Sequence record: MT799840.1
Reading direction: 5' to 3' (one strand)
Length of the DNA stretch: 64,000 nucleotides
Part shown: positions 1-64,000 of the stretch, in pieces
How positions within the stretch are numbered: position 1 is the stretch's first letter
How the letters are laid out: each line of letters starts with the position of its first letter
Translations under genes and position numbers: made by a program
Notes under the pieces: model-generated
What the model saw: only the letters and a program-made list of their open reading frames with translations
Database searches by the model: none
What the model was told of the DNA's origin: nothing

Positions 1-40
1 CGTTTTAGGCCAGTGATATGACTACAACGAGGGACAGCTA

Positions 41-1543
41 ATGCAACAGTATTTTGAAATTCCATCGTTGGACAAGACCATGCGCAAAGCTGTGGTCGAC
101 GGCGTCGTAGAACGTGTGCTAAACGAATCTGGTATTGAACGTGCCAGTGTTGTTTTCACGGATAGCTTCAACACCGCCCATCAGCCAGGCTCTACGCTCG
201 GCGATGAGACACCGGTGGACTATTCAGCACCGAACCGTGTCTACGTCGAAGTGGAAGAAGAACGTGATGAACGCGCACGCATTAACCGTCAAGTTGGGTT
301 AGCGGCAGAGATTCCATTCTTCCATAACCCCGAAGACCAAGTACGCGCCGCTCCTGTCCGCGTAATGTATAACGTGACTATCACGCTCCGGCGTGTCGGC
401 CCATCACGCGACGAATTGTTACGTTGGGCGAACCGCCTGGATTCACTTATCGACATGGGTCGCTATTCAACCATGACGGAATCCGAAGCGTACTACTTGA
501 TTCCAAAACCTGCGCTTAAGCTATTGAACGAATGCTATATCGCCGCAGGGACCCGTGTGCCGAAATACGATGACTTTAAAGATTATCTAAAGGCGCACTT
601 CACACCCGACGTTTTCACCACAGGTAATGTTGCCGGTGGTCAGAATGTCTTAGCGGTACGCTACGCACCAACCCGTATCGAGACGGTTTACGATGTTATC
701 TCTCCTACCTGGGATAACGACGAAAACCATTACGAGACCAGCTTCGTTATACGCTTCTCATATCAGCGACCCGAAGAGGTGGTGATTACCTACCCGTACA
801 TCATCAACCAGACACCGTTGCCTGATGAATGGTGGCCTGAGATAGACCCACCGTTTGTGAGTAATGAAGAGGGCGTGCAACGTCACCAACAGCAAAAGAA
901 CCTTGACGGCACTTGGTGGATTAATGAATCTCGCCAGTTCTTACGCCTACCGTATCTGCTGTCACCGACAGAACAGTTCGAACGTACACACTCGCCGCTA
1001 AAAGCAAAGCTTCTGCATGTGTTCGGCACCGATGTAGCCTTCGGTGAAGAAAACATGATCGACCCTGAGGTTTGTAGTATCGATGATTTACCGTATGTCT
1101 GGAATGCCGACGTGGTTCCTTATATCGAACACTGTCGCACGATAGACCCGACAGGTCAGACTGGCATTATCCGTATGGAATTGTTCGAGAATGGTCAAAT
1201 CATTGAACCACGTTTCTACCATTGGGAAAACGGCGTCTTCTCGCTACGTAACCGTGAAGTTCATGTCGAGAAAGCGTACTACTTAACAGAGTCGGCAATA
1301 CACGACTGGCGTAATCTGGACTTATGGCCACTGCATCTTTATCCAAAAGCGGCAAAAGTGCTTATTGAGTGGTTATTCCCAGATTGGGATTGCCCGGATT
1401 GGTGGTGGGATAAACCTGTGTTACCACCAAGTGTGATTGATGAAATCACGAAGTTCTATCGCCGTGTCCTGTTGACGCAATTTAATACCACGATTATAGC
1501 CATCAGAGGAGCCGATAATGCTCAAGGCGAACAAGAGGGGTGA
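41..1543 (+). CDS. Virion structural protein (neck/tail-junction region of phiKZ-like phages)
   Basis: 500-aa ORF with TATG motif at 17-20; first of an overlapping run of structural-type genes upstream of DnaB/capsid. Function inferred from synteny only. Confidence 0.55.
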   Translation: MQQYFEIPSLDKTMRKAVVDGVVERVLNESGIERASVVFTDSFNTAHQPGSTLGDETPVDYSAPNRVYVEVEEERDERARINRQVGLAAEIPFFHNPEDQVRAAPVRVMYNVTITLRRVGPSRDELLRWANRLDSLIDMGRYSTMTESEAYYLIPKPALKLLNECYIAAGTRVPKYDDFKDYLKAHFTPDVFTTGNVAGGQNVLAVRYAPTRIETVYDVISPTWDNDENHYETSFVIRFSYQRPEEVVITYPYIINQTPLPDEWWPEIDPPFVSNEEGVQRHQQQKNLDGTWWINESRQFLRLPYLLSPTEQFERTHSPLKAKLLHVFGTDVAFGEENMIDPEVCSIDDLPYVWNADVVPYIEHCRTIDPTGQTGIIRMELFENGQIIEPRFYHWENGVFSLRNREVHVEKAYYLTESAIHDWRNLDLWPLHLYPKAAKVLIEWLFPDWDCPDWWWDKPVLPPSVIDEITKFYRRVLLTQFNTTIIAIRGADNAQGEQEG

Positions 1544-2873
1544 TACTAAATTCGTTCCTGTTGAACCTGAGATTCCGATTATCAATAAACCGCAGGACGG
1601 GGTAAAAGAAGCCAGCAACTTGGTAACGATTCCAACCCGCACCACGGTAACGGACTTCGACAGGATTCCGAAACAGTATCTCCTGCAATACAACGAAGGT
1701 TCTGAATGGCCGGTTGATTTTTATCACGCGTTGTCGGGTCGCAACGATCCGAAGACGATGTTCGATACTCAGAATGACAGCCCTACGCAACAGCTGCTTA
1801 AGATTGTTAATTTGTCGCTGCGTGTTAATGCGCCGCTTGACCGTACGCAGGACGAGCAACGTAAGACTTTCGAACTGACCGGGACGTCGACCCTGGTAGC
1901 ATCGATTACACCGAACGAAGGCGACTTCTTCGTTGCCCCAATAGGTGATCATCGACACGGTCTGTTTAACATCACCGCCGTTACCCGAATGTCGAACAAC
2001 AAAATTGCAACGTATCAAATACGTTACACGATGTTGTACGAGATTACACCACAGATTGCAGAGACGATTCGTCTATGCACTGTGAGAACGCTCCACTACG
2101 TCCGTGAGCGCGCGTGGACCGGTGGTGATACCTTACTGACCCCCAACGAGTATCGTACGTTCCTGGAGCTGGGAGACCGCATTAAGGACATTGAGACGAC
2201 GTTTGTTCGCCGTTTCTACGATACCAGTTTAGAAACCCTCGCCTATCCACGTGACTGGAAACTTGACGGGTTAAAGGCAGGTGGCTACTACGACGTCTTC
2301 TTGGCGATGTTTGTGAAGGCTATCGGTCTTCGAACCGTTGGTAAAGATATCCGTATTTACCCACACCCGCCGAAACCTGTGCAAGATATCGAAACGCTGT
2401 TCACGGTGTTGTTAAATCAACAGCCAGGACTACTACCGTACGTCGAGAAAGAATGCAGCGCAGTTAACCCGCGCACGTTCAGAACGATGCAGACCCGCAA
2501 CACCATCGCGTGGTCACAGTTCAGTTCAACGCGCTTCTTTACATCACAGATTCGTCAGTTGGCAACGTACGATGGGGAGTGGCCAGAGTTCGAAGCATTC
2601 GAACCGGTTATGTTCCCTGAGTATCAGGGCAACGCAGGCGAGGATATGGTGGCTTTTCTGCCGTTGACGTATAAACCCTACCTGTTAAGCGAAACGTTCT
2701 ATAGCGGCTCGTACAGCTCGGTTCTGGAGCATTGTTTGTACCTGTATCTGAACAAACAACCGGTACCTAGTGAAGTGGCTGCGCGTTTAGCAGAATTGGT
2801 GCTGGCTTTACCGAAGGACAGTCAGTTCTATTACGTCCCGATGGTCTACGTGATTTTGAAATACGCGAGGTAG
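1518..2873 (+). CDS. Virion structural protein, possibly head-closure/neck (T4 gp14-like)
   Basis: 451 aa; segment PNEGDFFVAPIGDHRHGLFNITAV resembles the P-x-EGD...F-x-I-x-x-V signature of gp14-type neck proteins. Confidence 0.5.
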   Translation: MLKANKRGDTKFVPVEPEIPIINKPQDGVKEASNLVTIPTRTTVTDFDRIPKQYLLQYNEGSEWPVDFYHALSGRNDPKTMFDTQNDSPTQQLLKIVNLSLRVNAPLDRTQDEQRKTFELTGTSTLVASITPNEGDFFVAPIGDHRHGLFNITAVTRMSNNKIATYQIRYTMLYEITPQIAETIRLCTVRTLHYVRERAWTGGDTLLTPNEYRTFLELGDRIKDIETTFVRRFYDTSLETLAYPRDWKLDGLKAGGYYDVFLAMFVKAIGLRTVGKDIRIYPHPPKPVQDIETLFTVLLNQQPGLLPYVEKECSAVNPRTFRTMQTRNTIAWSQFSSTRFFTSQIRQLATYDGEWPEFEAFEPVMFPEYQGNAGEDMVAFLPLTYKPYLLSETFYSGSYSSVLEHCLYLYLNKQPVPSEVAARLAELVLALPKDSQFYYVPMVYVILKYAR

Positions 2874-2875
2874 TA

Positions 2876-3415
2876 ATGTCGGAGAAGAAGCGCAGTGCAG
2901 CATTTATGCTGTTTAAAGCGTGGGTGTTCTTCCGGGTACCGGAATACGCAACCATCACAACCTACGCCAGTCAGGAACACGGATTGTTCTTGCCAGAAGA
3001 CCCGAAGAAACGACAAGCGTTGTTACTGAACATGAAGCCTATCTATCTGCACCCCTCAGAAGCTGCTGAGTATTTAGCGACCGGTGGTGCGTTAGATGTA
3101 CACGACCCGCATGACGGGATTAAAGTGTACGGGTGGATTATGGAACACCTTGCGGACTGGCTGAACTATCTGGAGAACCCGACGCTGATTTACCGGGAAG
3201 TCCCTATCGAAGGGTTGCGTCAGTTCAATGTGCTGGCTTCGAAACTGTTTCCTGTGGCTAACCGCTACGGGTATTTCAAGAAACCCACGGCAACGATGGC
3301 GGACTGTGTTCAGTCGTTATTTGGGCAGGTCCGCCTGGAGTCTAAACTCCACCGTTTTAATGATACGATTATGAAACGTATTGAGTACGCTTATAGAGCC
3401 CGAGGAGGTCGCTAA
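2876..3415 (+). CDS. Hypothetical protein in structural operon
   Basis: 179-aa ORF translationally coupled to neighbours (TAATG overlap at 3413-3417). Confidence 0.7.
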   Translation: MSEKKRSAAFMLFKAWVFFRVPEYATITTYASQEHGLFLPEDPKKRQALLLNMKPIYLHPSEAAEYLATGGALDVHDPHDGIKVYGWIMEHLADWLNYLENPTLIYREVPIEGLRQFNVLASKLFPVANRYGYFKKPTATMADCVQSLFGQVRLESKLHRFNDTIMKRIEYAYRARGGR

Positions 3416-4728
3416 TGTCGTTTGGTCGGTTACAACAGATGGCGAACGGTCACATCGCTAATGCTCGGGGGTTACCGGCTATCGACTACGGGATATTCCT
3501 CACGGTACACGGTGCCCCAGTGACGGTGTTGAAGATGCTGTCTATCATTCACACCGGTCACTTTACGCGTGATATCTGTTTATTGACACATCTCACCTTG
3601 GCTATACCCTACAGCCACATGCGAATGATCACGTCGTCCGCAGAAGGGGATTTGAAGGTAAAGCTGTTATTGCGTCGTGGACAGAAAATCGCGGGGGTCT
3701 TTAACTACCGCGGCATCGTGATAAATAACCGCGACCACAACGCGGAATCACCGACGATGTTCTTGAGTCAGTCTGATGAGAAATCTATCGCTTTGGTAAC
3801 ATTGGAGCTGATGGATGAGTCGATGTGGTTCCTGCGTAATCGTCAAGTGGGCGGTATCTACCACGAAACAGATGGGTTAACAGTGGCACGCTCGATACTG
3901 GCGGATACGTTGCCGGACGGGGTGGCTGCAGAGGGGCAGTTGAAAGGAATTGAATACGACGAGGAAGAACAGCAGGCATATCGGGACATCGTTATACCAG
4001 ACTCCGAAGACTTCTTAAGCGTGTTTGATTATCTGCAGAACCATTACGGTGTTTACAGCAAAGGTATTGGGGTCTTCCAATACCTACAACGATGGTATCT
4101 GTATCGACCTTGGGACTCGTTGAAGTTTAATAACACAACGAAGCCTAAACTGGTCATCTATAATCTGCCTCGTGAACAGGCTGCTCACATTGACCGCACC
4201 ACCGATATCGCGGGTAATGTTATCTATCTGATTTGTGGCGGCGACACCAGTAGTTTGGAATACCGTGACCAGGCCGCACTTAACCATGGTACGGGTTACC
4301 GGGTAGGGTCTGTACGTGTGTTGGATGGGCGTAGTAGTTCATTTACGCCTGGCGACATCAGTATGACCACACCTGATAAATTTGTGGCACAGGCTAACCC
4401 CGCAGCGTATCCCGGTGGCGTGGTTAACGCACCAATCGATCCTGATAAGCACTTTAGCGATACCGATAAACCACAGCGGTCTAAACTGGAGATGAGCCTG
4501 GGTACGATTGTGCAAACAACCTGGAACCGTTCAACGCACGGCATCCTATATCCCGGTATGCCAGTAAAATACGTTTTTGCCAACGAGTATGGGGTCTATA
4601 CCCGCTACGGCACGTTGGTGGGGGAGGTGTTCCAGTCTGCTGTCGACGGTCAAACGATGGCATCAGGACGCTATAACACCCAATCACAACTGAGTCTTTG
4701 GCTCAAAGATGAAAAATTTACAGCTTAG
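3415..4728 (+). CDS. Putative baseplate hub protein (T4 gp27/VgrG-like)
   Basis: 437 aa, beta-rich; layout (GGIYH...ARSIL...DIVIP...FDYLQNHYGVY) and C-terminal barrel-like segment fit hub proteins. Inference. Confidence 0.5.
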   Translation: MSFGRLQQMANGHIANARGLPAIDYGIFLTVHGAPVTVLKMLSIIHTGHFTRDICLLTHLTLAIPYSHMRMITSSAEGDLKVKLLLRRGQKIAGVFNYRGIVINNRDHNAESPTMFLSQSDEKSIALVTLELMDESMWFLRNRQVGGIYHETDGLTVARSILADTLPDGVAAEGQLKGIEYDEEEQQAYRDIVIPDSEDFLSVFDYLQNHYGVYSKGIGVFQYLQRWYLYRPWDSLKFNNTTKPKLVIYNLPREQAAHIDRTTDIAGNVIYLICGGDTSSLEYRDQAALNHGTGYRVGSVRVLDGRSSSFTPGDISMTTPDKFVAQANPAAYPGGVVNAPIDPDKHFSDTDKPQRSKLEMSLGTIVQTTWNRSTHGILYPGMPVKYVFANEYGVYTRYGTLVGEVFQSAVDGQTMASGRYNTQSQLSLWLKDEKFTA

Positions 4729-4740
4729 TCATCTAGTATG
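4718..4740 (+). promoter_or_regulatory. Bipartite promoter TTAC-N15-TATG
   Basis: AAAAATTTAC, then 15 nt, then TATG; 32 nt before ATG 4772. Confidence 0.65.
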
Positions 4741-4771
4741 ACCAGTAAGTAACCTTAAGGAAAATATTGCA

Positions 4772-5569
4772 ATGAAAGCGATTCACACCTTTCGCATGAC
4801 CGGCCAAACTGTTCTCGATATTGACGCGTATGAAGCCGCTAACTTCACCAAACCGACCAAGCTCTGGGATCGCCTGGTTAAGGTACTACCGCAGAGCGGT
4901 GAGGTGCAGTTGGATTTTGTCATGGCGTCGACGTTGGATAAGACAGTAGCAGTTATTTATACTGCTGACGGTGTGCAGAGTAAGAAGGACCTGGCAATCG
5001 AAGATAAAGGCGGGCTGGGCTATCACTTATTCCTGCACTGCGTAACCACTGCACCGATTTCAGCTGCGCTGGCGGGTCAGTACGGTTTCGCGAATGCGTA
5101 TTTCCTGGCACAGAAGCTCGCCGTGAATGTTATTCCGGGTGACGTGACCACTTACCCTGAATACGTACAGCGTATCCTGCCAGAACACTTCGCTGCAGAC
5201 GACTACGATTTCAATGTGTTCCGTTTCGCACTGATCGGCGAATCGCGCGATCCGGAGTACACCGTTGGGCTGCGTGCCTGTCTGCGTCACTCCGTTATCT
5301 CTTCGGACGAAGGGATGTCGAATAACGTGAACGAAGTGTTCCCGATGATGCAAGTCGGTCCGTATATCACTTTCAACTCGTACATTCCGTTCCCGGCACA
5401 GATTCTGCCGCCGCAGAACGATAACAGTGTACTGCCAATCGCCGACAAGTATTCACTGCGTGCGAGCGAAGCAGTTGAAGTGATTAACGATCGTCGCTTT
5501 ACATTGTCAGTGACCAGCGGCATCAGTGAACCGGAAGTTGCGGTCTCACAGAGCCTGGATTTGATGTAA
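4772..5569 (+). CDS. Hypothetical (likely virion) protein
   Basis: 265 aa, SD TAAGGA, own bipartite promoter at 4718-4740, terminator after. Confidence 0.7.
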   Translation: MKAIHTFRMTGQTVLDIDAYEAANFTKPTKLWDRLVKVLPQSGEVQLDFVMASTLDKTVAVIYTADGVQSKKDLAIEDKGGLGYHLFLHCVTTAPISAALAGQYGFANAYFLAQKLAVNVIPGDVTTYPEYVQRILPEHFAADDYDFNVFRFALIGESRDPEYTVGLRACLRHSVISSDEGMSNNVNEVFPMMQVGPYITFNSYIPFPAQILPPQNDNSVLPIADKYSLRASEAVEVINDRRFTLSVTSGISEPEVAVSQSLDLM

Positions 5570-5576
5570 AAGTGTG

Positions 5577-5611
5577 CCTGGTCTCCTTGTGAGACCAGGT
5601 CTCTTTATTTT
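5577..5611 (+). terminator. Intrinsic terminator
   Basis: CCTGGTCTC-CTTGT-GAGACCAGG + T-rich tail. Confidence 0.8.
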
Positions 5612-5662
5612 AGCCCTCTAAACGCACTCACAACCTTCTAAAGCCACTCTAACGGTAGAACG

Positions 5663-5716
5663 ACCCTCTATAGTGATAAAAGCTCTCAAAACGCGTTTGA
5701 GAGCGTTATAGAGGGT
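5663..5716. repeat. Long interrupted palindrome
   Basis: ACCCTCTATA (5663-72) pairs with TATAGAGGGT (5707-16); GCTCTCAAA (5682-90) pairs with TTTGAGAGC (5696-5704). Confidence 0.85.
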
Positions 5717-5735
5717 ATACTCTGAATAAAAATAA

Positions 5736-5811
5736 TTTCAGATATATATTACCTAGGTGATAGAAGACAATCTATCAACACAATCGACTATTAATCTAAA
5801 GGAGTATTGCC
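5736..5811 (+). promoter_or_regulatory. Early (virion-RNAP type) promoter cassette, copy 1
   Basis: TTTCAGATATATATTACCTAGGTGA + hairpin + AATCGACTATT + SD; TATATTAC is the phiKZ early consensus. Confidence 0.8.
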
Positions 5812-5955
5812 ATGTTAACTCGTAACCATAAACGTGCCATCTTTGCCATCGTTGCTGTTGTTGCTTTCGCGGTACTGTCTATCACTGTAACTCAAGATTA
5901 CAATAAGTGTATCGATAACGGTAACTCTGTTGCCATGTGTACAGGTCGCGGCTAA
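5812..5955 (+). CDS. Small membrane protein (47 aa, not in ORF track)
   Basis: Hand translation MLTRNHKRAIFAIVAVVAFAVLSITVTQDYNKCIDNGNSVAMCTGRG; SD AAAGGAG; stop overlaps next ATG (TAATG). Confidence 0.75.
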   Translation: MLTRNHKRAIFAIVAVVAFAVLSITVTQDYNKCIDNGNSVAMCTGRG

Positions 5956-6137
5956 TGGACTTTTCTGATGCGCAGTTTGCCGAGTTCTTATCTCACCCGC
6001 GTGTTAAACGTGAGTGGGATAATCTCACTAACAGTGTTCGTCGTCAGGACGAAGAAGAAATCGTTCACGTTACCGCACAAGTCTTACTCGTCTCACCGAC
6101 AGGTAATGTGTTTCCAATGCAGCAGGAGATTTACTAA
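5955..6137 (+). CDS. Small hypothetical early protein
   Basis: Start moved to ATG 5955 (MDFSDAQ...) by TAATG coupling. Confidence 0.65.
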   Translation: MDFSDAQFAEFLSHPRVKREWDNLTNSVRRQDEEEIVHVTAQVLLVSPTGNVFPMQQEIY

Positions 6138-6325
6138 TGGGTGTTTTAGTTAATTACGATGGTAAAAACGGAATCGTGCTTCGTGAAGTGGAAGATAACG
6201 AAGCAGTAGAGGTGAATCCGCAAACCTCAGAACGTACGTTTATCGTGGGGCCGAAAAGCGCACTACCGAAGCCGGACTGGAAAGAAGAGCTGGCGAAGTT
6301 CCGTGGGGAACTCGGGAAGAAGTAG
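6137..6325 (+). CDS. Small hypothetical early protein
   Basis: 62 aa, TAATG-coupled, followed by terminator. Confidence 0.65.
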   Translation: MGVLVNYDGKNGIVLREVEDNEAVEVNPQTSERTFIVGPKSALPKPDWKEELAKFRGELGKK

Positions 6326-6336
6326 TATAGATAATT

Positions 6337-6366
6337 TAATACCACCTACGGGTGGTATTATTTTTT
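6337..6366 (+). terminator. Intrinsic terminator
   Basis: TAATACCACC-TACG-GGTGGTATTA + T6. Confidence 0.85.
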
Positions 6367-6384
6367 GCCTAAGGAACGTGAAAA

Positions 6385-6801
6385 ATGATTAATGAGAAGC
6401 TCCAAAAGTATTTAAAGAATGACACCGACTGGATGGTCCTTGACCAGTACGGACGATTTGTTCCGCTATCCAAGGATTCCCCTATACCCCGTGACAAGGC
6501 GATTTATATTCCTGACGGTAAGGGCGGTTATCGTTTCTGGGAAGGCCAGGAAGTAAAAGAGGAAATGTTCTACATGGAGCCGAAGTTCCGTGCAGCGTTC
6601 CCATCGAAAAATATCAACGGCTATGTTTACAACGCAATTCCGCCAATTACGCATCCTAACTTTGAGGTTGTGAACTACCCCGCAACTGTTCTGGATTGGC
6701 AACGTGCCATTAGTGAACACTACACGATCCCGCTTGAAGGTGTTTACTTCCCATTCCGTGATATTAGTTTAGATGACTTTATTAACTCTCTTAAGGACTA
6801 A
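6385..6801 (+). CDS. Hypothetical protein
   Basis: 138 aa with SD AAGGA. Confidence 0.65.
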   Translation: MINEKLQKYLKNDTDWMVLDQYGRFVPLSKDSPIPRDKAIYIPDGKGGYRFWEGQEVKEEMFYMEPKFRAAFPSKNINGYVYNAIPPITHPNFEVVNYPATVLDWQRAISEHYTIPLEGVYFPFRDISLDDFINSLKD

Positions 6802-6803
6802 AA

Positions 6804-7664
6804 ATGTACAGCATTACTGATTTCATCAAAAGTTCAGATTTCCCCCTACCTCCCGACCACGAAGTATTGGCTAGCGATCCGTTAACCGATGCGGCCATTG
6901 TCCAGCTGGACCGCGACAAACGTCGTACTTACGTCGTGTTGGTCGAAGGGCAGAGCTACGGCCTGTCTTCTTACGACCTGGAGCAGCAGGAGCGTTTCCT
7001 CGATGAAAACCGCAAAACGTCAATGTATAGCGCTATCTCGCGCGCGTTGTGCAAGGTAATGGCGACGATCACAGACAGCAAAAAGCGCATTGCCGTGCTA
7101 CAGGGTATCAATGCGCTAACGACCAAAATCCAGCAACTTGAAGGTTTCCATTGCCCACGATTGGAAGCCGCACAGAAGGATGCTAAGGGCGATGAGGCCA
7201 TGGCGCTGTTTGAAGGCAATACTGTCTTTGCAACAGCTGAAGCTTGTTATCTCACCTATCCAACTTTTAACTATACGCCAATCAGCGACACCGTAGACGG
7301 GATTAAAGTAGAGAACGTCGTGCAATGGGGTCGCGCAAATCTCAAGTTTGTGATGTCCCATGAAGAAGAAAATCAAGACGGCCTTGGCCAGAAGATTCAA
7401 CGTTGGTTCACGGCGCGTTTGGACGCCGACTGGGAAGCGCATGTTAACGCAGAGCTTCGTAAGTTTCACGCGGTAGTCGCATTGTTAAAAGAAGACGCTC
7501 CCGCCCCGAAACAATCGAAGGCACCAGTGGTTGGCTGGACGTGTTCCGGCTGTAACCGCAACCATGTCGCTACCGTACCGAGAACCCATCGCTACACTTC
7601 GCAGACAATGAACATTGCTTGTCCGGCTTGCGGTAAGATCAACGAAGTTGATTATAAACCGTAG
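6804..7664 (+). CDS. Hypothetical protein with C-terminal zinc ribbon
   Basis: CSGC...CPAC pair near the C-terminus. Confidence 0.7.
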   Translation: MYSITDFIKSSDFPLPPDHEVLASDPLTDAAIVQLDRDKRRTYVVLVEGQSYGLSSYDLEQQERFLDENRKTSMYSAISRALCKVMATITDSKKRIAVLQGINALTTKIQQLEGFHCPRLEAAQKDAKGDEAMALFEGNTVFATAEACYLTYPTFNYTPISDTVDGIKVENVVQWGRANLKFVMSHEEENQDGLGQKIQRWFTARLDADWEAHVNAELRKFHAVVALLKEDAPAPKQSKAPVVGWTCSGCNRNHVATVPRTHRYTSQTMNIACPACGKINEVDYKP

Positions 7665-7666
7665 TA

Positions 7667-7710
7667 GTACCCCTCTTACCTTCGGGTAAGAGGGATTTGT
7701 ATTTATTTTC
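7667..7710 (+). terminator. Intrinsic terminator
   Basis: CCCTCTTACC-TTCG-GGTAAGAGGG + T-rich tail. Confidence 0.85.
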
Positions 7711-7712
7711 CG

Positions 7713-7751
7713 AAAAGAAAATAAAAGGCGCTCTCTCCCGAAGGAGAGAGC
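7713..7751 (-). terminator. Intrinsic terminator for leftward (dnaB) transcript
   Basis: On the minus strand GCTCTCTCC-TTCG-GGAGAGAGC followed by a T-tract. Confidence 0.75.
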
Positions 7752-7777
7752 TTATTCACATCCACTTAGAGGTTAAC

Positions 7778-7924
7778 ATGAATACCTTTATGCAACAACT
7801 GCGTCAGCAACAGCTGAAACAAGTCGCTTTTCAACAACGTCTGCAAGAGGTTACCCGCCAACCGCAGACTTCCACCCGTACCATTAAAGGACTAGGAGGT
7901 GAGATAATACTCAACAAGAGATAA
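7778..7924 (+). CDS. Small Gln-rich hypothetical protein
   Basis: SD AGAGG before ATG 7778; MNTFMQQLRQQQ...; 48 aa. Confidence 0.45.
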   Translation: MNTFMQQLRQQQLKQVAFQQRLQEVTRQPQTSTRTIKGLGGEIILNKR

Positions 7925-8068
7925 CAGGAATATTTGCCTGGAATAATTATACCCGAGTGCTAGAACACTCGGGTAATTCCACGCATATAAATAGTTCGTC
8001 GTATTTTTTTTTGATCTCGGCAGGACGCATAAACTGCCCGTAGGGGAGCCTAAGCTCCCCAGTGTTCG

Positions 8069-9631
8069 TTAGAACAAATCATCACCCATTCCACCGGTGA
8101 AGAAGTTGATAGACGACGCTGTTACGGTTTCTTCTTTATCACAATCCCAAGGCAGGATGCCTACATCCTGGAAAGGTATCACTGTGTAGTGATAAGATTC
8201 TTTAGTATCGATAATGGTGCGGTGTTTACCGCGTTGAACTTCTAAGAAGCTATGGCCGTTGACCACACGCTTGTTAAAATACATTTCACCATCGGCCTCG
8301 TTGTCAAGGCTCGAACAACTATCGTAAAGACCACGACCAGGTAAGTTCTTACAGAAGCCTACCGGGTCTAACGCTTTTAAGCGCTTACCTTCTGGGGAAA
8401 TCTGGTGTGGGGCAATTAAGAACCCACGGTTGCGTACCACTTGAATGTTACGAGCAATACGATAAATTTCTTTGATATCACTCCCGGCAATACCGTTGCC
8501 GTGTCCTGCTTTGCTGATTGTGCCTAAGTAGTCTGCGCGAATGCCAACAACATGATAACCACGACGACGTAAGTCGAGAATAAGGTCGTTGATGTAGTGC
8601 ACTTTAAAATCGGAGTTGGTGTGCTTTTGGAAAACGTAGTCCCAACCGTTTGCGCGAATCTTACCACAGAGGTAATCAGACATTGCTGTTGTGTGTGCTA
8701 ACTTCTCTTCAGCGGTTGCATCCTGTGCAATGGTCATCTGTGGAACTTGTCCTTCAAAATGACCGTACAGAGCTTGATAGCCGTAAGCTAAGTTAACGTC
8801 GAGTTCGTTTTCTAAACTCAAGTCAAGAATAATTGGTTGCAGTGTGCCCTTCACATCCGCCATTACTTTCTCAGGCGTGTTGAAGATAGGAATCGATAAG
8901 CTCAGTAAGAGACTGAACAAAGACTTACAGTTAAAAGGCAACGCCGGCATCAGCCACAGTTCTTCGGTAATCCCTTTGTTACAACCGAGCATTTGGTTAA
9001 TGGCTTTCCAGCCCGTCTGCAAACCATTACCTGCTGCTTTCTTGTTAATCGAGTCGAACACTTTAACAAACGGAGCCCGATTATCTGTAACCAGCTCACC
9101 GACCAATGATGGAATCTTATTATGAGAGCGTTCACCGAACGTAGATAGCGCCTCTTTGAGTTCGAGCACTGCGGTGTTCAGATCAACACGTGTCTCAGTT
9201 CCATTCAATGCCCCGAACGCGCGACCCATTTTTGTTTTGAGTTCGACGCTCTGTAAACATTGACGTAATTGGAAATAATATTGAGACAGTTGTCGATTAA
9301 GATGCTCGGTACGTTTGTCTTCTTCCTCGGGCAAATCGTCTTCGAGGAATTTGGTAATCGTATCGTATAGAGGACGTACTTGAGTGGTGGCCAGCTTCAA
9401 GCGCTTCATAACGCTCGCGTGGTCGTATTCCATGCCGCCGTCTATGATAGATGTGATAATGTCCTTGATCTCGATGAGTGCAAAGCGCTCTTCGCCATCT
9501 TCCGCATATTCCGGAAGCTTGATCTGCATCAGAACTTTTCTTATGACATCATGATCCTTGCTAGGGTCCGTCAGCATAGATTCTGTATACAGTGCGGCTA
9601 AGGCGGTTATCAACATCATTTTACTATTCAT
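8069..9631 (-). CDS. dnaB: Replicative DnaB-like helicase (phiKZ gp118 family)
   Basis: 520 aa; GLQTGWKAINQMLG, variant Walker A ALPFNCKS, LSLEN, Walker B ADYL, PHQIS and KHR motifs of DnaB; position opposite the capsid operon. Confidence 0.88.
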   Translation of the reverse strand: MNSKMMLITALAALYTESMLTDPSKDHDVIRKVLMQIKLPEYAEDGEERFALIEIKDIITSIIDGGMEYDHASVMKRLKLATTQVRPLYDTITKFLEDDLPEEEDKRTEHLNRQLSQYYFQLRQCLQSVELKTKMGRAFGALNGTETRVDLNTAVLELKEALSTFGERSHNKIPSLVGELVTDNRAPFVKVFDSINKKAAGNGLQTGWKAINQMLGCNKGITEELWLMPALPFNCKSLFSLLLSLSIPIFNTPEKVMADVKGTLQPIILDLSLENELDVNLAYGYQALYGHFEGQVPQMTIAQDATAEEKLAHTTAMSDYLCGKIRANGWDYVFQKHTNSDFKVHYINDLILDLRRRGYHVVGIRADYLGTISKAGHGNGIAGSDIKEIYRIARNIQVVRNRGFLIAPHQISPEGKRLKALDPVGFCKNLPGRGLYDSCSSLDNEADGEMYFNKRVVNGHSFLEVQRGKHRTIIDTKESYHYTVIPFQDVGILPWDCDKEETVTASSINFFTGGMGDDLF

Positions 9632-9645
9632 GGAGCATCCTTAAA

Positions 9646-10170
9646 ATGCAAATTCGTTTTAGTCCACCGTGGGAAGTTCAATCTAACATAGATAAAGGGG
9701 CTGGCGTTAAAAAGTTGGAGGAACTCCAAGCAAGCTTCTTTAACTGGTTATATGACTGCTCGTCGGGCTTTAGTTCCATCATACTGCCAGTGAGTGACCC
9801 TATTTCGATTTATAAATCGATTATGGCACCACCTGCACTTCCGACTCTTTATTATGACCAGGTCTTAAACCTGGTTGAGAAAGGTACGAATGAAACCCTT
9901 GCTGATTTATATGGGGAATCATTCGACGGTCGTTTACGTTGGGTGTTCTCACAACGTGGCGATGTTGTTGTGGCGTCTTTTGCAGAAGCTAAATCCGGAC
10001 CGGGTTTTTCTTTAAGTGAAGACCACGCTGCGAAAAAGATGTTCTGCGCAGAACTTTTTAAATATATGCGTCCCAAGACTCGTGTCGTGGATGATACGTT
10101 CAGTACGTCGACGCAGTTTGCTGCGCACGAAGTGCTGACGCAGTTGTACGCATGTCATTTATCTAAATAA
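9646..10170 (+). CDS. Minor virion protein preceding major capsid (phiKZ gp119-like)
   Basis: ATG 9646 after GGAG; conserved position between DnaB and capsid in phiKZ-like phages. Confidence 0.65.
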   Translation: MQIRFSPPWEVQSNIDKGAGVKKLEELQASFFNWLYDCSSGFSSIILPVSDPISIYKSIMAPPALPTLYYDQVLNLVEKGTNETLADLYGESFDGRLRWVFSQRGDVVVASFAEAKSGPGFSLSEDHAAKKMFCAELFKYMRPKTRVVDDTFSTSTQFAAHEVLTQLYACHLSK

Positions 10171-10182
10171 GGTAAACTTGAA

Positions 10183-12483
10183 ATGAAAGATACCCGTATC
10201 GCTAGTCTGGACCAGCTGGTTCAGCAGGGCAATGCTCTGGTCGCTGCTGCCAAGGCAGGCTCTTCCGCTAATGACGTATGGCAAACCGTAGCCGTTGGCG
10301 AATCTGTACGTAAAAATGCTGCCGGCTTCACCAACCTGCGTGACACTGCTCAGCAGCACTACGAAGCTGTAAACCCTGGCAAAACCATGAGCCACGCTGC
10401 TCAGGTTGCTTCTGCGATGATTCTGGCTGCTGCTGGTCACGAAGATGACTTCATGACCCGTGTTGCTGCTGAGAGCGCGAAGCCGGAATACGCCAGCTAT
10501 ATGCCGATCGCTATTTCTGGTGCAGCATCTCTGGCTGCTGACTACGGTAAAACTCCGCTGGTCGCAACCGAATACTACACCAACAAAGACCTGGACAAAA
10601 ACCTGGGTCTGACCTGGACGCTGAACGTGCGTGCTCTGGAAACTCAATCCAAGTTTGCAGAAACCCTGTTCCCGACCATCACTGTGGACACCAACGACGT
10701 CGGCATCACCGTTCGTACCAAAGTTACTACTGTAACTCGTGGTATCCTGAACGCCCTGCTGACCAAAGACGTGGTTGAAGACAACCGTCAGCCGCTGCAT
10801 AACGCGCTGTCTAACCACAAAGTCCTGCAGGACGATGCTATCCGTATCGTACCTTACGTGATGGAAACCGGTGAGAACGCGAAGTTCTTCGTATCCGAAG
10901 ACATCATCGAAAACGAAAACGTTCAGCTGGGTCGTGTGCCGGCGTATCCGACCAACTACCTGAGCTTCTCTGAACGTCGTCTGAACCTGTTCCAGCTGTC
11001 TGCCCATCCGGGTATCGTGCAGGAAGGTTACGATGAAACCGACGAAATCGCACCGGGTGCAGCGCTGGGTAGCCTGCTGCTGTCTGTGCGTAAGCCGACT
11101 GAAGAAGCGAAAGATGGCGCGCTGATCAAACTGAACGTACGCGACATGCAGTTCGCTACCTTCCAGCGTCCTCCTGAAGGTGATGGCCGTGAGCTGGTCC
11201 TGCAGTTCCGTCGCACTGTGTTCTCCCTGAACGCCAAGTCCCTGGACTGGAAAGGTGCTGAAATCCCGGCACTGGCCGCTCTGGCACAGAACGATTACAC
11301 CATTCGTTATTCCATGAACATCAGCATGTCTCTGTTCACCAACGGTCAGTTCTCTGGTCGTGTTGACGTGACTGCACCGTCTCTGGAAATCGAAGGTCTG
11401 TACGACGCAACTGGTACTGCTGTTGATATCGAAAGCGGCACCGGCAAAGTCATCATCGACAACCTGAAACTGGAGCTGCTGGGCTGGCGCTTCGACGGTA
11501 CTCGTACCAACGAGAACCGGAGAACCCAGGGCCTTCTGCTCGACCCGATTTGGGAACAAGAGAACTACAAACTGCAGTACGGTTCTCCGATCATGACCAA
11601 ATCTCCGGTTGGCGTTGAATACGACGACACCGAACGTCTGGACGACCTCGTTTCTGCGGTTAACATCCGTAACGAAATGCTGGCTATCACTCAGACTCTG
11701 TCTTACACCGAAGCGGTTAAGAACGCAGCTGCGTCCATGATCACTCCGTGGGACAAACCTGCTATCCGCGGCCTGGGCCGTCACTGGGTTGCTCCGTGGT
11801 ACAGCGAAAGCGACTACGAAGTGGACAAAGTGATCCAGTCTCTGGATACCAAAGATGCGCTCATCAACGCCCGTCAGGGTCTGGTACAGCGTATCGGTGA
11901 CCAGGTAACTCGTGCTATCCAGGACTCTCGCTTCATGCCGGCTCTGCGCCTGCTGACTGCGGACCCGAACGCACTGCCGAAAGTTGTTATCGCAACTGAT
12001 GAACCGACTGCTGCAATGCTGCTGCTGGTTCAGGGTGACCAGCGTCTGCTGGGCGATCGCTACGAGTACGAAGTTATCACCACCAACGATGACCGCTGGC
12101 GTGTGAAGAACGAAGCTGACGGCAGCTGGACTCGTCGCCTGCAGTGGGTTCTGAAAGTTCCAACCGCTGATGACGGTTCTTACTGTGTTCTGAACTGGGG
12201 TAACCACTTCTGGTCTCCGATCATGGTAACCAACATCAACATCCAGCGTAACGGCGCTACCAGCAAAGAGCTGGCAGTACAGCCTCGTAACGCGCACATC
12301 TGCCACTGCCCGATCACTGGTCTGATCTGGATTAAAGGTATCACCAAGTTCGTGGAAGAGAAACTGGCGTTCAACGTCACTACTACTTCCAACGGCACCG
12401 GCGGTACTAACGGTGGTAATGCTGGTGATGTTGGCGGCGGTGCTACCCAGCCAGGTACTGGCGGTGAAGGCGCTGGCGGCTAA
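10183..12483 (+). CDS. Major capsid protein (phiKZ gp120/SPN3US gp75 family)
   Basis: 766 aa, extreme highly-expressed codon bias, Ala-rich propeptide ending in A-T-E at residue 130, Gly-rich tail, strong terminator. Confidence 0.93.
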   Translation: MKDTRIASLDQLVQQGNALVAAAKAGSSANDVWQTVAVGESVRKNAAGFTNLRDTAQQHYEAVNPGKTMSHAAQVASAMILAAAGHEDDFMTRVAAESAKPEYASYMPIAISGAASLAADYGKTPLVATEYYTNKDLDKNLGLTWTLNVRALETQSKFAETLFPTITVDTNDVGITVRTKVTTVTRGILNALLTKDVVEDNRQPLHNALSNHKVLQDDAIRIVPYVMETGENAKFFVSEDIIENENVQLGRVPAYPTNYLSFSERRLNLFQLSAHPGIVQEGYDETDEIAPGAALGSLLLSVRKPTEEAKDGALIKLNVRDMQFATFQRPPEGDGRELVLQFRRTVFSLNAKSLDWKGAEIPALAALAQNDYTIRYSMNISMSLFTNGQFSGRVDVTAPSLEIEGLYDATGTAVDIESGTGKVIIDNLKLELLGWRFDGTRTNENRRTQGLLLDPIWEQENYKLQYGSPIMTKSPVGVEYDDTERLDDLVSAVNIRNEMLAITQTLSYTEAVKNAAASMITPWDKPAIRGLGRHWVAPWYSESDYEVDKVIQSLDTKDALINARQGLVQRIGDQVTRAIQDSRFMPALRLLTADPNALPKVVIATDEPTAAMLLLVQGDQRLLGDRYEYEVITTNDDRWRVKNEADGSWTRRLQWVLKVPTADDGSYCVLNWGNHFWSPIMVTNINIQRNGATSKELAVQPRNAHICHCPITGLIWIKGITKFVEEKLAFNVTTTSNGTGGTNGGNAGDVGGGATQPGTGGEGAGG

Positions 12484-12513
12484 TAATCCGTAAGGATTAC
12501 GTTGCCTAAGATT

Positions 12514-12551
12514 AGCTTACTCCCTTCGGGGAGTAAGCTTTTTCTTTTTTT
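12514..12551 (+). terminator. Intrinsic terminator after major capsid gene
   Basis: AGCTTACTCCC-TTCG-GGGAGTAAGCT + T-tract; preceded by TAATCC-GTAA-GGATTA hairpin. Confidence 0.9.
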
Positions 12552-12559
12552 CTAAAAAT

Positions 12560-12588
12560 TTATAGATAGATATTATCTTAGGGAGAGA
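12560..12588 (+). promoter_or_regulatory. Variant early-type promoter
   Basis: TTATAGATAGATATTATCTTAGGGAGAG. Confidence 0.6.
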
Positions 12589-12618
12589 GTCATTCGGTTT
12601 TAACTTAAGGAGACAGTA

Positions 12619-12816
12619 ATGGATATCGTTTTAGAGAAATCAAAACTGTCCGCACCAATGTTTGACGGTGCTGGATTTATGGTTCGTACGCACAGGGATA
12701 ACTCGTGGGCCACAAGTTTCGGGGGCGATGCTGACGTTCCTGTAGATAGCCAGACGTCTAATACCCTAAAGTTTTTTACGTTACGGGCACTGGGTATGAA
12801 CCCGTGCCCAAAGTAA
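12619..12816 (+). CDS. Small hypothetical protein
   Basis: 65 aa with strong SD TAAGGAG, between two early-type promoter motifs. Confidence 0.5.
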   Translation: MDIVLEKSKLSAPMFDGAGFMVRTHRDNSWATSFGGDADVPVDSQTSNTLKFFTLRALGMNPCPK

Positions 12817-12842
12817 TCTGAGATAGATATTATCTACGTGAA
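12817..12842 (+). promoter_or_regulatory. Variant early-type promoter
   Basis: TCTGAGATAGATATTATCTACGTGAA upstream of the nvRNAP-containing operon. Confidence 0.55.
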
Positions 12843-12874
12843 TAATTCTTTTGGTATTATTACTGGGATGCTCA

Positions 12875-13879
12875 ATGAACCGTTATGATTTAGACGTTCA
12901 GCCAACGCTAACCCAGCGGCCCATGCACCGTGGTGCCGTGTCGAAGACTATCACGTACGAAAATAATACCGGGTTTCCCATATACGTCACTGAACTCAGT
13001 GGCGGGCATTTTGTTTTAGCCCCGTCGTCCACCACAGCGGCGGAATTTGGGATTGTGATTTACGTGACCTATACGGTGTTTGCGAACGGTGCGAACTTAT
13101 CTGGTTTGCGCGACGCGCATTCGCCAAAGCAGTATGCGCAGATATGTAAGGAATTAACTACGAACGGCGAAACAACGCTGATGTATGTAGTTGATGATAT
13201 CGGTGCGTTAATGCGAGGCGACTTGGTGGTGTTGAAGAAGCTAGGAATGGCTTTCTCTACTCAACCAGTAAAACTCGATTCTGAGGTTATTGGTAAGCCA
13301 GGAGGGGATCGTAAAGAATTTGCCTTGGGCGTGGTAGTTGTGCAGAAGTACGAAGACCCAGCACCTTTAAAGTGGCTGAGGTTCTATACAACGATGTTGG
13401 AAGTCGAACCGATTCGATCGAAGTATTACGACGAGGGTATTTACATGGTAATCGGTGGTGCGGAGTGTGTCGAAGGGGGTAAAATGATAATGTACTCTTT
13501 CGATGACCCGATGTCCCCGTTCCGGGCCTTTACATCTGAAGATGAAGCGAGGCGTTATCGGTGGCTCGATAACATTCCAGAGTTGCGAGATGTTCGTGCG
13601 AAGCTGGAAGCCACGTATCAGGCCAAGTTGCAAGATCTCGATGAGAAAAAGAATCGGCAAGACCTCGATTATCGTACGCAACTTAATAATTTGGCGCTGG
13701 AGAAGGAGAGGATTAACACCCTTAACACAATCCAGACGAATGAGCTTAAGTTGCGTTCCGATGTTCGTAAAGACCAATACGAGTCCCGAGCTTATCAGCG
13801 AAAAGATAGCTCGGAGTTCTTGAAATCCATTCCCGCGTATTTGGCTGCAGGGGTAGCGCTCGTTGGGATGATTCTCTGA
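12875..13879 (+). CDS. Conserved hypothetical protein with coiled coil and C-terminal hydrophobic tail
   Basis: ATG 12875; heptad-rich C-terminal third; ends IPAYLAAGVALVGMIL; coupled to next gene. Confidence 0.7.
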   Translation: MNRYDLDVQPTLTQRPMHRGAVSKTITYENNTGFPIYVTELSGGHFVLAPSSTTAAEFGIVIYVTYTVFANGANLSGLRDAHSPKQYAQICKELTTNGETTLMYVVDDIGALMRGDLVVLKKLGMAFSTQPVKLDSEVIGKPGGDRKEFALGVVVVQKYEDPAPLKWLRFYTTMLEVEPIRSKYYDEGIYMVIGGAECVEGGKMIMYSFDDPMSPFRAFTSEDEARRYRWLDNIPELRDVRAKLEATYQAKLQDLDEKKNRQDLDYRTQLNNLALEKERINTLNTIQTNELKLRSDVRKDQYESRAYQRKDSSEFLKSIPAYLAAGVALVGMIL

Positions 13880-15669
13880 TGGAGGCCGGTGTGTTTAAAG
13901 ATGCGATTAGGAAGATTAAAGAGGCAGGCGAAATAGTGCCTTTTAATCGTGCAATTGCAGAAGGAGTTGGGTACACACAAGCTAAAGATGGGATACATGA
14001 TCGTGTGGCAACCATTCTACGTCGTGAGCTGACGTACGATGAAATTGATAACCCGAAATTACCAGAAGGGTTAACGGTGTTAGGTTGTCGTCAGATGTCC
14101 CCGTTTGAAGCTTTTATCTTTAAGTTATCGAAGTCGGATAACAATTCACGAAATAATCGTGGCCGGTCAATTATTAACATCTCATCCACTGACACGTATA
14201 TGGTAATGGCCTCGTTCCGAGTTCCAGGTGATCCTCGCCCGGTACAACGTCCAATGAGCCTGCCATTTATTCGTCGTGGCGGCTTAATGAACTACTATGG
14301 TACAACGTACCACGTAGCACCTGTAATCCATCAACCTGGTATATGTCGTGAGCACGGTGGTATCTTTATTAACTTTGACTTCACTCGCAAGGTGTCTATC
14401 AAGTTCTGTAAGAAACCAACGAAGATTCTGGTGAATGGTCGCCCTGAGCAGCTGTTCTTGCCAGGTACATCGAATCTGTTTGTCTCAACTGGACAGATTG
14501 GACACGACACCGATGAGAAGCCACTGATGTATTGGCTCTTTGGGCGTTATGGCTTTAAACAAGCCGTGAAGCGTTATGCGGGCATTGATGTGGCGATTTG
14601 GCCGGCAATTAAAGTACGTGATGTGGACTTAACGAAGTATGTTGTGATTCAATCCGGTGAGCCACAACTCGCGAAGACCATCCAGTACGTGCTGTTGGTT
14701 AAACGTGAAGATATGCCTAACACCGATGCAGGGCGTTGGGATCAGAATGAACATCTGTTGCTGGTAGCGACTGCGGCATTCTTCAAAGCGGCGCACTACT
14801 ACGCAGGTAAACAGAACAGTAAGAACGGTCGTGCACCAACACTACCGGGGCTGTTTACACAGATTAATGAAATGGCAATGGACGAAGATATTGCAAACCT
14901 CAACTCTGCAGCGTCTTGGCGTGAAGTGTTGGGCCGCAGTATTCGCGGACTGAAGCCTTCGGATATCGAACTGAGTCGCAGCATGGACAGCCATTTCCAG
15001 GAATGTGAACGCTATGTCAACAGTACCTTCCGTGGTGAGCTGATGGCAAACGATCCGTCCATCCCTGATGATTTGGATATGTTTGATTTCCTCTGGTATA
15101 CCACGCAGCTGATGGTACGTACTCGACTTACCAAGCAAGATGATATTCCGTCTATGTACGGAAAACGTCTCACGGTAACCGATTACCTGTTGTTGGGTCA
15201 ACGTGGCTTTACCACAACGATCTCGAAAATACGTTGGAAGCTGGGGCAGTTGGAACATCGGACTCCAGAGACAGCGGCGAAGTCTATTCGAGACGCACTG
15301 AACAAACAGATCGTGCTCAATCTGGTGATGCGCACCATTACGAGCAACGGCGGTATCAGTTTCTTCAATGCCTCTACAGAATCAATGGTATTGGCAGTGT
15401 CTACGCACGCCATCGGTCAAACCGAAACCGATGCTAAGCGTTCGAAGAAAGGAGGCAAGACCGTTAACTTGAACGACCGTACTAAGCACGCATCTGCGTC
15501 GCATCTGGAATGTGGTAACGTCTACTATATTCCTAAGTCGGCACCGTTTAAGGCAAACATCCTCAACCCGTACATGAAGACCAACCCAAGTTTGGTAATG
15601 ATGCGGAATCCTAAACTGGACCCGTACATCAGACCGACCGAAGAAGACATTGCTAAAATCGGCCGCTAA
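13879..15669 (+). CDS. Non-virion RNA polymerase subunit, beta N-terminal part (phiKZ gp123-like)
   Basis: LPFIRRGGLMNYYGTTYHV resembles beta region B; ASHLECGNVYYIPKSAP resembles region D; known position downstream of capsid. Confidence 0.85.
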   Translation: MEAGVFKDAIRKIKEAGEIVPFNRAIAEGVGYTQAKDGIHDRVATILRRELTYDEIDNPKLPEGLTVLGCRQMSPFEAFIFKLSKSDNNSRNNRGRSIINISSTDTYMVMASFRVPGDPRPVQRPMSLPFIRRGGLMNYYGTTYHVAPVIHQPGICREHGGIFINFDFTRKVSIKFCKKPTKILVNGRPEQLFLPGTSNLFVSTGQIGHDTDEKPLMYWLFGRYGFKQAVKRYAGIDVAIWPAIKVRDVDLTKYVVIQSGEPQLAKTIQYVLLVKREDMPNTDAGRWDQNEHLLLVATAAFFKAAHYYAGKQNSKNGRAPTLPGLFTQINEMAMDEDIANLNSAASWREVLGRSIRGLKPSDIELSRSMDSHFQECERYVNSTFRGELMANDPSIPDDLDMFDFLWYTTQLMVRTRLTKQDDIPSMYGKRLTVTDYLLLGQRGFTTTISKIRWKLGQLEHRTPETAAKSIRDALNKQIVLNLVMRTITSNGGISFFNASTESMVLAVSTHAIGQTETDAKRSKKGGKTVNLNDRTKHASASHLECGNVYYIPKSAPFKANILNPYMKTNPSLVMMRNPKLDPYIRPTEEDIAKIGR

Positions 15670-15700
15670 TTATTACATCTCTTAAGGAGTATTACTTACA

Positions 15701-17371
15701 ATGAGCATTACTGTTGAACAAATCAAAAACGTCATCGTTAAACACCTCGATCAGGACGCGGTACTGTCGCAGTTGAATAACGTGATGCGTAGTCGTAGCA
15801 TTCCGCCAGATCAGGCGTTAAAGATTGCGACGTATGTTGCGGCATGGGCAGCATCCAAAGGGGGTAGTGAAGCACAGGTTATCGCATATGCAGTCGATGC
15901 GTATAAAGCAGCTGCCTATCAGCAGGTACATAACGCAGGCGACGCGTATAACGACGATCGTCACACCAAACTGGTTAATGCTTGGGAACAAGTCGGTAAG
16001 ATTCTTGCCGAAATTCGTTCTCAGCAGTCTGGCGGTTTGGGTGGCAGTGGTGGTTTAGGTGGTGGTAGCAACGCAGGTGGGTTACTGGGCGGTAACAGTT
16101 CTGGCGGTGTTCGTGTTACTGATGGCCTGACCATGTCTTCTGCGCCATCTGGTGGTGTTAAGATTGGTAACACAGATGCGGCACTAACCGTGATTGCTGG
16201 CGGTGAAGGTCTTAACCTGGTCAATGATCCTATTCTGAACCCACAACCGGCGCAAGTAGCCCCAGCACAACAGCCCCGGCCTGAACCAGCACCGGTGCCT
16301 GTACAACCAATGCCGGTGTCTAATGCTACAGTTAATAACCCAGTGCTTTCCCCACTCGGCGCAACAGAAGAAACCGAGAAGGACACTATCAATGGCCCAA
16401 TTAACAACATTCTGCAGGAGATTGATTTGATGGAAGACTACGCACTTCACGAGCTGAAAACCCCCGAGCTTAAAATGTCGATTCCAGCGAAGGAAGCTAA
16501 CAGTCGCATTAAGCAATCTGTTTACGCGGAAACGCGTGATTGGGCTACACCGTTGCAAGATATCTTTAACGGTAATGAAGAGGTTGTTTTCTACGACGGG
16601 GCTGACCTGATTGTGCGTGCACGGGATAGTTATCGCGCGTATCTGGTCGGTGTTAACACTGACATGTGCGAACGCATGAAACAATTCGTTGCTAAGCACG
16701 ATGCGCTGAAATCCGATCTCGACAACCTGGCACTGGTAGAAGATGTTGAAACTATCATGGCTAAGGTGAAGCGTACGATCGATGAACTGCGTAAGAACAC
16801 GAAAGAACTGCACGAATATGCGATTGCGAACAGCAGCGAAGCAGAAGTGGTTATCAGTGAAATTTCTCGCTTTGCTAATGCGTATCTGGCAAACATCACG
16901 TTCCTAGTACACAATGCGTTATCGCTGGGCACTAAGCGCGGTAAAGATGTGCCGAAGTTCAAAGCTATCGATTTCGAACGGAAAATCAGCGATATTGATT
17001 TCTTCGTAAAAGATCTGTTCACAGCAACCGCTGGCGACAACGGCGTAAGTGAATATGAAGACTGGTTCCGTGACCTGTTCCTGATGGTAGCGAACTCTCT
17101 GCGCAAACTGACTATCAAGCTGAGCGATTCTGGCAAGGTGGTTAATCTGATTCAGAGCCAGTTCACCGTCGTGATTCCAGGCATGTACCATTCTGTTGAT
17201 AAACACGACGTAGTTACGGTAGCGTCTCTGGGCAATACCGCAGACCCGGTTGTGTCTATCTACGAAGCAGTACAGGAAAACGTGCCACATGCAATTGTGT
17301 TAATGCAGCTGCCGCAGCGCACCTACCTGCTTCTGAGCAATGGTGAGAAAACTGCACCAGTGTTGTACTAA
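15701..17371 (+). CDS. Conserved hypothetical protein with Gly- and Pro-rich linkers
   Basis: 556 aa, SD TAAGGAG, terminator after. Confidence 0.75.
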   Translation: MSITVEQIKNVIVKHLDQDAVLSQLNNVMRSRSIPPDQALKIATYVAAWAASKGGSEAQVIAYAVDAYKAAAYQQVHNAGDAYNDDRHTKLVNAWEQVGKILAEIRSQQSGGLGGSGGLGGGSNAGGLLGGNSSGGVRVTDGLTMSSAPSGGVKIGNTDAALTVIAGGEGLNLVNDPILNPQPAQVAPAQQPRPEPAPVPVQPMPVSNATVNNPVLSPLGATEETEKDTINGPINNILQEIDLMEDYALHELKTPELKMSIPAKEANSRIKQSVYAETRDWATPLQDIFNGNEEVVFYDGADLIVRARDSYRAYLVGVNTDMCERMKQFVAKHDALKSDLDNLALVEDVETIMAKVKRTIDELRKNTKELHEYAIANSSEAEVVISEISRFANAYLANITFLVHNALSLGTKRGKDVPKFKAIDFERKISDIDFFVKDLFTATAGDNGVSEYEDWFRDLFLMVANSLRKLTIKLSDSGKVVNLIQSQFTVVIPGMYHSVDKHDVVTVASLGNTADPVVSIYEAVQENVPHAIVLMQLPQRTYLLLSNGEKTAPVLY

Positions 17372-17378
17372 GTAATAC

Positions 17379-17411
17379 GGAGACCTTCGGGTCTCCTATT
17401 ATTATTTTTTA
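17379..17411 (+). terminator. Intrinsic terminator
   Basis: GGAGACC-TTCG-GGTCTCC + T-rich tail. Confidence 0.8.
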
Positions 17412-17436
17412 TTCTATCGTGAAAAGGAGTATTAAA

Positions 17437-17703
17437 ATGTCTAGTGTTGAAGCAGTAATCTATTTTGAAAACGATGGGGTTGCAGGGTGTGGCTTCCCGA
17501 AGACAACAGGGGTTAAATCTCTGTTGGCAAAGTATAAAGAAGAGCTTAAGAAAACGGCAGGGCAGAATCCTGGCGTGCCACTGCGTAGTGTTTTTCCTGA
17601 GATGGAGAAGGCCGCAAAAACTGATCCGGTGTTGGGTATGTTCTGCGGGATGATCAAAGAGCGATTCCCTGACATTGATAAGTACCACATTACGCTGGTG
17701 TAA
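17437..17703 (+). CDS. Hypothetical protein
   Basis: SD AAGGAG before ATG 17437. Confidence 0.6.
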   Translation: MSSVEAVIYFENDGVAGCGFPKTTGVKSLLAKYKEELKKTAGQNPGVPLRSVFPEMEKAAKTDPVLGMFCGMIKERFPDIDKYHITLV

Positions 17704-17737
17704 TTATTATAGAGTAGCTCTATAATGAGGTTCGAGC

Positions 17738-18040
17738 ATGGTAAAGTTCATTGTTGTCAACATGGATTTTGAGCGTAGTGTGCGTTTTCGCTTTGAGTTA
17801 CCTGAAAACAAAGCGACTGAAGCTTTCTTAGCCGACTTCCACAAAGCCAAAACAGCGATCAATCATGGACGTCGCTGGCAAATCTTCTATAACGCCCGTA
17901 AAGGCCTCCTGAAGGCGTTAAAAGCAGCAAAGGATACAAAGGTATTGGAAAAGCTAGAACCTTTCCAGAACGACCCTCTGGCGATTGGTATCATGCTCGA
18001 CGAACTGGTTAATAAACCTAAAGCTGCTACAGAAGATTAA
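17738..18040 (+). CDS. Hypothetical protein
   Basis: 100 aa, SD GAGG, ends at bidirectional terminator. Confidence 0.6.
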   Translation: MVKFIVVNMDFERSVRFRFELPENKATEAFLADFHKAKTAINHGRRWQIFYNARKGLLKALKAAKDTKVLEKLEPFQNDPLAIGIMLDELVNKPKAATED

Positions 18041-18101
18041 AAAAGAAAAGGTACCTCTCCCCGAAGGGAGAGGTAAACCTTATTTCTTTTTCTTTTTTTT
18101 G
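18039..18101. terminator. Bidirectional terminator between convergent genes
   Basis: A-tract, ACCTCTCCC-CGAA-GGGAGAGGT, T-tract. Confidence 0.85.
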
Positions 18102-18102
18102 T

Positions 18103-20847
18103 TTAGAGGACGTTGTCGAGGTTGTCGTCGGTAGTCCCTTCACCACCTTCTGTGCCTTCCGTTCCCTCGGTAGTTGTTTCCGTGGTTTCGGTCGACTCAG
18201 TCGTTTCCCCTGTACTATCACCACCGGTTCCGTCATCCGTATCGAGATCGAGGTCTAAATCATCGTCACCCCCACCACCGAGATCTCCTTCACCGCCACC
18301 GGTGTCACCACCCGCATCAAAACCACCACTGAATCCGCCAGCAGATTCGTTAGGGTCAAGGTCAGCATTTTTCGCCAACGTTTCCAGACGACCTGTAAAA
18401 CGTTTCGCCAACTGAATCAGCGTCTTCGAAGCAGCCATCGCTTCATCAGTCATCATGGTGATGTTGTCTTGACGAGATTTATCGTCGTAAACCAGATCGA
18501 AGAAGTCAGTTTCAATGCCTTGTTTACGCAGCCAGTTGCGCGTATAGAAGGACTTGATCATCGTCTTCAGATCGTTCGGGTCCATCGTGATGCCTTCTTG
18601 CTGGAGTTGCGCAGCAATGTCATCCGTTACAACCAGATCAGCCAGCTTCTCAAAGAACTCCGTACGTTTATCGAACAACTCCATCTGCGAAGCTGCTGCT
18701 GAGGTGTCTGGTGGTGGTAAGGTTACTTTCATACCGTTGATGAAAGCAGCCAGATACTCAGAGACCTTTTTCGTAATCTGGTCAGTAGTCATCCCATTAC
18801 CGTTAGCGTTGATGTACTCTGCAATGATTTTAATCATCGCTGATTGCAACGACGGAGAGGCCAACATCCCATTAACTACGTAACGTGTCAGTGGCTTAGA
18901 GAGAATCTCTTGCTTCTTAACAACCTGCTGGGTGACCAGCAACGATTTAGAGAAAATCTGTGAAGCGAATTCGATGTTCTCCGGGGTCATTACCAGGTCG
19001 GGGTCAACGCCAGCGATGTGACAAGTACGACGTAACAGACCTTCGTCGAAGTCCTTATCCGGGTATTTATAATCCGGTGTAGTATCCGACACAGACACTT
19101 TGGTACTACCGTAGTAGTCGTTACCGATAACGTTGAACGCAATACCTGCGTTTGTCGTCATTGCCCAGGTGTCGTTCATGTCCCCCCACATCGGTTGACG
19201 ACGGTTATAGGAGTTCATGATGTCTGTTTTCAACTGGTCAATTGTTTTCTGACCGTTCATGTCATCTGGTGCCAACTCAATGTCGTACTGCATGTGACGC
19301 GCAGAGTTTAACACCGCAGAGTTCATGGTAGCGAACAGCAGCGCCATACGGACAGTAGAGATAACGAACGAACGTTCGGTAATAGACACACCGATCCCGT
19401 CTTCATCAAAGTCCGTGGCAAAATAGCAAAGGTTTTCCGCAGGAATATAAATAACCTGCGTATGACGTTTTGCCAGATGGCGCGCTAACATGATACGGCT
19501 GAACGTTTCGGTTACCGTCATGCTAATCTCAGCACCACCCAACGCCTCACCCAACGCTTTTGTCAGCTGATCTTCAGCAATCTCACCATAACGCGCTGTT
19601 AAGCGGTTAGCAATGTCTGGTGTGATTCGGGTTGTGTTGCCCATCCCCAGATTTGCACGGTTGATTGTTGAATCCACCATACCGTCGTTGTTCAGGTAGT
19701 TCATGAAGTTCGCATCACCGTAAAGTGTGGAGCGCGAGTTAATGAAGTTACCCATTTCGTCAACGATGGCCAGATAACCTATGGGGTTACGAACATCGTC
19801 GCCGATAACGAGCGGGAGTGTGGACTCTGCTGGCAGTAATCGTTCCGTGTATTCGATTTTGTTAGCATCGGAGAAACTCATCTTCGGTACTTCGCCGTAA
19901 AGCTTTTGCTCAGGCGTTTTCTGGTACGCTTCGTTGAGGTCGCCGATGTTGATTAAACCGAGTTTTGCCTTCTCTTGTTCGCTGTCTGTGAACTGGTCAG
20001 CGTTATACGCTGACGCACCTGTCGGTGTAGAAGGTTGTTCATATGCGTACTGCTCTAACTGACCGAACAGGCCGGTGCGAGCATTCTCCTGTGCCACACG
20101 GCGATAAGCCTCTGGTAACAGGGTAATACGCGGGTTGTCGGTGATAACGATATCCAGGGAAGCTAACATACCGTCTGCTTTAAACGGACTGTTAGGGGCT
20201 GCTGCAAAGTTAAGTTTAATGGTTTGTGGCTTGGTGGGCTTGTCAGCGCCACGTGCACGACCCAGAATACTTTCTACACCAACCTTCGGTTTGTTTTCAC
20301 CGCCAATCTTGCCCAGGATACCCAACTGACGTTCAAAGAAGTCAGATTGGCTACGGCGCAACGATTCGGTTGCAACAGACGGCTTTAAGCCGAAGAGTTC
20401 ATCGAATCCGGTATCTGAAATCAGCAACACCGGGCTCGCGCCTTTGGATTTCAGTGCATCGTAAATCCACTGATACAGTTTGTTGGGTAACTGGCGCGTG
20501 TGGTCATGGAAATCACGCACGGGTTCTAACAACTGTTGACGCAGGTCGATCGGGATATCCGCCACGTTGTCGTAAATCAGCGTGGTGTTAATCAAATCTT
20601 TTGTGGACAGGAGCGAGGAGGTCGCGATGGTAACAATGACCTCTAACTCAGGGAGCGCATCAAAGATACGTTCGGCATTTTTAACGGTGCGAATGCGGCT
20701 ACTCGCGATACCTGTGAGTTCTGTACGGGTTGGTGTAACGCCGCCATCTTCACGCTTACCGCGTTGCTGCTGAGCCGACGGGCTCGTGGACTTACGCAGT
20801 ATGGCAGCTACCGCGGGGTCGCCCGTTAATTTACTAATATCTTCCAT
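18103..20847 (-). CDS. Portal protein (phiKZ gp129/SPN3US gp81 family)
   Basis: 914 aa; A-T-E at 161 and A-Q-E at 254 (prohead-protease type sites); acidic Gly-rich C-tail; synteny. Confidence 0.85.
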   Translation of the reverse strand: MEDISKLTGDPAVAAILRKSTSPSAQQQRGKREDGGVTPTRTELTGIASSRIRTVKNAERIFDALPELEVIVTIATSSLLSTKDLINTTLIYDNVADIPIDLRQQLLEPVRDFHDHTRQLPNKLYQWIYDALKSKGASPVLLISDTGFDELFGLKPSVATESLRRSQSDFFERQLGILGKIGGENKPKVGVESILGRARGADKPTKPQTIKLNFAAAPNSPFKADGMLASLDIVITDNPRITLLPEAYRRVAQENARTGLFGQLEQYAYEQPSTPTGASAYNADQFTDSEQEKAKLGLINIGDLNEAYQKTPEQKLYGEVPKMSFSDANKIEYTERLLPAESTLPLVIGDDVRNPIGYLAIVDEMGNFINSRSTLYGDANFMNYLNNDGMVDSTINRANLGMGNTTRITPDIANRLTARYGEIAEDQLTKALGEALGGAEISMTVTETFSRIMLARHLAKRHTQVIYIPAENLCYFATDFDEDGIGVSITERSFVISTVRMALLFATMNSAVLNSARHMQYDIELAPDDMNGQKTIDQLKTDIMNSYNRRQPMWGDMNDTWAMTTNAGIAFNVIGNDYYGSTKVSVSDTTPDYKYPDKDFDEGLLRRTCHIAGVDPDLVMTPENIEFASQIFSKSLLVTQQVVKKQEILSKPLTRYVVNGMLASPSLQSAMIKIIAEYINANGNGMTTDQITKKVSEYLAAFINGMKVTLPPPDTSAAASQMELFDKRTEFFEKLADLVVTDDIAAQLQQEGITMDPNDLKTMIKSFYTRNWLRKQGIETDFFDLVYDDKSRQDNITMMTDEAMAASKTLIQLAKRFTGRLETLAKNADLDPNESAGGFSGGFDAGGDTGGGEGDLGGGGDDDLDLDLDTDDGTGGDSTGETTESTETTETTTEGTEGTEGGEGTTDDNLDNVL

Positions 20848-20858
20848 TGGGGTCTCCG

Positions 20859-23042
20859 ATGCAGAGATTTAACATTTTTCGTGACCAGGCTATCCAGTTA
20901 GCGAAATCCCTGATTGTCAAATCAGAGAGCATCGCCCAACAGATGAACCTGGCAATAACCAAAAACGGCGGTTTCGTTTCCGAGAACCGTGAGACGTGGC
21001 GGTATTACCTACACTTAGCAGGTAAACGACATGCAATCGACAAGCCGATATACATTACGTCACTCGACACGCAAGAGCAGATAGAGTTAACGACGCAGAA
21101 CCTCTCCCGTCATAAAAAGACCTCAAACGTATATCGTTCTAACCCGGAGTATATCGACGACTTAATCGCCGAGTATCCGGACTACGCAGTATACATTCGC
21201 GGTACTTTCAATCCGATTGATATTGCATATGCGATACGTGTCGATGACTGCTCAATTTTGTATTACGATCCTGCTTTAGTTGAACCGCAGGAGACGTCGT
21301 TAATTACACATATTGAGAACTTTATTCGTGCAGCACATGTGCGTTTCATGGCCGATGGCTGGAAAGTTCACAACGACTGTTTCGTACTGGCCTTTTACAT
21401 GCAACAGTACCCGGTGTGGCCGGGGCTTATCATGTACATCCGCAAACGGTTACAGTTTACGACCGAAACGCACTCCTACTACGTGACCGAGTTCTTGGCT
21501 TCGCACCAAGAACTGCACGAGTTCATGCCGTACCTGACTCTCAAGCAGAAATTCACACTGTATCGCAACATCCGTTACTGGGAACGTAACTCTGGTAAGG
21601 AAGAAATCTTTACTTGGATGATTGACACCCTGTTGACGGGTTGGGGTATGCCTGCTGTTGGATATAAGGTCGCCCAGCAGATTCACGACCCGACGACGGG
21701 CAGTGATGATGACCTGACACCACTCCCGATCGGCTACCAGTCATCGCTTAACTATACTGAACGTGACTCGGGTCGTGACCTGGACATTGTTAGCACAACT
21801 GACATCATCCGGAAAGAAATCAATCTGGCGTACAATAACCCAGTGCACGAACCTGACTATCAGGAAGACCTCGATCGGCGTTTGAGCTTGACGCAGTATC
21901 CGAACCTGCCAACGAAGTTAGTTGAGGTGACGGCGATTGACCCAGAGGCCATCGAACGTTGGGAATTTATGCATGGCTTGTTCAACGAGTGGATGCATAT
22001 CGTGGCACGTGGACAGTACAACATTTACCACGAAATTCTTAACCCAACGAACGGGGATACGCTAAAGCTCACTTCAAAAGAGCTGCTGGCACTGTTCTTG
22101 TATGCGAGCTTCAAAGGTTATTCGGGTGTAGCACTGGATAAGATCCCGGTGTGGAACGTGTTTGGTGTGCTAATCAAACGCTGGGTTGGTTTTGATGAGA
22201 TGGAGCAGCATCTGCCAAGCTCATGGCCCGGCCGTTTTAATGCGTTGATTAACTACTACACGGACACACATCATGAAGTTATCGGTAATTTGACGTCTGC
22301 AGATGAGTTGTACGATGAAATCAGCGAAATCATGGTGCAGAAGCGTCGTCGTTACCGTTACTCGTATAATCGACACAAGCTAGCCGACCGTGCTGCTGGC
22401 ACAATGTTGTTTACCTACCACTACCGTGACTATAAGTGCGATCTTGACCTACCTTACCGCGATTACGACGAGTTCTTCAAAACGTTTGGTTTTGATTACG
22501 AGTTAGTCTCTGCGGAAACCTGGCAGGATATCGCCACCGACGCATTAAACGTGGCCACCAATCTGGAAACACGTGCGTCTGTCTCACAAGCTGAAATACA
22601 ACGCGCGATGGTGCGGTTAATGACGAAACTCTCGTCTTATACTGTCCATTTTGCCGCACGTATGGGTTCTGACACCTACGATGTCACCGACCCAGTCATC
22701 CCGATTCTGGATGATATTCTCACAGAGGCTGCCGATACAACAAATATCATTTACCCTCTGACAGACGTGCAGCGTGTGAGCCGCAGTTCATTCATGACGA
22801 CGGATAAACCCATCCCTGTCGCTCCTGTGATAAAGGAAATGGCAATCCCACAACGTATTAAGTTGCGGATGAATGTCTATCCTGGTATCCGTGCGAAGGT
22901 CGAACAGGATGTTGTGGTCGATATGGTACAACCGCCTATCGATGCTATCCGTGTGCGGACGTCATTTGAGGAGTGGACGCTTGCCGAGCGCGTGGTCGAC
23001 CGTGACATGGATGGCTTCCAGCTAGACCAATTACCAAAGTGA
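20859..23042 (+). CDS. Virion structural protein, probable baseplate wedge component
   Basis: ATG 20859; about 727 aa; divergent from portal as in phiKZ-like phages. Confidence 0.65.
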   Translation: MQRFNIFRDQAIQLAKSLIVKSESIAQQMNLAITKNGGFVSENRETWRYYLHLAGKRHAIDKPIYITSLDTQEQIELTTQNLSRHKKTSNVYRSNPEYIDDLIAEYPDYAVYIRGTFNPIDIAYAIRVDDCSILYYDPALVEPQETSLITHIENFIRAAHVRFMADGWKVHNDCFVLAFYMQQYPVWPGLIMYIRKRLQFTTETHSYYVTEFLASHQELHEFMPYLTLKQKFTLYRNIRYWERNSGKEEIFTWMIDTLLTGWGMPAVGYKVAQQIHDPTTGSDDDLTPLPIGYQSSLNYTERDSGRDLDIVSTTDIIRKEINLAYNNPVHEPDYQEDLDRRLSLTQYPNLPTKLVEVTAIDPEAIERWEFMHGLFNEWMHIVARGQYNIYHEILNPTNGDTLKLTSKELLALFLYASFKGYSGVALDKIPVWNVFGVLIKRWVGFDEMEQHLPSSWPGRFNALINYYTDTHHEVIGNLTSADELYDEISEIMVQKRRRYRYSYNRHKLADRAAGTMLFTYHYRDYKCDLDLPYRDYDEFFKTFGFDYELVSAETWQDIATDALNVATNLETRASVSQAEIQRAMVRLMTKLSSYTVHFAARMGSDTYDVTDPVIPILDDILTEAADTTNIIYPLTDVQRVSRSSFMTTDKPIPVAPVIKEMAIPQRIKLRMNVYPGIRAKVEQDVVVDMVQPPIDAIRVRTSFEEWTLAERVVDRDMDGFQLDQLPK

Positions 23043-23049
23043 GAGACTT

Positions 23050-23577
23050 ATGGGATACCGTATAGATTTATCAAAAACCCCGAAACAGATTCTGGTTGAG
23101 AGAATCAATTACGTTTTTAAGTTATCGTATAGTGAAAATAACTACGAGTTTAACCCACGTGGGGTGTGGCCACTGACACGAGCAGAGCGACGCGCTAAAG
23201 GTGTGGAGTCTAAAGTTGCGGCGCGCTTTGTAAATGGGGTACACGGCACTCAAGAGTTTTACCTGACTCGTGCGGACTTAAACAAGTTACTTAAAGACGT
23301 AACGGTTGAAGTCCCGAAGGGTGCGGCAGAATGGAGCCATGAATTAGTTCCGTATATTGTCGATGAGCTGGGTCTCCAGCTTGACACCTATGATATCATG
23401 GTTGAACCGATTACCCCGGAAATGGAATCGTATGAGGCGCGCTTAATCCCGCACCATCTATCTTTCAAAGGCACGATTGCGATTACTTTTGTTGACCCAA
23501 CTCCCCGTAAGCTGGCGCAGCTGGTAACTAAACGGGCACTCGACGGGTTTCGCCCAGGAGAATTTTTAAATGGCTAA
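23050..23577 (+). CDS. Virion protein, stand-alone paralog-family N-terminal module
   Basis: N-terminus and C-terminal LAQLVTKRALDGF motif resemble the 55.9-63.5 kb paralogs. Confidence 0.65.
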   Translation: MGYRIDLSKTPKQILVERINYVFKLSYSENNYEFNPRGVWPLTRAERRAKGVESKVAARFVNGVHGTQEFYLTRADLNKLLKDVTVEVPKGAAEWSHELVPYIVDELGLQLDTYDIMVEPITPEMESYEARLIPHHLSFKGTIAITFVDPTPRKLAQLVTKRALDGFRPGEFLNG

Positions 23578-24457
23578 CACCAAAGTTTACGATGGTAAAC
23601 TGTCAACAGTGACTCTTAACGCGATGCGACTTACGACCGCGTTATTGACAGGTGCTGACGTGCAGTACCCACAGAAATCCACGATGAACGAGTTTTATAA
23701 ACTCATGACCTCGAAAGTTCCCGATGGCGCTACACGTCCGCATTTAGGATACATGTGCGTGGGTAACCGCGGTCACATCGTTGATCAGTCTGATGTTGTG
23801 GCAGACGTTGTTCCTGTCGCGAAATCCCCGATTGCGTCAGGGATGTTCTCGCGCGTACCATTGGTACTGCGTACATTGGATAATGACTTATCTGATGAGC
23901 AACGTAAACAGTACGCTTTCCGTACTCGTGAAACTATCGGCGCGCGGGATTACTGGGCGTATTATCTGAAACGTATCGACATGCGCGCAGTGAAGACCAC
24001 TGACCTGGATATCACTCGCGAAAACGGTGTTGAAACCGTCAAAGATTTCGTCTATACCGATGCGGAACTGAACCCGGTACCGAAAGAACTCCCAGACTAC
24101 GATTACGACGATGACGGCACTGTAGAGATCCCCGACGGTCGTTATGTTGAATCGGGCGCAGACCTGGTGATTCCATGGACTGAGTTTGATGTTCAGGAAT
24201 ACATGAACGTGACGGCGATTCTACGTGGTACGCCACGCAGTTCGATTATCTCTGAAATTGCGCTGTGCTCTGGCGTTGATACCCCTGAAACGGGTGAGTC
24301 GGCTACCGGTTCACAGTTCAGCTACGACGAAGCTATCGGTGTGCAGGCGTTGTACTACATCTCCCTGTTCACTAACCTGGCACAGACCAACGATCGTCTG
24401 TCACTGACCATCCGTATCGGCCAGCCGGCACCGTGGTTCTTAGGGACAGCTAACTGA
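23570..24457 (+). CDS. Virion structural protein (baseplate-associated)
   Basis: 295 aa, coupled within structural operon. Confidence 0.6.
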   Translation: MANTKVYDGKLSTVTLNAMRLTTALLTGADVQYPQKSTMNEFYKLMTSKVPDGATRPHLGYMCVGNRGHIVDQSDVVADVVPVAKSPIASGMFSRVPLVLRTLDNDLSDEQRKQYAFRTRETIGARDYWAYYLKRIDMRAVKTTDLDITRENGVETVKDFVYTDAELNPVPKELPDYDYDDDGTVEIPDGRYVESGADLVIPWTEFDVQEYMNVTAILRGTPRSSIISEIALCSGVDTPETGESATGSQFSYDEAIGVQALYYISLFTNLAQTNDRLSLTIRIGQPAPWFLGTAN

Positions 24458-25107
24458 TGCTGATTCCTGAGCCGAGGTTACCCGACAGTATGGTGAGGAT
24501 TGCGGCTGTTGACCCCGGTACTGCCCATCTTGGGATGGCGGTTATCGACTGGGAATTTGGCCAACCTCAAGGTGAAGTTGTCTGGGCGGGCACGGCTCAT
24601 GTTGCGGACCCTACGCACAATGGCTCTTTTGGTGAGTGCGTAGGGAAACGTGATGCGCGTTTGGTGGAATTAGAAGAACGCTTTCGCGAGTTTTTAAAAC
24701 TGGCAAGGCCGACTTTTGTCGCTACCGAAACTCCATTCATGCGAAGAGCTAAGCTCTCAGCGTACGAGTCTGGGGTGGAGTTGCAACTGATGTTGCGGCG
24801 AACGCTTTGGGACGTGTTTCCCGAAAAATATCTCCATGGGTTTAATCCTATTATTGTGAAGTCGTACGTTGGTGTGGAAGCAAAGGGTACAGATAAATCG
24901 CATATGCAACAAGCGGTGACAAAACTCTACGCGAACCATACCCGGTGCGACTTATCGGTATTGGATGAACACAGTATCGATGCCGTGGCGGTGGGTAATA
25001 TCTTCGTCAGGGTCAACTTATTAAACCTAAATAGTCTCCTTCCGCCCAAGGTTAAGGTTCCTAAAGCTAAGGCCGGTAAGCGGAAAGGAAGACGCCGGAG
25101 GAAATAG
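24457..25107 (+). CDS. ruvC: RuvC-like Holliday junction resolvase
   Basis: RIAAVDPGTAHLG, ATETPF and DEHSIDAVAVG carry the RuvC catalytic D/E/D pattern; basic C-tail. Confidence 0.85.
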   Translation: MLIPEPRLPDSMVRIAAVDPGTAHLGMAVIDWEFGQPQGEVVWAGTAHVADPTHNGSFGECVGKRDARLVELEERFREFLKLARPTFVATETPFMRRAKLSAYESGVELQLMLRRTLWDVFPEKYLHGFNPIIVKSYVGVEAKGTDKSHMQQAVTKLYANHTRCDLSVLDEHSIDAVAVGNIFVRVNLLNLNSLLPPKVKVPKAKAGKRKGRRRRK

Positions 25108-25109
25108 CG

Positions 25110-25682
25110 ATGTCGCAGTCTTTGCAAGAAGCTTCGACGGATGTGTTGGATGTTCTTATCCAGGCGGGCACCAACAAATTAAGCCTGGAAGAGAGCGCCC
25201 GACTAAAAAAAGCCGCCCAGACCGCCTTGGGAAGTGATGTTGAAATTGATGTCACTAAACCTGCTAACGTGATTCTTACTTCTTTACGCCCCCTCATCCT
25301 TGAGCAGGTGGGGAACATGGCGAAAACGTTCGAATCGCAAGCAAAAGCCGCTGTAGAAAGCATGGATGAAAAGCTCGCCAAAGAAACGTTATTGACCCTG
25401 TGGCCAAATTTGAAAGGTCCGCAGAAAGTCCTTATCGTTTTGTTGGTGCTGACCACTGTGGCGATTACTGGCGTGATGGCCTGGGACACACACCTGCATT
25501 ATCCACAAGAGTTAACGGATGTGCTGATTGTGGCGCTCTTACCATTGTTTGCTCAGGCCGTGTTCTTTACATGGCCGATTAAGACGCTTGCTTATAACTC
25601 GATGGCCATTGGTGCCAAAGTTGTTGAATACAAGCTGAATAAGAGCAACGCGAAGCAACAGACTACCGCACCTAAAGTGTAA
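25110..25682 (+). CDS. Membrane protein with two C-terminal transmembrane helices
   Basis: VLIVLLVLTTVAITGVMAW and VLIVALLPLFAQAVFFTW. Confidence 0.7.
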   Translation: MSQSLQEASTDVLDVLIQAGTNKLSLEESARLKKAAQTALGSDVEIDVTKPANVILTSLRPLILEQVGNMAKTFESQAKAAVESMDEKLAKETLLTLWPNLKGPQKVLIVLLVLTTVAITGVMAWDTHLHYPQELTDVLIVALLPLFAQAVFFTWPIKTLAYNSMAIGAKVVEYKLNKSNAKQQTTAPKV

Positions 25683-25685
25683 TTA

Positions 25686-25730
25686 AGCCCTCTTCTCCTC
25701 CGGGAGAAGAGGCTTCTTATTTTTTTTTAT
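25686..25730 (+). terminator. Intrinsic terminator
   Basis: CCTCTTCTCC-TCCG-GGAGAAGAGG + T-tract. Confidence 0.85.
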
Positions 25731-25752
25731 TACGTCTACGTAAATTACTGTG
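25730..25752 (+). promoter_or_regulatory. Bipartite promoter TTAC-N15-TGTG
   Basis: Directly after terminator, before ATG 25780. Confidence 0.6.
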
Positions 25753-25779
25753 TAAGCAAGACCCAAAAGGAATATAAAA

Positions 25780-26418
25780 ATGCAATTACAATTTCGTCAA
25801 CGGTCTGTACTACTACCGTTTAGCGCTATATTAGGCTCATTTACTAAAATGTTATCTGTGGATTTTACTGCTGCTGAGAAAGAAGCGTTGTTATTGTCGG
25901 CGGTTGAAGAAGTGTTGTGGGAAGCGTTTTACGTCGTGCCGTTTCGTAGCTGTTTGAACGCGCCGTATGTCGAGGGGCAATTTGTTAGTGCTCTTTCTAC
26001 TGCGATTACCAAACGTAAACTAAATGCCATGGCACACGTCAAAGAGATCACCGCGCAACGAGGACGGATATTCGCTACCATCAGAAATGTGTTAATTAAA
26101 GAAGGGTTTCTCACAGATGCGCTAGGTCCCGAGGTTCCTTGGGAGCCTGGTCATCCGCCGCGTCAGTTCGACCACGGGTACAAGTTAAGTATAATTATGC
26201 CACGCGGTAAGCGTGACGTCTCATTGGGGAAATGGTTACAGGTAAGTTGGGTTCGTCCTACTATCGATTGGCAAGAAATGTCGGTCAATCGCTATCTGGA
26301 ACACCTGGCAAAAACACCGGCACAGTTTCACCGTTCAACAATCCTGCCGCTGCACATGCTGTTAAAACCGTCCCTGTCATTGGCAGAAGCCAGATACCTG
26401 CTTAGTGGAGAGAAGTGA
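25780..26418 (+). CDS. Hypothetical protein
   Basis: 212 aa, SD AAGGA, preceded by bipartite promoter. Confidence 0.65.
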   Translation: MQLQFRQRSVLLPFSAILGSFTKMLSVDFTAAEKEALLLSAVEEVLWEAFYVVPFRSCLNAPYVEGQFVSALSTAITKRKLNAMAHVKEITAQRGRIFATIRNVLIKEGFLTDALGPEVPWEPGHPPRQFDHGYKLSIIMPRGKRDVSLGKWLQVSWVRPTIDWQEMSVNRYLEHLAKTPAQFHRSTILPLHMLLKPSLSLAEARYLLSGEK

Positions 26419-26900
26419 TGCTTGTTATTAATGTGGTCGAGGATAAGATTCCCGCGAATGTTTATCCTGAACTGGTTGAATGGGTACGCGACTTAAACAG
26501 TATCCGCGAGGAGCCTATTAAACTCACGATGTTTGTTGAGGATGATATCGTGCGGGGAATCATGGCATGGGAACCTGGCCATTTGGTCTATATGGTTGTA
26601 CCTGAGGAATCTCGTCGTGGTGGCGTCGGCAGATTTATGCTTAAGTACCTTCAACAGAACTCCGATCGTAAACACATCAGCTGTCGTGTTCACCCGACCA
26701 ACATTCCCGCGCTTGGATTCTTTCACCAACAAGGCTTCCAGATTGACCGATGGTATATTGCTGCTGACGGCCAACGGTATTTTCGTATGACGAACTACAA
26801 TGTTATTTCGTCACACACGCCACCGGAGGAAAAGCTTTTAACTCATTACGCTGAAAGCGTTCCCATTTTTCTTTCGATGGCAGAAGGTCAATTCGTCTAA
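26415..26900 (+). CDS. GNAT-family acetyltransferase
   Basis: Motif A VVPEESRRGGVGRFML; motif B NIPALGFFHQQGF. Confidence 0.85.
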   Translation: MMLVINVVEDKIPANVYPELVEWVRDLNSIREEPIKLTMFVEDDIVRGIMAWEPGHLVYMVVPEESRRGGVGRFMLKYLQQNSDRKHISCRVHPTNIPALGFFHQQGFQIDRWYIAADGQRYFRMTNYNVISSHTPPEEKLLTHYAESVPIFLSMAEGQFV

Positions 26901-26917
26901 ACGAGCGAGAGTGTATA

Positions 26918-27394
26918 ATGATACGTGTTGCTTACGAAACACGAGATACGGATGGAACCCGTATAAACGTCATCCGCCGTGTGGAGCTTGTTCCTCAGCA
27001 TGAACTGAATATTGCAGACAGTTCGCTTAGGGGCACTCCTGTTAAGATTCTGAATCTTACGAGACGTTCTTTTCATCACAGTAAGACTTCACCAGCAATA
27101 CGGTCCAGTAAAAGAAAAAGTTATGCCGATTTAAAACATCGGTTGTCCCGGCATTTTCGTCGGAGTGCCTGGAAGGCTTTAGTTGAGGTTTTGGTTGACG
27201 AACACCTTATCCAGAAGTTGGAATGGGAAGAGGTTCTCAAGGAAGCGGGCTATCCAACTAAACCTTTCTCTTATCACTGGCATCACTTCAAAAAACAGTT
27301 CCACGATGCCTTACAGGTATCGCCAAACACTCGCAACATGATTCACCGTTTGGAGAAAATGGACTGGCTTCTACCCTATCTGGAAGAGGACTAG
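26918..27394 (+). CDS. Hypothetical protein
   Basis: 158-aa ORF in same operon. Confidence 0.6.
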   Translation: MIRVAYETRDTDGTRINVIRRVELVPQHELNIADSSLRGTPVKILNLTRRSFHHSKTSPAIRSSKRKSYADLKHRLSRHFRRSAWKALVEVLVDEHLIQKLEWEEVLKEAGYPTKPFSYHWHHFKKQFHDALQVSPNTRNMIHRLEKMDWLLPYLEED

Positions 27395-27396
27395 AT

Positions 27397-27786
27397 ATGA
27401 TGCGTGCTGTATTAGCTGTGTTTATAATTTGCGTTACTACGTCAGTATACGCGTTTACTGTTCAGGACTTCCCGCAATACAAACCAATGTGGGAAACTGA
27501 CGCACCTGTGAAATTCAGCGACAAAGATGAACCAGTCGTGACGGTGGAAAATGGTGAGTTTGCCGTGGTTAACTACGGACGTTCTGAACTGTGTCCAGGC
27601 GGTGGCTTTTATCTCGTTAACACAAAGCGTAAGACGTACCAGCCAATAGATGCCGGTACGTGTTCGCCGAAAGTTAAAGCGACAATTGTCCCGACAGTAC
27701 GAAGACATCGCAGCGTTAATACCCACCAGTTAACTTTTTGGGTAGGTAAAGAAATTTCCGCGCGGTATCCTTTGTACGATTACTAA
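27397..27786 (+). CDS. Secreted/periplasmic protein with Cys pair
   Basis: Signal peptide MMRAVLAVFIICVTTSVYA; LCPGGG...GTCSP. Confidence 0.7.
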   Translation: MMRAVLAVFIICVTTSVYAFTVQDFPQYKPMWETDAPVKFSDKDEPVVTVENGEFAVVNYGRSELCPGGGFYLVNTKRKTYQPIDAGTCSPKVKATIVPTVRRHRSVNTHQLTFWVGKEISARYPLYDY

Positions 27787-27794
27787 ACACAGCG

Positions 27795-27830
27795 TATAGG
27801 GGCTTCGGCCCCTATACTGTTTATTATTTT
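27795..27830 (+). terminator. Intrinsic terminator
   Basis: TATAGGGGC-TTCG-GCCCCTATA + T-rich tail. Confidence 0.85.
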
Positions 27831-27876
27831 CCTGTGAAGTATTATGACCCCCTTAATCAAATACCAGGAGCGAGGC

Positions 27877-28494
27877 ATGTCTTTTGTTATTGACTTTAAC
27901 CACCATCACAGTCAAACCTTGCTCGATTTAGTCAATGCTTTTAATGCTGAAACCGTTTATACGCCCCTGACCACAGAACGTATCCGTGTGGAGAGTTATG
28001 GTCCGCCGGAACCAGACGGTCGTGTAAGTGCTTTGCTGACTAATAAGAGTAAGCCGGACGACTATGTGGTTGTGCGTTACCGCAAATTGAGCCTAAATGA
28101 TATAATCACGTTGAAGCCTGAACATCTCACATGGTTTGATTTGTCGAAAGGTAAACCGGCCGATTTGCGCATATGGTCTGAACCTGCAATGGCTAGTTTT
28201 GAATCGGCGTGTGCAGAACGCGGCATCGTTGTAAGTAAGGCGTGGGAAAACCCCGCGCAATGCCACGTAGAGTATGACATCCCGACCGATCGATACGTCC
28301 TCGTCTATGAATGCGAATCATTTGTTTACGAATCACGCACACGTATTACGCTACCGTACCATATCGGCCAAGACTTAACCAAGACAACGCTGCCTGGTCT
28401 GGAATACGACCTGGCTGGTTTCTGGGGGCGTAAGCTGTTAGAAGAAGTGACTATCTCGAAGCTTAACGATTTTCGTTATCGTGAGTTTGTTTAA
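27877..28494 (+). CDS. Virion protein, paralog-family module
   Basis: Start reassigned to ATG 27877 (SD GGAG/GAGG); SQTLLDLVNAFN start and LEEVTISKLNDF end match the family. Confidence 0.6.
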   Translation: MSFVIDFNHHHSQTLLDLVNAFNAETVYTPLTTERIRVESYGPPEPDGRVSALLTNKSKPDDYVVVRYRKLSLNDIITLKPEHLTWFDLSKGKPADLRIWSEPAMASFESACAERGIVVSKAWENPAQCHVEYDIPTDRYVLVYECESFVYESRTRITLPYHIGQDLTKTTLPGLEYDLAGFWGRKLLEEVTISKLNDFRYREFV

Positions 28495-28499
28495 GACAC

Positions 28500-28546
28500 T
28501 ACCCTCGCCCGTTTAGCGAGGGTAGGTATTTATTTTTTTTTTTCTT
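28500..28546 (+). terminator. Intrinsic terminator
   Basis: TACCCTCGC...GCGAGGGTA + long T-tract. Confidence 0.8.
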
Positions 28547-28579
28547 ACGAATCGTCCACTCCGTATAGGAGGTAAGTCC

Positions 28580-29179
28580 ATGAAAAAGATTTATAAAATT
28601 GCGGTAATCGGTTCTCGGAAGACTGATGAAGATACCATGTCTGAAATGTACATGCGATTGTTACGCGGGTTTAATGCGTTGCACGCCAAAGGTTACACGA
28701 TTCAATTTTCTTCTGGCGGCTGCTGGTGTGGCCCAGACCAATTGCAATTCCGATTTGCCCGACAGTGGGCGAATACAATAGACCAGAACACTGGCAAGAA
28801 AGTGGTGTGGGATGACGAGTTCATCTGCTATTTACCCGATGAGAAAAAGCTTTGGCTCAAGAAACAGAACCCCAACGTAGAGTTCCGTGTAATCCCTCAG
28901 GACGACCGCTATCGTGAGATAGTAGGTAAGCTTCATCCCGCGCCAGAAAAGCTCCAGGAGTTCGCCTGGGCGCTTCACGGGCGTAATCTGAATATAATTA
29001 TGGGCGATGATTTAGCAACGCCTGTAGACGCAGTTTATTACTCTGCGCCTTTAGATAAACAAGGTAATCCGACCGGCGGTACTGCCATGGGCGTGAAATA
29101 CGCTAAGCAGTGTGGTATTCCTTGTTACCACCATGCGCTTGAAGGACATCTGTGGCTTGAGAGCTTGTGCTTATTATGA
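28580..29179 (+). CDS. SLOG-superfamily (DprA/YspA-like) protein
   Basis: IAVIGSR, SGGCWCGPD, GGTAMGVKYAKQCGIP motifs. Confidence 0.75.
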   Translation: MKKIYKIAVIGSRKTDEDTMSEMYMRLLRGFNALHAKGYTIQFSSGGCWCGPDQLQFRFARQWANTIDQNTGKKVVWDDEFICYLPDEKKLWLKKQNPNVEFRVIPQDDRYREIVGKLHPAPEKLQEFAWALHGRNLNIIMGDDLATPVDAVYYSAPLDKQGNPTGGTAMGVKYAKQCGIPCYHHALEGHLWLESLCLL

Positions 29180-29209
29180 CCACGTTGCCTTTAATCAGAG
29201 GTCGCTATT

Positions 29210-29482
29210 ATGCAAACTACCAGTTTAGCTCGTCGTTTGTGGGAAGCATTCTTCCCTACGCCGTCAAAACCGATTAAGAAGGTGACTAGCCTTCGCTTGT
29301 TCCCAGGCTCCGAGGATGAGTTCTTCGATTACCTGGAACGCCACGGTTTTGATTCGAAAGTCGCACCACAAGAAAATGACCCAATTCAGACAGTTTACAC
29401 CACGCCGGATACGGGAGAGATATTTGCCTTGTGTGTTCGCTGGCCACATCGCAACTATTACTATACTTTGACGCAGATATAA
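29210..29482 (+). CDS. Hypothetical protein
   Basis: 90 aa with SD GAGG. Confidence 0.6.
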   Translation: MQTTSLARRLWEAFFPTPSKPIKKVTSLRLFPGSEDEFFDYLERHGFDSKVAPQENDPIQTVYTTPDTGEIFALCVRWPHRNYYYTLTQI

Positions 29483-29492
29483 GGAGCAGGGG

Positions 29493-30626
29493 ATGTCGAC
29501 GCTCGATTTAGATTTAGAAGTCCTGACTGACGACTACGATCGCCTGGTCGCACTCGAAGGTCTGGGAGTTAAGCCCGACTTCCCTGCGGTTTGTGCGATT
29601 CGTCAGCGTTGGTGCTTAACCGATGACGGTGAAGATATGTTGGTTGCTCGTGAATCGCGTGAAGCGATGGAGCGTGCTCAGTTTATGACTGATACCGACC
29701 CGCGGGCTGGCATCCATCGCGCAGCAGGGCGCATTACTGCGAAAGCTGTTAAAGGCGCTGGAAAGCTAGTGGGTGCTGGACTAGGTGCAACCGCAAAGGG
29801 TGCGGGTAAACTTTCGAAAAAGCTCGCATTACGCTTTTACGATTTCGCGGAAGCGCTAGCGAAAGAACAAGCCGACCGTTTGAAAGAAATAACTTCGAAA
29901 GCTGCTTTCATGGAACGTAAGCTCAATAAGCTTAAAACGCGAATGTCGCTGCTAGATGACCACAAAACACTCGCTGCAGTTGACGTTCACACGAGCAGCT
30001 GGACGTCTAAAATTTGTTTTGAAGATCGACCCGATTTTGAAGCGTGTGTTCAGTTTTCTAAACAAACAAATGCGTACGAAGGCGTCGTGCAAAAGTACAC
30101 GGTTTACACACGCACCGCTCTGAAGAAAAGCAAAGCATTCGAAGGGCCGGGCTTAAAACAAATCAGCAAGTCCACGAACTGGGCAGTTAAGCGTGCTGCT
30201 GGGTTGCTTGGCATCATCGATCCCTTTAAAAAGGTGGAAGCTTTTCCTGTCCCTGGAAATATCGTTGTGGTTGAGCACCATAGTGGTAAGGTCAGCTGGG
30301 CAATTGCGCGTGACGGTGAGTACGGTGAAACCATTAAATCGCTGGATATGCATCAGTGTGGGAAAGCAATAGAGGCTGTGGAAGCACTTATCAAATCTAT
30401 TGCTGCACGCGGAACAAAGAACCGCGTTGTGGGCTACACTGGTATCTACGAAGAAGTGGAAGCGATGAAGTCCGAGCTTAAGAACCTGGAAGGGGCTGAG
30501 CTGAAGGAAGCTACTCTGCGCTATCGCAATGCAATGGCAATGGAAGACGCATTCACCACGGCACTGGTACGCGTGGCGGAGGGTCTAATGGAGTGGACGA
30601 AGCAATCGCTGGCCGAGGTGAACTGA
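29493..30626 (+). CDS. Probable internal head (protease-processed) protein
   Basis: 377 aa; acidic N-terminus with A-x-E motifs (ALE, ARE, AME), basic helical body. Confidence 0.55.
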   Translation: MSTLDLDLEVLTDDYDRLVALEGLGVKPDFPAVCAIRQRWCLTDDGEDMLVARESREAMERAQFMTDTDPRAGIHRAAGRITAKAVKGAGKLVGAGLGATAKGAGKLSKKLALRFYDFAEALAKEQADRLKEITSKAAFMERKLNKLKTRMSLLDDHKTLAAVDVHTSSWTSKICFEDRPDFEACVQFSKQTNAYEGVVQKYTVYTRTALKKSKAFEGPGLKQISKSTNWAVKRAAGLLGIIDPFKKVEAFPVPGNIVVVEHHSGKVSWAIARDGEYGETIKSLDMHQCGKAIEAVEALIKSIAARGTKNRVVGYTGIYEEVEAMKSELKNLEGAELKEATLRYRNAMAMEDAFTTALVRVAEGLMEWTKQSLAEVN

Positions 30627-31087
30627 TGAAGATTATTACCATAGTGGGGCCAGACACGGCTAACGGCAGGAAATATTCCACAGATATCCTCGCGCTTTAT
30701 AACGAGCTGGACAAAAGCGAAATAGAAAGCTATCGAAAAGAGACGGGTATTAATGTCCGTTTTACGCCGGCTAAATCGTTAGCCGAGCGCTTCCGGGGTC
30801 GTTTACTGGCGGTCGTGGACGACGGTGTCTTGTATGGCTTTGCGCAATACCGCACGATGACTGAAGAGGGTGTGACGATGATGTCGGTATCCTCACTGGT
30901 CGTTAGCAGCAGCGCACGTGGTAAAGGTTACGGCACCGCGTTGATGGATGCGGTAAAGAAATCCGCAACGGAAAAAGGGTGTACAGTTGTTCACCTGTCC
31001 GTGAACGCCGGTAACGCTGCCGCGAAGTCGCTCTACGACAAAGCTGGCTTTAAGGTAGGTGCTTACCAGATGTATTGGAGGGTGTGA
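30626..31087 (+). CDS. GNAT-family acetyltransferase
   Basis: LVVSSSARGKGYGTALM; NAAAKSLYDKAGF. Confidence 0.88.
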   Translation: MKIITIVGPDTANGRKYSTDILALYNELDKSEIESYRKETGINVRFTPAKSLAERFRGRLLAVVDDGVLYGFAQYRTMTEEGVTMMSVSSLVVSSSARGKGYGTALMDAVKKSATEKGCTVVHLSVNAGNAAAKSLYDKAGFKVGAYQMYWRV

Positions 31088-31551
31088 TGAAAATTGTTTT
31101 TGTCACCAAGCCCAACTCTCCGTATGGAAAGAAATACTACGCGGACTTGTTAGGACTACACAACAAGTTATACGACGATCAGAAAATAAAACTTGCCGAC
31201 TTAAACGGTCGTGAAGGGTTTAATCAAATCACAAAACTGGAGGAGGTTTGGGGTGAAGGTACGCTGTGCGCTTGCGCCGTTGATGACCGTGGTGTGGCTG
31301 TTGGCTTCATCACCTTCGGCTACACCAAAAAGGGACAACGTTTCCTCTGGGTATATAACTTTTTTGTAGATGAATCGGTTCGTTCACAAGGCGTTGGCCA
31401 TGAACTGATCGAAGCCGTAGAGAACTATGGCAAATCAAAAGGCTGCGCATGGATGCAGCTTAACGTGCTCGGTAATAACGACCGTGCTATTGCGTTTTAT
31501 GAACGTTTCGGATTCCGAACTGAATACCAGGATATGGTAAAGGAGCTTTAA
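31087..31551 (+). CDS. GNAT-family acetyltransferase (tandem paralog of previous)
   Basis: FFVDESVRSQGVGHELI; NDRAIAFYERFGF; N-terminus similar to the upstream GNAT. Confidence 0.9.
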   Translation: MKIVFVTKPNSPYGKKYYADLLGLHNKLYDDQKIKLADLNGREGFNQITKLEEVWGEGTLCACAVDDRGVAVGFITFGYTKKGQRFLWVYNFFVDESVRSQGVGHELIEAVENYGKSKGCAWMQLNVLGNNDRAIAFYERFGFRTEYQDMVKEL

Positions 31552-31552
31552 C

Positions 31553-32161
31553 ATGGTAGCTGTCCGCAGCGTGCCACATCAGACTGGCTCGCGATATACT
31601 TTTTGTGTAAAGCGTTTTGGGGCAAGAAATCGCCCTGGTTGGAAGGTGGTACGTGCGATGGGACAGTTCTGGCAATTACCACCTGGCACGTTAAAATATT
31701 TTTCAGTAGACAGAATAGCCCAGTTCTTAAATGCGGCCGACCCGAGTCAACGGTCCAGCTTTATGGCAGGGATTGTTTGTCGTCCCGATGGGAAAACACG
31801 CGACGCAACAACTCGCGGAATCTACTGGACAGGACAGAACGCGTTTCAGGTTGGTTTACCTTGCCTGAAGTGTGAAGTGACGCCGTTTAATGGCCCGTAT
31901 GCCAATGCGCATTTCACCGGTATCCTTGTGTCGTTCCCAGACGACCCGTCTTTAAACTACTTTTTATCAGTGGACAAAGACGTCAGTATTGATACCTTCT
32001 ACAAATACTTGTTGTTTTACAGCCGGTATATCCGCGTGACTCCTGTGCATGAAGATTGGTATTATAAAAATCCCTTGAACTATGGGAGGGACAGGAGACT
32101 AGAAGGATGTTCTATCGAGAGCTTCAACTCTGTACCGCAGCGCTCCATGGCGCTAATGTGA
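31553..32161 (+). CDS. Hypothetical protein
   Basis: 202 aa with SD AAGGAG. Confidence 0.6.
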   Translation: MVAVRSVPHQTGSRYTFCVKRFGARNRPGWKVVRAMGQFWQLPPGTLKYFSVDRIAQFLNAADPSQRSSFMAGIVCRPDGKTRDATTRGIYWTGQNAFQVGLPCLKCEVTPFNGPYANAHFTGILVSFPDDPSLNYFLSVDKDVSIDTFYKYLLFYSRYIRVTPVHEDWYYKNPLNYGRDRRLEGCSIESFNSVPQRSMALM

Positions 32162-32478
32162 GCAAGAACGGGGACCTGGAAGACGTCGCGCAAGCCTTAC
32201 GGACCGTGCCAGAGGTTGACCAGGTCGACATCGACGCTAAGTATCTAGGCGACGGCGTAAAGCGTATTCAGTTGACCGTGCGAGCCAAACATGGCAGCTG
32301 CTCGTTACATTTCCGAGTCAGTGCGGATTATTTCCTGGTACTGCGCTCCACATTCAGTCACGATGGTCGGACTCACCGGGTTCGGTGGATGCACGACATT
32401 ACTAAATTTGGCTACCCGCTTGCAGAACAACGTAAAGTCGTTCATGACTTTATGACTGCAGTCGTTGCGGGGTTTTAA
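32107..32478 (+). CDS. Hypothetical protein
   Basis: 123 aa, SD GGAG, overlaps upstream gene. Confidence 0.55.
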   Translation: MFYRELQLCTAALHGANVSKNGDLEDVAQALRTVPEVDQVDIDAKYLGDGVKRIQLTVRAKHGSCSLHFRVSADYFLVLRSTFSHDGRTHRVRWMHDITKFGYPLAEQRKVVHDFMTAVVAGF

Positions 32479-32487
32479 GGGGAAACT

Positions 32488-33087
32488 GTGATGTCTGAGA
32501 TGATTCTCGATTCGCTGTTTTTGATTACGGTTGCAAACATCAATAAAAACGGCAATCTTCCAGAATACGTAGACATAAGTCGTCATGGCTTTAAGCGTCG
32601 TTATCAAATCGGTAAGGTACTAGAGATTGCCTGTTTAGTAACGAACATGCGTAGACCGGTGGAAGGCTGTAGCGTTAAACACGCACAGATGATACTCGGA
32701 CGTGCTATTTCGGAAGTACGTCGTAAGCGTCGTCGTGCACCGTATCGCTTTTATCCTAACTCCACCAAACAGGTGGTGGGCGAAGGTGATGGCGTGGTTG
32801 ATTTGCGTGAGGCTAGTTGTAATGTAGGTGGCATTGCGCGTGACTGGTTAATGAGCATTATCAGTAAGCATCCACGTACACCTACGCCGCAAGAAGGACA
32901 GGCGGTACTCGCACTTATGCGTAAGACCCATTTGGTGATCACCGATACACCGAATCAGGCAGCACGAATGCAGCACTATTTGGCGTGTCGTGGCTTTACC
33001 ACACTCGCGGTGCCTTCAGAATACGCAACTGATATTAAACTTCCGCCAGTCCCCGAGTGGTCTGAACCGAAAGTTGATCATCAGTGA
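32488..33087 (+). CDS. Hypothetical basic protein
   Basis: 199 aa, followed by terminator-like hairpin. Confidence 0.6.
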   Translation: MMSEMILDSLFLITVANINKNGNLPEYVDISRHGFKRRYQIGKVLEIACLVTNMRRPVEGCSVKHAQMILGRAISEVRRKRRRAPYRFYPNSTKQVVGEGDGVVDLREASCNVGGIARDWLMSIISKHPRTPTPQEGQAVLALMRKTHLVITDTPNQAARMQHYLACRGFTTLAVPSEYATDIKLPPVPEWSEPKVDHQ

Positions 33088-33092
33088 GTTAT

Positions 33093-33130
33093 ACCCACTC
33101 CTTCGGGAGTGGGTCGACTCTATTGTTTTT
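33093..33130 (+). terminator. Terminator-like hairpin
   Basis: ACCCACTCC-TTCG-GGAGTGGGT, displaced T-tract. Confidence 0.65.
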
Positions 33131-33155
33131 CGGATAGATATTATTTTAGGGAGAC
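33127..33155 (+). promoter_or_regulatory. Variant early-type promoter
   Basis: TTTTCGGATAGATATTATTTTAGGGAGAC. Confidence 0.6.
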
Positions 33156-33164
33156 GTGCAAAAT

Positions 33165-33187
33165 TTACGTTTCATCCTTAGCATATG
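33165..33187 (+). promoter_or_regulatory. Bipartite promoter TTAC-N15-TATG
   Basis: AAATTTAC GTTTCATCCTTAGCA TATG. Confidence 0.65.
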
Positions 33188-33244
33188 CTAGAAGCCGTTG
33201 TGAGTCGGTTAAAACTCACCAACTTAAACTAAGAGAGAAATACC

Positions 33245-34003
33245 ATGACTGTTAATACTACGAAGAAAGAGTTCCTGTCCGTCCCCACTGCCTGTGGCGA
33301 ATATCGTTATGTATTTTTGTATAACGAAGAGATGATCGGTAAGGGCGGGATGCCGATTATGATAGAGCATAAGCTCATCAGCGCTAAAACAGGCGGTACC
33401 GTTGTACATGGCACGACTGAGTTCTTCGCAACTAACGCAACGCGGGAAGATGTTATTCGCGGGTTGCTGAAAGCACTGCGTGAAGTCTCAGCCAGGATGT
33501 TCTTTAAACACATCGCCCGTAAGCCTGAACTTATCCCCGCGTGGAAAGAGTTCGACTTAGAAGCACTGCGTGAAGCTGCACCACGCTATGTCTTCATTGA
33601 AGAATGCATCAATGCGTATTTTAAAGACGTGATGCAAACCGAGCGATTGGTAAATAAAGCATCCGAAACAGGAAATCGTTTCTTCCGCAGTGTCAAATTT
33701 AAAGAAGACCTCCGGGCTAACTTCAACGATATTGAACTGCGTGTTACCCGCCGCATGACACTGCTGCGTCCCGAATCGGATACGCCGCAGGCCATGTTGT
33801 CTTATTCCTTGGCCCCTTCTGCGTTGTTTAACAAACGCGAAGGCTTCAGTGTAATGTCGCTCAATTTCACTAACAAGTACGCATTAGGGGAATGGCCGTC
33901 ATTAAATGCATTCTTCAAAAGTCCGGGCATCAAGCCGGTCATCGAAGCATGGATTGAGCACACCTGGACACCAGAAATGAAGAACCACAAGGCTATCGAG
34001 TAA
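33245..34003 (+). CDS. Hypothetical protein
   Basis: 252 aa behind tandem early and bipartite promoters. Confidence 0.65.
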   Translation: MTVNTTKKEFLSVPTACGEYRYVFLYNEEMIGKGGMPIMIEHKLISAKTGGTVVHGTTEFFATNATREDVIRGLLKALREVSARMFFKHIARKPELIPAWKEFDLEALREAAPRYVFIEECINAYFKDVMQTERLVNKASETGNRFFRSVKFKEDLRANFNDIELRVTRRMTLLRPESDTPQAMLSYSLAPSALFNKREGFSVMSLNFTNKYALGEWPSLNAFFKSPGIKPVIEAWIEHTWTPEMKNHKAIE

Positions 34004-34016
34004 TAACATCTAATGT

Positions 34017-34056
34017 CAGGCATCCTTCGGGGTGCCTGTTTTATTTTTTTTTCTTT
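34017..34056 (+). terminator. Intrinsic terminator
   Basis: CAGGCATCC-TTCG-GGGTGCCTG + T-tract. Confidence 0.85.
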
Positions 34057-34077
34057 ACGTCTGGTCGCTATATTGTG
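34055..34077 (+). promoter_or_regulatory. Bipartite promoter TTAC-N15-TGTG
   Basis: Upstream of tmk. Confidence 0.6.
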
Positions 34078-34116
34078 ACACCACTACAATTAATTAAACT
34101 CTTGGGGAAGAATAAA

Positions 34117-34740
34117 ATGTTAAACTCAGTGGCGCTGGATGGTCCGGACTTTTCTAGCAAATCAACACTCGCGAAAATGATTCAAGCGATGTTGCGCTCC
34201 GCTGGCGTTAATGTCATCATCGTCAATCACCCGACGAATACCACTGAAGCCGGTATTAGTGCACGTTCTCTGGTTATCCAGCACGCTTCTAACGAACGCA
34301 TTGCTAAAGCGATGTGTCTGGATTTCCAATACACGATGGATTTCGTTGTACCAGAGCACGATGTCGTTATTTTTGACCGTTTTTGTCAATCGACCATTGT
34401 CTACCAAGGCGTCGATGGTAAAGGGGAAGTTTTCCGTTCACGGGTATTAGACCACATTAACGCACCGAAACTTTACGTGGCAACCGATGTATCCTACGAA
34501 ACCGCCACAGAACGCTTTAAGAAGCGCGCAGAGGCCCAGGGCAAGAACTGGGATGATGAGGTACTGACAGCGAAGTATCTGCGCTCACAGACTGATTGGG
34601 ACGCGTTACGCGACCACTACCGTTTTGCTTTCCACATCACCACAGATGGCGGCGATAAGTTCCCGCTGATGCGTGTTACGGCTGACGACGATATAGCGTT
34701 ACAAGCCGCGCGTATCGTTGAACGTATTCTGGCAGGTTAG
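34117..34740 (+). CDS. tmk: Thymidylate (dTMP) kinase
   Basis: VALDGPDFSSKST P-loop, NHP (usual REP), FDRFCQSTIVYQG motif. Confidence 0.85.
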   Translation: MLNSVALDGPDFSSKSTLAKMIQAMLRSAGVNVIIVNHPTNTTEAGISARSLVIQHASNERIAKAMCLDFQYTMDFVVPEHDVVIFDRFCQSTIVYQGVDGKGEVFRSRVLDHINAPKLYVATDVSYETATERFKKRAEAQGKNWDDEVLTAKYLRSQTDWDALRDHYRFAFHITTDGGDKFPLMRVTADDDIALQAARIVERILAG

Positions 34741-34742
34741 TT

Positions 34743-34783
34743 GTACCCCTCTTACCTTCGGGTAAGAGGGTATTGTCTTTTTT
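34743..34783 (+). terminator. Intrinsic terminator (identical core to 7667)
   Basis: 28-nt exact match to 7667-7694. Confidence 0.85.
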
Positions 34784-34804
34784 ACAGATCAGAACAGTCT
34801 TATG
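34782..34804 (+). promoter_or_regulatory. Bipartite promoter TTAC-N15-TATG
   Basis: Upstream of early cassette and HTH gene. Confidence 0.6.
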
Positions 34805-34827
34805 CTTTTTGCTTCCACTCCACTAAA

Positions 34828-34903
34828 TTTCAGATATATATTACTTAGGTGAGAGTTACTACTAAACTCTCTAATCGACTATTAATCTAAAAGGAGTATT
34901 CTA
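34828..34903 (+). promoter_or_regulatory. Early promoter cassette, copy 2
   Basis: TTTCAGATATATATTACTTAGGTGA + hairpin + AATCGACTATT + SD. Confidence 0.8.
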
Positions 34904-35269
34904 ATGCGTTTTAAACATCAAACCGTTGTGTTGGCAAAGAAAGCGTTTTTGGTTCGTCTTTCTTACATTATTACTCGTGTCACTGCGAAGGACGTTACGC
35001 AGAAAGACATTGCGTTATTAGTAGGCTGCTCACCGTCACAAATATCTGCGATTAAAAATGAACGTGAGAAGGCCGTGACTATCGAAACATTGATGCGGGT
35101 TGCTGATACACTGCGCCTGAATTACGAAATCGTCTACCGTTCTATCAACGGTAAATGTCGTCATAGCTTTAAAATTGAATCATGCATCGATTACATGAAC
35201 AACTGTCCTATCCGGGTACGAGAAACAGGACTTAAAGTCATGGCACGTAAACCTTCTGCAGTAATGTAG
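34904..35269 (+). CDS. XRE/Cro-C1 helix-turn-helix protein
   Basis: VTQKDIALLVGCSPSQISAIKNE...VTIETLMRVADTL is a canonical HTH_3 pattern. Confidence 0.85.
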   Translation: MRFKHQTVVLAKKAFLVRLSYIITRVTAKDVTQKDIALLVGCSPSQISAIKNEREKAVTIETLMRVADTLRLNYEIVYRSINGKCRHSFKIESCIDYMNNCPIRVRETGLKVMARKPSAVM

Positions 35270-35280
35270 GGAGCAAACGT

Positions 35281-35667
35281 ATGAATTGGTTTGTAAATGG
35301 TATCACCCGTCGCGTGATGACGGAAGAGGATGATCGATGTAAACATCTTAAAGTGGGCTCTATAGCCCCGCGCTATACGGCAGAGTGCGACCCATGGGGC
35401 CGCGAAACGTATTACATGTGCGAAGACTGCTGGGAAAAACTGCAGGCTGAAATTGCAGCTGAAGAAGTGGTCTGCGACGATTGCAAAGGTACCTTCCCGA
35501 AACGGGATACTGTTGAGTGGAAATGGCACGACTTTGACCCCAGTCAAGGGGATAAAGAACTTTGTATCTGTAATAACTGCGTGTCTTTACCGACACATTT
35601 AAACCGTGTAGAGAATGACCGTCGGGCATTTGAACACGACTTTCCAGAAGCAGCTTTCTGGGATTAA
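35281..35667 (+). CDS. Cys-rich putative zinc-binding protein
   Basis: CEDC, CDDC, CICNNC motifs. Confidence 0.7.
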   Translation: MNWFVNGITRRVMTEEDDRCKHLKVGSIAPRYTAECDPWGRETYYMCEDCWEKLQAEIAAEEVVCDDCKGTFPKRDTVEWKWHDFDPSQGDKELCICNNCVSLPTHLNRVENDRRAFEHDFPEAAFWD

Positions 35668-35693
35668 CTAGTGTAAACCTTAAGGAGTATATC

Positions 35694-36350
35694 ATGGCGA
35701 AGGCCCCTAAAACTGTAGCAAAAGATTCAACGGCAAGCACCGCGACTAAATCTGCAAAAACGTCTACTACAGAATCTCCACGTTCACCTACCATTCCTAA
35801 ACCGGATGTAATTGTACCAATCAGCGAACGTCTGAAAACGATTCACATCGAACGTGAATTTCCGATTGACCTTGGTCAGGAAATCGTTGCGGTTAACCTT
35901 GGTAGCGACGTACGCTTTACCATCTATAAAGGCGCGCATCTGAACAACATGGTGCTAACCCGTGGTGATGAAGTTATCGGTCTGTCTCGTTACGACACGC
36001 AAATCGAAAACATCTATCCGGTGTTTGCAGTAGCGATGTTGCGTTTGTTCATGCAGGATAAAGCCGACCTTTGTGGTCAGCTTGCGGGTATGGCGGATCG
36101 TGTTGGTCATATTCTGCCGACGCTGGTGAAACTGTACCCAGTTACGATTGACGTGGCATTTACTACTGTAGACAACAACCACGGTTATATCGTACTGACC
36201 AAAGACGGTAAAGTTATCGCAGGCAATCTGACTGATAATGAAGTGCAGAAACATATGGACAAATTTGCGTTCATGGTGAATCGCTTGGCGCACGTCAGTG
36301 TCAAACATTCTGAAACTTGGACGACGCTTGTCTCCAAACCTGAACTGTAA
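35694..36350 (+). CDS. Hypothetical protein with low-complexity basic N-terminus
   Basis: 218 aa, SD TAAGGAG, terminator after. Confidence 0.7.
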   Translation: MAKAPKTVAKDSTASTATKSAKTSTTESPRSPTIPKPDVIVPISERLKTIHIEREFPIDLGQEIVAVNLGSDVRFTIYKGAHLNNMVLTRGDEVIGLSRYDTQIENIYPVFAVAMLRLFMQDKADLCGQLAGMADRVGHILPTLVKLYPVTIDVAFTTVDNNHGYIVLTKDGKVIAGNLTDNEVQKHMDKFAFMVNRLAHVSVKHSETWTTLVSKPEL

Positions 36351-36353
36351 TCA

Positions 36354-36390
36354 TTAAGGGGTCTTCGGACCCCTTAATTTTTTGTCTTTT
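36354..36390 (+). terminator. Intrinsic terminator
   Basis: TTAAGGGGTC-TTCG-GACCCCTTAA + T-tract. Confidence 0.85.
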
Positions 36391-36412
36391 TACGCGTTAT
36401 CCTCATGTTGTG
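36390..36412 (+). promoter_or_regulatory. Bipartite promoter TTAC-N15-TGTG
   Basis: Upstream of the GNAT-dam operon. Confidence 0.6.
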
Positions 36413-36439
36413 ACAGCATTACCTTTTGAGGGCATTACA

Positions 36440-37438
36440 ATGAAAACTGTGGCTAAATTGTTTCGCACCAGCATCCGCACTGCCGAGTTCCGAAATAACG
36501 TCGGTACCGATACTGTACGAGCACGCCGCCTAAAAGAGTTTCTAAAGGACGAGACTTATTCTGTTTACGTGGTGAAGAATAAAGAAACCTGGGAGGGTTA
36601 TTTAGTGGCCACCTATCGACACGGTGACCCTACGCTAACCTGTCACTATTTTGAGGAGTTTGTACCTGGGGCATTCGATAAAGTTGGTTTGGCTCTTGTG
36701 CTCGACCATACCGGATTCGAATATATGTCGTGCCCAGCACCTACTGACGATGTTGAACAAAAACTGGTCGAAAAAGGGTTTGTTCTTTCAGATATCGTTT
36801 GGGCATGTCATTCTAAACTGTTTGACAAAGTAATCACCGCATCAGAAATCAAGATTATTTCTGGTGATGCATACGCAGAACTTACCAAGGAAGATAAAGA
36901 CGTTATCCTGAATTTGATTAGCGGTGCAATTTGCGAAGAGCTAGAATACGATATGCGTGGCTACTATACACACATTAGTCCGTTAGCAGAAACAGTAATA
37001 GCAAGAATTCAGCACGCTAATGTGGAGACTGCAATTTGGCGAGACGGTCATGATATCGTCGGTATTGCCCAGATGCGCTTGGTTACACCAGGCGTCGTTG
37101 AACTTTCTGGTTTAACCGTTGCGCCCACGCACCGTAAACGTGGCATTGGCCGCCGGCTAATGGGCGCGCTATTCGATTTCGCACAACGTCATTCCGACCA
37201 AGTCTATATTGAAACAGCTGCTGATAATAATCCAGCAAATCACCTGTACGGTAACATCTTACGTTGCAAGCAGGTACTGCGTACACTAACGTTGAAACGC
37301 GATCCTGAACTTATTAGCTGGAAACGGGTGAATGGAAACCGCGCCGATCGTGTGCTGAAAGAAGAACCTAGCATTCCGGTGGAGACTACAACCAGGCTGA
37401 CTATTAGTGATATGTTTCAATCTGGCATGAGAGGATGA
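36440..37438 (+). CDS. Tandem-GNAT acetyltransferase
   Basis: C-terminal domain with LTVAPTHRKRGIGRRLM and NNPANHLY; N-terminal domain looks like a degenerate GNAT. Confidence 0.8.
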   Translation: MKTVAKLFRTSIRTAEFRNNVGTDTVRARRLKEFLKDETYSVYVVKNKETWEGYLVATYRHGDPTLTCHYFEEFVPGAFDKVGLALVLDHTGFEYMSCPAPTDDVEQKLVEKGFVLSDIVWACHSKLFDKVITASEIKIISGDAYAELTKEDKDVILNLISGAICEELEYDMRGYYTHISPLAETVIARIQHANVETAIWRDGHDIVGIAQMRLVTPGVVELSGLTVAPTHRKRGIGRRLMGALFDFAQRHSDQVYIETAADNNPANHLYGNILRCKQVLRTLTLKRDPELISWKRVNGNRADRVLKEEPSIPVETTTRLTISDMFQSGMRG

Positions 37439-37444
37439 TAACGG

Positions 37445-38263
37445 GTGATAAGACCAATTTTAAAATGGATGGGTGGTAAGAGTCGCGTACTTCCCGAGTT
37501 GCTACAGGTGCTTCCAGATGCTGAGTATTTCGTTGAACCGTTTGTGGGTGCAGGGTCAGTGTTTTTAAACACTAAATACCCGAACTATATTCTCGGCGAC
37601 ACGAACCCAGACTTAATCGAGTTACTGACCATGGCGCGCGATCGTCCGGAAGCGCTGATTCTGGAAGCAAAGGCGCTCTTTGCAAATGGGACGGACCGCG
37701 GTCTGTACATGAAACGACGCGAGGGATTTAACAGCGAAGCAACCACGGGGAAACCTAATCTCCAGCGCGCCGCGATGTTCCTGTATCTTACACGTCATGG
37801 TTACAATGGTTTGTGCAGATACAATCAGTCGGGTGGGTTTAACGTGCCCTATGGTCAACACCCGAACGGTGTCTATTTCCCTGAAGAGGAAATTCTGGCG
37901 TGGGCAAAACGTTGTTCGGAAACCAACGTCGAGCTGCTCTGCGCGGACTTCCGCGATATCCTAAATAAATGCCCATCTAACGCTGTGATATACGCTGACC
38001 CGCCCTATATCCCACTTTCGGATACGGCTAAACATGCGCAGTATCACAGCAAAGAATTTTCACAAGCTGACCACCGCGAGTTAGCGAAACTTTTAAAACA
38101 ACAAGCTGCCGATGGCAATAAGGTCGTTCTGTCAAACGCAGATACGTTACTCACACGCGATATTTATTACGGCTTTACTTGGCGCGAAGTTCAGGTAGGT
38201 CGATATATGTCTGCGGATGCGAATAAGCGTAAAGCGGTGACGGAGCTAATCGGCACCTTATAA
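37445..38263 (+). CDS. dam: Dam-type (D12 class) N6-adenine DNA methyltransferase
   Basis: LKWMGGKS, EPFVGAGSVF, YNGLCRYNQSGGFNVPYG, YADPPY. Confidence 0.95.
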   Translation: MIRPILKWMGGKSRVLPELLQVLPDAEYFVEPFVGAGSVFLNTKYPNYILGDTNPDLIELLTMARDRPEALILEAKALFANGTDRGLYMKRREGFNSEATTGKPNLQRAAMFLYLTRHGYNGLCRYNQSGGFNVPYGQHPNGVYFPEEEILAWAKRCSETNVELLCADFRDILNKCPSNAVIYADPPYIPLSDTAKHAQYHSKEFSQADHRELAKLLKQQAADGNKVVLSNADTLLTRDIYYGFTWREVQVGRYMSADANKRKAVTELIGTL

Positions 38264-38272
38264 GGTACCAAC

Positions 38273-39076
38273 ATGCAACTATTTAATCTATACGGTATGG
38301 ACAAAAACGACCTGACCGTAGAGTTTAGTGGTCGACTGACCACCTTGGGGCAACTCCGTGAACGGATTCAAGATTTGCGACCCGTCGCAGACCAAGAAGA
38401 CGATCATTGGTTAGTGTTGAGCAATAGCGGTCGTGCGCAAATGTATTTTCGTGGATGTCGTTCAGGTATTGTTTACTACATCTACGAGCTGCACGTGCTC
38501 TCCGAGCCCCTGTTCCACGAGTGGAAGCGTTTAACGCGACTCCTGGAAGTGCAGATGCTTGATATTACCTGTTTCCCGCACGACACCGAACACGCAGCAC
38601 TATACCAGCGTCTGGGGTTCGAAGCTGTAACGAAGCGTGTGGAGATTACTGTTAGTCCGAAATACGGCTTTACGTCAGACCCATCGGTTGTCCCGTTGGA
38701 GACATTGTCATTAGAACAAACCCAAGATGTTTGCTATCTGATGCGGCCTACGCTAAAAGACGCAGGAACGCGAGAGATGCTGGGTGAGTTAGCAAATGGT
38801 TTTGTTTCCGCGTTTGTAGGGTTACACGGCCAGAAACCGTTTTCATTAATGCTCTATAAGGAGTTCCCGAAGAGCATCATTACTGAGCAATTCTGCTGCC
38901 AAAGTTTTGACCCGATTGCCTACTCGGTAGAGTTTCTAAAACACTACCACGCTATTTTGCATTTGGCGGGACAGAAAGGTAAAAAGGTCAACATGGGCGT
39001 TGCGATAGAGCACGAGTTTCCTTCTATCGAAGGGTTGGAGTATCGTGTAATCACGCATCACTACACCCTTGCGTAA
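38273..39076 (+). CDS. Degenerate tandem GNAT-fold protein
   Basis: YYIYELHV...DTEHAALYQRLGF retains motif B; motif A glycine loop absent. Confidence 0.5.
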   Translation: MQLFNLYGMDKNDLTVEFSGRLTTLGQLRERIQDLRPVADQEDDHWLVLSNSGRAQMYFRGCRSGIVYYIYELHVLSEPLFHEWKRLTRLLEVQMLDITCFPHDTEHAALYQRLGFEAVTKRVEITVSPKYGFTSDPSVVPLETLSLEQTQDVCYLMRPTLKDAGTREMLGELANGFVSAFVGLHGQKPFSLMLYKEFPKSIITEQFCCQSFDPIAYSVEFLKHYHAILHLAGQKGKKVNMGVAIEHEFPSIEGLEYRVITHHYTLA

Positions 39077-39085
39077 GGAGAGAAT

Positions 39086-39898
39086 ATGCTGAGAGTTATC
39101 GAACGCACGGAGAGGATTCTGGACCGAACGTGGTTGGAAGGCCATAAAGCGTTATCGTTGTTAAATGATATCGATCCTTCCACGTTACAAGATGAACGTC
39201 GTCTTTACTACCGAATCTTTGAAGTATTCAGTCGGGACACAGTTGCGCCAGACGCGATCGTGCTCTGTCTGGACCACGGATACATGTTAGAAGTTATCAA
39301 TATGGTTCGTGCTTTAGACGCCCAGTTAACCTCGCTTGCGGATTCCTTACTTCGTGCAGCTGGGCGTAACTACGCGATGCATTTTACTCGTTCTGAAGGG
39401 GACGAATATGCACGCATGGGCTTTTGTTGCGAAACGATAAACTACCGCAAAATTAATACATTGGTGCCTAGCCACGATGAGGATTTCTGTGGGGATGTCA
39501 GTTCGTTGTTCGATAGTAAGAAAGCGTTCTTGGATTGGGTTAGAATGCTTTACGGTAAAAGCTCTATCTACTCAACGCTCGTTACGGGCGGGAGGATGAT
39601 GTCGTGGCGAAACGCTGATAGCTACAAGTTGACAGTGCTCTCACATCGTGGACAACGCTGGGTTATTGGTGGATGGTTTACCGCAGAAGGGGTGGTTACT
39701 CTAACTCGAGAGGAGTTCGGACTGTTGATGCATTGTATCCAGTCTGAATTACCGGTGGGGGATGAATTAGTTTACACTTACCACCAATATACTGGGGGGC
39801 CAGCCGCAATGTGGTTATTAGAAAACGGTTGGCTACCCGAAAGTTATGTGTACGGACGTGCCCTGAAAACTACTAATGGAGAAGATAATGCAAATTAA
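39086..39898 (+). CDS. Possible degenerate tandem GNAT-fold protein
   Basis: LEVINMVRA...DEYARMGF and WLLENGW end-motifs; size similar to neighbours. Confidence 0.4.
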   Translation: MLRVIERTERILDRTWLEGHKALSLLNDIDPSTLQDERRLYYRIFEVFSRDTVAPDAIVLCLDHGYMLEVINMVRALDAQLTSLADSLLRAAGRNYAMHFTRSEGDEYARMGFCCETINYRKINTLVPSHDEDFCGDVSSLFDSKKAFLDWVRMLYGKSSIYSTLVTGGRMMSWRNADSYKLTVLSHRGQRWVIGGWFTAEGVVTLTREEFGLLMHCIQSELPVGDELVYTYHQYTGGPAAMWLLENGWLPESYVYGRALKTTNGEDNAN

Positions 39899-40166
39899 TC
39901 GTACAGTGTCGAAGTCTAAAGAAGTCGTTTACAACGTTGAAGACGGTGATGTAATGCAGTTTCGTGCCGTCATTGACGAACAGCACGTACTCCAAGTCGT
40001 TTATTCGAAAGAAGAAATGACTCGCGCACATAGCCGCGTGTTAGAAAAACTCGTTGCGAAAGCCAAACAGCGCGACGGTATTAAATCCTACAACGTCATG
40101 TACGGTTATCAGCTACGTGAAGTGGAAGGGGAGTTGCTAATCACCCCTGTTCCGGTAACGGCGTAA
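39888..40166 (+). CDS. Hypothetical protein
   Basis: ATG 39888 after GGAG. Confidence 0.6.
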   Translation: MQINRTVSKSKEVVYNVEDGDVMQFRAVIDEQHVLQVVYSKEEMTRAHSRVLEKLVAKAKQRDGIKSYNVMYGYQLREVEGELLITPVPVTA

Positions 40167-40206
40167 TTCGCCATTGTATGACCCTTAAATACCGTTGAGG
40201 TTAACT

Positions 40207-40689
40207 ATGGATATGATCGAATTAGGTCAGCTCCCTCAGCACGATTTTGATTTAGGCGTGCGTCATGAGGAAGGGGCCGACGCGAACACACTTATGGCCC
40301 GCTACTACGAGCTACTGACCGGTCAACCGTTGGACGATGAGTATATCAACCGTTTTGAAAAACTGTTGGCACAACTCATCACCTCTAACGCAGAACGCAT
40401 TGGCATGTTAAACGAAATGAACTTTGCTGATGTGGAGCCGTCTGACGCTCAGAAGATTCTTATCGATGGTCCTGTGCCAAGCGATGAGGTACAAGACCTT
40501 CTGGCAGGTATCCGTGCAGGCTTCGATGAAGCTGCTGAGAAATACGCGGAAGAGCTGGCAGACGTCGATTTGGCTGCGCCGGTTGACCCGAATCCATCTG
40601 CAGAGGAGACTGCAGCTGCGAAATTGAAACTCGCACGCTTTATCTGTGCTGCTGTCTTGACAGACGACCGTGAAGAAAACCAACTGTAA
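40207..40689 (+). CDS. Acidic hypothetical protein (possibly virion)
   Basis: SD GAGG, TATG at 40177, biased codons. Confidence 0.7.
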   Translation: MDMIELGQLPQHDFDLGVRHEEGADANTLMARYYELLTGQPLDDEYINRFEKLLAQLITSNAERIGMLNEMNFADVEPSDAQKILIDGPVPSDEVQDLLAGIRAGFDEAAEKYAEELADVDLAAPVDPNPSAEETAAAKLKLARFICAAVLTDDREENQL

Positions 40690-40694
40690 GGCCC

Positions 40695-40732
40695 GCCTCC
40701 TTGCCCACGGGTGAGGAGGTCCCTTTTTATTT
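40695..40732 (+). terminator. Intrinsic terminator
   Basis: CCTCCTTGCCC-AC-GGGTGAGGAGG + T-rich tail. Confidence 0.7.
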
Positions 40733-40753
40733 ACATCAGTCCACTAACTTATG
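40731..40753 (+). promoter_or_regulatory. Bipartite promoter TTAC-N15-TATG
   Basis: After terminator, before ATG 40786. Confidence 0.6.
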
Positions 40754-40785
40754 TGAAACAACCCACGTAATGAGGAATTAAGAGA

Positions 40786-41103
40786 ATGTGGTTAAGTGCT
40801 ATTCATCGTGACCTGCCAAAACGTGAAGTGACTCTTTCTGTCGATGCGGAACCGATTACCGTTGGTGTCGCAAACTTCGACCGTATGGAAGAAGGACAGT
40901 ATGTCGTGGTGGACAACGATGAAAACGAATTCATGTTATTCCATCCCGAAGTTGATGCGTCTGAAATCCGCGAGGGTTCTATCTTGTTTTCTTGGCAAGA
41001 CAAAGAAACTAAACAGTGGATGTGGTGCGTTGCTAACACAACCAATGAAAAAGGTACCGCGTATGCCCCAGGACAGCTTCATGTCGAACCTAAACCCCAT
41101 TGA
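40786..41103 (+). CDS. Hypothetical protein
   Basis: SD GAGGA, bipartite promoter upstream. Confidence 0.65.
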   Translation: MWLSAIHRDLPKREVTLSVDAEPITVGVANFDRMEEGQYVVVDNDENEFMLFHPEVDASEIREGSILFSWQDKETKQWMWCVANTTNEKGTAYAPGQLHVEPKPH

Positions 41104-41395
41104 GCCCACACTGACGCACCAGGAACTGCACGTCCGTTTTATGCGGGCGTTCACACCCCCATTGGGTGGTGAGATTTACGATCGTTCTGTGGTTGCGGAA
41201 GTTAAAAGCATCGGCGATGAACTGATAACATTGTCTAATATTGTGACGGGTGTTGAGTTCACGTTACCGTTAAACGTATTCCGGTTTATTCCGCGCGTAA
41301 ACGAAACGCTGCTCATCGACCGTGTACATCATCGGATTATGGCGCAGGTACATCCTAGCCGTAAAGAGTATGTGCGCTTAGAGATGATGGTCTAA
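41081..41395 (+). CDS. Hypothetical protein
   Basis: Start reassigned to ATG 41081 (SD AGGA). Confidence 0.55.
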   Translation: MSNLNPIEPTLTHQELHVRFMRAFTPPLGGEIYDRSVVAEVKSIGDELITLSNIVTGVEFTLPLNVFRFIPRVNETLLIDRVHHRIMAQVHPSRKEYVRLEMMV

Positions 41396-41403
41396 CGCAC
41401 GAC

Positions 41404-41433
41404 TTTTCAGATAGATGTTATTTTACTGAACCT
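41404..41433 (+). promoter_or_regulatory. Variant early-type promoter
   Basis: TTTTCAGATAGATGTTATTTTACTGAACCT. Confidence 0.6.
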
Positions 41434-41457
41434 AACTGTAAAGAAAGGAAAAAGTAG

Positions 41458-41763
41458 ATGGCTAAACAATACACAATTGTTAAACGCGCAGGTACAACTC
41501 TGCTGTACGTGGAGAAAGGTTGTGAGAACACTGCAACCGCCAAGAAACTGAACCTGCAAGGGTTTCTGTATCAAGGTCTCCGCGCGGGTTTGACCATCAC
41601 TTTCAAAGGCTTACCACAGGCGAAGAATCTGCGCGTCGTACGTGCAGACGGTGTAGAGCGTGCCTTGGTAGCCGACACCCCGGTTGATACTATCCCTGCC
41701 AGTAAGAAGGCAGCGAAAGCAACCAAGAAAGTCGTCGATAAACGCAAACGCGTTGTCGCTTAA
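41458..41763 (+). CDS. Small basic protein
   Basis: 101 aa, own early-type promoter and terminator, Lys-rich tail. Confidence 0.7.
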   Translation: MAKQYTIVKRAGTTLLYVEKGCENTATAKKLNLQGFLYQGLRAGLTITFKGLPQAKNLRVVRADGVERALVADTPVDTIPASKKAAKATKKVVDKRKRVVA

Positions 41764-41769
41764 GTAGTC

Positions 41770-41810
41770 CCCTACCTAACTTCGGTTAGGTAGGGTTCTT
41801 TTTATTTTTA
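41770..41810 (+). terminator. Intrinsic terminator
   Basis: CCCTACCTAAC-TTCG-GTTAGGTAGGG + T-tract. Confidence 0.9.
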
Positions 41811-41829
41811 ACCCTCTGAGGGATATACC

Positions 41830-42282
41830 GTGTTTCAATGTTCAGTCGTCAATGATGCGGAATTGGCCGCGTACAAGCAGCGCACAATCCGGGCGCTGGA
41901 TGCTGAAAAACCAGTCGATGTTAAAACGCGTGCAATCATTAGGGCATTTAGCGAATGGCCGAACATCGCAACCGTTTGGGCATTCACGGGAGAAGTTCGC
42001 AAAGACGGAGACAAGCTACGTACACGTAGACACCACAGCTTAACATTTGTGGCAACCGAGGCGGGTCTTAAAGACATTAACCATTTATTAGAAGGATGGC
42101 AGCCGCACGAGTACGGGAAACGTTTTCAGTTAAACTTTACTTGGCTGCGTCAAGAAGGCAATGCGAATCTCTGTTATCCAAGCTGGACGTTTAGACTCAA
42201 CTATCGACCCGACCCAGATGTGATGGAAAGTGTGATGGAGCACTGGCTCGCACTCGCAATTTTTACAGAACATAACCATTAA
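41830..42282 (+). CDS. Hypothetical protein, paralog of next gene
   Basis: VDVKTRAIIRAFSEWPNIATVWAFTGE aligns with VERGVRDACEVICRYPGATTMWSCHGH. Confidence 0.65.
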   Translation: MFQCSVVNDAELAAYKQRTIRALDAEKPVDVKTRAIIRAFSEWPNIATVWAFTGEVRKDGDKLRTRRHHSLTFVATEAGLKDINHLLEGWQPHEYGKRFQLNFTWLRQEGNANLCYPSWTFRLNYRPDPDVMESVMEHWLALAIFTEHNH

Positions 42283-42310
42283 ATGAAGACACCCTTAAGG
42301 AGAATTAAAG

Positions 42311-42781
42311 ATGCCAGTTTTATACGGTGGCGTGGATCTGAAAGTTTTGGATCGGTTTAAACTACGGGCATCCGAAGCGCTCGTAAACGGTTGGGTCGAG
42401 CGTGGGGTACGGGATGCATGTGAAGTTATTTGCCGTTACCCCGGCGCGACGACAATGTGGTCATGTCATGGACACGGACCATATTCTAAAAAGAACTCGC
42501 CAGGGGAGTTCCATGTAGTGTTTGTTCTTGGTGTCGGCTTTGAGCACAAAGCGCATGAGCTAGTTGCTGAGTTAATGAAAGCAGATATTCCACCATTGTG
42601 GGATTTATCCATGACGAGACTCATGTACCCTGATGATGATTTCGTTTATGACCTCAGCGAAATCACCCTGAAAAACACGTATAACGCGTGGAAGATAACG
42701 TATCGTTATCTGCACACCGAACAATCCCTTCGTGAAATTCGTAAAGTATTCCACACAGTTTGCAAAAAGGTTTTTAACTAA
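42311..42781 (+). CDS. Protein with TYW3-like T-x-x-SC-x-GH motif
   Basis: N-terminal pattern resembles the TYW3/Taw3 fold; recalled similarity, not searched. Confidence 0.4.
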   Translation: MPVLYGGVDLKVLDRFKLRASEALVNGWVERGVRDACEVICRYPGATTMWSCHGHGPYSKKNSPGEFHVVFVLGVGFEHKAHELVAELMKADIPPLWDLSMTRLMYPDDDFVYDLSEITLKNTYNAWKITYRYLHTEQSLREIRKVFHTVCKKVFN

Positions 42782-43479
42782 TGGCTAAGCAAAAGAAACC
42801 CCGTAACAAAAAGTATAACCCGAAAGTTGCCACAGAACGTACGGCACACACCGTCGCTGAAAACGCTCTGAATCGTATCACGTTTATCGGCAGTTCGATT
42901 CGTCGCCTCGGGCCGTACGCGGGCCGTGGTTTTCACTTTACGGCAAGTCCCCGTATTCGTGCCATCGCCACAGATATGTTAGTCGGTGGGCTGTTCGACC
43001 AACCGCGACCATGGCATCTTTGGGTGATGCACCTCACTGAACTCGACACCGGTGAAATTGTAACAGAAACCGCAGTTGCCACACTTGACGATTATACTTT
43101 GGCGGACTTCTGCGAACACGCTGAGGAGTTAGTTAAATCGTTACGCCCTGAACAGGAAGAGGGGAAGTATTTCGGTTATGCATTTGTGGCTGCACCGAAC
43201 GAGCGGTACGACTTCAAAGCGGAAGAAGACCAGCTCATTGAAAACTTCATGCATTCTGGACTACTTGATACGTCGTTACATCTGTCGGAAGAACAACAGT
43301 TCGTTAGTCGTGCAGAAATGGCCAACCTGCTCGTTGGTTATACTCGGAAGTTTGACGTGACCGTTGAACATGTCAAAGAAGTACCAGAGATTGTGAGCAA
43401 GAAAGACGAGGTGGTGCTTCCGGTTGACGAGGTTGTCAGTAAAGTAGCGACTGCGATAGGGGCAACGGGGGATTACTGA
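42781..43479 (+). CDS. Hypothetical protein
   Basis: 232 aa, basic N-terminus, TAATG coupling. Confidence 0.7.
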   Translation: MAKQKKPRNKKYNPKVATERTAHTVAENALNRITFIGSSIRRLGPYAGRGFHFTASPRIRAIATDMLVGGLFDQPRPWHLWVMHLTELDTGEIVTETAVATLDDYTLADFCEHAEELVKSLRPEQEEGKYFGYAFVAAPNERYDFKAEEDQLIENFMHSGLLDTSLHLSEEQQFVSRAEMANLLVGYTRKFDVTVEHVKEVPEIVSKKDEVVLPVDEVVSKVATAIGATGDY

Positions 43480-43688
43480 TGAATCTACGTTGGCCGATCG
43501 TGGCTGCTGTGTTGTTTTGTATTTATATCGCCGTCAGCACCAGTACCCGCACTGCAGAACGTCGCGAGACCGCAACCAGTACGTTCAGAATGTGCATTGA
43601 CCGCGTAGACCCGAACAGTACCACTTATCCTGACGCGGTGAATGCGTGCCGTAAAGCAGTTGCTGAGATATTGAAAGAGGAAAATTAA
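43479..43688 (+). CDS. Small membrane-anchored protein with Cys pair
   Basis: WPIVAAVLFCIYIAV transmembrane segment; MCIDR...NAC. Confidence 0.65.
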   Translation: MNLRWPIVAAVLFCIYIAVSTSTRTAERRETATSTFRMCIDRVDPNSTTYPDAVNACRKAVAEILKEEN

Positions 43689-43915
43689 TGGAAAACCTTA
43701 CGCCGATTGAGATAGTGGCGCTATTCGACCGTTACGTATACGGACAAACGCAGGCAAAGAAAATGCTGGCGATTGCGCTACGTAATCGATATCGTGCCAA
43801 CAAACTCAACGTAGTGGACCGTATGTCGGTCCACAAACAGAACCTTTTAATAGAAGGGCCAAGAGGCACGGGTAAAACGGCGTTGATGCGTGAAGAAAAA
43901 CAGAAACAAAAGTGA
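43688..43915 (+). pseudogene. hslU: Truncated HslU (ClpY) ATPase N-terminal fragment, 75 aa
   Basis: LTPIEIVALFDRYVYGQTQAKKMLAIALRNRYR...NLLIEGPRGTGKT matches the HslU N-terminus through Walker A, then stops; next gene starts 8 nt later. Confidence 0.8.
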
Positions 43916-43923
43916 GGTAAAGG

Positions 43924-44931
43924 ATGGCGAAGCTCGTTTCGTTTTCAGCAGGGTTGGATTCCACCTGGATAATGTATCAGCTGCTATGCAAAGCACCGGC
44001 CAATGAAGCACGACATGTCCGTCCTGCGTATTTCTCCATGTGGAATGGAGGTAACGCGAACTTCATGGAAATTCTTTGTAGCGTGGCCATTGTTGAACGG
44101 TTGATGGATAGACACCATGCACAAACCGAACATGTTACATGGGCGGTGCTCGGGGAAGAGAACTTCCCGCCTGTCGTTAGCGCTAGATATGCTAACGGCT
44201 GGTCGCCTCTGGTTCAGCAGGGCAATGTTGTTAACGGTCTCGCTAAACTGATGTGTGGTATTACGCGCAAACAGCACCACGCCTATGCAGTTGTTGGTTG
44301 GAATAAGCTAGATGCGTTGGAGAATAGTCTAGAGCTGGGAGATTGGACATTAGACGAGTACGCTCGCTTAAAGAACCTTTATAGCGAACTGATGTATTTC
44401 CAAGATCATGCCGGCCGCGTTCCACCGCTTCTAACACCTGCGTGGGATAAAGAGAAACTTGAAATGTGGCAGGAGTTGCCGGAAGACATTCGTAGATTGG
44501 TGCAGGTCAGTAACTACAACAACTACGAATTCGCGATAGACCGTGAGAATAACGTGCTCATCGTTTATGCCCATCCGTCGGCAAAGTCGCAGAATTATCG
44601 TAGTCTTGGTATTACACCGTCTGTGGGATGGGAGATTAAAATTAACGATGCTTACAGACGGGTATGGTGTTCTGCTCTCGGTAGTGCTATTTCTGCTATG
44701 GGTTTGGACGTACCGACTTTTGCTAACTTTAAGGACCCGAAAAGAAATCACACAACCTTTACGGTAACTGAAGATACTGAAAGACTATTTATCACGTCAT
44801 TTACAGCAGAAGAGTGGTGCGAATATGCACCGCATTTTAAAGCGCTTCAGGAGAAAGAAAAAGAGAGAGCGAAAAATGCCAAAGCAAGTAAAGCTGTGGA
44901 CGCTCCAACTGGCGAAGTGGCGGATAGCTGA
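43924..44931 (+). CDS. PP-loop (adenine nucleotide alpha-hydrolase) protein
   Basis: LVSFSAGLDSTW is an SGGxDS-type PP-loop; no QueC Zn-cysteine cluster. Confidence 0.65.
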   Translation: MAKLVSFSAGLDSTWIMYQLLCKAPANEARHVRPAYFSMWNGGNANFMEILCSVAIVERLMDRHHAQTEHVTWAVLGEENFPPVVSARYANGWSPLVQQGNVVNGLAKLMCGITRKQHHAYAVVGWNKLDALENSLELGDWTLDEYARLKNLYSELMYFQDHAGRVPPLLTPAWDKEKLEMWQELPEDIRRLVQVSNYNNYEFAIDRENNVLIVYAHPSAKSQNYRSLGITPSVGWEIKINDAYRRVWCSALGSAISAMGLDVPTFANFKDPKRNHTTFTVTEDTERLFITSFTAEEWCEYAPHFKALQEKEKERAKNAKASKAVDAPTGEVADS

Positions 44932-45259
44932 AAAACGGAATTTGCCAAAGCTGGATATAACAGTTAAGTCGGGGCTGAAATATTTGGCACCCGACTGGGA
45001 CTTTCTGATGGACTACAAGAAGTCTGACAAAGGCCCCGACGCAGAAGCTGCGTATACCAAACGCTACCTGCAGAAACTTAGTCGGTTGTTTGATGAAGAC
45101 ACTGATAAGCTGATAGAGATTCTCCGCCGGGGCGAGGTCGTACTAATGTGCTATTGCCCACCGGGGAAATTCTGTCATCGCCACTTGCTAGTTTCTTACC
45201 TTATTGAAATCGGTGAGTGGTTCGGTTATGAAGTAATTTACATGGGCGAGTTATCGTAA
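44876..45259 (+). CDS. DUF488-family protein
   Basis: LAPDW...Y...Y and VVLMCYC...FCHRHLL motifs. Confidence 0.75.
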   Translation: MPKQVKLWTLQLAKWRIAEKRNLPKLDITVKSGLKYLAPDWDFLMDYKKSDKGPDAEAAYTKRYLQKLSRLFDEDTDKLIEILRRGEVVLMCYCPPGKFCHRHLLVSYLIEIGEWFGYEVIYMGELS

Positions 45260-45270
45260 GGAGAGTCCTC

Positions 45271-45666
45271 GTGAAATTGATTATGCCTAAAACCGTTCCT
45301 AATCAGGATATGGTTACGACTACACTATTTTCTGAATCATTACGTAACTCTGTACGTCAGACCGCTTCACGTCTAGACGTGGCAGTTGAAGAACTCGACC
45401 CAGAAGTCTTCATGAAGTATGCGTTTATTGCAGAAGGTTACGCGATCGCCCTGAGTTATGCGCGGTATGTCGATGACGTGACAGAAGCTAAACGTTATTT
45501 AGAAGGCTGTTGTCAAGTTTTCCGTGAAGAAATCACCGAGATGGAGATGGTTGACCGTGGCTTACCTGAATTTGTAAAGGTGGGTTACGATAAGCTGTTG
45601 CAATCCATCGCGGATGAGATCAAACGTCGCGGGTTAACTGTTGCGCACAGTGCTACACTGCACTAA
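45271..45666 (+). CDS. Hypothetical protein
   Basis: GTG start after AAGGAG. Confidence 0.6.
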   Translation: MKLIMPKTVPNQDMVTTTLFSESLRNSVRQTASRLDVAVEELDPEVFMKYAFIAEGYAIALSYARYVDDVTEAKRYLEGCCQVFREEITEMEMVDRGLPEFVKVGYDKLLQSIADEIKRRGLTVAHSATLH

Positions 45667-45679
45667 CAGCGTACGAGTA

Positions 45680-45722
45680 GGCTACCACACGATCATATGT
45701 GTGGTAGCTTATTTTTTTGTTT
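45680..45722 (+). terminator. Intrinsic terminator
   Basis: GCTACCACAC...GTGTGGTAGC + T-tract. Confidence 0.75.
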
Positions 45723-45734
45723 CTGGAGGCGTTA

Positions 45735-46274
45735 ATGGCAGACCGCTATCAGCCCGACCTAACACTGAGTTCAAAAGCGCTAGTCTTAGCGCTTATCAAT
45801 CATGACAATAATCTGTCACTTACTGATAAAGAGATTGTGATTCGGGATATTGATGCGAACGCTTCACCAGACATCATCCCGAAGAACACACAGGCAAGCG
45901 TGGCCAAAGCACGTAAGCCAAATGGGAAAACCGTGACAGTCTATTATGACCGGTTAAGTGCGTCTACCGTGCTAGACAGTTTTCAGCCGCTATTGGTGTC
46001 CTTAGACGGAACCGAAACGGACATTCAGCAAATTGCCAGTGTGATTAACGGTTACTGCGGTACAAACTTGTCAGCAGCAGACTTACAGTCTGCGCCAATC
46101 GTGGTCAGCGACGATTTTACCCTGGTGAATATCACTGGCGATTCCCCAGCATGGCTTGGGACATTTGTCGCAACCCTGTTTACCAAAAATGAGTACGTTC
46201 TTTCAACTGACACTGACACGGTGCTGTGTCTGGATGAGAACACTGTGCTCGTACTGACTGACGAGGAAGAGTAA
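45735..46274 (+). CDS. Virion adaptor, stand-alone paralog-family N-terminal module
   Basis: SKALVLALINHDN, VYYDRL, SPAWLGT match the family. Confidence 0.65.
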   Translation: MADRYQPDLTLSSKALVLALINHDNNLSLTDKEIVIRDIDANASPDIIPKNTQASVAKARKPNGKTVTVYYDRLSASTVLDSFQPLLVSLDGTETDIQQIASVINGYCGTNLSAADLQSAPIVVSDDFTLVNITGDSPAWLGTFVATLFTKNEYVLSTDTDTVLCLDENTVLVLTDEEE

Positions 46275-46759
46275 TGGCCAGCCCAGTTAAAAAGCAAACA
46301 TTTGAGAGCTTACCATTTTATACCGATATCACCAACGTGAAAGATGGGATGTTGTTGTTTATCAAAGATGGGAAAGCGTATCAGTACCCGCTCGAGATGT
46401 TGGGTGTCCAGAAGGTTGCTCAGGGTGTCGTTATTCGTGATGCGGCGTATGAGTTGGAAGCGGCAGCAGCCACTGATTGGTACCTAGGACTGTCGCAACC
46501 GGAAACCGATCTCACTATTAAAAGTGATGGTGTATTGGGGGCATTTCGGTACACGCTCAACCTGACTATTCTTCAGGGAACGGGAGCCAACAAAATTAAC
46601 TGGCCTTCCAACGTGAAGTTCCCCCATGATGCATACCCGGTGCTGTCGTACCAGAAAGGGAAATCGGACATGATTACCCTGACTACAATCGACGGCGGTT
46701 ACACCTGGAAAGGTGGCGTTAGTGGAACAGGATATACAGAATGGGTAGAAACTCCTTAA
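46274..46759 (+). CDS. Tail-fibre-associated small protein
   Basis: WPSNVKFP...PVLS...GKSDMITLTTIDGGYTW is a common fibre-associated beta domain. Confidence 0.55.
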   Translation: MASPVKKQTFESLPFYTDITNVKDGMLLFIKDGKAYQYPLEMLGVQKVAQGVVIRDAAYELEAAAATDWYLGLSQPETDLTIKSDGVLGAFRYTLNLTILQGTGANKINWPSNVKFPHDAYPVLSYQKGKSDMITLTTIDGGYTWKGGVSGTGYTEWVETP

Positions 46760-49758
46760 TCGCAGTACGGACAGGGATTAACAATGCCCTGTCGATGGCC
46801 TACGGTCATCAGGACTTCGTTCGTCGAAATACCGGCTTAACTAACGACGCCCACAATGACCATTATCTGATTAACCCAGAAGGGGTGCTATCTAATAACC
46901 GGCATTTCATTGCTGACTCCATGGCAGTGTATCAACCTAATGGTGACGCCACCACAGAAGGTCAATCGTTGCTGATTATTGGGTATTGCCACATGTACAT
47001 CGCTACCAAAAACCAGATGTGGTTAGATGCGGCGATTCATGCATGGGAAGCGTACGCTACCTACTATTACGCAGGTCAGGCCATTCCCGATTCACCACAA
47101 CGTTGGATTTGTAACTGGCTAGTTAACGGTAAAGAGCCAGTGCTGGCAGACTATCCGGTGCATCCGACCGAGCCAACCCACGGTGGTTATAAGTGTGTAC
47201 CGGTAACGTTTACGAACGGGCGTTGCCAGATACCCCATGGCGCACCATTCTTTGGTGAATATCTGAACAAATTCTTTTCTGCGCATCGCGGCCATCCTAC
47301 TTGGGGTGCGGTTAATGCTGATGTACAGAAAATTAAGGAATCGGAAGACGGGTTAATTGACTGGTCTAAAGTCCCTGATTACTTAATCACCAATCCAGAG
47401 AAACCTTACGATGTAAAAGCGTGGGTGGACTGGAACACGATGCTAAACGACCCAACCGGATATACACCAATATGGGGCGGTTCTACCTCGAAAGGTCCGC
47501 GGTACGAACCTGACTGGTTTGTTGTGTGGACGGGTGAGAAGGTTCAGGATGGCGAGGTCATTGAATCTGGGTTGCCTGATGCCCAGAAAGGAACCGTACA
47601 ATTAAAGGACACCAGTATTAACGGTGTGTATTTGATTAACTACGCTTCCCAGGTACCTGTAGAGCACGGCGGATATTTGTTTGACCGCAATGAGCCGTGG
47701 CACAACCGTCCGGTTCATACCCCGTTAAAAGGGTCTGTTAACCAGATGGGTAACGCGGCAGATGCGGAAGTGTGGTTTATTGATGCCTGTTATCTGCTCT
47801 GGCGTATCACAGGTGAACCGCGCTATAAAGCCGCACTAGACTCTGTGTTCTATACAGCGCATGAATACACGTATATCGATGCGAAGGACAAGTTTTTCCG
47901 ACGTTCTAAGCTAGCCGAAACACCATTTACAGATGGTATCTCGTACGACTATAAATACCCCAGCACTGTTGAGGTCGCTTACAGTCGTGATGAAAATGGT
48001 GATATTGTGTTCCGTTCTGAGAAAGCTGTGCAGAACTTTATGGAACAGCAAGCCGTGCGTTTCAGGATAAACAGTCAATCGAAGTTACGTGTGACGTATG
48101 GCGGTGTTTGCGACAACGGTGATGCGCTTGCGTGTAAAGTGATGGTGGATATTAACCCCGTCAAAGCGGATACTGAGGAAGTAAACTGGTACGGCTGTAC
48201 GCTTCCGGGATCAACATCGATGGAAGTAGAACAGCATGACATCGATTTAGGGCATCTGGCCAGAATGACCAATCCGGCCAACGGCGAAGATTACATCATT
48301 GCCGATGCGCGAGCATGTTCGGACTACGGTGGGTGTACGTGGCAGGAGAAGTTTGAGAACAACATTTACGATGGTCGTTCAGGCACAATCGTAGAAGCGT
48401 TATTCCCGAACGACGATGCGGGTTTCATTATCGGTTTCTGGTTAACTGATGCCGGAGTTGCACCCCCACAGTCAATTGTCTATCGTGCTGATGCTGATTT
48501 CAACTTCCGTTTCGAAGATACCGACAAGTGGCGTTGGTGGTGGATGTTGCCCGCGACTAACGGGGAATGGAGACAGGTTATTATTCGCCCTGAAGACGCA
48601 ACACTCTCGGGCTATCAACCTGACCACGATACCGACGTCGAACCAAAACCGGCTGCGCCAAACTATACAACTATCGATCAGGTAACCATACTGCCCGATT
48701 CGGCTGTGGAGAATGCGCACTTTAGCTGGTATTGCGTAAACGATGTTCCGCCACTGTTTAATGCAGATGATGGCTGGACATTAACGTTTCGCATTGCAAT
48801 TCGGGGAGGTTCCGCATTTACGGGTAAAGTGGGCGATTGTACGATAAAAGATTACCGTCTTGACTCGCTCGCGTATTGTCCAGGAACGATACCGTTCTCG
48901 AACATTTATTCGGAAGGAACGTATCAGCTAGGTGCATGGCACGGGATGCCGTATCCTGGCTATCAGTATCCGTTTATGTACACCATACACACCGATGATC
49001 GCTACAAAGACTGGCTCTTAAATCAGATTCGGTTTATGCGCGATTCACAAACCAACTACCAAGCGCAGATAGGTGAGTTAGGTCCAGGTTGTGCGGCGTA
49101 TATTTGGAACCGCTGGGATAACTACTCTTACGGCCCGGCAGATACGTGGACAACGTTCCATTGGGGCGATGGACATCCGTGGGCAGGTTATCAGCCACGC
49201 GCGTATAACGCCGCTGCGCGTTGTTGGTACGAATTAGTTGTGCGTGGTAAAGAGGTTCCACCAGAGCTAGTAGAGTACGTTGAAAATTGGGCTAAGTGGC
49301 TCGTAGGGTTCTTAGACCGCTTTGACAACCACACGCCGAATGAATTCCCTACGGCACCAAATAAACCGGTATGGGTAGAGAATGATTTCACAGCACATAT
49401 GTGTGCGCTCTGGATAGCAGGCAGCGCTTATGCAGCAATGGCTGGCTGTACAGTGGAAGGGTTGAGCCGTATTATGGATATGGGGATGAAGGAGATGGGT
49501 GACAACTTCACCGTCACCGACATTCCAGGAAAAGCCATTAACGGTGCCTGGTCTCCGTGGGCAAATCCTACCACGGATAACGGTCAGGCTTTTGGGTTTT
49601 ATACTGGAGAAGCGATGCGTGCAATCGGGTTGTATCTCCTCTATAAAGAACACGGCCCAGGACATGATATTTATCGTGACTTGGCAATACCCGACCACAC
49701 AACAGCTTCACTCGATATAACGTTTACTATCCCAGACGATCCGCTCGAAACTAATTAA
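46741..49758 (+). CDS. Large virion fibre/appendage protein with GH8-like glycoside hydrolase motifs
   Basis: TTEGQS (E73) and NAADAEVW...LWRITGEPRY (D341) resemble GH8 SEGQ and SAxDGD motifs; central Trp-rich CBM-like region. Confidence 0.65.
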   Translation: MGRNSLIAVRTGINNALSMAYGHQDFVRRNTGLTNDAHNDHYLINPEGVLSNNRHFIADSMAVYQPNGDATTEGQSLLIIGYCHMYIATKNQMWLDAAIHAWEAYATYYYAGQAIPDSPQRWICNWLVNGKEPVLADYPVHPTEPTHGGYKCVPVTFTNGRCQIPHGAPFFGEYLNKFFSAHRGHPTWGAVNADVQKIKESEDGLIDWSKVPDYLITNPEKPYDVKAWVDWNTMLNDPTGYTPIWGGSTSKGPRYEPDWFVVWTGEKVQDGEVIESGLPDAQKGTVQLKDTSINGVYLINYASQVPVEHGGYLFDRNEPWHNRPVHTPLKGSVNQMGNAADAEVWFIDACYLLWRITGEPRYKAALDSVFYTAHEYTYIDAKDKFFRRSKLAETPFTDGISYDYKYPSTVEVAYSRDENGDIVFRSEKAVQNFMEQQAVRFRINSQSKLRVTYGGVCDNGDALACKVMVDINPVKADTEEVNWYGCTLPGSTSMEVEQHDIDLGHLARMTNPANGEDYIIADARACSDYGGCTWQEKFENNIYDGRSGTIVEALFPNDDAGFIIGFWLTDAGVAPPQSIVYRADADFNFRFEDTDKWRWWWMLPATNGEWRQVIIRPEDATLSGYQPDHDTDVEPKPAAPNYTTIDQVTILPDSAVENAHFSWYCVNDVPPLFNADDGWTLTFRIAIRGGSAFTGKVGDCTIKDYRLDSLAYCPGTIPFSNIYSEGTYQLGAWHGMPYPGYQYPFMYTIHTDDRYKDWLLNQIRFMRDSQTNYQAQIGELGPGCAAYIWNRWDNYSYGPADTWTTFHWGDGHPWAGYQPRAYNAAARCWYELVVRGKEVPPELVEYVENWAKWLVGFLDRFDNHTPNEFPTAPNKPVWVENDFTAHMCALWIAGSAYAAMAGCTVEGLSRIMDMGMKEMGDNFTVTDIPGKAINGAWSPWANPTTDNGQAFGFYTGEAMRAIGLYLLYKEHGPGHDIYRDLAIPDHTTASLDITFTIPDDPLETN

Positions 49759-49763
49759 GTGTA

Positions 49764-49806
49764 TACCAGCTATCCTTCGGGGTGGCTGGTACGCTTTATT
49801 TTATTT
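49764..49806 (+). terminator. Intrinsic terminator
   Basis: TACCAGCTATCC-TTCG-GGGTGGCTGGTA + T-rich tail. Confidence 0.85.
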
Positions 49807-49832
49807 CAGATAGATGTTATCTCAGTGAACCT
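49803..49832 (+). promoter_or_regulatory. Variant early-type promoter
   Basis: ATTTCAGATAGATGTTATCTCAGTGAACCT. Confidence 0.6.
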
Positions 49833-49839
49833 CTGAAAT

Positions 49840-49862
49840 TTACGTTTCAATCAGAGCTTATG
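49840..49862 (+). promoter_or_regulatory. Bipartite promoter TTAC-N15-TATG
   Basis: AAATTTAC GTTTCAATCAGAGCT TATG. Confidence 0.65.
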
Positions 49863-49885
49863 TCATGTATTAAGGAGCAATTAAA

Positions 49886-50218
49886 ATGTCTAAAGTCTAT
49901 CACATTGCGGTATTGCGTCAGGCAACTGACCTTGAAGGCGACGGTGAACTTCGAATGCAGGAAGCCATTCTGAGCACCGTTAAAGAACTTAACCAAGCAA
50001 ACAATTTCGATGCACGCTTCGAAGCGTTACCAGTAAGCCGCAGTGCTTTCTACGGCAGTCAAATACTGGCAACCCAGTATGCGATGGCTTTAAGTGACTT
50101 GCGCAATAACCCTAGTCCTGAAACCGCGGCGAAGATGAACAAGCTGTCGTTATGGATGAATAACCTGGATGTCCCCGCAGCATCCACTGTAAGTGGTTTG
50201 GGGGTGGTTAATGGGTAG
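49886..50218 (+). CDS. Hypothetical early protein
   Basis: SD TAAGGAG behind tandem promoters. Confidence 0.65.
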   Translation: MSKVYHIAVLRQATDLEGDGELRMQEAILSTVKELNQANNFDARFEALPVSRSAFYGSQILATQYAMALSDLRNNPSPETAAKMNKLSLWMNNLDVPAASTVSGLGVVNG

Positions 50219-50546
50219 AGTAATCCGTGTTGCCAGACCAATGCGTCTCAATAGGACGCCGATGATAAATCGTGATATCAGTGAAGCTGTAAAACAGTTG
50301 TCGAATATCGACGGTTACACCTTTAAAGTGATAACACTGTACGACTACCCAGAAGGCAAAGTTCCGCAAGAGGCGCTGGATAAATTCGTTAATGTATTAG
50401 ACGATTGCCTTAAGAGCCCAACGGACGTAAATCTTATCAAACTTAACACCATGTCCCTTGAACTGTACCGGCTGCGTAAAATGGGCATTCATGCTCGCAT
50501 CGGTAAAGGCGACCAAACGTTAGCCGAATACTGGGCTAAACAGTAA
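50211..50546 (+). CDS. Hypothetical protein
   Basis: ATG 50211 overlaps the upstream stop. Confidence 0.6.
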   Translation: MGRVIRVARPMRLNRTPMINRDISEAVKQLSNIDGYTFKVITLYDYPEGKVPQEALDKFVNVLDDCLKSPTDVNLIKLNTMSLELYRLRKMGIHARIGKGDQTLAEYWAKQ

Positions 50547-50573
50547 GCTATTTTAAATCCTAAGGAGCATTAA

Positions 50574-51092
50574 GTGAATATTATCATGAACCTGTATACC
50601 AAACGGGAACGTAACGTTTTAGAATCGGGCGTTGCCCCGGAAGTATTGGCTGCGGGGGATATTAGTATCGACCCATTGAAAGTGAAAGTCGCGGAACTGT
50701 TCCCTCGTGATGAATGGGACATCTGGTATTTCCGTTGTTCGTCGGTATTAAATGCAATCAAACAACTGTCTGATTATCAGCCTGGTCCGTATATCGGTAC
50801 CTGGCACTGGTACGTTCCACGCACACCAAACTTCCTTTACCTGCACGACGATGATAAACGCACTCATATTCGCACTGTAGCGACGCCTGCGCGTTTGGAG
50901 CGTTATCTGGAGCTAATCCACGACCGGCCTCGTAACGAGCTACAGAGCATCGTAGAGGTGCTCAGACAGGTACCTTTAGACGGTATACTGGAACTGGACA
51001 TGAAAATCGCCGATCGTCCGAGACATTACTGGGAATTTTCCTGGGTAGACGCGAAGTACGAAAACCATAACGTTATCTATCTGAAGCGTTAA
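50574..51092 (+). CDS. Hypothetical protein
   Basis: SD TAAGGAG, GTG start. Confidence 0.65.
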   Translation: MNIIMNLYTKRERNVLESGVAPEVLAAGDISIDPLKVKVAELFPRDEWDIWYFRCSSVLNAIKQLSDYQPGPYIGTWHWYVPRTPNFLYLHDDDKRTHIRTVATPARLERYLELIHDRPRNELQSIVEVLRQVPLDGILELDMKIADRPRHYWEFSWVDAKYENHNVIYLKR

Positions 51093-51102
51093 GGGGGACA
51101 GG

Positions 51103-51423
51103 ATGTTGAACTGGTTACTTGCGCTGATTAACAAGCGACAAAAACAACTGTACGAAGAAAACCGAGAATTAGCTGCCGCTAACCGTCGTGTACAGGCCGA
51201 TAACTTGCAGTTAAGACACGACCTCGCGAAACTGGGCGTTAATGCGAGTAGGCTCTGCACGCACATAAGTCGCTGTCACGACATTATCGAACGTATTGGG
51301 CACTACCATCTTACGTCCCCAGCCCGGCGTGCCTATGACGCGGCCGTTCAGGGATTAAAAGATACCAGGAGTGCGTACGACGAGATGTTAGAAGAATTTA
51401 GTAAACGTGAGGATAAAGACTAA
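51103..51423 (+). CDS. Coiled-coil hypothetical protein
   Basis: 106 aa, heptad pattern. Confidence 0.6.
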   Translation: MLNWLLALINKRQKQLYEENRELAAANRRVQADNLQLRHDLAKLGVNASRLCTHISRCHDIIERIGHYHLTSPARRAYDAAVQGLKDTRSAYDEMLEEFSKREDKD

Positions 51424-51806
51424 TGGAAATGCCAATGAACACCGACTTAGCACTGGCAATCGAACACATGAAAAACCATCAGCTGACGTTACTGAATGCA
51501 AGCACAGACGGACAACGTCAAGGGTATGCACTCGTTGCAAAAGCAGCGTTAGAACTTAACAAAATCCTGCTCGCTAAACTCTACAGCCTGGAGAACAGCG
51601 TGCTTCACGCAACGCATCTGGGTGAGGCCAGCGAGCTGGTTACAGACGTGCGCCTATATGCATCGCGCGAAATGGAGCGCTTAGTCAACGAGTGGAACGT
51701 TCAGTGTAACAGTGAGCGTGCTGATAACGATCCACGTAAAGTTGCACTGACGCCAGGCGTGTATATCAAGGACGGTAGCATCAACGAATATACCGGATTT
51801 AACTGA
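51423..51806 (+). CDS. Hypothetical protein
   Basis: TAATG coupling. Confidence 0.65.
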   Translation: MEMPMNTDLALAIEHMKNHQLTLLNASTDGQRQGYALVAKAALELNKILLAKLYSLENSVLHATHLGEASELVTDVRLYASREMERLVNEWNVQCNSERADNDPRKVALTPGVYIKDGSINEYTGFN

Positions 51807-51829
51807 TCGGTAGATAAGGGTAATTGATA

Positions 51830-52255
51830 ATGTTAACCATAGACGTAGCTATCTCTATCGAGCTTCAACGCATCGGTGTAGGTACACTAAAACTTCGTTA
51901 TCGCGATTTACCGCATTACAACAAGATGTTTGATGTTGGGGTGATAAAGTTTTATAACCGGTACGGGCCAAGAGAACTGTGTCTGTGGTTTGTTGAGTTA
52001 GCGATAACCTACGGCGAGTTTTATCATCCTAACATACCGCATGTCAGACATGTGTCAAGAGGGCACCTGGAAACTTCCAGAGAGTTCTGTCAGCGATTGT
52101 ATAGCGCGATGGAGGAGTCCGCACCCATCGACTATGACGTGCCACCTGAACTGTTATTAATCGACCACGAAGGAGAAGCCGGTGTCTATTTCATTACGGG
52201 GACTGACTATTCACGAGATTCAGAAATATTTACTCGAGGGCGGGAAACTGACTGA
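51830..52255 (+). CDS. Hypothetical protein
   Basis: ATG 51830 after AAGGG. Confidence 0.55.
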   Translation: MLTIDVAISIELQRIGVGTLKLRYRDLPHYNKMFDVGVIKFYNRYGPRELCLWFVELAITYGEFYHPNIPHVRHVSRGHLETSREFCQRLYSAMEESAPIDYDVPPELLLIDHEGEAGVYFITGTDYSRDSEIFTRGRETD

Positions 52256-52487
52256 CGACTATCAAACCGCAGATATGTTGCTACAGTCATTTGTACCGTT
52301 ACGTGCTGAGTATTACGAAATCGCGTTCCTGGGCGATGAATATTGTGTCCGTACACAAGGTCGCGAATACGAAGCAGTTCGCGTACCACGAACACTCGGC
52401 GGGGTGATGATACTTATCGCTAATATCGAAGCACTCAATGCGAAATGTGCGTTATACATCGCACAGGGAGGTCGCAATGGATTTTAA
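52182..52487 (+). CDS. Hypothetical protein
   Basis: GTG start after AAGGAG; overlaps upstream gene by 74 nt. Confidence 0.55.
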   Translation: MSISLRGLTIHEIQKYLLEGGKLTDDYQTADMLLQSFVPLRAEYYEIAFLGDEYCVRTQGREYEAVRVPRTLGGVMILIANIEALNAKCALYIAQGGRNGF

Positions 52488-52635
52488 GTGGGAACCATTA
52501 TCGTTAGCAGAAGTTCGTAACAGAATCGATAGAGCTATTGCAAGGAGAAAACATGTTCGGCCTGTTTCAGGAGAAAAAACAATTGCGTCGCCAATTAGAA
52601 ATACTGGAATTGGAACTCAGCCTATCAAAGACTGA
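52477..52635 (+). CDS. Possible small protein
   Basis: SD GGAGG before MDFKWEPL; overlaps next gene by 83 nt. Confidence 0.3.
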   Translation: MDFKWEPLSLAEVRNRIDRAIARRKHVRPVSGEKTIASPIRNTGIGTQPIKD

Positions 52636-52954
52636 GTTGGAAATTTCGAAAGAAGCGTGGAAGAGAAATCTCGATGAATCTTTCGAAGAACGCCGTAAGC
52701 TTACACGATTACTTTCTGAGGAACAGTCTAAGAACCGGAAACTCGAAGATGGGCTACGGGATGCCCGACGAGATGCGGATCTGCGTGACAAGATGTTAGG
52801 ACGGAACCTGGGTGCCCTAATCTATTTCATAGAGCAACGTTGGGAACCAAAAACACTCCTTGAGTTGCTCTATGAAAAACTCTCCTGTGTAGGTAAACGT
52901 TCTGCGGCCATCGAGTATTTCCGTAGTCACGGTTTCGAGGTAAAAGATGAGTAA
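52553..52954 (+). CDS. Coiled-coil hypothetical protein
   Basis: SD AAGGAG before MFGLFQEKK. Confidence 0.65.
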   Translation: MFGLFQEKKQLRRQLEILELELSLSKTELEISKEAWKRNLDESFEERRKLTRLLSEEQSKNRKLEDGLRDARRDADLRDKMLGRNLGALIYFIEQRWEPKTLLELLYEKLSCVGKRSAAIEYFRSHGFEVKDE

Positions 52955-53031
52955 ATTAGAGGTTGGCAGGCTGTTCGTTAATCCTTAAAAGCAACAGTTT
53001 CAAATTAGTTACGACCATAAGGAGTATTCAA

Positions 53032-53835
53032 ATGTTAAAACCACGCAAACAGAAAAGATTACAGTTTGTCAAAATAGTACATCCACAGTCCCGTCGTGTT
53101 ACAGGTGGACGTCTCTACGTGGGTAAACACCGTAGTCGTCTTATCACCTGGTCGGCAATGGCCAACGTAGCCACCCAACTCCAGGCAATGGTTGAAGACC
53201 GTTGCCAGTTAAAAGGGGATTTCTTTCAAGAGAAGAAACCCTATCGTGATATCTTCCGTACACTAAAAGCGTGCTGGGTACTCAGCTGGGTGCCTGGCCG
53301 CGAACAACTTTATTTTCTGCGTAAGTTCCCACGCCCTATGCCGAAGGAAAACATTAGCGTTTTCTTAGACAAACTAAAACGCTTTAATGACATCGGCATA
53401 AACGCTAATAAAGAGCAAGTTTCTGCTACAGTAGCAGCCCGAAAACACTTACGCGATTATGTGGCCGATCGAGATGTTGAGTTCGCTTATATGACGCCGA
53501 CTGTACCGCTGCTAAACGGTGATGCATTGAAAGCGAAGATGGAAGAGATCGCGTTGAAGTTTCCTAACATCAGACACATCGCACCAGACGCGGTACTACA
53601 GCTGAACACTGAAGGCTGCACGCGATTACCGACAGTCTCTGACACGGTGTTAGTATCAACACCTGATGTCCCTGAGGGGAAATCTTTCCTTGAAATGATA
53701 AAGAAACGTACAGAGGGTGGATATCAGCCGGTCTTTCTAGATTCCCTGTCAGAGCATCCTGATGCGAAGCAAGAGTTTAACATGAACACCAACAGCCCTT
53801 ACGACTCACTCTACAAGGATGGTAATGATGCTTAA
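53032..53835 (+). CDS. Hypothetical protein starting MLKPRKQKR
   Basis: SD TAAGGAG before ATG 53032. Confidence 0.7.
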   Translation: MLKPRKQKRLQFVKIVHPQSRRVTGGRLYVGKHRSRLITWSAMANVATQLQAMVEDRCQLKGDFFQEKKPYRDIFRTLKACWVLSWVPGREQLYFLRKFPRPMPKENISVFLDKLKRFNDIGINANKEQVSATVAARKHLRDYVADRDVEFAYMTPTVPLLNGDALKAKMEEIALKFPNIRHIAPDAVLQLNTEGCTRLPTVSDTVLVSTPDVPEGKSFLEMIKKRTEGGYQPVFLDSLSEHPDAKQEFNMNTNSPYDSLYKDGNDA

Positions 53836-54052
53836 ACCGAAGAAAAGAAAGAAGCCCATTAACATCATGCATGGTATATGTGGTGGTGTTGTTGGATATC
53901 GCGGTGATGTTCGTTTTCCAATTGGCCAAGATGCGATTGAGGGCATTCTGCTCATCTACTCACCGTCTGTAAATTACCCATCGGCTCCGAAGGTCGTTAA
54001 TCGTGTGTTAGAATTAGTGAGGACTGGCTATGTTAAAACCAAAGAAACGTAA
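53828..54052 (+). CDS. Small hypothetical protein starting MLKPKKRKK
   Basis: SD AAGGA; ATG 53825 or 53828. Confidence 0.55.
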   Translation: MLKPKKRKKPINIMHGICGGVVGYRGDVRFPIGQDAIEGILLIYSPSVNYPSAPKVVNRVLELVRTGYVKTKET

Positions 54053-54461
54053 AGATGGCGCAGTCATTCTCACTCCGAGAATTTCTGTGGCTGTTGGTAA
54101 GAAACTGGTGGTTCAAGATGGCAAGTGGTTAAGCGACGGTTTCCACAGCTATTCTGCCCATGCAATGGCTGACAATATGCGCGTGATGCACAACAGCCGT
54201 GGCCGCAACCGTCGCGACCAATACCCTAAGCCTATCCGTGTATTGGCGACGTGGTATATGCGCTACATGCAGAAGAATTTCGGTCATGACAAGTCCGTCG
54301 GTAAGATGGTGCACGAGTACAATTTCAAACGTGCGCAAAAAACACTCGCCGGTGGTGAAGTGGTACCACCGCCACGGCGTTTAGGTTACATGTCAGTCGA
54401 CCGTGCTGTTTTTGAACTACAGAATGCGGAAGATAAGGAGAATAACAATGTCGGGGATTGA
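54030..54461 (+). CDS. Basic hypothetical protein starting MLKPKKRKD
   Basis: SD GAGGA. Confidence 0.65.
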   Translation: MLKPKKRKDGAVILTPRISVAVGKKLVVQDGKWLSDGFHSYSAHAMADNMRVMHNSRGRNRRDQYPKPIRVLATWYMRYMQKNFGHDKSVGKMVHEYNFKRAQKTLAGGEVVPPPRRLGYMSVDRAVFELQNAEDKENNNVGD

Positions 54462-54834
54462 AGAACTCGAGAACGGGATGAAGTGCTACACGTTTGAAGA
54501 TGGGACGGTGTTGACTTCGACCACTAACGAACTTGCTGACCTGGTCCCCGACCACAACTATTTCGTCATGGGTAATGAGAAGGTTTATCCCGGTGGCGAA
54601 ATAGGTATTCTCTTTAAATGGTTCGTATGTGATGAAATCACCGACGATGAACGTTACGAACACGTCAGTAAGGCGATGTTCGAGACGGGTGAGATAGAAC
54701 ACACCGGTCGTGTACGTGTCCTTTCGAACGATGGACACGCTGTTGAGCTTGAATGGATCGCGTCCGGGCGTCCGAGACAGAAACACTATTATAACGGCAG
54801 CGGAATCACCACCGTTGCAGAAAGCCTTAACTAA
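54448..54834 (+). CDS. Acidic hypothetical protein
   Basis: SD TAAGGAG before ATG 54448. Confidence 0.65.
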   Translation: MSGIEELENGMKCYTFEDGTVLTSTTNELADLVPDHNYFVMGNEKVYPGGEIGILFKWFVCDEITDDERYEHVSKAMFETGEIEHTGRVRVLSNDGHAVELEWIASGRPRQKHYYNGSGITTVAESLN

Positions 54835-54838
54835 GGTC

Positions 54839-54876
54839 TACCCTACTCCTTCGGGAGTAGGGTTTCTTCTTTTTTT
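54839..54876 (+). terminator. Intrinsic terminator
   Basis: ACCCTACTCC-TTCG-GGAGTAGGGT + T-tract. Confidence 0.9.
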
Positions 54877-54897
54877 GCCTAGTCCGATTACAATTAT

Positions 54898-54974
54898 TTT
54901 CAGATATATATTACTTAGGTGAGAGTTAACCATTAACTCTTATCTAATCGACCATTATCTTAAGGAGTTTTAAC
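54898..54974 (+). promoter_or_regulatory. Early promoter cassette, copy 3
   Basis: TTTCAGATATATATTACTTAGGTGA + hairpin + AATCGACCATT + SD. Confidence 0.8.
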
Positions 54975-55421
54975 ATGTACATTCTGAATAACGAACTTAC
55001 TAAGTACGCTAGCAAAAACCCGATTATGATTTCTTTCCTAATCGTGATGGCGGCCAACAAACAAGACCCTAGCGAATTCACTACTGAGGACTTCGAAGAG
55101 ATTATCGCCAACGCCAAAGAAGCCACGTTCCAGACCACAGAACCTACTCGCGACGAGTTCCCCCTAGGTGAAACCGGCGATGTATTGTTTAACGACATGG
55201 TTGCTTCGTACTACATCAATAGACGTGGTATGGAAATCGAATACGACGAACTTCCTACTAGCAGCTTTGCTGAAATGATTCGTGATTATCGTCGTCAAGT
55301 TGTCTCTGACGATATCGTAAAAAAATACATGGCACAAATCAGCCCATTCAGTCTTGAATTCGAAAACCGCGCGATTGCCTTAGCAACACATCGCCTGCGT
55401 TTAGAAAAAGAAGTACACTAA
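54975..55421 (+). CDS. Hypothetical early protein
   Basis: First gene behind early cassette, SD TAAGGAG. Confidence 0.7.
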   Translation: MYILNNELTKYASKNPIMISFLIVMAANKQDPSEFTTEDFEEIIANAKEATFQTTEPTRDEFPLGETGDVLFNDMVASYYINRRGMEIEYDELPTSSFAEMIRDYRRQVVSDDIVKKYMAQISPFSLEFENRAIALATHRLRLEKEVH

Positions 55422-55482
55422 TAATAACCCGGCGGGCAAAGTCCCGCCAATTCACCCGCAATCTACAAAAAAGGAATATCCC

Positions 55483-55701
55483 ATGCGCAACCTGTTCTCC
55501 AAATCTGAAATCAAACCTGTTGTTGAAACCGCAGCCAAACGTAAGCCCGACATGATTGACCTGCTGCTGAAAATGTCTGCAGTAGAAGCCAAAGCTTTCA
55601 TGAATACAATGAAAGACGACGAGAAAACGATTGACAACGTTGAAGTAACCTACGGTGTTAAAGACCGCCCAAAGAATAACGGCCTTGTGTGGGTCTGTTA
55701 A
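55483..55701 (+). CDS. Small hypothetical protein
   Basis: SD AAGGA, 72 aa. Confidence 0.6.
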   Translation: MRNLFSKSEIKPVVETAAKRKPDMIDLLLKMSAVEAKAFMNTMKDDEKTIDNVEVTYGVKDRPKNNGLVWVC

Positions 55702-55725
55702 TCGACGATTGAGGATATAGTCGTG

Positions 55726-55780
55726 AAGAAAAGGGAGCTTCGGCTCCCCTTCTTTTTTTTGTTTCCTTTTCTTTTTTTGT
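55726..55780 (+). terminator. Intrinsic terminator
   Basis: GGGAGC-TTCG-GCTCCC + long T-tract. Confidence 0.85.
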
Positions 55781-55800
55781 TTGCTCTTGTTCAGATTCTG

Positions 55801-55823
55801 GTACGCGCCACGCTTTTAATATG
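55801..55823 (+). promoter_or_regulatory. Bipartite promoter variant GTAC-N15-TATG
   Basis: Upstream of the virion paralog array. Confidence 0.5.
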
Positions 55824-55881
55824 CTGGCAGGAGGTCTAAAAATCTTACGACCTCAATAATCCCTTAACTCGAGTTAACGCG

Positions 55882-56679
55882 ATGTCTTTTACTTCAAAAC
55901 AGAATCTGCTAAAACTCATCAACGAAGAGAATAAGATAAGCCCACCGCTTACCTTTGACGATGTTGATATCGGACTGCCGGAGGTTGTGTCAGTAGACGG
56001 TCGTGATTCGGAGGTGGTACTAACCTCGAAAATGCGCGGTGATGAAGGTACGCAAGTGATTGTGGACTATCATCGTCGTCCATTAGAGGACTACCTTAAA
56101 GGCGATGTTGTCTTTGGCGACGAGGACGTGCAAACCACGCACGACTTACTCGCGGCGATTAACGAGCGTTTTAATCTGTCTATCTTACCTGAGGATATCG
56201 AAGATAACCCCATTGATGGACAGACTCACACAGTCGTTGCTGTTGAAACTTCCCACGAGTGGTGAAGTCAAGCGGTCATCGAGCTGAAACCTGCTACACC
56301 TCTGGCAGAAGTAATAACCAATACAGAGTTGAGCGGTCTTCTGTACCCGGATCACCAGGACATCCAGTTGGGCCAGGCGTATATCTATTCGCGTGACATC
56401 GATTGTAGCCACATCTCTCGTTTCCTGAGCCTCTTAGCGGTCGGTATCGAAGTAGATGACACGGCGTTAGCAATCGAACTCAACAAATGTGTTCCTGAGA
56501 TTTGGGTGGCTGAAGATGCCCCATCCCCGTATAACTTGCGTGGTGCTACTGTCGTATTCGACGGCGTACCTGCAGACTTACCGGGAGCAAATACGGCGTT
56601 CGCGAAAGTCGTGTCAGTGCAACTGACCGATAAATGTACGAACTTCCAGGGCAGCCTCAACTTACACTTTAACAACTAG
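55882..56679 (+). CDS. Virion paralog-family protein interrupted by in-frame TGA at 56263-56265
   Basis: Track ORFs 55882..56265 and 56329..56679 share a frame; read through, they give a 265-codon protein colinear with its paralogs. Confidence 0.8.
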
Positions 56680-56689
56680 GAGGGTATAG

Positions 56690-57532
56690 GTGTCTATTTA
56701 CGATAAGCCCTCGAAAGAGATGTTGTTAGATGCTATTAACCGACAGAACGGATTAACGGCCAATCCACTCACATGGGAGCAGGTTGCAACTGGCTTCCCT
56801 GAGTCTGTCCAAACGCCTGGCGCTGACCGGAATACACGTGTACTCTTATACGGGTTGAACGGCAAGGGCTACAAAGGCAACGTTACGCTCGAATACGACC
56901 GTATCGAAATGGAAATTCTGTTCAGGAACGTAATACCGGTAGTCGTTGCCGACCCGGTAAATAAACTCTCTGAGTTGTTGCCGTTTCTGAATGCGAAATA
57001 CGGCTTGTCTTTAGTTGCCGATGATATCGTTGACCAGTCAGTAAAAGATTTGGGAGAAAGCTGGTTAATCGATGTGACTATTAAGCCCGGTTGCTTGGCC
57101 TGGCAAGGTGGTTTCCGTTTACGCTTTGCGAAGTTCTTCCCGAACTTGGCGGATGTGGTGACGGATGTTGACCTCAGCGCAATAATCGCACCGTTCGTGG
57201 TTGCCGATAAACCGCAGGCTGAATATGTGGCATACGGCTACGATTGGACTGAACTGCAAAAACAGTTCACTACCGATTGGGCTTACAACCGTGCAATCAC
57301 TGCAGCGGATGTTGAGTTGTTGAATGAAGTGGTGCCATTAAAGTTTGCATATGTGACGGGGGCGAATGCGCAACCTGAGCAAATTGCGCTCCAAGGTGCA
57401 CGATTTATGGGGATAACTTCAGTCACACCGAACGATAGTTACAACCCCGATTATCAGCGTGTGGCGATTATCAAGCTAGCTGCGGACAGCAACTACGCCG
57501 GTAATCTCATCCTTCATTATCTCCCGATATAA
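56690..57532 (+). CDS. Virion paralog-family protein
   Basis: PSKEMLLDAINRQN...YDR...W-x-G...GNLILHY. Confidence 0.8.
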   Translation: MSIYDKPSKEMLLDAINRQNGLTANPLTWEQVATGFPESVQTPGADRNTRVLLYGLNGKGYKGNVTLEYDRIEMEILFRNVIPVVVADPVNKLSELLPFLNAKYGLSLVADDIVDQSVKDLGESWLIDVTIKPGCLAWQGGFRLRFAKFFPNLADVVTDVDLSAIIAPFVVADKPQAEYVAYGYDWTELQKQFTTDWAYNRAITAADVELLNEVVPLKFAYVTGANAQPEQIALQGARFMGITSVTPNDSYNPDYQRVAIIKLAADSNYAGNLILHYLPI

Positions 57533-57542
57533 GGATTTTGAC

Positions 57543-58388
57543 ATGCCACTTTTAGCCACAGCTGAAAAGATTATTATCGCGGAAGTTAACGTCGAAAACA
57601 ATCTCGATTTAAAAGTCGAAGATGTTGTTTTTGGTGTCCCTGCGATTCCGACGTCTGACGAAGACCTGGCAAAAGCTAACGGTCACAACGCGATGGTGCG
57701 CATTCAGGCATTGGCCACGGCTAATGCTATCGGTGCAACTACCGTGTACTACGATCGTGTTGACTTCGCAGACATGTTTACCGATCCGGACGGGATTCAA
57801 CCTTTACGTGTTCCTGCACGTCTCGATGCTGTTTACCAGATGCATGACGTGGTCGGGTTAATTAACCAGTATTACGGTCTCAGCCTTAAACCTGCAGATG
57901 TGGTGAATACCGAAATCGACAGGAAGACATGGCGTGTGGATCTGATTGCCACGCCCTCTTCTTTAGGTTGGATAGGGCAACAACAGGTACAGCTGTTACC
58001 AGGCGATGCGTTGCTTCCTGCAAACTTCGAACCGTTAACAGTGATGCCTTACGAGTATCCGTATTTCAACATCAAGGTCGGTCAAGGTGCAGTTTATTCG
58101 TATCCCTGGCGCTTTGATAATTTCGCGGAGGAATTTCAACGACTAGGTGCTGCGATAACCACAGAACGTCTGGCACAGATTCTCAAAACGGTCACCGGTG
58201 ATAACTGGACAACATACCGTAACCCTATCGACTTTAACCTTCGTGAAGCCGTCGTCGTCTATAACGGGCGTAACAAAGCGGAATTACCAACCAACCCAGC
58301 AGTCGACAACGTGCTGATTGTGGAGCTGTCGTTGTACTGTCTGAATTTTGGCGGGCGTTTGTACTTGCATTACAACGACCCTGATTAA
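57543..58388 (+). CDS. Virion paralog-family protein
   Basis: VYYDRV, SLGWIG, GRLYLHYN. Confidence 0.8.
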   Translation: MPLLATAEKIIIAEVNVENNLDLKVEDVVFGVPAIPTSDEDLAKANGHNAMVRIQALATANAIGATTVYYDRVDFADMFTDPDGIQPLRVPARLDAVYQMHDVVGLINQYYGLSLKPADVVNTEIDRKTWRVDLIATPSSLGWIGQQQVQLLPGDALLPANFEPLTVMPYEYPYFNIKVGQGAVYSYPWRFDNFAEEFQRLGAAITTERLAQILKTVTGDNWTTYRNPIDFNLREAVVVYNGRNKAELPTNPAVDNVLIVELSLYCLNFGGRLYLHYNDPD

Positions 58389-58409
58389 TCCTGAGTAAAG
58401 GAAGTAAGA

Positions 58410-59321
58410 ATGAAACCTTTAAACAAAACGTCCGATAAGCTGGTTCTGGATTTTATTAATGAGAAAAACCCAGACGCAGAACTGGAACTTTCTAAAATAA
58501 CGCTCGGCACACCGACCCCTATTGTCGACGAAGGTGCTGATCGCAATACCAGCATGACCCTGACTGCGAAAAAGAACTCCGGGTACATCGGTACTCAGGA
58601 CGTGACTTATAATCGCCTGGAAGGCAGTGCGCTGTTCCGTAATGTAACCGCATACCTCGACGTTAAACTGCCGAAAACCACCACAGACCTGCTGACGACC
58701 CTGAACACCCAATACGGATTGAAGCTGACCGAAGACGATATCGTTCCGGCGGCTATTCCGGAAAATACCAACCCGCCGCTGACTAACCCGAACGATCCGG
58801 ACCCAGCACCGGTTGACCACGTCATTACCTTCAAAGAAGACTGCTACGCTTATCTGGGCAGCATCCCGGTTAAAATCGGTGCTAAGCCTCAGGTTGGTGA
58901 ACGTCTGAGTCTGGTGGTAACACAAACCAAGCTCGACGGCCTGGTTTACCCAGATGGTCCAAGCGAAGCGAAGGGTCAGGGTTACATCTACTCTTACGGC
59001 GTAGACTGCACAGCAATCGCACCATTCCTGAAAGTACAGGCGAAAGGTGTTATCGCTGGCGACTCTGCATTCCCGGTTGAGCTGAATAAAGTTGTGCCGG
59101 AACTGTGGGTTGCATCTGATGAGCCTGCGGATTATAACCTGAAAGGCGCTAACGTGTTGTACGTTGGTTCTACTACTGACGATGGCACTGCTTCAGGCGA
59201 CGAACCTAAGAAACCGGTTGAAGGCGCAAACACTGCTTACAACCAGGTTCTGCTGCTGCAGCTGGATGACACTCTGTGCACCAACTTCCAGGGTATCATG
59301 TACCTGCACTTTAATGCCTAA
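58410..59321 (+). CDS. Virion paralog-family protein (strong codon bias, likely abundant)
   Basis: TSDKLVLDFINEKN, YNRL, GIMYLHFN. Confidence 0.8.
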   Translation: MKPLNKTSDKLVLDFINEKNPDAELELSKITLGTPTPIVDEGADRNTSMTLTAKKNSGYIGTQDVTYNRLEGSALFRNVTAYLDVKLPKTTTDLLTTLNTQYGLKLTEDDIVPAAIPENTNPPLTNPNDPDPAPVDHVITFKEDCYAYLGSIPVKIGAKPQVGERLSLVVTQTKLDGLVYPDGPSEAKGQGYIYSYGVDCTAIAPFLKVQAKGVIAGDSAFPVELNKVVPELWVASDEPADYNLKGANVLYVGSTTDDGTASGDEPKKPVEGANTAYNQVLLLQLDDTLCTNFQGIMYLHFNA

Positions 59322-59329
59322 TTAGGCCT

Positions 59330-59374
59330 CGCTGGGAGGAGGAAATCCTCCTCCCAGCTACTCCTTTCTTTTTT
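59330..59374 (+). terminator. Internal terminator in paralog array
   Basis: GCTGGGAGGAGG-AAAT-CCTCCTCCCAGC + T-rich tail; follows the most codon-biased paralog. Confidence 0.8.
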
Positions 59375-59390
59375 GGCCGAGGAGGCTATT

Positions 59391-60230
59391 ATGGCTTTAT
59401 ATAGTCTGTCTCAGCGACAATATCTGTACGATGCGATTAATGCCGAAAACCCGGATGCTGTGCTACCGATGGGTTTAGACAATGCTATCATCGGTACGCC
59501 GAAAGCAATCACACCGACAGCAAGCGGTGCCAACACCGAGATTATCATTCGTGGTCGTCAAGGTCGTGGCTATATCGGTCCTCAGACGTTCCGTTATAAG
59601 CGCTTGTCGCTGAACGACTTATTTAAGAACATGACACCTCAGGTAACTGCACCGAATGCCTACGGTTGGTTGAACGTGGAGTCGAAACGTACTGCGTTTG
59701 CGCAGAACCTGAACGGTCGTTATGGATTAAACCTGGTTGCAGATGATATCCCAGAACAATACGTTTATCTGAACGTAAACAACACGATGCGTATTAACGC
59801 TAGCTGTATCCAATACACTGGCAGTATCACCTTTATGTCTGTCCGGGGTAAGAATAACCTCGAAGACCTCGTGGTAAACGACATCTTGTTGGCTTTGAAC
59901 CACCCTGCAGCAGCAAGCACTGGTAAGAAATACATGGGCTTCTTGACGTACGGGGAAGACTTTACTGATGAAGTGCAGGTTATGGCCTCGTTTAAGAACG
60001 GGCGAATGGATGTAGGAAGTAACTTTGATTTGGGTTACACGTCCAATCTGATGGCCACATTGGTCGCACGTGGGGTACCGTCGTTTGATCCGACGAACTG
60101 CACAATTACCCGCTACAAAACGAGTGAGTTGGCGACCGCCAATAAAGCGTACGATAACGTATTGCTGATTACCGGCATTCAGAACGACCCGAAAGTAATC
60201 GGCGAGTGTATGTTGCACTACAACAACTAG
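59391..60230 (+). CDS. Virion paralog-family protein
   Basis: ATG 59391 after GGAGG; YLYDAINAEN, YKRL, GECMLHYN. Confidence 0.8.
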   Translation: MALYSLSQRQYLYDAINAENPDAVLPMGLDNAIIGTPKAITPTASGANTEIIIRGRQGRGYIGPQTFRYKRLSLNDLFKNMTPQVTAPNAYGWLNVESKRTAFAQNLNGRYGLNLVADDIPEQYVYLNVNNTMRINASCIQYTGSITFMSVRGKNNLEDLVVNDILLALNHPAAASTGKKYMGFLTYGEDFTDEVQVMASFKNGRMDVGSNFDLGYTSNLMATLVARGVPSFDPTNCTITRYKTSELATANKAYDNVLLITGIQNDPKVIGECMLHYNN

Positions 60231-60240
60231 GAATTAGCGA

Positions 60241-61128
60241 ATGGCTATTTATCAACCTTCTAAAGACGTCCTGTTGGCAGCAGTGAACGCACAGAACTCG
60301 CTTGCTGTTAAGATGACTGACATCATCTGGTCCACGCCAAAGGACATCCGTGGTACGGAAAAGGAAACGTTGACTAACCGTAACACGCAAATTAAAATTA
60401 CGGCAGATGGGGTAAAGGGCTCTACCTGGTCGGGTAAGAAAAATGTCTTCTACAACCGCATGAAAGTCGAAGACTTGTTAGTGCTGATTGGTGACACGTT
60501 GGCGATCGGCCCATCCAACGAAACCTTGTATGCGGCCATTCCTGGACTGAACCAACGTTACGGTTTTGTTCTGGAAGAAGCTGACCTGCAGGACGCAGAT
60601 ATCGAATGGAACGGTGATAAGACCGAAGGTACTGTGCGTGTTGTTGCACATCCAGAATCTATCGGTTGGGTTGGACAGGCGACATTTAAAGTCGTGAAAG
60701 GCGATGAGTCGTTAGTCTCTGCGGTCACTACTAACGTCCTGACCGGTCTGAAATACCCGAACGGTCAGATGGGTTCCGAAACCGTTACTGCGGTCATTGC
60801 AGAGGTTTATTCCTACCCGTACAACTTCACTAAGTACCGAGATGCTCTGCTGGCATACAAGCCGGGTATTCTGTCTGGACAGCCGTTAACGGATATGGTT
60901 AACCTGCTGAAAGATATCACGGGTACTGCATGGGTAGCGACCACCTCCGCTTCCTACGGTTTGGCGGGTGCGGAGGTTATCAGCGTTGGTCTGAATGACC
61001 CTGTTGCAATGCCGACAAACGCGAAGTACAAGTATGTGCTGGCGTTGAAACTGCCTGTTACCTGTACCACCATCGTCGGAACGTTGTATCTCCAGTTCAA
61101 CGATCTGGACGATCCAAGCGAGGTATAA
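60241..61128 (+). CDS. Virion paralog-family protein
   Basis: PSKDVLLAAVNAQN, FYNRM, GTLYLQFN. Confidence 0.8.
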   Translation: MAIYQPSKDVLLAAVNAQNSLAVKMTDIIWSTPKDIRGTEKETLTNRNTQIKITADGVKGSTWSGKKNVFYNRMKVEDLLVLIGDTLAIGPSNETLYAAIPGLNQRYGFVLEEADLQDADIEWNGDKTEGTVRVVAHPESIGWVGQATFKVVKGDESLVSAVTTNVLTGLKYPNGQMGSETVTAVIAEVYSYPYNFTKYRDALLAYKPGILSGQPLTDMVNLLKDITGTAWVATTSASYGLAGAEVISVGLNDPVAMPTNAKYKYVLALKLPVTCTTIVGTLYLQFNDLDDPSEV

Positions 61129-61959
61129 TTGATGATCAACTATGCTAAGCCGTCAAACGAGTTGGTCTTTGACCTCATTAACCGGGATAACCCGAACCTA
61201 CCTATTAAAGCGTCGCCGGCAAACTGCTACGTGGAGAAAGTGACGCAGGTTCCCGTTAATGCAGCTTCCAACAACCGCAATACGTCGGCACGCTTGCGCG
61301 GTATTCAGGGTTCCGGATTTCGAGACGCAATCACCGTTTACTACGACCGTGTGAACTTAGCGCGGTTATTGCCGTGGGGTCCTTCTGTCCAGGCGCAGTT
61401 CGTCACGTTTGACGCGCCCAACCTCCACTCAGCCTTTTCGGTGCTCTTGGATACTTACGGAGTAAACTTCTCTGCAATCGATATCTATAACCTCCCACTG
61501 GCGGGTCCCAATACCCCAAATTACAGCAATACACAGAACATCGTAGCGCTATCGACATCTCCGGCTTATATCGGTTCTGCGACGTTGCGTTATAACCGTG
61601 GTTTACCGGTACTAGACACTTCGGTGAAATCGGATGTCTTGAATGCGATTCAAGAGCCTATTTCACCGTCTCTCGGTAAGAAGTGTATTGATTTGTTGAC
61701 GTACGGTATTGACTTTACCGCGTATAAAAACCTACTGACAGTAGATGCTTCTGGCCTACCGCAGTGGGCTGGTTTGCGTAAGGTGTTGGATGACCTGGGT
61801 ATTCCGAACTACGCGGGGCCACTGAACAGTAACACCGTTCAGGATGTGCCGACATCCACCGCTCAGTTCGCTAACAAATCGTACGACCGCGTGGTTATCC
61901 AAACGGGTATCGATGAGGAAGGCGTGAAAGGCGTGGCGTACTACCACTATAACAGCTAA
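61129..61959 (+). CDS. Virion paralog-family protein
   Basis: PSNELVFDLINRDN, YYDRV, GVAYYHYN. Confidence 0.8.
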   Translation: MMINYAKPSNELVFDLINRDNPNLPIKASPANCYVEKVTQVPVNAASNNRNTSARLRGIQGSGFRDAITVYYDRVNLARLLPWGPSVQAQFVTFDAPNLHSAFSVLLDTYGVNFSAIDIYNLPLAGPNTPNYSNTQNIVALSTSPAYIGSATLRYNRGLPVLDTSVKSDVLNAIQEPISPSLGKKCIDLLTYGIDFTAYKNLLTVDASGLPQWAGLRKVLDDLGIPNYAGPLNSNTVQDVPTSTAQFANKSYDRVVIQTGIDEEGVKGVAYYHYNS

Positions 61960-61963
61960 GTGT

Positions 61964-61990
61964 AGGGGCTCTTCGGAGCCCCCTCTTTTG
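61964..61990 (+). terminator. Internal terminator in paralog array
   Basis: AGGGGCTC-TTCG-GAGCCCCT + short T run. Confidence 0.7.
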
Positions 61991-62006
61991 GCGATGCGGA
62001 GTCCCT

Positions 62007-63497
62007 ATGCTATTTTACTCGAAGGAGTCGGCACTGCTTGTATACGACCAAGTCAATCGGGATAACCCTGATTTAGTTGTTAAGCTGACGCCGGCTATCG
62101 CTGCTTTAACCGGTGGCCCAACTTCAGTTACGTTAAACCAACGTAACACCAAAGCTGTTTTCACCGGGTATCCAGGGACAGGTGTACAAGGTAATGTTAC
62201 CGTGTACTACGACCGGATTAACCTGGCCACTTTATTTAATTTTGTGCCGACTGTGGCTATCAAAGATACAGTCTTAACGGTACGAGACGCGCTACCTGCA
62301 ATAAACGACGCATTGGGGCTTACATTGGTTGCGTCAGACCTGCAGTCGCCTGATGCAAGTCTACCTAAACCGAGCGCTTCGCCGCAGACGTTGAAATTAA
62401 ATATCTCAGGTAATTGCCCTGCGTTTACAGGCAGCTTAACGATACGTTATACCGTCCCGAGCGGTGCAATTTACCCCGATTCTGGACCTGGCCCTAAAAC
62501 GTTGCTGCAAGGTAACACTATCGCGGGTTATTTCGGAACAACCACAATTGCAGAGTTGTTTACACACTCTCAACTTCTTAATGCCACTATATCGGCCGGT
62601 GCGTTACCACCGGTACATTCTGGTGCCGAAGGTTGGTACAAGTTCTTTTACCAGGGTAGGGTTATTTACCTTCCGATCAGTCCTGTCGCTAGCTCCATCT
62701 CCTGGAATACGTTATATACAAACGGACTCGTTTACGGAACAGATGATAATGGTAAATACCCTGCGGCGACGCCCGTTAACCAGGGACGCATCATTAGCTT
62801 TACAGGCGCAGACAACAAAAGGTTTTACTTCCGTGTTCGTCTACCTAGTGCCGGGAAAGACCCATACGTCAGCGGCACCCCAACTGCCGCTGAGTTAGCA
62901 GGTAGTGAGTTTGAGATGTTCAACTTTCTGTATAATGGAACGTGGGACAAACCGATTAACAGTTACTGGGCGCTGTTCTGTTTATTGAAAGATACACTGA
63001 AGACCAACGTCGCCAATCATCGTATGGCGACGTTGTCTGGAGCCAGTTGGACAAACTTAGAAAAATCATCGAGCGCGGGCAACTACTACTGGTTCCCGGT
63101 GCTAGAGTTGGTGGATAAGTCCACGGTTACCTTGGGCTTAGAAGATATCCACGGCGCGGTAGATTACAGTCTCCAACCGTGCAGCGTGTCCGCAGAAAAC
63201 ACATTTAGTCTCAAGCCGTTAGTGCTCGGTAATCCAGATACTACCGATTTCGAACCGGTAGTTGTTACTTCAGAAAACAGTTTCGCACTGCATCCGCCCG
63301 CATTAATGCTGCCAAAGACTGTCGATTTTCAACCTGTGGCCGTTACTGCGGAAAACAGTTTCGCACTGCATCCGCCCGCATTAATGCTGCCAAAGACTGT
63401 CGATTTTCAACCTATTGCGGCTACCGCTGAAATGTATACGCCGCCTGATAATGTATCGTTAACGACCCTTAATGATGAACTGGACGGCTTTAAGTAG
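62007..63497 (+). CDS. Virion paralog-family protein with extra domain and C-terminal 26-aa repeats
   Basis: Family N-module, GPGPKTLLQGN domain, repeat stalk, terminal LNDELDGFK. Confidence 0.8.
   Translation: MLFYSKESALLVYDQVNRDNPDLVVKLTPAIAALTGGPTSVTLNQRNTKAVFTGYPGTGVQGNVTVYYDRINLATLFNFVPTVAIKDTVLTVRDALPAINDALGLTLVASDLQSPDASLPKPSASPQTLKLNISGNCPAFTGSLTIRYTVPSGAIYPDSGPGPKTLLQGNTIAGYFGTTTIAELFTHSQLLNATISAGALPPVHSGAEGWYKFFYQGRVIYLPISPVASSISWNTLYTNGLVYGTDDNGKYPAATPVNQGRIISFTGADNKRFYFRVRLPSAGKDPYVSGTPTAAELAGSEFEMFNFLYNGTWDKPINSYWALFCLLKDTLKTNVANHRMATLSGASWTNLEKSSSAGNYYWFPVLELVDKSTVTLGLEDIHGAVDYSLQPCSVSAENTFSLKPLVLGNPDTTDFEPVVVTSENSFALHPPALMLPKTVDFQPVAVTAENSFALHPPALMLPKTVDFQPIAATAEMYTPPDNVSLTTLNDELDGFK
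63195..63428 (+). repeat. 78-bp (26-aa) in-frame tandem repeat, 3 units
   Basis: Units start at 63195, 63273, 63351; 63273-63335 is identical to 63351-63413. Confidence 0.95.
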
Positions 63498-63508
63498 AGG
63501 TATCATCT

Positions 63509-64000
63509 ATGTCTTTTACTTTGCGTTGGAAAAATCCAAACGTAATCCCTACGGTAGTAAAAATCTACCGTGATGTTAAAGATATCACACCAAGCGCTTT
63601 GCCTGAACCGATTGCAACGCTCTCAAATGGCGAGACAGAATGGCGTGATACCACCGCCACACCAGGCGCAACTTATTATTACCTTCTGACGGTAACCGCC
63701 AACGGTAAAACAGTGGCGTCGCCTAGCCAGAAATATACCGTTGAGGTAAAACGCGGGATAGGCCCAATGACTATTCTAAACGGTAACGACCGTTTAGGGT
63801 TTATGGGTGCGGTTCCTTACGACGAACAATGGTTACCGTCACAAATGCCACCTGCATTTCTGGCGATGTTCCCTAACCTGTTAACCGATCGTGTGGCGTT
63901 GTATAAATTTACCCGAAACGGGAAGATCTATTACATGCTATCCAACACGTCGCAGTTCCCGAATACGCCTGTGGACTGGGCTTCCCTCTATCAAGCCGGT
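63509..64000 (+). CDS. Virion protein (partial): FN3/Ig-like domain followed by the GPxT..GN domain also in 62007
   Basis: Hand translation MSFTLRWKNPN...WRDTTATPGATYYYLL...GIGPMTILNGNDRLGFMG; runs off the window. Confidence 0.7.
   Translation, partial: MSFTLRWKNPNVIPTVVKIYRDVKDITPSALPEPIATLSNGETEWRDTTATPGATYYYLLTVTANGKTVASPSQKYTVEVKRGIGPMTILNGNDRLGFMGAVPYDEQWLPSQMPPAFLAMFPNLLTDRVALYKFTRNGKIYYMLSNTSQFPNTPVDWASLYQAG

Follow-up and report, generated by a model that had tools for sequence, protein, structure and literature searches.

A fixed-spacing bipartite element, TTAC-N15-TRTG, is a probable promoter signal in the SPN3US-like jumbo phage JN03

Early promoters of jumbo phages, which are read by the virion RNA polymerase (RNAP), have a strongly conserved, AT-rich sequence of roughly 10-12 nt with its centre near -10, and bacterial sigma-70 promoters combine a -35 TTGACA and a -10 TATAAT that are 16-18 nt apart (17-bp spacer). 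In phiKZ, late promoters consist of TATG, with the G as +1, and are read by a pocket in gp123 of the non-virion RNAP (nvRNAP; PMC4666361, PMC12809450). The pocket holds the non-template TATG in the phiKZ structure, all four positions are required, and the late promoters lack a conserved upstream element. Middle promoters of phiKZ carry AAanTTACc centred near -24, according to Ceyssens 2014 as cited in PMC7598289 and likewise in Yakunina 2015 (PMC4666361); the initial annotation of the DNA studied here had described both classes accurately. In vitro, purified phiKZ nvRNAP is not efficient on the middle promoters P62M and P78M, even though each has a correctly placed TATG, and the authors' proposals for how middle promoters are read include a modified form of either the virion RNAP or the nvRNAP, and a recruiter that binds DNA. 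The C-terminal loops of phiKZ gp68 contact DNA at -22/-23 and -18/-19, touching the phosphate backbone and not the bases. Transcription of phiKZ is independent of host RNAP. In phage AR9, the late promoters of the nvRNAP are AACA-N6-TA/G, recognized through template-strand uracils (PMC5312081, PMC9209446).

Here, we analyzed a 64,000-nt window (genome positions 62001-126000; coordinates below are those of the window) of Salmonella phage JN03, an SPN3US-like relative of phiKZ, and confirmed that TTAC-N15-TRTG is a real bipartite signal of fixed spacing that behaves like a promoter element. All eight exact copies listed in the initial annotation (4718, 25730, 33165, 34055, 34782, 36390, 40731, and 49840) are present, and we add an exact intergenic copy at 12776 and conserved variants at 42263 and, on the minus strand, 9709-9687 (Table 1). 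The 241-kb genome carries approximately 27-30 sites of this type, with 9-13 falling within the window. On both strands of the window, 14 matches were found vs. 4.79 (sd 2.0) in dinucleotide shuffles. Within the 9 kb of annotated intergenic DNA on the plus strand, nine were observed vs. 0.33 expected (sd 0.58, and at most 3 in any of 2000 dinucleotide shuffles made within segments); since these shuffles preserve T-tracts, inflation by T-tracts is accounted for, and the excess over chance initially estimated holds. The stricter pattern TTTACR-N14-TRTG occurred 10 times (0.72 expected). As first described, the spacer is fixed, with 15 nt being the sole enriched spacing: the plus strand of the window has 12 matches at 15 nt (nine intergenic) vs. 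1-5 (0-1 intergenic) at each other spacing in the 5-30 range. The genome-wide spaced-motif search that had been proposed gave 33 plus-strand matches at 15 nt vs. 3-12 at other spacings, and TRTG follows TTTACR 24 times at the fixed offset vs. 0-5 times at others. A position weight matrix (PWM) trained on 21 sites matched the genome 31 times at a score of at least 14 bits and 24 times at a score of at least 16 bits, as compared with 3.8 and 1.2 matches, respectively, in Markov-shuffled (dinucleotide-matched) random sequence.

Table 1. Promoter-like sites and the nvRNAP subunit gene in the JN03 window.
Feature	Position	Strand	PWM bits	Surroundings	Orthologous places in relatives
TTAC-N15-TATG, exact	4718..4740	+	19.1	G at 4740, 32 nt before ATG 4772	CR5: TTAC-N15-TATG kept, before CR5_063
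TAAC-N15-TATG, candidate	9687..9709	-	15.8	Within 5' end of divergent plus-strand gene; helicase start 9631 is 56 nt downstream	CR5: TTAC-N15-TATG with conserved leader
TTAC-N15-TATG, exact	12776..12798	+	25.2	Intergenic, downstream of major capsid gene; followed by early-type promoter 12822-12833, then operon with nvRNAP beta-like subunit gene	Kept in SPAsTU, Asesino, Machina, CR5
nvRNAP beta-like subunit gene (phiKZ gp123 homologue, SPN3US gp77)	13879..15669	+			
TTAC-N15-TGTG	25730..25752	+		Directly after terminator 25689-25712 plus T-run; G 28 nt before ATG 25780	SPAsTU, Asesino: TTAC, 15-nt spacing and TGTG all kept
TTAC-N15-TATA, weak variant	28545..28567	+	10.2	After terminator 28499-28525; ATG 28580 is 13 nt downstream	Spacing kept; TTGC-N15-TATA and TTCC-N15-TATG
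TTAC-N15-TATG	33165..33187	+	25.2	Early-type promoter 33133-33144 lies 20 nt upstream; G 58 nt before ATG 33245	Kept in Asesino, Machina
TTAC-N15-TGTG	34055..34077	+	23.9	After terminator 34017-34038; thymidylate kinase ATG 34117 is 40 nt downstream	See text
TTAC-N15-TATG	34782..34804	+		After terminator 34747-34770; followed by early-type promoter 34833-34844, then HTH regulator gene at 34904	
TTAC-N15-TGTG	36390..36412	+		After terminator 36353-36378; G 28 nt before GNAT and Dam methylase operon at 36440	Kept in three of three, TGTG in each
TTAC-N15-TATG	40731..40753	+	23.8	After terminator 40695-40720; G 33 nt before ATG 40786	See text
TTAC-N15-AATG, conserved variant	42263..42285	+	12.3	26 nt before ATG 42311	SPAsTU, Asesino: identical TTAC-N15-AATG
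TTAC-N15-TATG	49840..49862	+	23.9	Early-type promoter 49809-49820 lies 19 nt upstream; G 24 nt before ATG 49886	Kept in SPAsTU, Asesino
GTAC-N15-TATG, variant	55801..55823	+	Below threshold; read from sequence	59 nt before 55882, where the first member of a virion-protein gene family starts	SPAsTU: GTAC-N15-TATG kept, upstream flank diverged

The full motif is wwwT-TTAC-R-N14-TRTG. Among the 21 PWM sites, conservation extends to positions outside the search pattern, namely T at -23 (18 of 21), a purine at -18 (all 21), and an A/T preference from -26 to -24. In the start-site box, T, T, and G are invariant and position -2 is A in 14 sites and G in 7, while positions -16 to -4 and +2 to +8 hold almost no information. 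Most of these sites have a same-strand start codon 13-100 nt downstream, the range also seen in the window, where the layout runs terminator, T-run, TTAC, N15, TRTG, leader, Shine-Dalgarno, ATG. A predicted intrinsic terminator directly precedes five of the eight exact sites, as well as 28545, in keeping with the placement originally noted. It is conceivable that such a motif is not a promoter, but a by-product of terminator T-tracts, a signal acting at the RNA level, or the ATG/GTG starts of short reading frames, since many sites adjoin T-runs, RTG covers the two commonest start codons, and a handful of sites fall within hairpins. However, the intergenic excess survives shuffling that keeps T-tracts, and the sites without a terminator (4718, 12776, 33165, and 49840) bear an identical motif. 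A stop codon directly follows RTG at 25730 (GTG TAA) and 40731 (ATG TGA), with no Shine-Dalgarno seen upstream of either. Around the sites, mean folding energy is at the level of the genomic background (-7.0 vs. -6.9 kcal/mol), Rfam gave zero matches, and a spacer that is free in sequence and fixed in length is unlike RNA structure. We give this reading almost no credence.

Like sigma-70 promoters, the element has two short boxes at a set distance with unconstrained sequence between them, and an upstream duplex box where a sigma-like subunit contacts DNA. TTTACR also agrees with TTGACA at 4-5 of 6 positions, so that it could be taken for the -35-like box of host promoters. Against this, the downstream box overlaps the start instead of lying at -10, the box sequences differ, and there is no -10 hexamer in the nearly information-free stretches on either side of TRTG. 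Moreover, a sigma-70 scan returned 16 sites vs. 21.3 in shuffles, none of which coincided with a TTAC site, SPN3US has been reported as one of the nucleus-forming phages, and phiKZ dispenses with host RNAP. Host sigma-70 recognition is therefore scarcely plausible. Like the AR9 late promoters, whose reader is a related phage RNAP of the split multisubunit type that includes a sigma-like fifth subunit, the element is short, but it differs in sequence, position (-11 to +1 in AR9), and recognition chemistry. Nor does the element resemble the early promoters of jumbo phages; a separate motif, GATAGATATTAT, fills the early role in JN03 and is also present before its nvRNAP genes.

The closest resemblance is to phiKZ, and we read the element as the phiKZ "middle" TTAC (near -22) joined to a start-site element of the TATG type. 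The middle promoter P78M of phiKZ is AAAATTAC-N15-TATG, with spacing identical to that of the JN03 sites, and wwwT-TTAC-R stands in the same register here, 15 nt from TRTG, if transcription begins, as we infer, at the G of TRTG. As in phiKZ middle promoters, an A/T-rich run precedes TTAC at -22 to -19 from this inferred start, the targets are non-structural, and numbers per genome are similar (33 middle start sites in phiKZ vs. ~27-30 sites here). In contrast, the phiKZ middle motif is weak and its pairing with TATG is reported for two promoters only, whereas pairing is the rule in JN03, TTAC is nearly invariant, the next base is a purine rather than C, and TGTG is accepted. A scan of 150 kb of phiKZ gave no enriched spacing between the two boxes, which indicates that systematic pairing is special to the SPN3US-like clade. 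The proposal that two phiKZ-type boxes form one bipartite element is supported, and a promoter class that is unpredictable in phiKZ becomes readable from sequence in SPN3US-like giant phages.

Genes downstream of the sites include those for thymidylate kinase, GNAT and Dam, an SMC-like protein, an endonuclease with RNase H, and a helicase, as well as the thymidylate synthase and nvRNAP beta operons. These DNA-metabolism and other non-structural targets are compatible with a middle temporal class, the timing being deduced from gene functions only. Three or all four bases of TRTG agree with the late consensus of phiKZ, and one variant (55801) lies ahead of a virion-protein gene family, which might suggest that the element is the clade's general late promoter. 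Both kinds of promoter also have four bases (T-A/G-T-G) at the start site, and the window includes a gene for a gp123 homologue. However, phiKZ late promoters precede structural genes and have no upstream box, whereas here a strong TTAC box is obligatory and no strong exact-TTAC site directly precedes an annotated virion structural gene. No copy of the motif lies ahead of the capsid operon or of the genes for terminase, tail sheath, and virion RNAP (best PWM score there <4 bits), and the only exception among structural targets is the sub-threshold GTAC variant at 55801. A general late role is not supported, and we regard it as very improbable.

The initial annotation had predicted enrichment in related genomes, and this was borne out in SPAsTU, Asesino, and Machina, where plus-strand matches at 15 nt number 10, 6, and 7, respectively, vs. 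0-3 at other spacings. It failed in the fairly close relative CR5, in which 91 kb contain 3-4 such sites and no spacing spike; TATG is retained after terminators there, but TTAC is mostly lost, indicating that the upstream box is dispensable in evolution. Across eight orthologous groups in the three diverged phages, core positions are 99-100% identical vs. 43% for the spacer. All 36 orthologous pairs agree in the base at -2, even though either A or G was permitted by the search, and the choice is kept site by site across genera. Unanchored MAFFT alignments of four genomes showed the same conserved islands and zero spacer indels, TAC and TGTG standing out at 34055, and TTTACA and TATGT being kept on either side of a diverged spacer at 40731.

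A spacer of fixed length and little sequence information points to a single protein assembly that contacts the DNA at two set places, upstream at about -26 to -18 (wwwT-TTAC-R) and at the start site from -3 to +1 (T-R-T-G). We consider it reasonably probable that the element defines a phage-specific promoter class of SPN3US-like jumbo phages, the counterpart of phiKZ middle promoters, and that it is read by the multisubunit nvRNAP. Homologues of both gp123 and gp68 are encoded by JN03. The beta-like subunit gp77, whose SPN3US counterpart has been named an N-terminal nvRNAP beta fragment and whose JN03 product shares 22% identity with phiKZ gp123 (BLASTP, E = 2e-22), would hold the non-template TRTG; only some of the gp123 pocket residues are conserved in the alignment, as read by eye. 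The sigma-like gp68 homologue, or a bound accessory middle-stage factor, would read duplex TTACR, which lies where gp68 contacts DNA in phiKZ, although BLASTP gave no alignment between the C-terminal domain of the JN03 homologue and that of phiKZ gp68. Such promoters would drive DNA-metabolism and other non-structural genes, often restarting transcription just past a terminator and sometimes acting in tandem with an early virion-RNAP promoter.

The inefficiency of purified phiKZ nvRNAP on P62M and P78M, which have the same layout, speaks against recognition by this enzyme, and the assignment to nvRNAP alone, as initially made, is not supported; recognition may depend on a factor that the purified enzyme lacks, or on a different form of polymerase. 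G at -2, seen in 7 of the 21 sites although phiKZ late promoters require A there, and the scarcity of sites in CR5 also count against our reading. The initial interpretation as a whole is partly supported. An alternative, in which the same DNA element is read not by the nvRNAP holoenzyme alone but by means of a TTACR-binding middle-stage activator that recruits a polymerase, or by a modified virion RNAP, strikes us as possible, if rather unlikely. It would accommodate the failure on middle promoters, the backbone-only contacts of phiKZ gp68, and the loss of TTAC next to retained TATG in CR5, which would follow if the factor served by TTAC were accessory and dispensable. Potential factors would be SPN3US gp78 (window 15701-17371), which is essential and whose loss halts production of many proteins, and the protein encoded at 34904-35269, which carries an HTH_3 domain. 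Yet, direct contact by the holoenzyme would account at least as well for the strictness of the 15-bp spacing and for TTACR coinciding exactly with the gp68 contact zone, and the early, virion-RNAP motif of JN03 is quite unlike the TTAC element.

The three one-mismatch sites in the initial annotation fared differently. The ATAC at 27814 is part of a terminator stem and its orthologues have no TAC there; conservation does not support this site. At 28545 the spacing persists in orthologues, but TTAC does not. On the minus strand, coding constraint from the overlapping gene could be a partial cause of the conservation of 9687..9709. The spacing of the variant at 55801 is preserved in SPAsTU.

The initial annotation had placed a promoter-like element, TTAC-N15-TRTG, at eight exact positions in the window, and we found all eight where it had put them. 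A spaced-motif search with shuffled controls confirmed that the element is enriched and that the 15-nt spacing stands out in both the window and the genome. The whole window holds 14 copies on both strands vs. 4.79 in shuffles, and annotated intergenic DNA holds nine on the plus strand, where 0.33 are expected from 2000 within-segment dinucleotide shuffles that preserve T-tracts (shuffle maximum, 3); this control rules out a compositional artifact. The longer form TTTACR-N14-TRTG occurs 10 times in the whole window vs. 0.72 expected. At a spacing of 15 nt, the plus strand of the window contains 12 matches, nine of them intergenic, as compared to one to five (zero or one intergenic) at other spacings between 5 and 30. 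The window is 100% identical to nucleotides 62001-126000 of Salmonella phage JN03 (MT799840.1, genus Seoulvirus) and ~98% identical to SPN3US. The remainder of the JN03 genome was also scanned, so that the motif was tested genome-wide: the plus strand carries 33 matches at spacing 15 vs. 3-12 at other spacings, and TTTACR is joined to TRTG at the fixed offset 24 times vs. 0-5 at other offsets. Exact matches within or antisense to genes are about as numerous as chance predicts. One of these, on the minus strand, lies after a bidirectional terminator and runs antisense into the gene at 4772-5569; no counterpart was found in Cronobacter phage CR5.

Taking the G of TRTG as +1, by analogy with phiKZ, we aligned 21 sites adjoining genes and found conservation outside the search pattern: T at -23 (18/21), a purine at -18 (21/21; 16 G and 5 A), T at -17 (13/21), and A or T at -26 to -24. 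Between -16 and -4 (13 positions), and again beyond +1, the alignment is almost devoid of information, which defines the full motif as wwwT-TTAC-R-N14-T-R-T-G. A weight matrix built from the 21 sites gave 31 genome-wide matches at ≥14 bits, where random sequence gives 3.8, and 24 vs. 1.2 at ≥16 bits. A change to any single base of TTAC, or to the first T, the second T or the G of TRTG, abolishes the enrichment. No single-base variant of TTAC was clearly enriched, with TCAC (9 vs. 3.9) and TGAC (7 vs. 3.9) slightly elevated. TTTG, with T at -2, occurs six times vs. 0.6 at control spacings but was kept out of the consensus because four of the six are intragenic and lack promoter context.

Sites in the window usually follow the order upstream stop codon, terminator, T-run, TTAC, 15 nt, TRTG, leader (13-100 nt), Shine-Dalgarno, ATG. 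The terminators are strong and intrinsic, with a 9-11 bp stem and often a TTCG loop. Sites 4718, 12776, 33165, and 49840 have no terminator, and there AAAT or TTTT precedes TTAC; since they still carry the motif, it is not a by-product of termination. Other readings were also rejected. A sigma-70 scan spoke against a host sigma-70 promoter, and immediate stop codons at 25730 and 40731 against RTG as the start codon of a short ORF. An RNA element was dismissed because there was no RNA family or tRNA match and folding energies equaled background. A start-site hairpin is not a general feature either, given that only 5/32 sites are strongly structured (folding energy under the 5th percentile of background) and that folding energies match background. 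At a few sites a strong inverted repeat does hold TRTG in its loop (window 12785-12808; genome 37155, 143682, and 201283). JN03 shares the hairpin at 12776 with its relatives SPAsTU and Machina; Asesino has a weak form and CR5 none, and the stems are unalignable. Among the one-mismatch sites proposed initially, 55801 is conserved in SPAsTU, 27814 failed the conservation test, and 28545 retains its spacing in orthologs and nothing else. Further sites, together with other features, are listed in the table.

Coordinates of promoter-like motifs and associated genes in JN03
Feature	Window position	Genome position	Remarks
Exact TTAC-N15-TRTG	12776		Absent from the initial annotation
Variant TTAC-N15-AATG	42263		Conserved in three genera; absent from the initial annotation
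Variant TAAC-N15-TATG (TTAC in CR5)	9709-9687 (minus strand)		Before helicase gene; conserved; absent from the initial annotation
Exact matches within or antisense to genes	5547-5569 (minus strand), 4343-4365, 45438-45460, 59962-59984		
Early-type motif	12565-12576, 12822-12833, 33133-33144, 41410-41421, 49809-49820		~20 more genome-wide
Early-type motif before nvRNAP subunit genes		24546, 29706, 74822	
Early-type sub-class with invariant AGATATATATTACYTAGGTGA	5741-5800, 34833-34900, 54903-54960	58072, 165091, 223656	
Tandems of early-type and TTAC-type motifs	12776/12822, 33133/33165, 34782/34833, 49809/49840		19-30 nt apart, either order
gp123 homolog	13879-15669		Corresponds to SPN3US gp77
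gp78 homolog	15701-17371		
gp68 homolog		24594-26228	
ORFs without annotation in JN03	29210-29482, 31553-32161, 39876-40166, 41830-42282		Matching genes annotated in relatives

The enrichment expected in related genomes was borne out in the syntenic regions of three relatives, each with a spike at spacing 15 on the plus strand and only 0-3 matches at other spacings: SPAsTU (Seoulvirus, 72% nucleotide identity to JN03) has 10, Asesino (Erskinevirus, 66% nucleotide identity to JN03) six, and Machina (Machinavirus, gp77 protein at ~69% in its close relatives) seven. Across eight orthologous groups, identity between genomes is 99-100% at core positions, vs. 43% in the spacer and 37% in the leader. 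Since this comparison was anchored on the motif, two whole intergenic regions were re-aligned with MAFFT without anchoring; the ribosome-binding site, terminator, T-run, TTAC(R), and TRTG stood out as islands of conservation, with no gap in the spacer. In a search that allowed A or G, the purine at -2 was identical in 36/36 orthologous pairs across four genera, with three groups having TGTG and five TATG. This fixed choice may encode strength or timing. Coupling of the two boxes is strong in Seoulvirus, Erskinevirus, and Machinavirus. CR5 has three or four TTAC-N15-TRTG sites and no spacing spike in 91 kb, and several orthologous positions retain TATG after a terminator and lack TTAC; in the CR5 lineage, the upstream box was lost or never gained. 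Most CR5 regions have a terminator followed directly by a ribosome-binding site or by TATG without TTAC, and two such sites share TATGTATCC. Vibrio phage pVp-JHP1101 has a single site in 85 kb, and coupling was absent from the 42 kb of Goslar that were scanned.

Genes downstream of the sites include those for thymidylate kinase, a helicase, an HTH regulator, an SMC-like protein, GNAT and Dam, and an endonuclease with RNase H, as well as the thymidylate synthase operon and the operon of the beta-like subunit of the non-virion RNA polymerase (nvRNAP). No annotated virion structural gene directly follows a strong exact-TTAC site, and nothing motif-like was found upstream of the capsid operon or the terminase, tail sheath, and virion RNA polymerase (vRNAP) genes. 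Virion-protein genes are preceded by one variant alone, 55801 (GTAC), whose score falls short of the weight-matrix threshold. Judged from these downstream genes, the non-structural targets and the absence before late genes argue for a middle-type class rather than a general late promoter. A homolog of gp78 is encoded shortly after site 12776, within the operon that carries the nvRNAP beta-like gene. In SPN3US, gp78 is essential and its knockout leaves many phage proteins unmade; the homolog is a candidate transcription factor.

JN03 and its kin are phiKZ-related, nucleus-forming jumbo phages that carry both vRNAP and nvRNAP. The later-stage promoters of phiKZ comprise a middle class with a weak AAanTTACc centered near -24 and a late class with TATG, whose G is the start (PMC7598289; PMC4666361). 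In the phiKZ genome, the middle promoter P78M reads AAAATTAC, 15 nt, TATG. Its spacing is identical to that of JN03, indicating that the JN03 element is the P78M architecture generalized. Over the initial 150 kb of the phiKZ genome, TTAC is not in excess at a 15-nt distance from TATG or TRTG, so the coupling belongs to the SPN3US-like clade and not to the whole family. The clade also differs at -2, where phiKZ nvRNAP needs A and JN03-clade sites have A or G. A quick search for a TATG-only late class in JN03, run with a greedy ORF mask that conceals many sites, turned up nothing clear. We found no description of promoters of SPN3US-like phages in the searchable literature, and a review of the field considers that sequence does not allow the middle or late promoters of such phages to be predicted. 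The element joins two pieces already familiar from phiKZ, in a register also known there; its value lies in being a clean, predictable, and conserved class of promoter.

A cryo-EM structure from 2026 shows phiKZ nvRNAP on a promoter analog: the four non-template bases TATG are buried in a pocket of gp123, the beta-like subunit, and gp68, the sigma-like subunit, contacts the upstream duplex with two C-terminal loops at -22/-23 and -18/-19 (PMC12809450). The T-TTAC-R box of JN03, at -23 to -18, occupies the stretch contacted by gp68. A rigid enzyme with two fixed DNA contact points would leave the spacer free in sequence and invariant in length, and because two-point contact explains the fixed spacer, we propose nvRNAP as the reader of both boxes. 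JN03 encodes homologs of both subunits, for which a Pfam search gave no match. By our reading of the alignment, the gp123 pocket is partly conserved (the Phe stacking on G+1, a Ser-His pair, another Ser, and, at the position of Tyr406, an aromatic residue). The C-terminal domain of the JN03 gp68 homolog does not align with phiKZ gp68. A serious alternative is that the element is read by an accessory factor or by a different form of polymerase; P78M itself is not efficiently used by purified phiKZ nvRNAP. Only tentatively, then, do we suggest true two-point recognition by the nvRNAPs of SPN3US, Asesino, and Machina, with the gp68 homolog reading the TTACR bases and the beta-like subunit reading TRTG. 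At the TTACR position, phiKZ gp68 makes only backbone contact, whereas its SPN3US-lineage homolog would read bases. If true, two-point recognition would fill in the specificity determinant still missing for jumbo-phage nvRNAP promoters, with the site-fixed A/G at -2 as a second layer setting strength or timing. A sharp, conserved two-box promoter would be a cleaner substrate than phiKZ for identifying the reader of the upstream box. Amber-mutant genetics exist for SPN3US, and a predictable promoter class in such a tractable jumbo phage could make middle-promoter recognition directly testable. The motif also permits annotation of transcription units in dozens of jumbo phages of Salmonella, Escherichia, Proteus, and Erwinia, and the terminator-promoter pairs are compact cassettes for phage engineering.

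A second motif, tCA-GATAGATATTAT-CTnnGTG, is longer and stronger, unlike the TTAC element, and has ~25 copies genome-wide. It is most likely an early promoter read by vRNAP, as its many copies and its place before nvRNAP genes are what would be expected of one. In four tandems with TTAC-type sites, the genes behind the paired promoters may be transcribed in two phases. In the early-type sub-class, alignment places a hairpin of variable sequence after AGATATATATTACYTAGGTGA, then a conserved AATCGACYAT box (four in the window vs. 0.3 expected) and a ribosome-binding site, which looks like a common 5′ leader architecture. Finally, several long "intergenic" stretches of JN03 are probably coding, since relatives annotate genes at matching places.

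Follow-up and report, generated by a model that had tools for sequence, protein, structure and literature searches.

The early promoters of phages phiKZ, 201phi2-1, OBP, N1M2 and AR9 share a KATATTAY core, an upstream TTTCARR element and GTG at the start, and they precede early operons (PMC7058600; PMC5312081). Published motif work on these promoters is confined to the region upstream of the start and describes no hairpin at +1 (PMC8244752; PMC11512511). In E. coli, secondary structure at the 5' end stabilizes mRNAs, because RppH and RNase E act on 5' ends that are single-stranded (PMC3997798, citing Emory 1992, Bouvet and Belasco 1992, Arnold 1998). Shielding by a 5' hairpin is a known trick that has not yet been described for SPN3US-like or phiKZ-like phages.

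It is poorly understood by what means the first messages of chimalliviruses survive and are translated. At the earliest stage of infection, the phage shell and the RNase inhibitors have not been made yet. A promoter-coupled 5' hairpin would offer a simple and testable answer for the SPN3US group. The stretch of DNA analyzed here (the window) comprises 64 kb, bases 62001-126000 of the giant Salmonella phage JN03 (SPN3US-like, Seoulvirus).

Early promoter and leader units of the window

A 25-mer starting at 5736, 34828 and 54898 has three exact matches in the 64-kb window, without mismatches and all on the + strand, where 0 are expected. At up to three mismatches no additional sites were found in the window, nor any in 100 shuffles; the 8-mer TATATTAC by itself is not significant there (3 seen vs 1.5 expected). 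The promoter is composed of a -10-like KATATTAY core with TTTCARR upstream of it, followed by six bases and then T-1 G+1. This register is identical to that of AR9, TATATTAT-(6N)-G+1 (PMC5312081), and the phiKZ promoters have the same T-to-G step seven bases past TATATTAC. The earlier note had recognized TATATTAC as the phiKZ early consensus, and it is indeed given as the phiKZ early promoter in Table 2 of PMC7058600, where the promoters predicted for N1M2, OBP, 201phi2-1 and phiKZ agree with the longer JN03 motif. Because the AR9 register, these predicted promoters and the phiKZ start step agree, the 25-mer is, judged by its motif, the Seoulvirus-type (SPN3US-like) form of the phiKZ-like virion-RNA-polymerase early promoter. 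The spacing known from AR9 and phiKZ places the predicted transcription starts at G 5759, 34851 and 54921. The JN03 annotation contains five RNAP beta and one beta' subunit genes, i.e., split multisubunit RNAPs, and a promoter scan found no sigma-70-like site at the three window cassettes. The features are as follows.

5576..5600, + strand: intrinsic terminator closing the operon upstream of copy 1 (terminator scan: 10-bp stem, 6 GC pairs, T-rich tail)
5736..5758, + strand: predicted strong-class early promoter, copy 1, -23 to -1 (exact 25-mer 5736-5760; TATATTAC at 5745-5752; predicted start G 5759)
5759..5776, + strand: predicted 5'-terminal hairpin, copy 1, GATAGA/TCTATC (6 bp, 6-nt loop; -5.9 kcal/mol, z -5.35; paired from nucleotide 1)
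5782..5814, + strand: leader of copy 1, with box AATCGACTATTA 5782-5793, SD AAGGAG 5799-5804 and ATG 5812
12560..12582, + strand: predicted general-class early promoter without a convincing +1 hairpin
12817..12861, + strand: predicted general-class early promoter and hairpin AATAAT/ATTATT from +2 (12841-12861)
33128..33173, + strand: predicted general-class early promoter (33128-33150) and hairpin GAGACGTG/TACGTTTC (33151-33173; 8 bp including G-U; -8.0 kcal/mol, z -4.3; gene start 33245)
34747..34770, + strand: intrinsic terminator 5' of copy 2 (terminator scan)
34828..34850, + strand: predicted strong-class early promoter, copy 2 (exact 25-mer 34828-34852; predicted start G 34851)
34851..34871, + strand: predicted 5'-terminal hairpin, copy 2, GAGAGTT/AACTCTC (7 bp, 7-nt loop; -7.8 kcal/mol, z -3.2; paired from nucleotide 1)
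34873..34906, + strand: leader of copy 2, with box 34873-34884, SD 34891-34896 and ATG 34904
41405..41427, + strand: predicted general-class early promoter (short leader, no +1 hairpin)
49804..49856, + strand: predicted general-class early promoter and hairpin from +5 with a 14-nt loop
54840..54863, + strand: intrinsic terminator 5' of copy 3 (terminator scan; JN03-SPN3US collinearity restarts exactly here)
54898..54920, + strand: predicted strong-class early promoter, copy 3 (exact 25-mer 54898-54922; predicted start G 54921)
54921..54941, + strand: predicted 5'-terminal hairpin, copy 3, GAGAGTTAA/TTAACTCTT (9 bp including a G-U closing pair, 3-nt loop; -7.5 kcal/mol, z -5.0)
54946..54977, + strand: leader of copy 3, with box AATCGACCATTA 54946-54957, SD 54962-54967 and ATG 54975

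The box AATCGACYATTA is present in all three window copies and is followed by AAGGAG and ATG, as the earlier note had described, and the hairpin it reported behind a variant promoter was recovered as well (33151-33173). Its count of three cassettes holds for the window, but the whole JN03 genome has six copies of the 25-mer, each followed by a different hairpin. A second, broader and weaker promoter class (the general class) also bears +1 hairpins. Terminator identity was excluded for the +1 hairpins by the terminator scan, as there is no GC-rich stem with a U-tract.

As a repeat, the cassette consists of promoter and leader only; the genes behind them are unrelated ORFans. They are an unannotated 47-aa ORF for copy 1 (5812-5955; phrog_8574 match, 1.7e-28), an HTH_3 regulator for copy 2 (34904-35269; Pfam HTH_3 2e-07, phrog_7126) and a 148-aa hypothetical protein for copy 3 (54975-55421; phrog_8484). 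A duplicated gene family as the identity of the cassette is ruled out by these different PHROGs.

The repeats could chiefly be recombination substrates, with terminator-promoter-leader units that flank and shuffle variable genes, similar to PeSL cassettes, and with an incidental hairpin. A terminator lies immediately before each window copy, unrelated ORFans follow, and collinearity between JN03 and SPN3US resumes precisely at the copy 3 terminator; for this copy, the interval from the cassette to the next conserved gene varies by up to ~2.3 kb among Erwinia relatives. In addition, one metagenomic jumbo contig matches known phages only in the ~59-nt cassette. Recombination wants identity, yet the hairpin is what differs between the copies while pairing is kept, which argues that the structure itself is under selection. 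Shuffling is compatible with a protective hairpin but leaves the covariation unexplained, and as the main explanation we consider it very unlikely. In addition, the cassette repeats lie at the borders of variable gene slots.

Pairing and covariation at the predicted start

The statistics are based on 45 distinct leaders from Salmonella phages, Erwinia relatives and metagenomes, of which 30 non-redundant ones were used for the stem test. The matches listed by an IMG/VR scan with the 15-mer general core were mostly unrelated contigs and were used after PWM filtering. In the 30 leaders, the stem from +1 has a mean length of 5.57 bp. Shuffling of the 3' parts gives 3.59±0.26 bp and swapping of the arms between leaders 4.06±0.23 bp, and the observed value was reached in 0/1000 and 0/2000 trials, respectively. 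A covariance model was used to align 44 distinct leaders. The result is 92.3% paired, compared to 74.3% when shuffled, and contains 57 double-sided compensatory changes where 15.8±2.9 are expected, with slid controls collapsing; this alignment is itself fitted to the structure, whereas the swap and shuffle tests are alignment-free. RNAalifold, run on the gap-rich alignment derived from the model, missed the stem because the loop columns are rich in gaps; its sole output was an invariant pairing within the promoter. At 62% of the strong-class and 28% of the general-class promoters, a stem of 6 bp or more begins at +1 to +3, against ~6% by chance. The pairing is beyond chance or shared ancestry, and the proposal of the earlier note that the hairpins change in sequence while keeping their pairing has held up. 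Each window hairpin on its own, including that at 33151-33173, is far more stable than its shuffles (z -3.2 to -5.4).

Similar pairing is kept in the leaders of the Salmonella and Erwinia relatives and of the metagenomes, but this does not extend to phiKZ as sampled: in its first 50 kb, a +1 hairpin is present at only two of seven early promoters. As the other five do without one, the hairpin is not needed for transcription by virion polymerases in general. A search of Rfam gave nothing at gathering score across the window, and nothing at E<=1 on the three leaders.

The signal could also originate at the level of DNA. A palindrome spanning the start (-6 to ~+27) might be read by the virion polymerase, or shape melting or promoter escape on injected DNA, leaving the RNA hairpin as a by-product. 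The helix runs 3-6 bp upstream into -1 to -6 in 7 of the 19 representatives whose stem from +1 measures 5 bp or more, and in copy 3 of the window it can be extended in DNA to 54915-54947, i.e., 15 bp. Bases of the helix upstream of +1 would lie outside the RNA. Extensions of at least 4 bp occur in six leaders where 0.9 are expected, an excess for which the conserved TAA behind the stem accounts only partly. The promoter itself is quasi-palindromic (ACCTAGGT at -8 to -1), PWM matches fall on both strands, and single-stranded templates are usable by the non-virion polymerase of AR9 (PMC7598289). Furthermore, the 5' arm (GAGAG/GAGAT) is itself conserved, in the manner of an initially transcribed sequence, and part of the signal could reflect a constraint of this kind.

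Other properties of the repeat favor RNA. A signal from duplex or cruciform DNA should be symmetric, yet G-U is tolerated three times as often as A-C (18 vs 6, besides 31 G-U closing pairs; G-U makes up 20 of 136 pairs in the 30 leaders), and the sense strand folds better, with an MFE below that of the antisense strand in 23/30 leaders (p=0.003). Loops of 6-14 nt, which are unfavorable to cruciform extrusion, are common. The helix ends exactly at +1 in 10 of the 19 representatives, general-class hairpins begin at +1 to +3 and rarely reach upstream, and phiKZ promoters of like type mostly lack the repeat. With most of the repeat downstream of the predicted start, the DNA hairpin for the virion RNAP that the earlier note had offered as one option is disfavored, despite the 7 of 19 helices that extend to -1 to -6; we regard it as unlikely.

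The hairpin could instead be an attenuator, a pause site or a put-like cis-antiterminator for the virion polymerase, proximal to the promoter. UUUUA follows many of the stems, the genomic copy at 165089 has a hairpin and then directly a strong terminator before the gene, and transcripts of phiKZ and 201phi2-1 often end prematurely within the 5' UTR (PMC10914365; PMC11512511). The stems are, on the other hand, AU-rich and weak (-6 to -8 kcal/mol), with a short U-run that lies partly within the stem. None of the +1 hairpins scored as a terminator in a scan that flags only the upstream ones, the true terminators nearby are GC-rich, and there is no conserved sequence for the polymerase to bind. 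Such a function appears highly improbable to us.

Protection of the 5' end as a candidate role

We consider it, by a small measure, probable that the hairpin, as a stem-loop at the 5' terminus, shields early mRNAs from RppH and RNase E, and that a separable box and a strong SD follow it. Each unit would then be a terminator-insulated early transcription start for the virion RNA polymerase, with a promoter formed by the conserved 23 bases up to -1 and a predicted start at G. The first 18-23 bases of the RNA would fold immediately into a stem-loop of 6-9 bp, such that the triphosphate end is base-paired. Because in enterobacteria a single-stranded 5' end is required by RppH as well as by the RNase E 5' sensor, the earliest phage messages would be expected to last longer, at a time when the host RNases are still fully active. 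The remainder of the leader would stay open to ribosomes; it comprises an AU-rich stretch that contains the box AATCGACYATTA, then a strong AAGGAG and the AUG.

We infer the probable exact start from homology with AR9, phiKZ and 201phi2-1, and the putative stabilizing function from the precedent of ompA, papA and T7 gene 10. The stems start within ~2 nt of a +1 that is itself predicted, and 7/19 helices reach upstream of it. Counting against protection, RppH acts on just ~10% of E. coli mRNAs (PMC3997798). In the predicted folds of the window leaders, SD and AUG are unpaired, and the box/SD/ATG region of copy 1 (5782..5814) is unpaired or weakly paired; the hairpin of this copy has an additional T-A pair at 5758/5777. 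The conserved structured 5' leader suggested previously is consistent with these data: the hairpin covaries, begins at the first base of the predicted transcript and leaves the SD open.

Alternatively, the hairpin, with or without the box, could be a recognition platform in the RNA for a phage or host protein or for the ribosome, serving preferential translation, a timed early shut-off or the handling of transcripts in the early compartment. The strongest promoters combine the hairpin with the box and a strong SD, the box recurs ahead of other early genes that have no promoter, which hints at a separate role of the box in the mRNA, and phiKZ proteins that target ribosomes at once upon infection are known (PMC10914614). 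Specific recognition by a protein is at odds with the absence of any conserved loop sequence, loop size (3-14 nt) or stem sequence. Moreover, the hairpin and the box are also found apart, the spacing between hairpin and SD is not constant (UTRs of 37-64 nt), and the box is no more complementary to E. coli 16S rRNA, in the style of the T7 epsilon enhancer, than shuffled sequences are, so that a translation boost by such pairing, the form in which we assessed that part of the earlier note, found no support. We think a platform rather unlikely. Improbable, too, is a bolder version in which hairpin and box are a dedicated immediate-early mark of enterobacterial chimalliviruses, recognized by a phage factor that serves, for example, release from the early compartment, loading onto phage-modified ribosomes or timed shut-off, or in which the start-spanning palindrome acts on the virion polymerase on injected DNA.

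A promoter-coupled 5' hairpin would also provide a route from sequence alone to the strongest immediate-early units of newly sequenced jumbo phages and to their exact starts. With a length of only ~130 bp and its independence of the host polymerase, the terminator-promoter-hairpin-box-SD unit could serve phage engineering.

Comparison with known systems

The stabilizers of ompA and papA resemble the JN03 leaders in having a hairpin no more than 1-2 nt from the 5' end (the predicted end in JN03), a free sequence in which pairing is what matters, and an open leader with the ribosome site (PMC3997798 and references therein). They belong to single host genes with measured half-lives, whereas in JN03 we find a class of phage leaders, known from sequence, that is tied to one type of promoter.

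The leader of T7 gene 10 (phi10) is similar in layout, with a phage-polymerase promoter, a purine-rich start within a 5'-terminal stem-loop, an AU-rich unpaired stretch, AAGGAG, and the AUG ~50-60 nt from +1. The T7 stem-loop reportedly adds to mRNA stability, a finding attributed to Mertens et al. in 1996. In contrast to JN03, T7 employs a single-subunit polymerase and an unrelated promoter, and its enhancer pairs with 16S rRNA, which the JN03 box does not do above shuffles; the JN03 hairpin, in turn, has a different sequence at every promoter.

Early promoters of phiKZ, despite the shared motif, mostly differ from those of JN03 in the absence of the +1 hairpin (50 kb sampled). The PeSL cassettes of T4-type phages are likewise repeated intergenic units beside variable ORFans, in which a stem-loop terminator is joined to an early promoter and to an SD (PMC2839356). 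Their promoters are of the sigma-70 type, and the stem-loop is the terminator, located within or around the -10 box or a short way downstream of it (PMC2839356), whereas JN03 has a virion-RNAP-type promoter and a second, covarying hairpin inside the predicted transcript.

Like JN03, phage N4 pairs a polymerase carried in the virion with an inverted repeat at its early promoters. In N4, the hairpin forms in the DNA upstream of the start, has a loop of 3 nt and is read by a single-subunit enzyme. In JN03 the repeat lies downstream of the predicted start (+1 to ~+22), with loops of 3-14 nt and a G-U asymmetry that points to RNA.

Early promoters and their predicted start sites

JN03 is a Salmonella phage of the SPN3US-like Seoulvirus group that, like the phiKZ-like phages (Chimalliviridae), carries genes for several split RNA polymerase beta/beta' subunits. 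The window corresponds at 100% identity to its bases 62001-126000 (MT799840.1); the remainder of its 241-kb genome was analysed as well. The 25-mer promoter is present exactly at window positions 5736, 34828 and 54898 (copies 1, 2 and 3), with no other match in the window even when three mismatches are allowed; shuffled sequences contain none. The occurrence of TATATTAC on its own in the window is not significant. Hairpin, leader box AATCGACYATTA, AAGGAG and ATG lie at all three copies as the earlier note described, and its count of three holds for the window; in the whole genome the strong motif has six copies (genome 58070, 67739, 96831, 116901, 165089 and 223654), each followed by a different hairpin. 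A position-weight scan revealed a broader, weaker class, AGATAGATATTATCT-NN-GTGAR, with about 23 + strand sites. The window holds five, one being the variant promoter at 33128, which is followed by the hairpin as reported. Promoters predicted in the relatives N1M2, OBP and 201phi2-1 match the JN03 25-mer, and the core was rightly recognized as the phiKZ early consensus, the phiKZ entry being given just as TATATTAC (PMC7058600, Table 2).

The promoter is quasi-palindromic, with ACCTAGGT at -8..-1 (window 5745-5760, 34837-34852 and 54907-54922) and AGATA..TATCT in the general class, and the weight matrix therefore scores the opposite strand too. Mirror-image hits between divergent genes at genome 15987/16007 and 191990/192010, both outside the window, suggest putative bidirectional promoters.

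The mapped early consensus of AR9 is AAATATATATTAT-(6N)-G+1, and in phiKZ and phiR1-37 the start is likewise reported to lie 6 nt downstream of the element (PMC5312081). Consistent with this register, T and then G occupy the sixth and seventh base past the core in 7/7 TATATTAC sites in the first 50 kb of phiKZ. Transferred to JN03, it would place the starts at G 5759, 34851, 54921 and 33151; a search for transcript-end data on SPN3US-like phages found none, so that +1 here denotes a predicted position. Nucleotide 1 is paired in the minimum-energy folds of all four window leaders, in a stem of 6-9 bp spanning +1 to +18/+23, with z-scores of the isolated hairpins from -3.2 to -5.4. The loops measure 3 to 14 nt and are not conserved in sequence. 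Box, SD and AUG are all unpaired in copies 2 and 3; copy 1 has an additional weak helix spanning box and SD, whereas the leader at 33128 forms two more hairpins ahead of its SD.

The hairpins were not flagged as intrinsic terminators; the scan detected only GC-rich terminators just upstream of the cassettes (window coordinates, + strand numbering):

5576-5600, GC-rich terminator upstream of copy 1
34747-34770, GC-rich terminator upstream of copy 2
54840-54863, GC-rich terminator upstream of copy 3

Scans found no sigma-70-like promoter at the cassettes and no Rfam family match, either at gathering score over the window or at E<=1 on the three leaders. The genes behind the six copies belong to different PHROGs and include one HTH_3 regulator and one unannotated 47-aa membrane-like peptide. 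As these genes are unrelated, a repeated gene cassette was rejected, and the repeat is a promoter-leader alone.

Selection on pairing

An exact-pattern scan of IMG/VR with the 19-mer core yielded 44 loci on about 12 contigs, mostly jumbo-phage genomes of 220-246 kb; among them are SPN3US, the Erwinia phages ChrisDB, Huxley/Machina and Caitlin, and metagenomic contigs. Including JN03 there were 45 distinct leaders, or 30 once near-identical ones were merged. In an alignment-free test the uninterrupted stem from +1 averaged 5.57 bp, against 3.59+-0.26 bp when the 3' part was dinucleotide-shuffled (observed value reached in 0/1000) and 4.06+-0.23 bp when the 5' arm was joined to another leader's downstream sequence (0/2000), a control that takes out the contribution of the common GAG start. 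A covariance model seeded with eight leaders aligned 54 matches (44 distinct), in which 92.3% of cells were paired (74.3+-1.6 in shuffles) and 57 were changed on both sides (15.8+-2.9 expected); the covariation score fell from 0.34 to at most 0.05 when the partner was slid by 1-3 columns. Since the model alignment is fitted to the structure, the alignment-free tests were given more weight, and both agree with the original observation that pairing is kept while the sequence changes. Stems of at least 6 bp beginning at +1..+3 occur in 62% of the strong class and 28% of the general class (chance, ~6%), the leaders of the latter often being only 23-37 nt, too short for a hairpin.

RNA leader or DNA element

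The earlier note had left open a structured 5' leader or a DNA hairpin. The sense fold beats the antisense fold in 23/30 leaders (p=0.003), and G-U accounts for 20/136 stem pairs in this set. With the closing pair set aside, the model alignment contains 18 G-U against 6 A-C pairs; the closing pair itself is G-U in 31 leaders and G-C in 11. The strand bias, G-U excess and free loops fit a sense-strand RNA structure, and agree badly with either a cruciform or a sequence-specific protein site. A less likely role of the start-spanning repeat at the DNA level draws on the helix reaching into the promoter. At least 5 bp of stem from +1 can form in 19/30 representative leaders; 10 of these stems end exactly at +1 and 7 run 3-6 bp into -1..-6. 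Extensions of at least 4 bp upstream of +1 number 6 against 0.9 expected from shuffled flanks, and in copy 3 a 15 bp helix starting at -6 is possible. This excess is due in part to a conserved TAA after the stem, complementary to TTA at -6..-4, with a remainder unaccounted for, and the sense-strand bias and the preference for G-U over A-C argue for RNA. The hairpin could possibly have been born by local inverted duplication of -6..+9, the transcribed part alone then being maintained. We conclude that a real, selected sense-strand hairpin lies at the predicted 5' end of the virion-polymerase early transcripts.

Genomic setting, distribution and likely function

The box lies 3-9 nt ahead of the SD in 5/6 strong leaders, at +1 itself of one general-class promoter without a hairpin, and, with an SD, before early genes without a nearby promoter (genome 58925, 166050, 166998, 186169 and 224577). 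It is thus a separable module, and its complementarity to 16S rRNA is not above chance. Two of the promoterless boxes come straight after a terminator, and that at 186169 heads an unannotated ORF. The JN03 record has nothing annotated between window 5569 and 6385, where the copy 1 leader precedes the 47-aa membrane-like ORF (5812-5955; phrog_8574 at 1.7e-28) and small ORFs at 5937-6137 and 6137-6325. In the stretch that separates the copy 1 promoter from the terminator before it lies a long compound hairpin (5663-5716; outer stem CCCTCTATA/TATAGAGGG around GCTCTCAAA/TTTGAGAGC; -27.2 kcal/mol, z -5.2). At the genome 165089 copy (165089-165170; L005:6089-6170) the hairpin is followed directly by a GC-rich terminator and then by box and gene at 165187, an arrangement conserved in SPN3US (L045) from which an attenuator or a short RNA of ~60 nt from the 5' UTR would be expected; similar premature termination has been reported for phiKZ and 201phi2-1.

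The terminator-promoter-hairpin unit (~105 nt) is 80-87% conserved in Erwinia relatives, and the length of the genes that follow it varies among them by as much as ~2.3 kb. JN03/SPN3US homology picks up again exactly at the copy 3 terminator. About 1.37 kb of JN03 directly upstream of that terminator (window 53473-54839) is without counterpart in the SPN3US locus (L036), which has ~420 bp more after window ~55720. Of a 4.5-kb query from the 221-kb metagenomic contig IMGVR_UViG_3300045988_113438, only the ~59-nt promoter-hairpin (L031:7439-7497) has a megablast-level match to a phage of the reference collection, and the cassette is the most conserved DNA in that query. The borders of the variable genes resemble the PeSL cassettes of T4-type phages (PMC2839356); variable gene content and the homology breakpoint at copy 3 would suit PeSL-like recombination units, a role that leaves the covariation of the hairpin unexplained.

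In the first 50 kb of phiKZ, the only other lineage sampled, 2/7 early promoters have a stable +1 hairpin, one in the leader of the nuclear shell gene (gp54; -8.8 kcal/mol, L166:45568-45620). Covariation, proposed for checking across Chimalliviridae, held among the SPN3US/Erwinia and metagenomic leaders, and five of seven leaders in this phiKZ stretch lack the hairpin; judging by this sample, the hairpin seems to be mainly a trait of the enterobacterial SPN3US/Erwinia clade and not family-wide. The transcriptome papers on phiKZ and 201phi2-1 looked for motifs upstream of the start only, and their passages retrieved by text searches for hairpin and stem-loop mention no +1 hairpin; a further text search turned up no description elsewhere.

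The long-known stabilising effect of 5' stem-loops is explained by the requirement of both RppH and the RNase E 5' sensor for single-stranded 5' ends (PMC3997798). Such a stabiliser would look just like a hairpin that opens the strongest early transcripts from their first base, is unconstrained in its sequence and keeps the ribosome site accessible. With structure and position well supported, we lean towards a function as a 5' mRNA stabiliser against RppH/RNase E. The JN03 hairpin belongs to a known kind of 5' element, here tied to virion-polymerase early leaders. The T7 gene-10 leader combines a phage-polymerase promoter, a 5' stem-loop, an AU-rich spacer, AAGGAG and an AUG at ~+50, and the overall layout of the JN03 leaders parallels it.

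Follow-up and report, generated by a model that had tools for sequence, protein, structure and literature searches.

A short, asymmetric, start-associated box upstream of early genes in SPN3US-like jumbo phages

The DNA considered here is a 64,000-nucleotide stretch (the window) of Salmonella phage JN03, an SPN3US-like jumbo phage, spanning bases 62001-126000, in which a short sequence box recurs and one copy precedes a gene for an XRE-type helix-turn-helix (HTH) protein. A sequence-only reading had taken the box for a palindromic operator through which this protein shuts off an early-gene regulon, and the question is what the box is. The five listed copies of AATCGACNATT (5782, 34388, 34873, 54946, and 55700) are present exactly as claimed, all on the + strand, versus 0.22 expected in the window, and none of 100 shuffles reached five. 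In the whole JN03 genome, the pattern occurs 12 times on the + strand and 0 times on the - strand (simulated, ∼0.23 per strand), with the gene-sense orientation in 12/12 copies, and AATCGACTAT ranks among the most over-represented 10-mers, T-runs set aside. The 8-nt core occurs 20 times on the + strand and 5 times on the - strand, where ∼7.6 are expected per strand, and the + strand excess consists entirely of start regions. We conclude that the box is a real sequence element under selection. What survives of the proposed regulon is a shared, selected cis-element found at a few early genes, the HTH gene among them, and borne by the same gene families in another genus; the palindromic operator does not survive.

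Three of the copies (5782, 34873, and 54946) sit, as had been noticed, downstream of a conserved promoter-like 22-mer and upstream of the SD, in cassettes of ∼90 nt that comprise, in order, an upstream terminator, an early-type promoter, a 5'-terminal RNA hairpin, the box, a strong SD, and the start codon (Table 1). The class-B 22-mer of these cassettes has six exact or near-exact copies in the JN03 genome, all on the + strand; promoter-like sites number about 23 in JN03, lie in gene orientation throughout, and share a motif common to six genera; the 22-mer type is conserved in phages ranging from Seoulvirus to Derbicusvirus, as well as in an Aeromonas phage. Ahead of the HTH gene, the promoter takes the class-A form in SNUABM_29, Machina, and ZPAH34. 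We call the 22-mer a putative early (virion RNAP) promoter by analogy with phiKZ-like phages, where AT-rich elements precede the TSS by ∼10 bp (PMC7598289, PMC11512511). Early promoters of phiKZ-like jumbo phages are AT-rich and highly conserved (PMC7598289, PMC11512511, PMC10914365), and the 22-mer shares this character and their genome distribution, a likeness that concerns the promoter and not the box. A second, bipartite promoter had also been claimed for the HTH gene, and a sigma-70-type scan of 34300-35400 found none; the same scan eliminated a sigma-70 promoter in or around the box.

Table 1. Coordinates of the cassettes, box copies, and associated features in the window
Feature	Position	Strand	Remarks
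Cassette 1, putative class-B early-type promoter, 22-mer CAGATATATATTACYTAGGTGA	5739..5760	+	Genome-wide copies
Cassette 1, predicted 5'-terminal RNA hairpin GAUAGA / UCUAUC	5758..5777	+	Fold z = -4.2
Cassette 1, box AATCGACTATTA	5782..5793	+	Core 5784-5793; Asesino ortholog keeps ACTCGACCATTA
Cassette 1, 47-aa ORF, unannotated in JN03	5812..5955	+	SD AAGGAG 5799-5804; phrog_8574, E 1.7e-28
tmk-internal copy	34388..34398	+	Codons CAA TCG ACC ATT (Q-S-T-I) in tmk segment DRFCQSTIVYQG
tmk operon, intrinsic terminator	34747..34785	+	10-bp stem and T-run
Cassette 2, putative class-B early-type promoter	34831..34852	+	Kept upstream of HTH gene in Asesino, phiEaH2
Cassette 2, predicted 5'-terminal RNA hairpin GAGAGUU / AACUCUC	34851..34871	+	z = -2.7
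Cassette 2, box AATCGACTATTA	34873..34884	+	Core 34875-34884; predicted single-stranded, P(unpaired) 0.78
Cassette 2, XRE-type HTH gene, 121 aa	34904..35269	+	SD AAGGAG 34891-34896; phrog_7126
Cassette 3, upstream intrinsic terminator	54840..54876	+	By reading: GC-rich stem, TTCG loop, T-run
Cassette 3, putative class-B early-type promoter	54901..54922	+	22-mer match
Cassette 3, predicted 5'-terminal RNA hairpin	54919..54943	+	z = -5.7
Cassette 3, box AATCGACCATTA	54946..54957	+	Asesino ortholog (upstream of gp152) keeps AATCGACCATT
Cassette 3, 148-aa gene	54975..55421	+	SD 54962-54967; JN03 annotation 116975-117421; phrog_8484
Orphaned start region, box AATCGACGATT at 55700-55710	55699..55727	+	SPN3US comparison

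Between cassettes, the hairpin stems vary in sequence with pairing preserved. In cassette 2, the stem is kept and the loop diverged in Asesino and phiEaH2, and a different, compensated stem is found in SNUABM_29 and Machina; because the hairpins carry compensatory and G-U changes, the leader is under selection as RNA. The stem of the tmk-operon terminator is likewise kept in Asesino, phiEaH2, SNUABM_29, and Machina. No Rfam family matched the window at gathering thresholds, nor did any match 34700-34960 at E up to 1.

The position of the box is tied to the start codon. Among 24 copies from five phages, the core-to-start-codon spacing is 25-30 nt in 22 (about 27), and the probability of at least 9 of 12 copies falling within such a spacing window is ∼1e-18. 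A gap of 3-8 nt separates the end of the box from the downstream SD, which the box does not contain; in one orthologous gene pair, the box-to-start distance is only 18 nt and the SD is weak. A fixed position relative to the promoter was not observed: the box lies 2-3 nt, about 25 nt, or about 60 nt downstream of promoter-like sites, and some copies have no promoter nearby. Its contexts comprise (i) a class-B promoter with hairpin, (ii) a class-A promoter without hairpin, at the gp68-like gene, where the box is a few bases downstream of the class-A 15-mer, and (iii) positions after leader terminators; some copies are intra-operon and overlap the upstream stop codon. Two genes, in both JN03 and Asesino, show terminator, box, and SD with no other recognizable promoter, and two loci show promoter, hairpin, intrinsic terminator, and box. 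In SPAsTU, an extra ORF lies between promoter and box, and the box remains at the HTH SD. Judged from these placements, the box tracks the start region or ribosome-binding site rather than the promoter. In jumbo phages of the genera Seoulvirus and Erskinevirus, it is carried by about a dozen genes that are early and non-structural, and no gene downstream of a box has a structural annotation; the carriers include the XRE-type regulator gene and a homolog of PHIKZ068, which is the non-virion RNA polymerase's fifth subunit. A Pfam search of the box-gene products gave no matches (for the HTH product, see below), and their PHROGs are all "unknown", the PHIKZ068 homolog excepted.

The sequence of the box contradicts dyad symmetry as its conserved property. 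The 24 start-region (TIR) copies from the five phages share an invariant, asymmetric core, TCGACYATTA, within a full consensus of a[a/t]TCGACYATTA (10-12 nt). The left arm drifts (AA, AT, TT, AC, or TA), position -1 is A in only 62%, and the symmetric partner of C4 is T, C, or A and never G, whereas the unpaired positions (C, Y, and the final A) are conserved, non-symmetric positions reaching 75-100%. An IHF-like site in the box was rejected, as by eye the box departs from the consensus and the WATC part is not kept in Asesino.

The two remaining window copies, at 34388 and 55700, are not conserved as operators. The counterpart of the tmk copy reads CCA TCC ACT GTT in SPAsTU, and Asesino tmk has no box copy at ≤1 mismatch. 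Since the copy is not kept in SPAsTU, Asesino, or phiEaH2, the suggested looping between 34873 and tmk is baseless; on comparison of these genes, the tmk copy is a coding coincidence outside the system. The 55700 copy is the perfect palindrome it was said to be, but it lies in an orphaned start region whose gene has been deleted in JN03. This box overlaps the TAA stop of a gp153-like ORF (55483-55701) and is followed by GAGGA, a GTG at 55723, and the deletion junction repeat AGTCGTGAA (55719-55727). In SPN3US, an identical box, SD, and GTG start the 143-aa gene ACQ60_gp129, and ∼427 bp present there, with the same 9-bp direct repeat at both ends, are absent from JN03. Two of the five supposed operators are thus one coding coincidence and one deletion scar, which corrects the model for re-use.

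Outside JN03, the Erwinia phage Asesino carries 9-10 box copies at genes orthologous to those of JN03, with proteins 36-91% identical; at these loci, flanks and hairpin loops have diverged and the core is kept, and the box-to-SD stretch of cassette 2 is near-identical although the protein is only 58% identical. The HTH-gene box is also kept in SPAsTU, SNUABM_29, and phiEaH2. Motif and HTH gene do not consistently occur together, as Machina, Caitlin, Miami, and ZPAH34 have the HTH gene without a full box upstream, Caitlin showing only a truncated box-like remnant (ATTCGATTATC). The gp68-like gene lacks the box in Machina and Caitlin, and no equivalent motif was found at the corresponding start regions of related genera. 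An IMG/VR pattern scan for box plus SD returned mostly chance matches; among the matches listed, jumbo size was reached by just two contigs, SPN3US itself (240,413 bp) and another with 246,337 bp.

We favor, at a probability of roughly 0.4, the reading that the box is a start-associated mRNA element, as suggested by its strand specificity, start spacing, predicted single-strandedness, cross-genus conservation, and asymmetry. The cassette promoter would be read by the phage's own RNA polymerase, and the 5'-terminal hairpin would stabilize the transcript. The box would then lie in a single-stranded 5' leader a few bases upstream of the SD; just 3' of the hairpins, it is predicted to be unpaired (0.61-0.94). 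There it may act on the mRNA at translation initiation, as the target of a trans-acting factor through which translation is tuned or timed, in the manner of T4 RegA, or alternatively as an enhancer or standby element; that it acts on RNA, and in which direction, is our inference. A translational enhancer that pairs with rRNA was discarded, 16S complementarity being no better than chance: duplex energies with E. coli rrsH fall within the shuffle distribution, with 0.30-0.82 of shuffles at least as good. A complementary (antisense or sRNA) partner was absent from the JN03 sense strand, and Asesino gave one non-conserved match. Generic ribosome contacts therefore leave the invariant UCGAC unexplained, there being neither 16S complementarity nor a phage complement. 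Further points count against an mRNA element: one orthologous gene pair has its box at 18 nt with a weak SD, copies directly after terminators are equally expected of a promoter, and the HTH recognition helix co-distributes with the box. A sense-oriented DNA site and an RNA site look alike in sequence alone.

The HTH protein bears on the first of the alternatives. Its product matches PF01381 HTH_3 (E 2e-7; 31.4 bits versus a cut-off of 23), as well as HTH_26 above its cut-off and HTH_37 exactly at the cut-off (27 versus 27), in agreement with the XRE assignment made beforehand; PADLOC gave generic HTH matches only. An AF2 model, built from a seven-row alignment and leaving the C-terminal 50 residues unmodelled, has helices at 5-28, 33-40, 44-51, and 60-69, with a pLDDT of 77-90 over residues 11-70. 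Its best Foldseek matches are the XRE regulators 2o38, HigA2, C.Esp1396I, and HipB, at a probability of 0.98-1.0 and E-values only 0.04 or weaker. The protein has a genuine XRE-type domain, and DNA binding is predicted. The recognition-helix residues 41-55 (GCSxSQISA[IV]KNERE) are invariant at 13/15 positions across the five box-bearing phages, and only 4-8/15 are identical in the four phages without a full box. IMG/VR and metagenome scans for further HTH relatives yielded, apart from a single unrelated XRE gene, only contigs like those of SPN3US, Asesino, and phiEaH2; in the phages compared, this co-distribution is that of one clade and a single evolutionary event (n = 1).

An asymmetric DNA operator, at which the XRE-HTH or another phage protein would bind the double-stranded box one way and block initiation or elongation by the phage RNAP, is unlikely. 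It keeps the regulon idea and drops the dyad and the looping. Dimeric XRE proteins, such as the structural neighbors of the HTH protein, need a second half-site ∼10 bp away, and the box flanks hold none. The spacing fixed to the start codon, the several copies without a promoter nearby, the single-clade origin of the helix pattern, and the persistence of HTH orthologs where the full box is absent also speak against it, and a general early shut-off is excluded because the box is present at only ∼9 of ∼23 promoter-like sites in JN03. In its favor, besides the credible DNA-binding domain and a recognition helix near-invariant in exactly the box-bearing phages, the HTH gene holds one of the best conserved box copies, the gp68-like box just past the class-A 15-mer occupies a classical operator position, and stoperators share the orientation bias and intergenic placement (PMC3203893 on L5).

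We also consider it unlikely that the box forms the -10-like core in a second class of promoter, used by the non-virion RNAP in middle transcription. Initiation would then occur a few bases downstream, giving leaders of 15-20 nt, and the box genes would be transcribed from early and middle promoters. The two genes with terminator, box, and SD but no other recognizable promoter, and the two loci where a terminator separates promoter and hairpin from the box, are as this reading expects; the box would also serve as the HTH gene's own promoter in SPAsTU. Moreover, its TATTA part is similar to ATATTA[TC], the core of the promoters; the number of sites, ∼12 per genome, is within the range of mapped 201phi2-1 middle promoters (PMC11512511), and known nvRNAP promoters are short (PMC7598289). 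However, aligning the box with the promoter consensus requires two gaps, the gp68-like box would almost overlap the class-A promoter start site, no initiating base is conserved at a fixed distance, SD aside, and the related genera lack an equivalent motif at the same start regions. Our literature search found no transcriptome, TSS, or promoter study of SPN3US-like phages.

It is very improbable that the box has no function of its own and hitchhikes in cassettes of start regions or promoters that duplication and recombination have spread. The class-B cassettes are clearly paralogous (common promoter, stem arm, box, and SD context), and genes have been gained and lost at cassette edges, but across genera the core persists at 9-10 orthologous sites despite the divergence of leader, hairpin loops, and proteins (36-60% identity), and the box also occurs at non-cassette start regions (gp68-like and HD-domain genes). 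The quasi-palindromic dimer operator with looping from 34873 to 34388 is the least credible reading: in the JN03 consensus, 4/5 positions form symmetric pairs (chance 0.016) and one copy is a perfect palindrome, but symmetry is not what is conserved, the auxiliary copies are a coding coincidence and an orphan start region, and the half-site centers of the 11-bp dyad are separated by ∼6 bp, less than a canonical HTH dimer would allow.

An mRNA element at gene starts has precedents in the T4 RegA operators and the T7 gene 10 "epsilon" enhancer, cis-elements of the ribosome-binding-site region that set the translation of a subset of phage mRNAs that are early or highly expressed. The box shares no sequence similarity with these, epsilon-type 16S complementarity was not found, and no RegA-like protein was identified. 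Stoperators are asymmetric, multi-copy, orientation-specific sites in short intergenic spaces, where a bound HTH repressor stops transcription; they silence the prophage and keep no fixed distance from start codons. The box resembles them in asymmetry, copy number, orientation, and intergenic placement, and differs in that its phage is lytic, its spacing to the start is tight, and HTH binding is putative; the stoperators meant are those of mycobacteriophage L5 and Cluster A, cited in PMC3203893.

The Start-Associated Sequences (SAS/ESAS) of Cluster K mycobacteriophages (PMC3203893) offer another comparison. Like SAS, the box is short and asymmetric, occurs in about a dozen copies per genome, nearly all in one orientation, lies at a fixed short distance from the starts of non-structural genes, stays with given gene families in different subgroups, and in places overlaps the preceding stop codon. 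Unlike the box, SAS are 13 bp long, include the AGGAG of the RBS, and lie 3-7 bp from the start, and the inverted repeats of ESAS were not regarded as RNA hairpins (PMC3203893), whereas the hairpins here show compensatory changes. The box itself precedes the SD, and there is no relation in either sequence or phage lineage. It is analogous to SAS in kind without being a member of the Cluster K family. The cassettes, for their part, recall the T4-type PeSL (promoter-early stem-loop) cassettes that flank small accessory genes (PMC2839356, PMC4122927): both are small, repeated combinations of early promoter and stem-loop with indels at their boundaries. PeSLs, however, have sigma-70-like promoters and a stem-loop that is a terminator, while the present cassettes have a phage-RNAP-type promoter, a hairpin at the transcript 5' end, and the extra box; further, the JN03 deletion used a 9-bp repeat and not the cassettes.

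Regulation in phiKZ-like jumbo phages is known mainly as promoter classes for two phage RNA polymerases, and, within the literature searchable, we found no conserved leader element downstream of their early promoters. A more specific proposal is unlikely: the box would define a dedicated phage regulon, in which a phage-encoded factor, possibly the XRE-HTH protein, itself the product of a box-bearing message, recognizes it in DNA or mRNA and jointly times about a dozen early genes. If true, this regulon, with its PHIKZ068 homolog, would contribute to the switch from early to middle expression in jumbo phages that form a nucleus. The cassettes offer a defined, modular expression unit for engineering SPN3US-type phages. 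A start-linked box in ∼12 early genes, among them an nvRNAP-subunit homolog and the region's only obvious transcription-factor-like gene, provides a concrete and cheap experimental handle on early-gene tuning or shut-off.

The window spans bases 62001-126000 of Salmonella phage JN03 (MT799840.1; genus Seoulvirus, an SPN3US-like jumbo phage), which a 2.4-kb region around the reported finding matches at 100% identity. In the window, the sequence-only reading had reported five copies of a short sequence, here called the box (core TCGACYATTA), and our scan with AATCGACNATT recovered all of them, at 5782, 34388, 34873, 54946, and 55700, each on the + strand, against 0.22 expected; none of 100 shuffles reached five. 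The proposed genome-wide scan returned 12 copies on the + strand of Salmonella phage JN03 and none on the − strand, compared with ∼0.23 per strand in simulation, and AATCGACTAT ranked near the top of the over-represented 10-mers, along with T-runs, Shine-Dalgarno (SD) context, and the promoter motif. The 8-nt core occurs on the + strand 20 times in JN03 and 19 times in Erwinia phage Asesino (Erskinevirus), with 11-13 copies at start regions, and five times on the − strand of each, which is about background level. The observation holds, and more strongly than the sequence-only reading supposed: it is genome-wide and conserved across genera.

We compared the complete genomes of JN03 and Asesino and, from seven further relatives, the region of the HTH gene, which encodes an XRE-type protein behind the box of cassette 2. 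The core alignment comprised 24 start-region copies (10 from JN03, 11 from Asesino, and the HTH leaders of SPAsTU, SNUABM_29, and phiEaH2). Each position of T-C-G-A-C is 96% conserved; the next base varies (T in 15, C in 8, A in 1, and G in none), and the A, T, T, and A behind it are conserved in 96%, 100%, 88%, and 75%, respectively. The two bases left of the core are A in 88% and 62%, with AT, TT, AC, and TA in orthologs. This per-position conservation gives an asymmetric consensus, a[a/t]TCGACYATTA. The property under selection is not the dyad symmetry previously suggested to define an operator: the palindrome-completing base is absent in all 24 copies, unpartnered positions are conserved, and the flanks of the aligned copies contain no second half-site ∼10 bp away.

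In 22 of 24 copies, the core lies 25-30 nt from the start codon; the other two, at 18 nt, belong to one orthologous gene pair. For 12 randomly placed positions, the chance that nine or more fall inside such a start-codon window is ∼1e-18. Save for that pair, the spacing is constant, while the relation to the promoter varies among loci (Table). In SPAsTU, an inserted extra ORF separates tmk from the HTH gene; the box remains at the HTH SD and overlaps the stop codon of the new ORF.

Box copies, cassette parts, and neighboring features (window coordinates unless marked JN03; L-numbers denote sequence regions)
Feature	Coordinates	Description
Box, cassettes 1, 2, and 3	5782, 34873, 54946	near-identical modules; intrinsic terminator ends the preceding operon in cassettes 2 and 3
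Box behind class-B promoter and hairpin		four JN03 loci
Box a few bases 3' of class-A promoter, no hairpin		gp68-like gene
Box within operons	JN03 58923, 224575	adjoins or overlaps preceding stop codon
Box 3' of terminator T-run	JN03 166996, 186167	immediately adjacent
Box after promoter, 5' hairpin, and strong intrinsic terminator (hairpin, T-run)	JN03 165089-165187, 166905-167026 (L004 15089-15187, 16905-17026)	two loci outside the window; gene follows
Class-B promoter-like CAGATATATATTACYTAGGTGA, 22 nt		six copies (JN03); sub-class of larger class-A family ttcAGATAGATATTATCTnagtGA
Hairpin, 6-11 bp		class-B cassettes; begins within first five transcribed bases (predicted start site)
Class-A promoter-like AGATAGATATTATCT, 0-2 mismatches, no box behind	12564, 12821, 33132, 41409, 49808	JN03 74564, 74821, 95132, 103409, 111808
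HTH gene	34904-35269 (+)	121 aa
Gene directly 3' of HTH gene	35281-35667	128 aa, phrog_8344; weak double-zinc-ribbon match, E 0.017
Extra small ORF between tmk and HTH gene	SPAsTU L014 1021-1473; Caitlin L017 1144-1446	
Conserved ORF, unannotated	5812-5955	47 aa, phrog_8574
Conserved ORF, unannotated	55483-55701	72 aa, homolog of Asesino gp153
Conserved ORF, unannotated	JN03 186196-187119	307 aa, phrog_6160
Probable true GTG start of gene annotated at JN03 59049	JN03 58953	behind box and SD
Box gene annotated as hypothetical protein	JN03 24594-26228 (L001)	PHIKZ068 homolog (PDB 7ogp_B, E 2.5e-6)

The copy at 55700 overlaps the TAA stop of the gp153-like ORF. Most Seoulviruses, SPN3US among them, have a 143-aa gene (ACQ60_gp129) that opens with this same box, a GAGGA SD, and a GTG start codon, whereas JN03 and a few others lack ∼427 bp after this start region relative to SPN3US; judged by single-piece matches, EC001, Lh1B, SEGD1, SaP7, and Proteus phage 7 also lack the gene. 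A 9-bp repeat, AGTCGTGAA, lies at both ends of the missing segment (SPN3US, L147 340-830), and the deletion leaves the JN03 start region fused to the operon terminator (55483-55727). Because JN03 has lost a gene that these elements open in SPN3US, the 55700 copy is an orphaned start region, which strengthens the start-codon association to 11 of the 12 exact JN03 copies, currently or formerly. The perfect palindrome reported there is present, this being the sole copy with G at the variable position, but its role as an operator is not supported, given its place at the start of a deleted gene.

The 34388 copy comprises the codons CAA TCG ACC ATT (Q-S-T-I) within the thymidylate kinase segment DRFCQSTIVYQG. 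Its equivalent reads P-S-T-V in other codons in SPAsTU, has a changed first codon in SNUABM_29, and has no copy at ≤1 mismatch in Asesino. This unconserved codon string is a coding coincidence, and we rejected it as an operator; the suggested looping to 34873 is left unsupported.

Start-region copies of JN03 recur at nine to ten orthologous genes of Asesino, whose proteins are just 36-91% identical and where the leader sequence beside the box and the hairpin loops have diverged. Upstream of the HTH gene, the box-to-SD context is nearly identical in the two phages (protein identity, 58%), and blastn with this start region matched Seoulvirus and Erskinevirus only; the box is absent there in Machina, Miami, and ZPAH34, and Caitlin holds just a truncated remnant, ATTCGATTATC. 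At the gp68-like gene, Caitlin, Machina, Wellington, and CR5 retain the upstream promoter without the box. Kept at Asesino orthologs, limited to these two genera, and missing in other relatives, the box is thus specific to one clade, under selection, and attached to a stable set of genes. Domain and PHROG comparison left most box-gene products without an assigned function; PHIKZ068, matched by one of them, is the fifth subunit of the phiKZ non-virion RNA polymerase. Over its promoter, box, and SD, the leader of that gene hardly differs between JN03 and Asesino. Several LR5359xx SPFM records match the window solely as dozens of short pieces (96-99% identity), which suggests error-rich assemblies, not real divergence.

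Cassettes 1-3 run in the order promoter, hairpin, box, SD, and start codon, so the earlier placement of the box between promoter and SD holds. Class-A and class-B promoter-like sites number ∼23 in JN03, all on the + strand and upstream of genes, and the motif is kept 5' of orthologous genes in Machinavirus, Wellingtonvirus, Derbicusvirus, and one Aeromonas phage. Early start sites of phiKZ-like phages have a ∼10-nt AT-rich element ∼10 bp upstream (PMC7598289, PMC11512511), and by analogy the class-A and class-B elements are very probably virion-RNAP early promoters. A second, bipartite promoter had been assigned to the HTH gene; a sigma-70-type scan of 34300-35400 found none. A hairpin is present in each of the 11 class-B cassettes found in JN03 and Asesino (z = −2.6 to −5.7), with stems that vary in sequence and retain pairing, G-U pairs included. 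It is therefore a feature of the RNA, and the simplest reading is a stabilizing stem-loop at the 5' terminus. Directly 3' of it, the box is predicted to be unpaired (0.61-0.94) and is followed after 3-8 nt by a strong SD (AAGGAG). The two terminator-containing leaders look like attenuators or sources of ∼60-nt leader RNA.

We favor, with a probability of roughly 0.4, a start-associated element that acts on mRNA, inside the stretch that an initiating ribosome would cover. Because neither 16S rRNA pairing nor a phage-encoded complementary RNA accounts for the invariant UCGAC, it would most likely be a site for a trans-acting factor.

Doubtful by comparison is a DNA site that works in one orientation, like the L5 "stoperators," and may be read by the HTH protein. 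That protein does have a clear HTH_3/XRE domain, as had been claimed, and its family is restricted to this jumbo-phage group (83 phage records by tblastn; 13 in 5.8 billion proteins searched). The recognition helix falls within residues 41-55, a stretch in which 13 of 15 positions are invariant across the five box-bearing phages and only 4-8 of 15 are identical in the four that lack the full box. Of the arguments for the proposed link, this co-distribution is the strongest, yet it reflects a single clade and one evolutionary event; moreover, the HTH gene also occurs in Machina, Miami, and ZPAH34 without the box, and IMG/VR and metagenome scans yielded no further HTH lineages to break the phylogenetic confounding. 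The protein model has high confidence over residues 11-70, which form four helices, and low confidence over the C-terminal 50. Among solved structures, those nearest in fold are XRE regulators, HigA2 antitoxins, R-M controller proteins, and HipB, which are dimeric and read inverted repeats with half-sites about one helical turn apart; by this analogy, neither an 11-bp dyad nor a single asymmetric 10-mer matches that geometry.

A short promoter element of the non-virion RNA polymerase is about equally doubtful: box copies immediately after terminators favor it, and at the gp68-like gene the near-overlap of box and class-A promoter counts against it. That the box does no more than hitch-hike in duplicated cassettes is highly improbable in view of conservation at orthologous genes. 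The palindrome-plus-looping model is hardly tenable, contradicted by the unselected symmetry and the tmk coincidence, and the specific interpretation of the sequence-only reading is mostly not supported.

The HTH gene and the 128-aa gene behind it may form a functional pair; a similarly placed small ORF follows the HTH gene in SPAsTU, phiEaH2, Asesino, Machina, Caitlin, and ZPAH34. EC001 and Lh1B have ∼270 bp extra within the 2.4-kb region around the finding, and the tmk/HTH cassette boundary looks like an insertion hot spot.

Nearest in kind to the box are the Start-Associated Sequences of Cluster K mycobacteriophages (PMC3203893), which differ in sequence, in lying within the RBS instead of upstream of it, and in phage lineage; the box does not belong to that family. 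The whole cassette recalls T4-type PeSL cassettes (PMC2839356), but has a phage-RNAP promoter and a 5' hairpin in place of the terminator. In such literature on transcription of SPN3US or phiKZ-like phages as could be searched, we found neither the box nor any conserved leader element described, and we consider the box a moderately interesting regulatory element.
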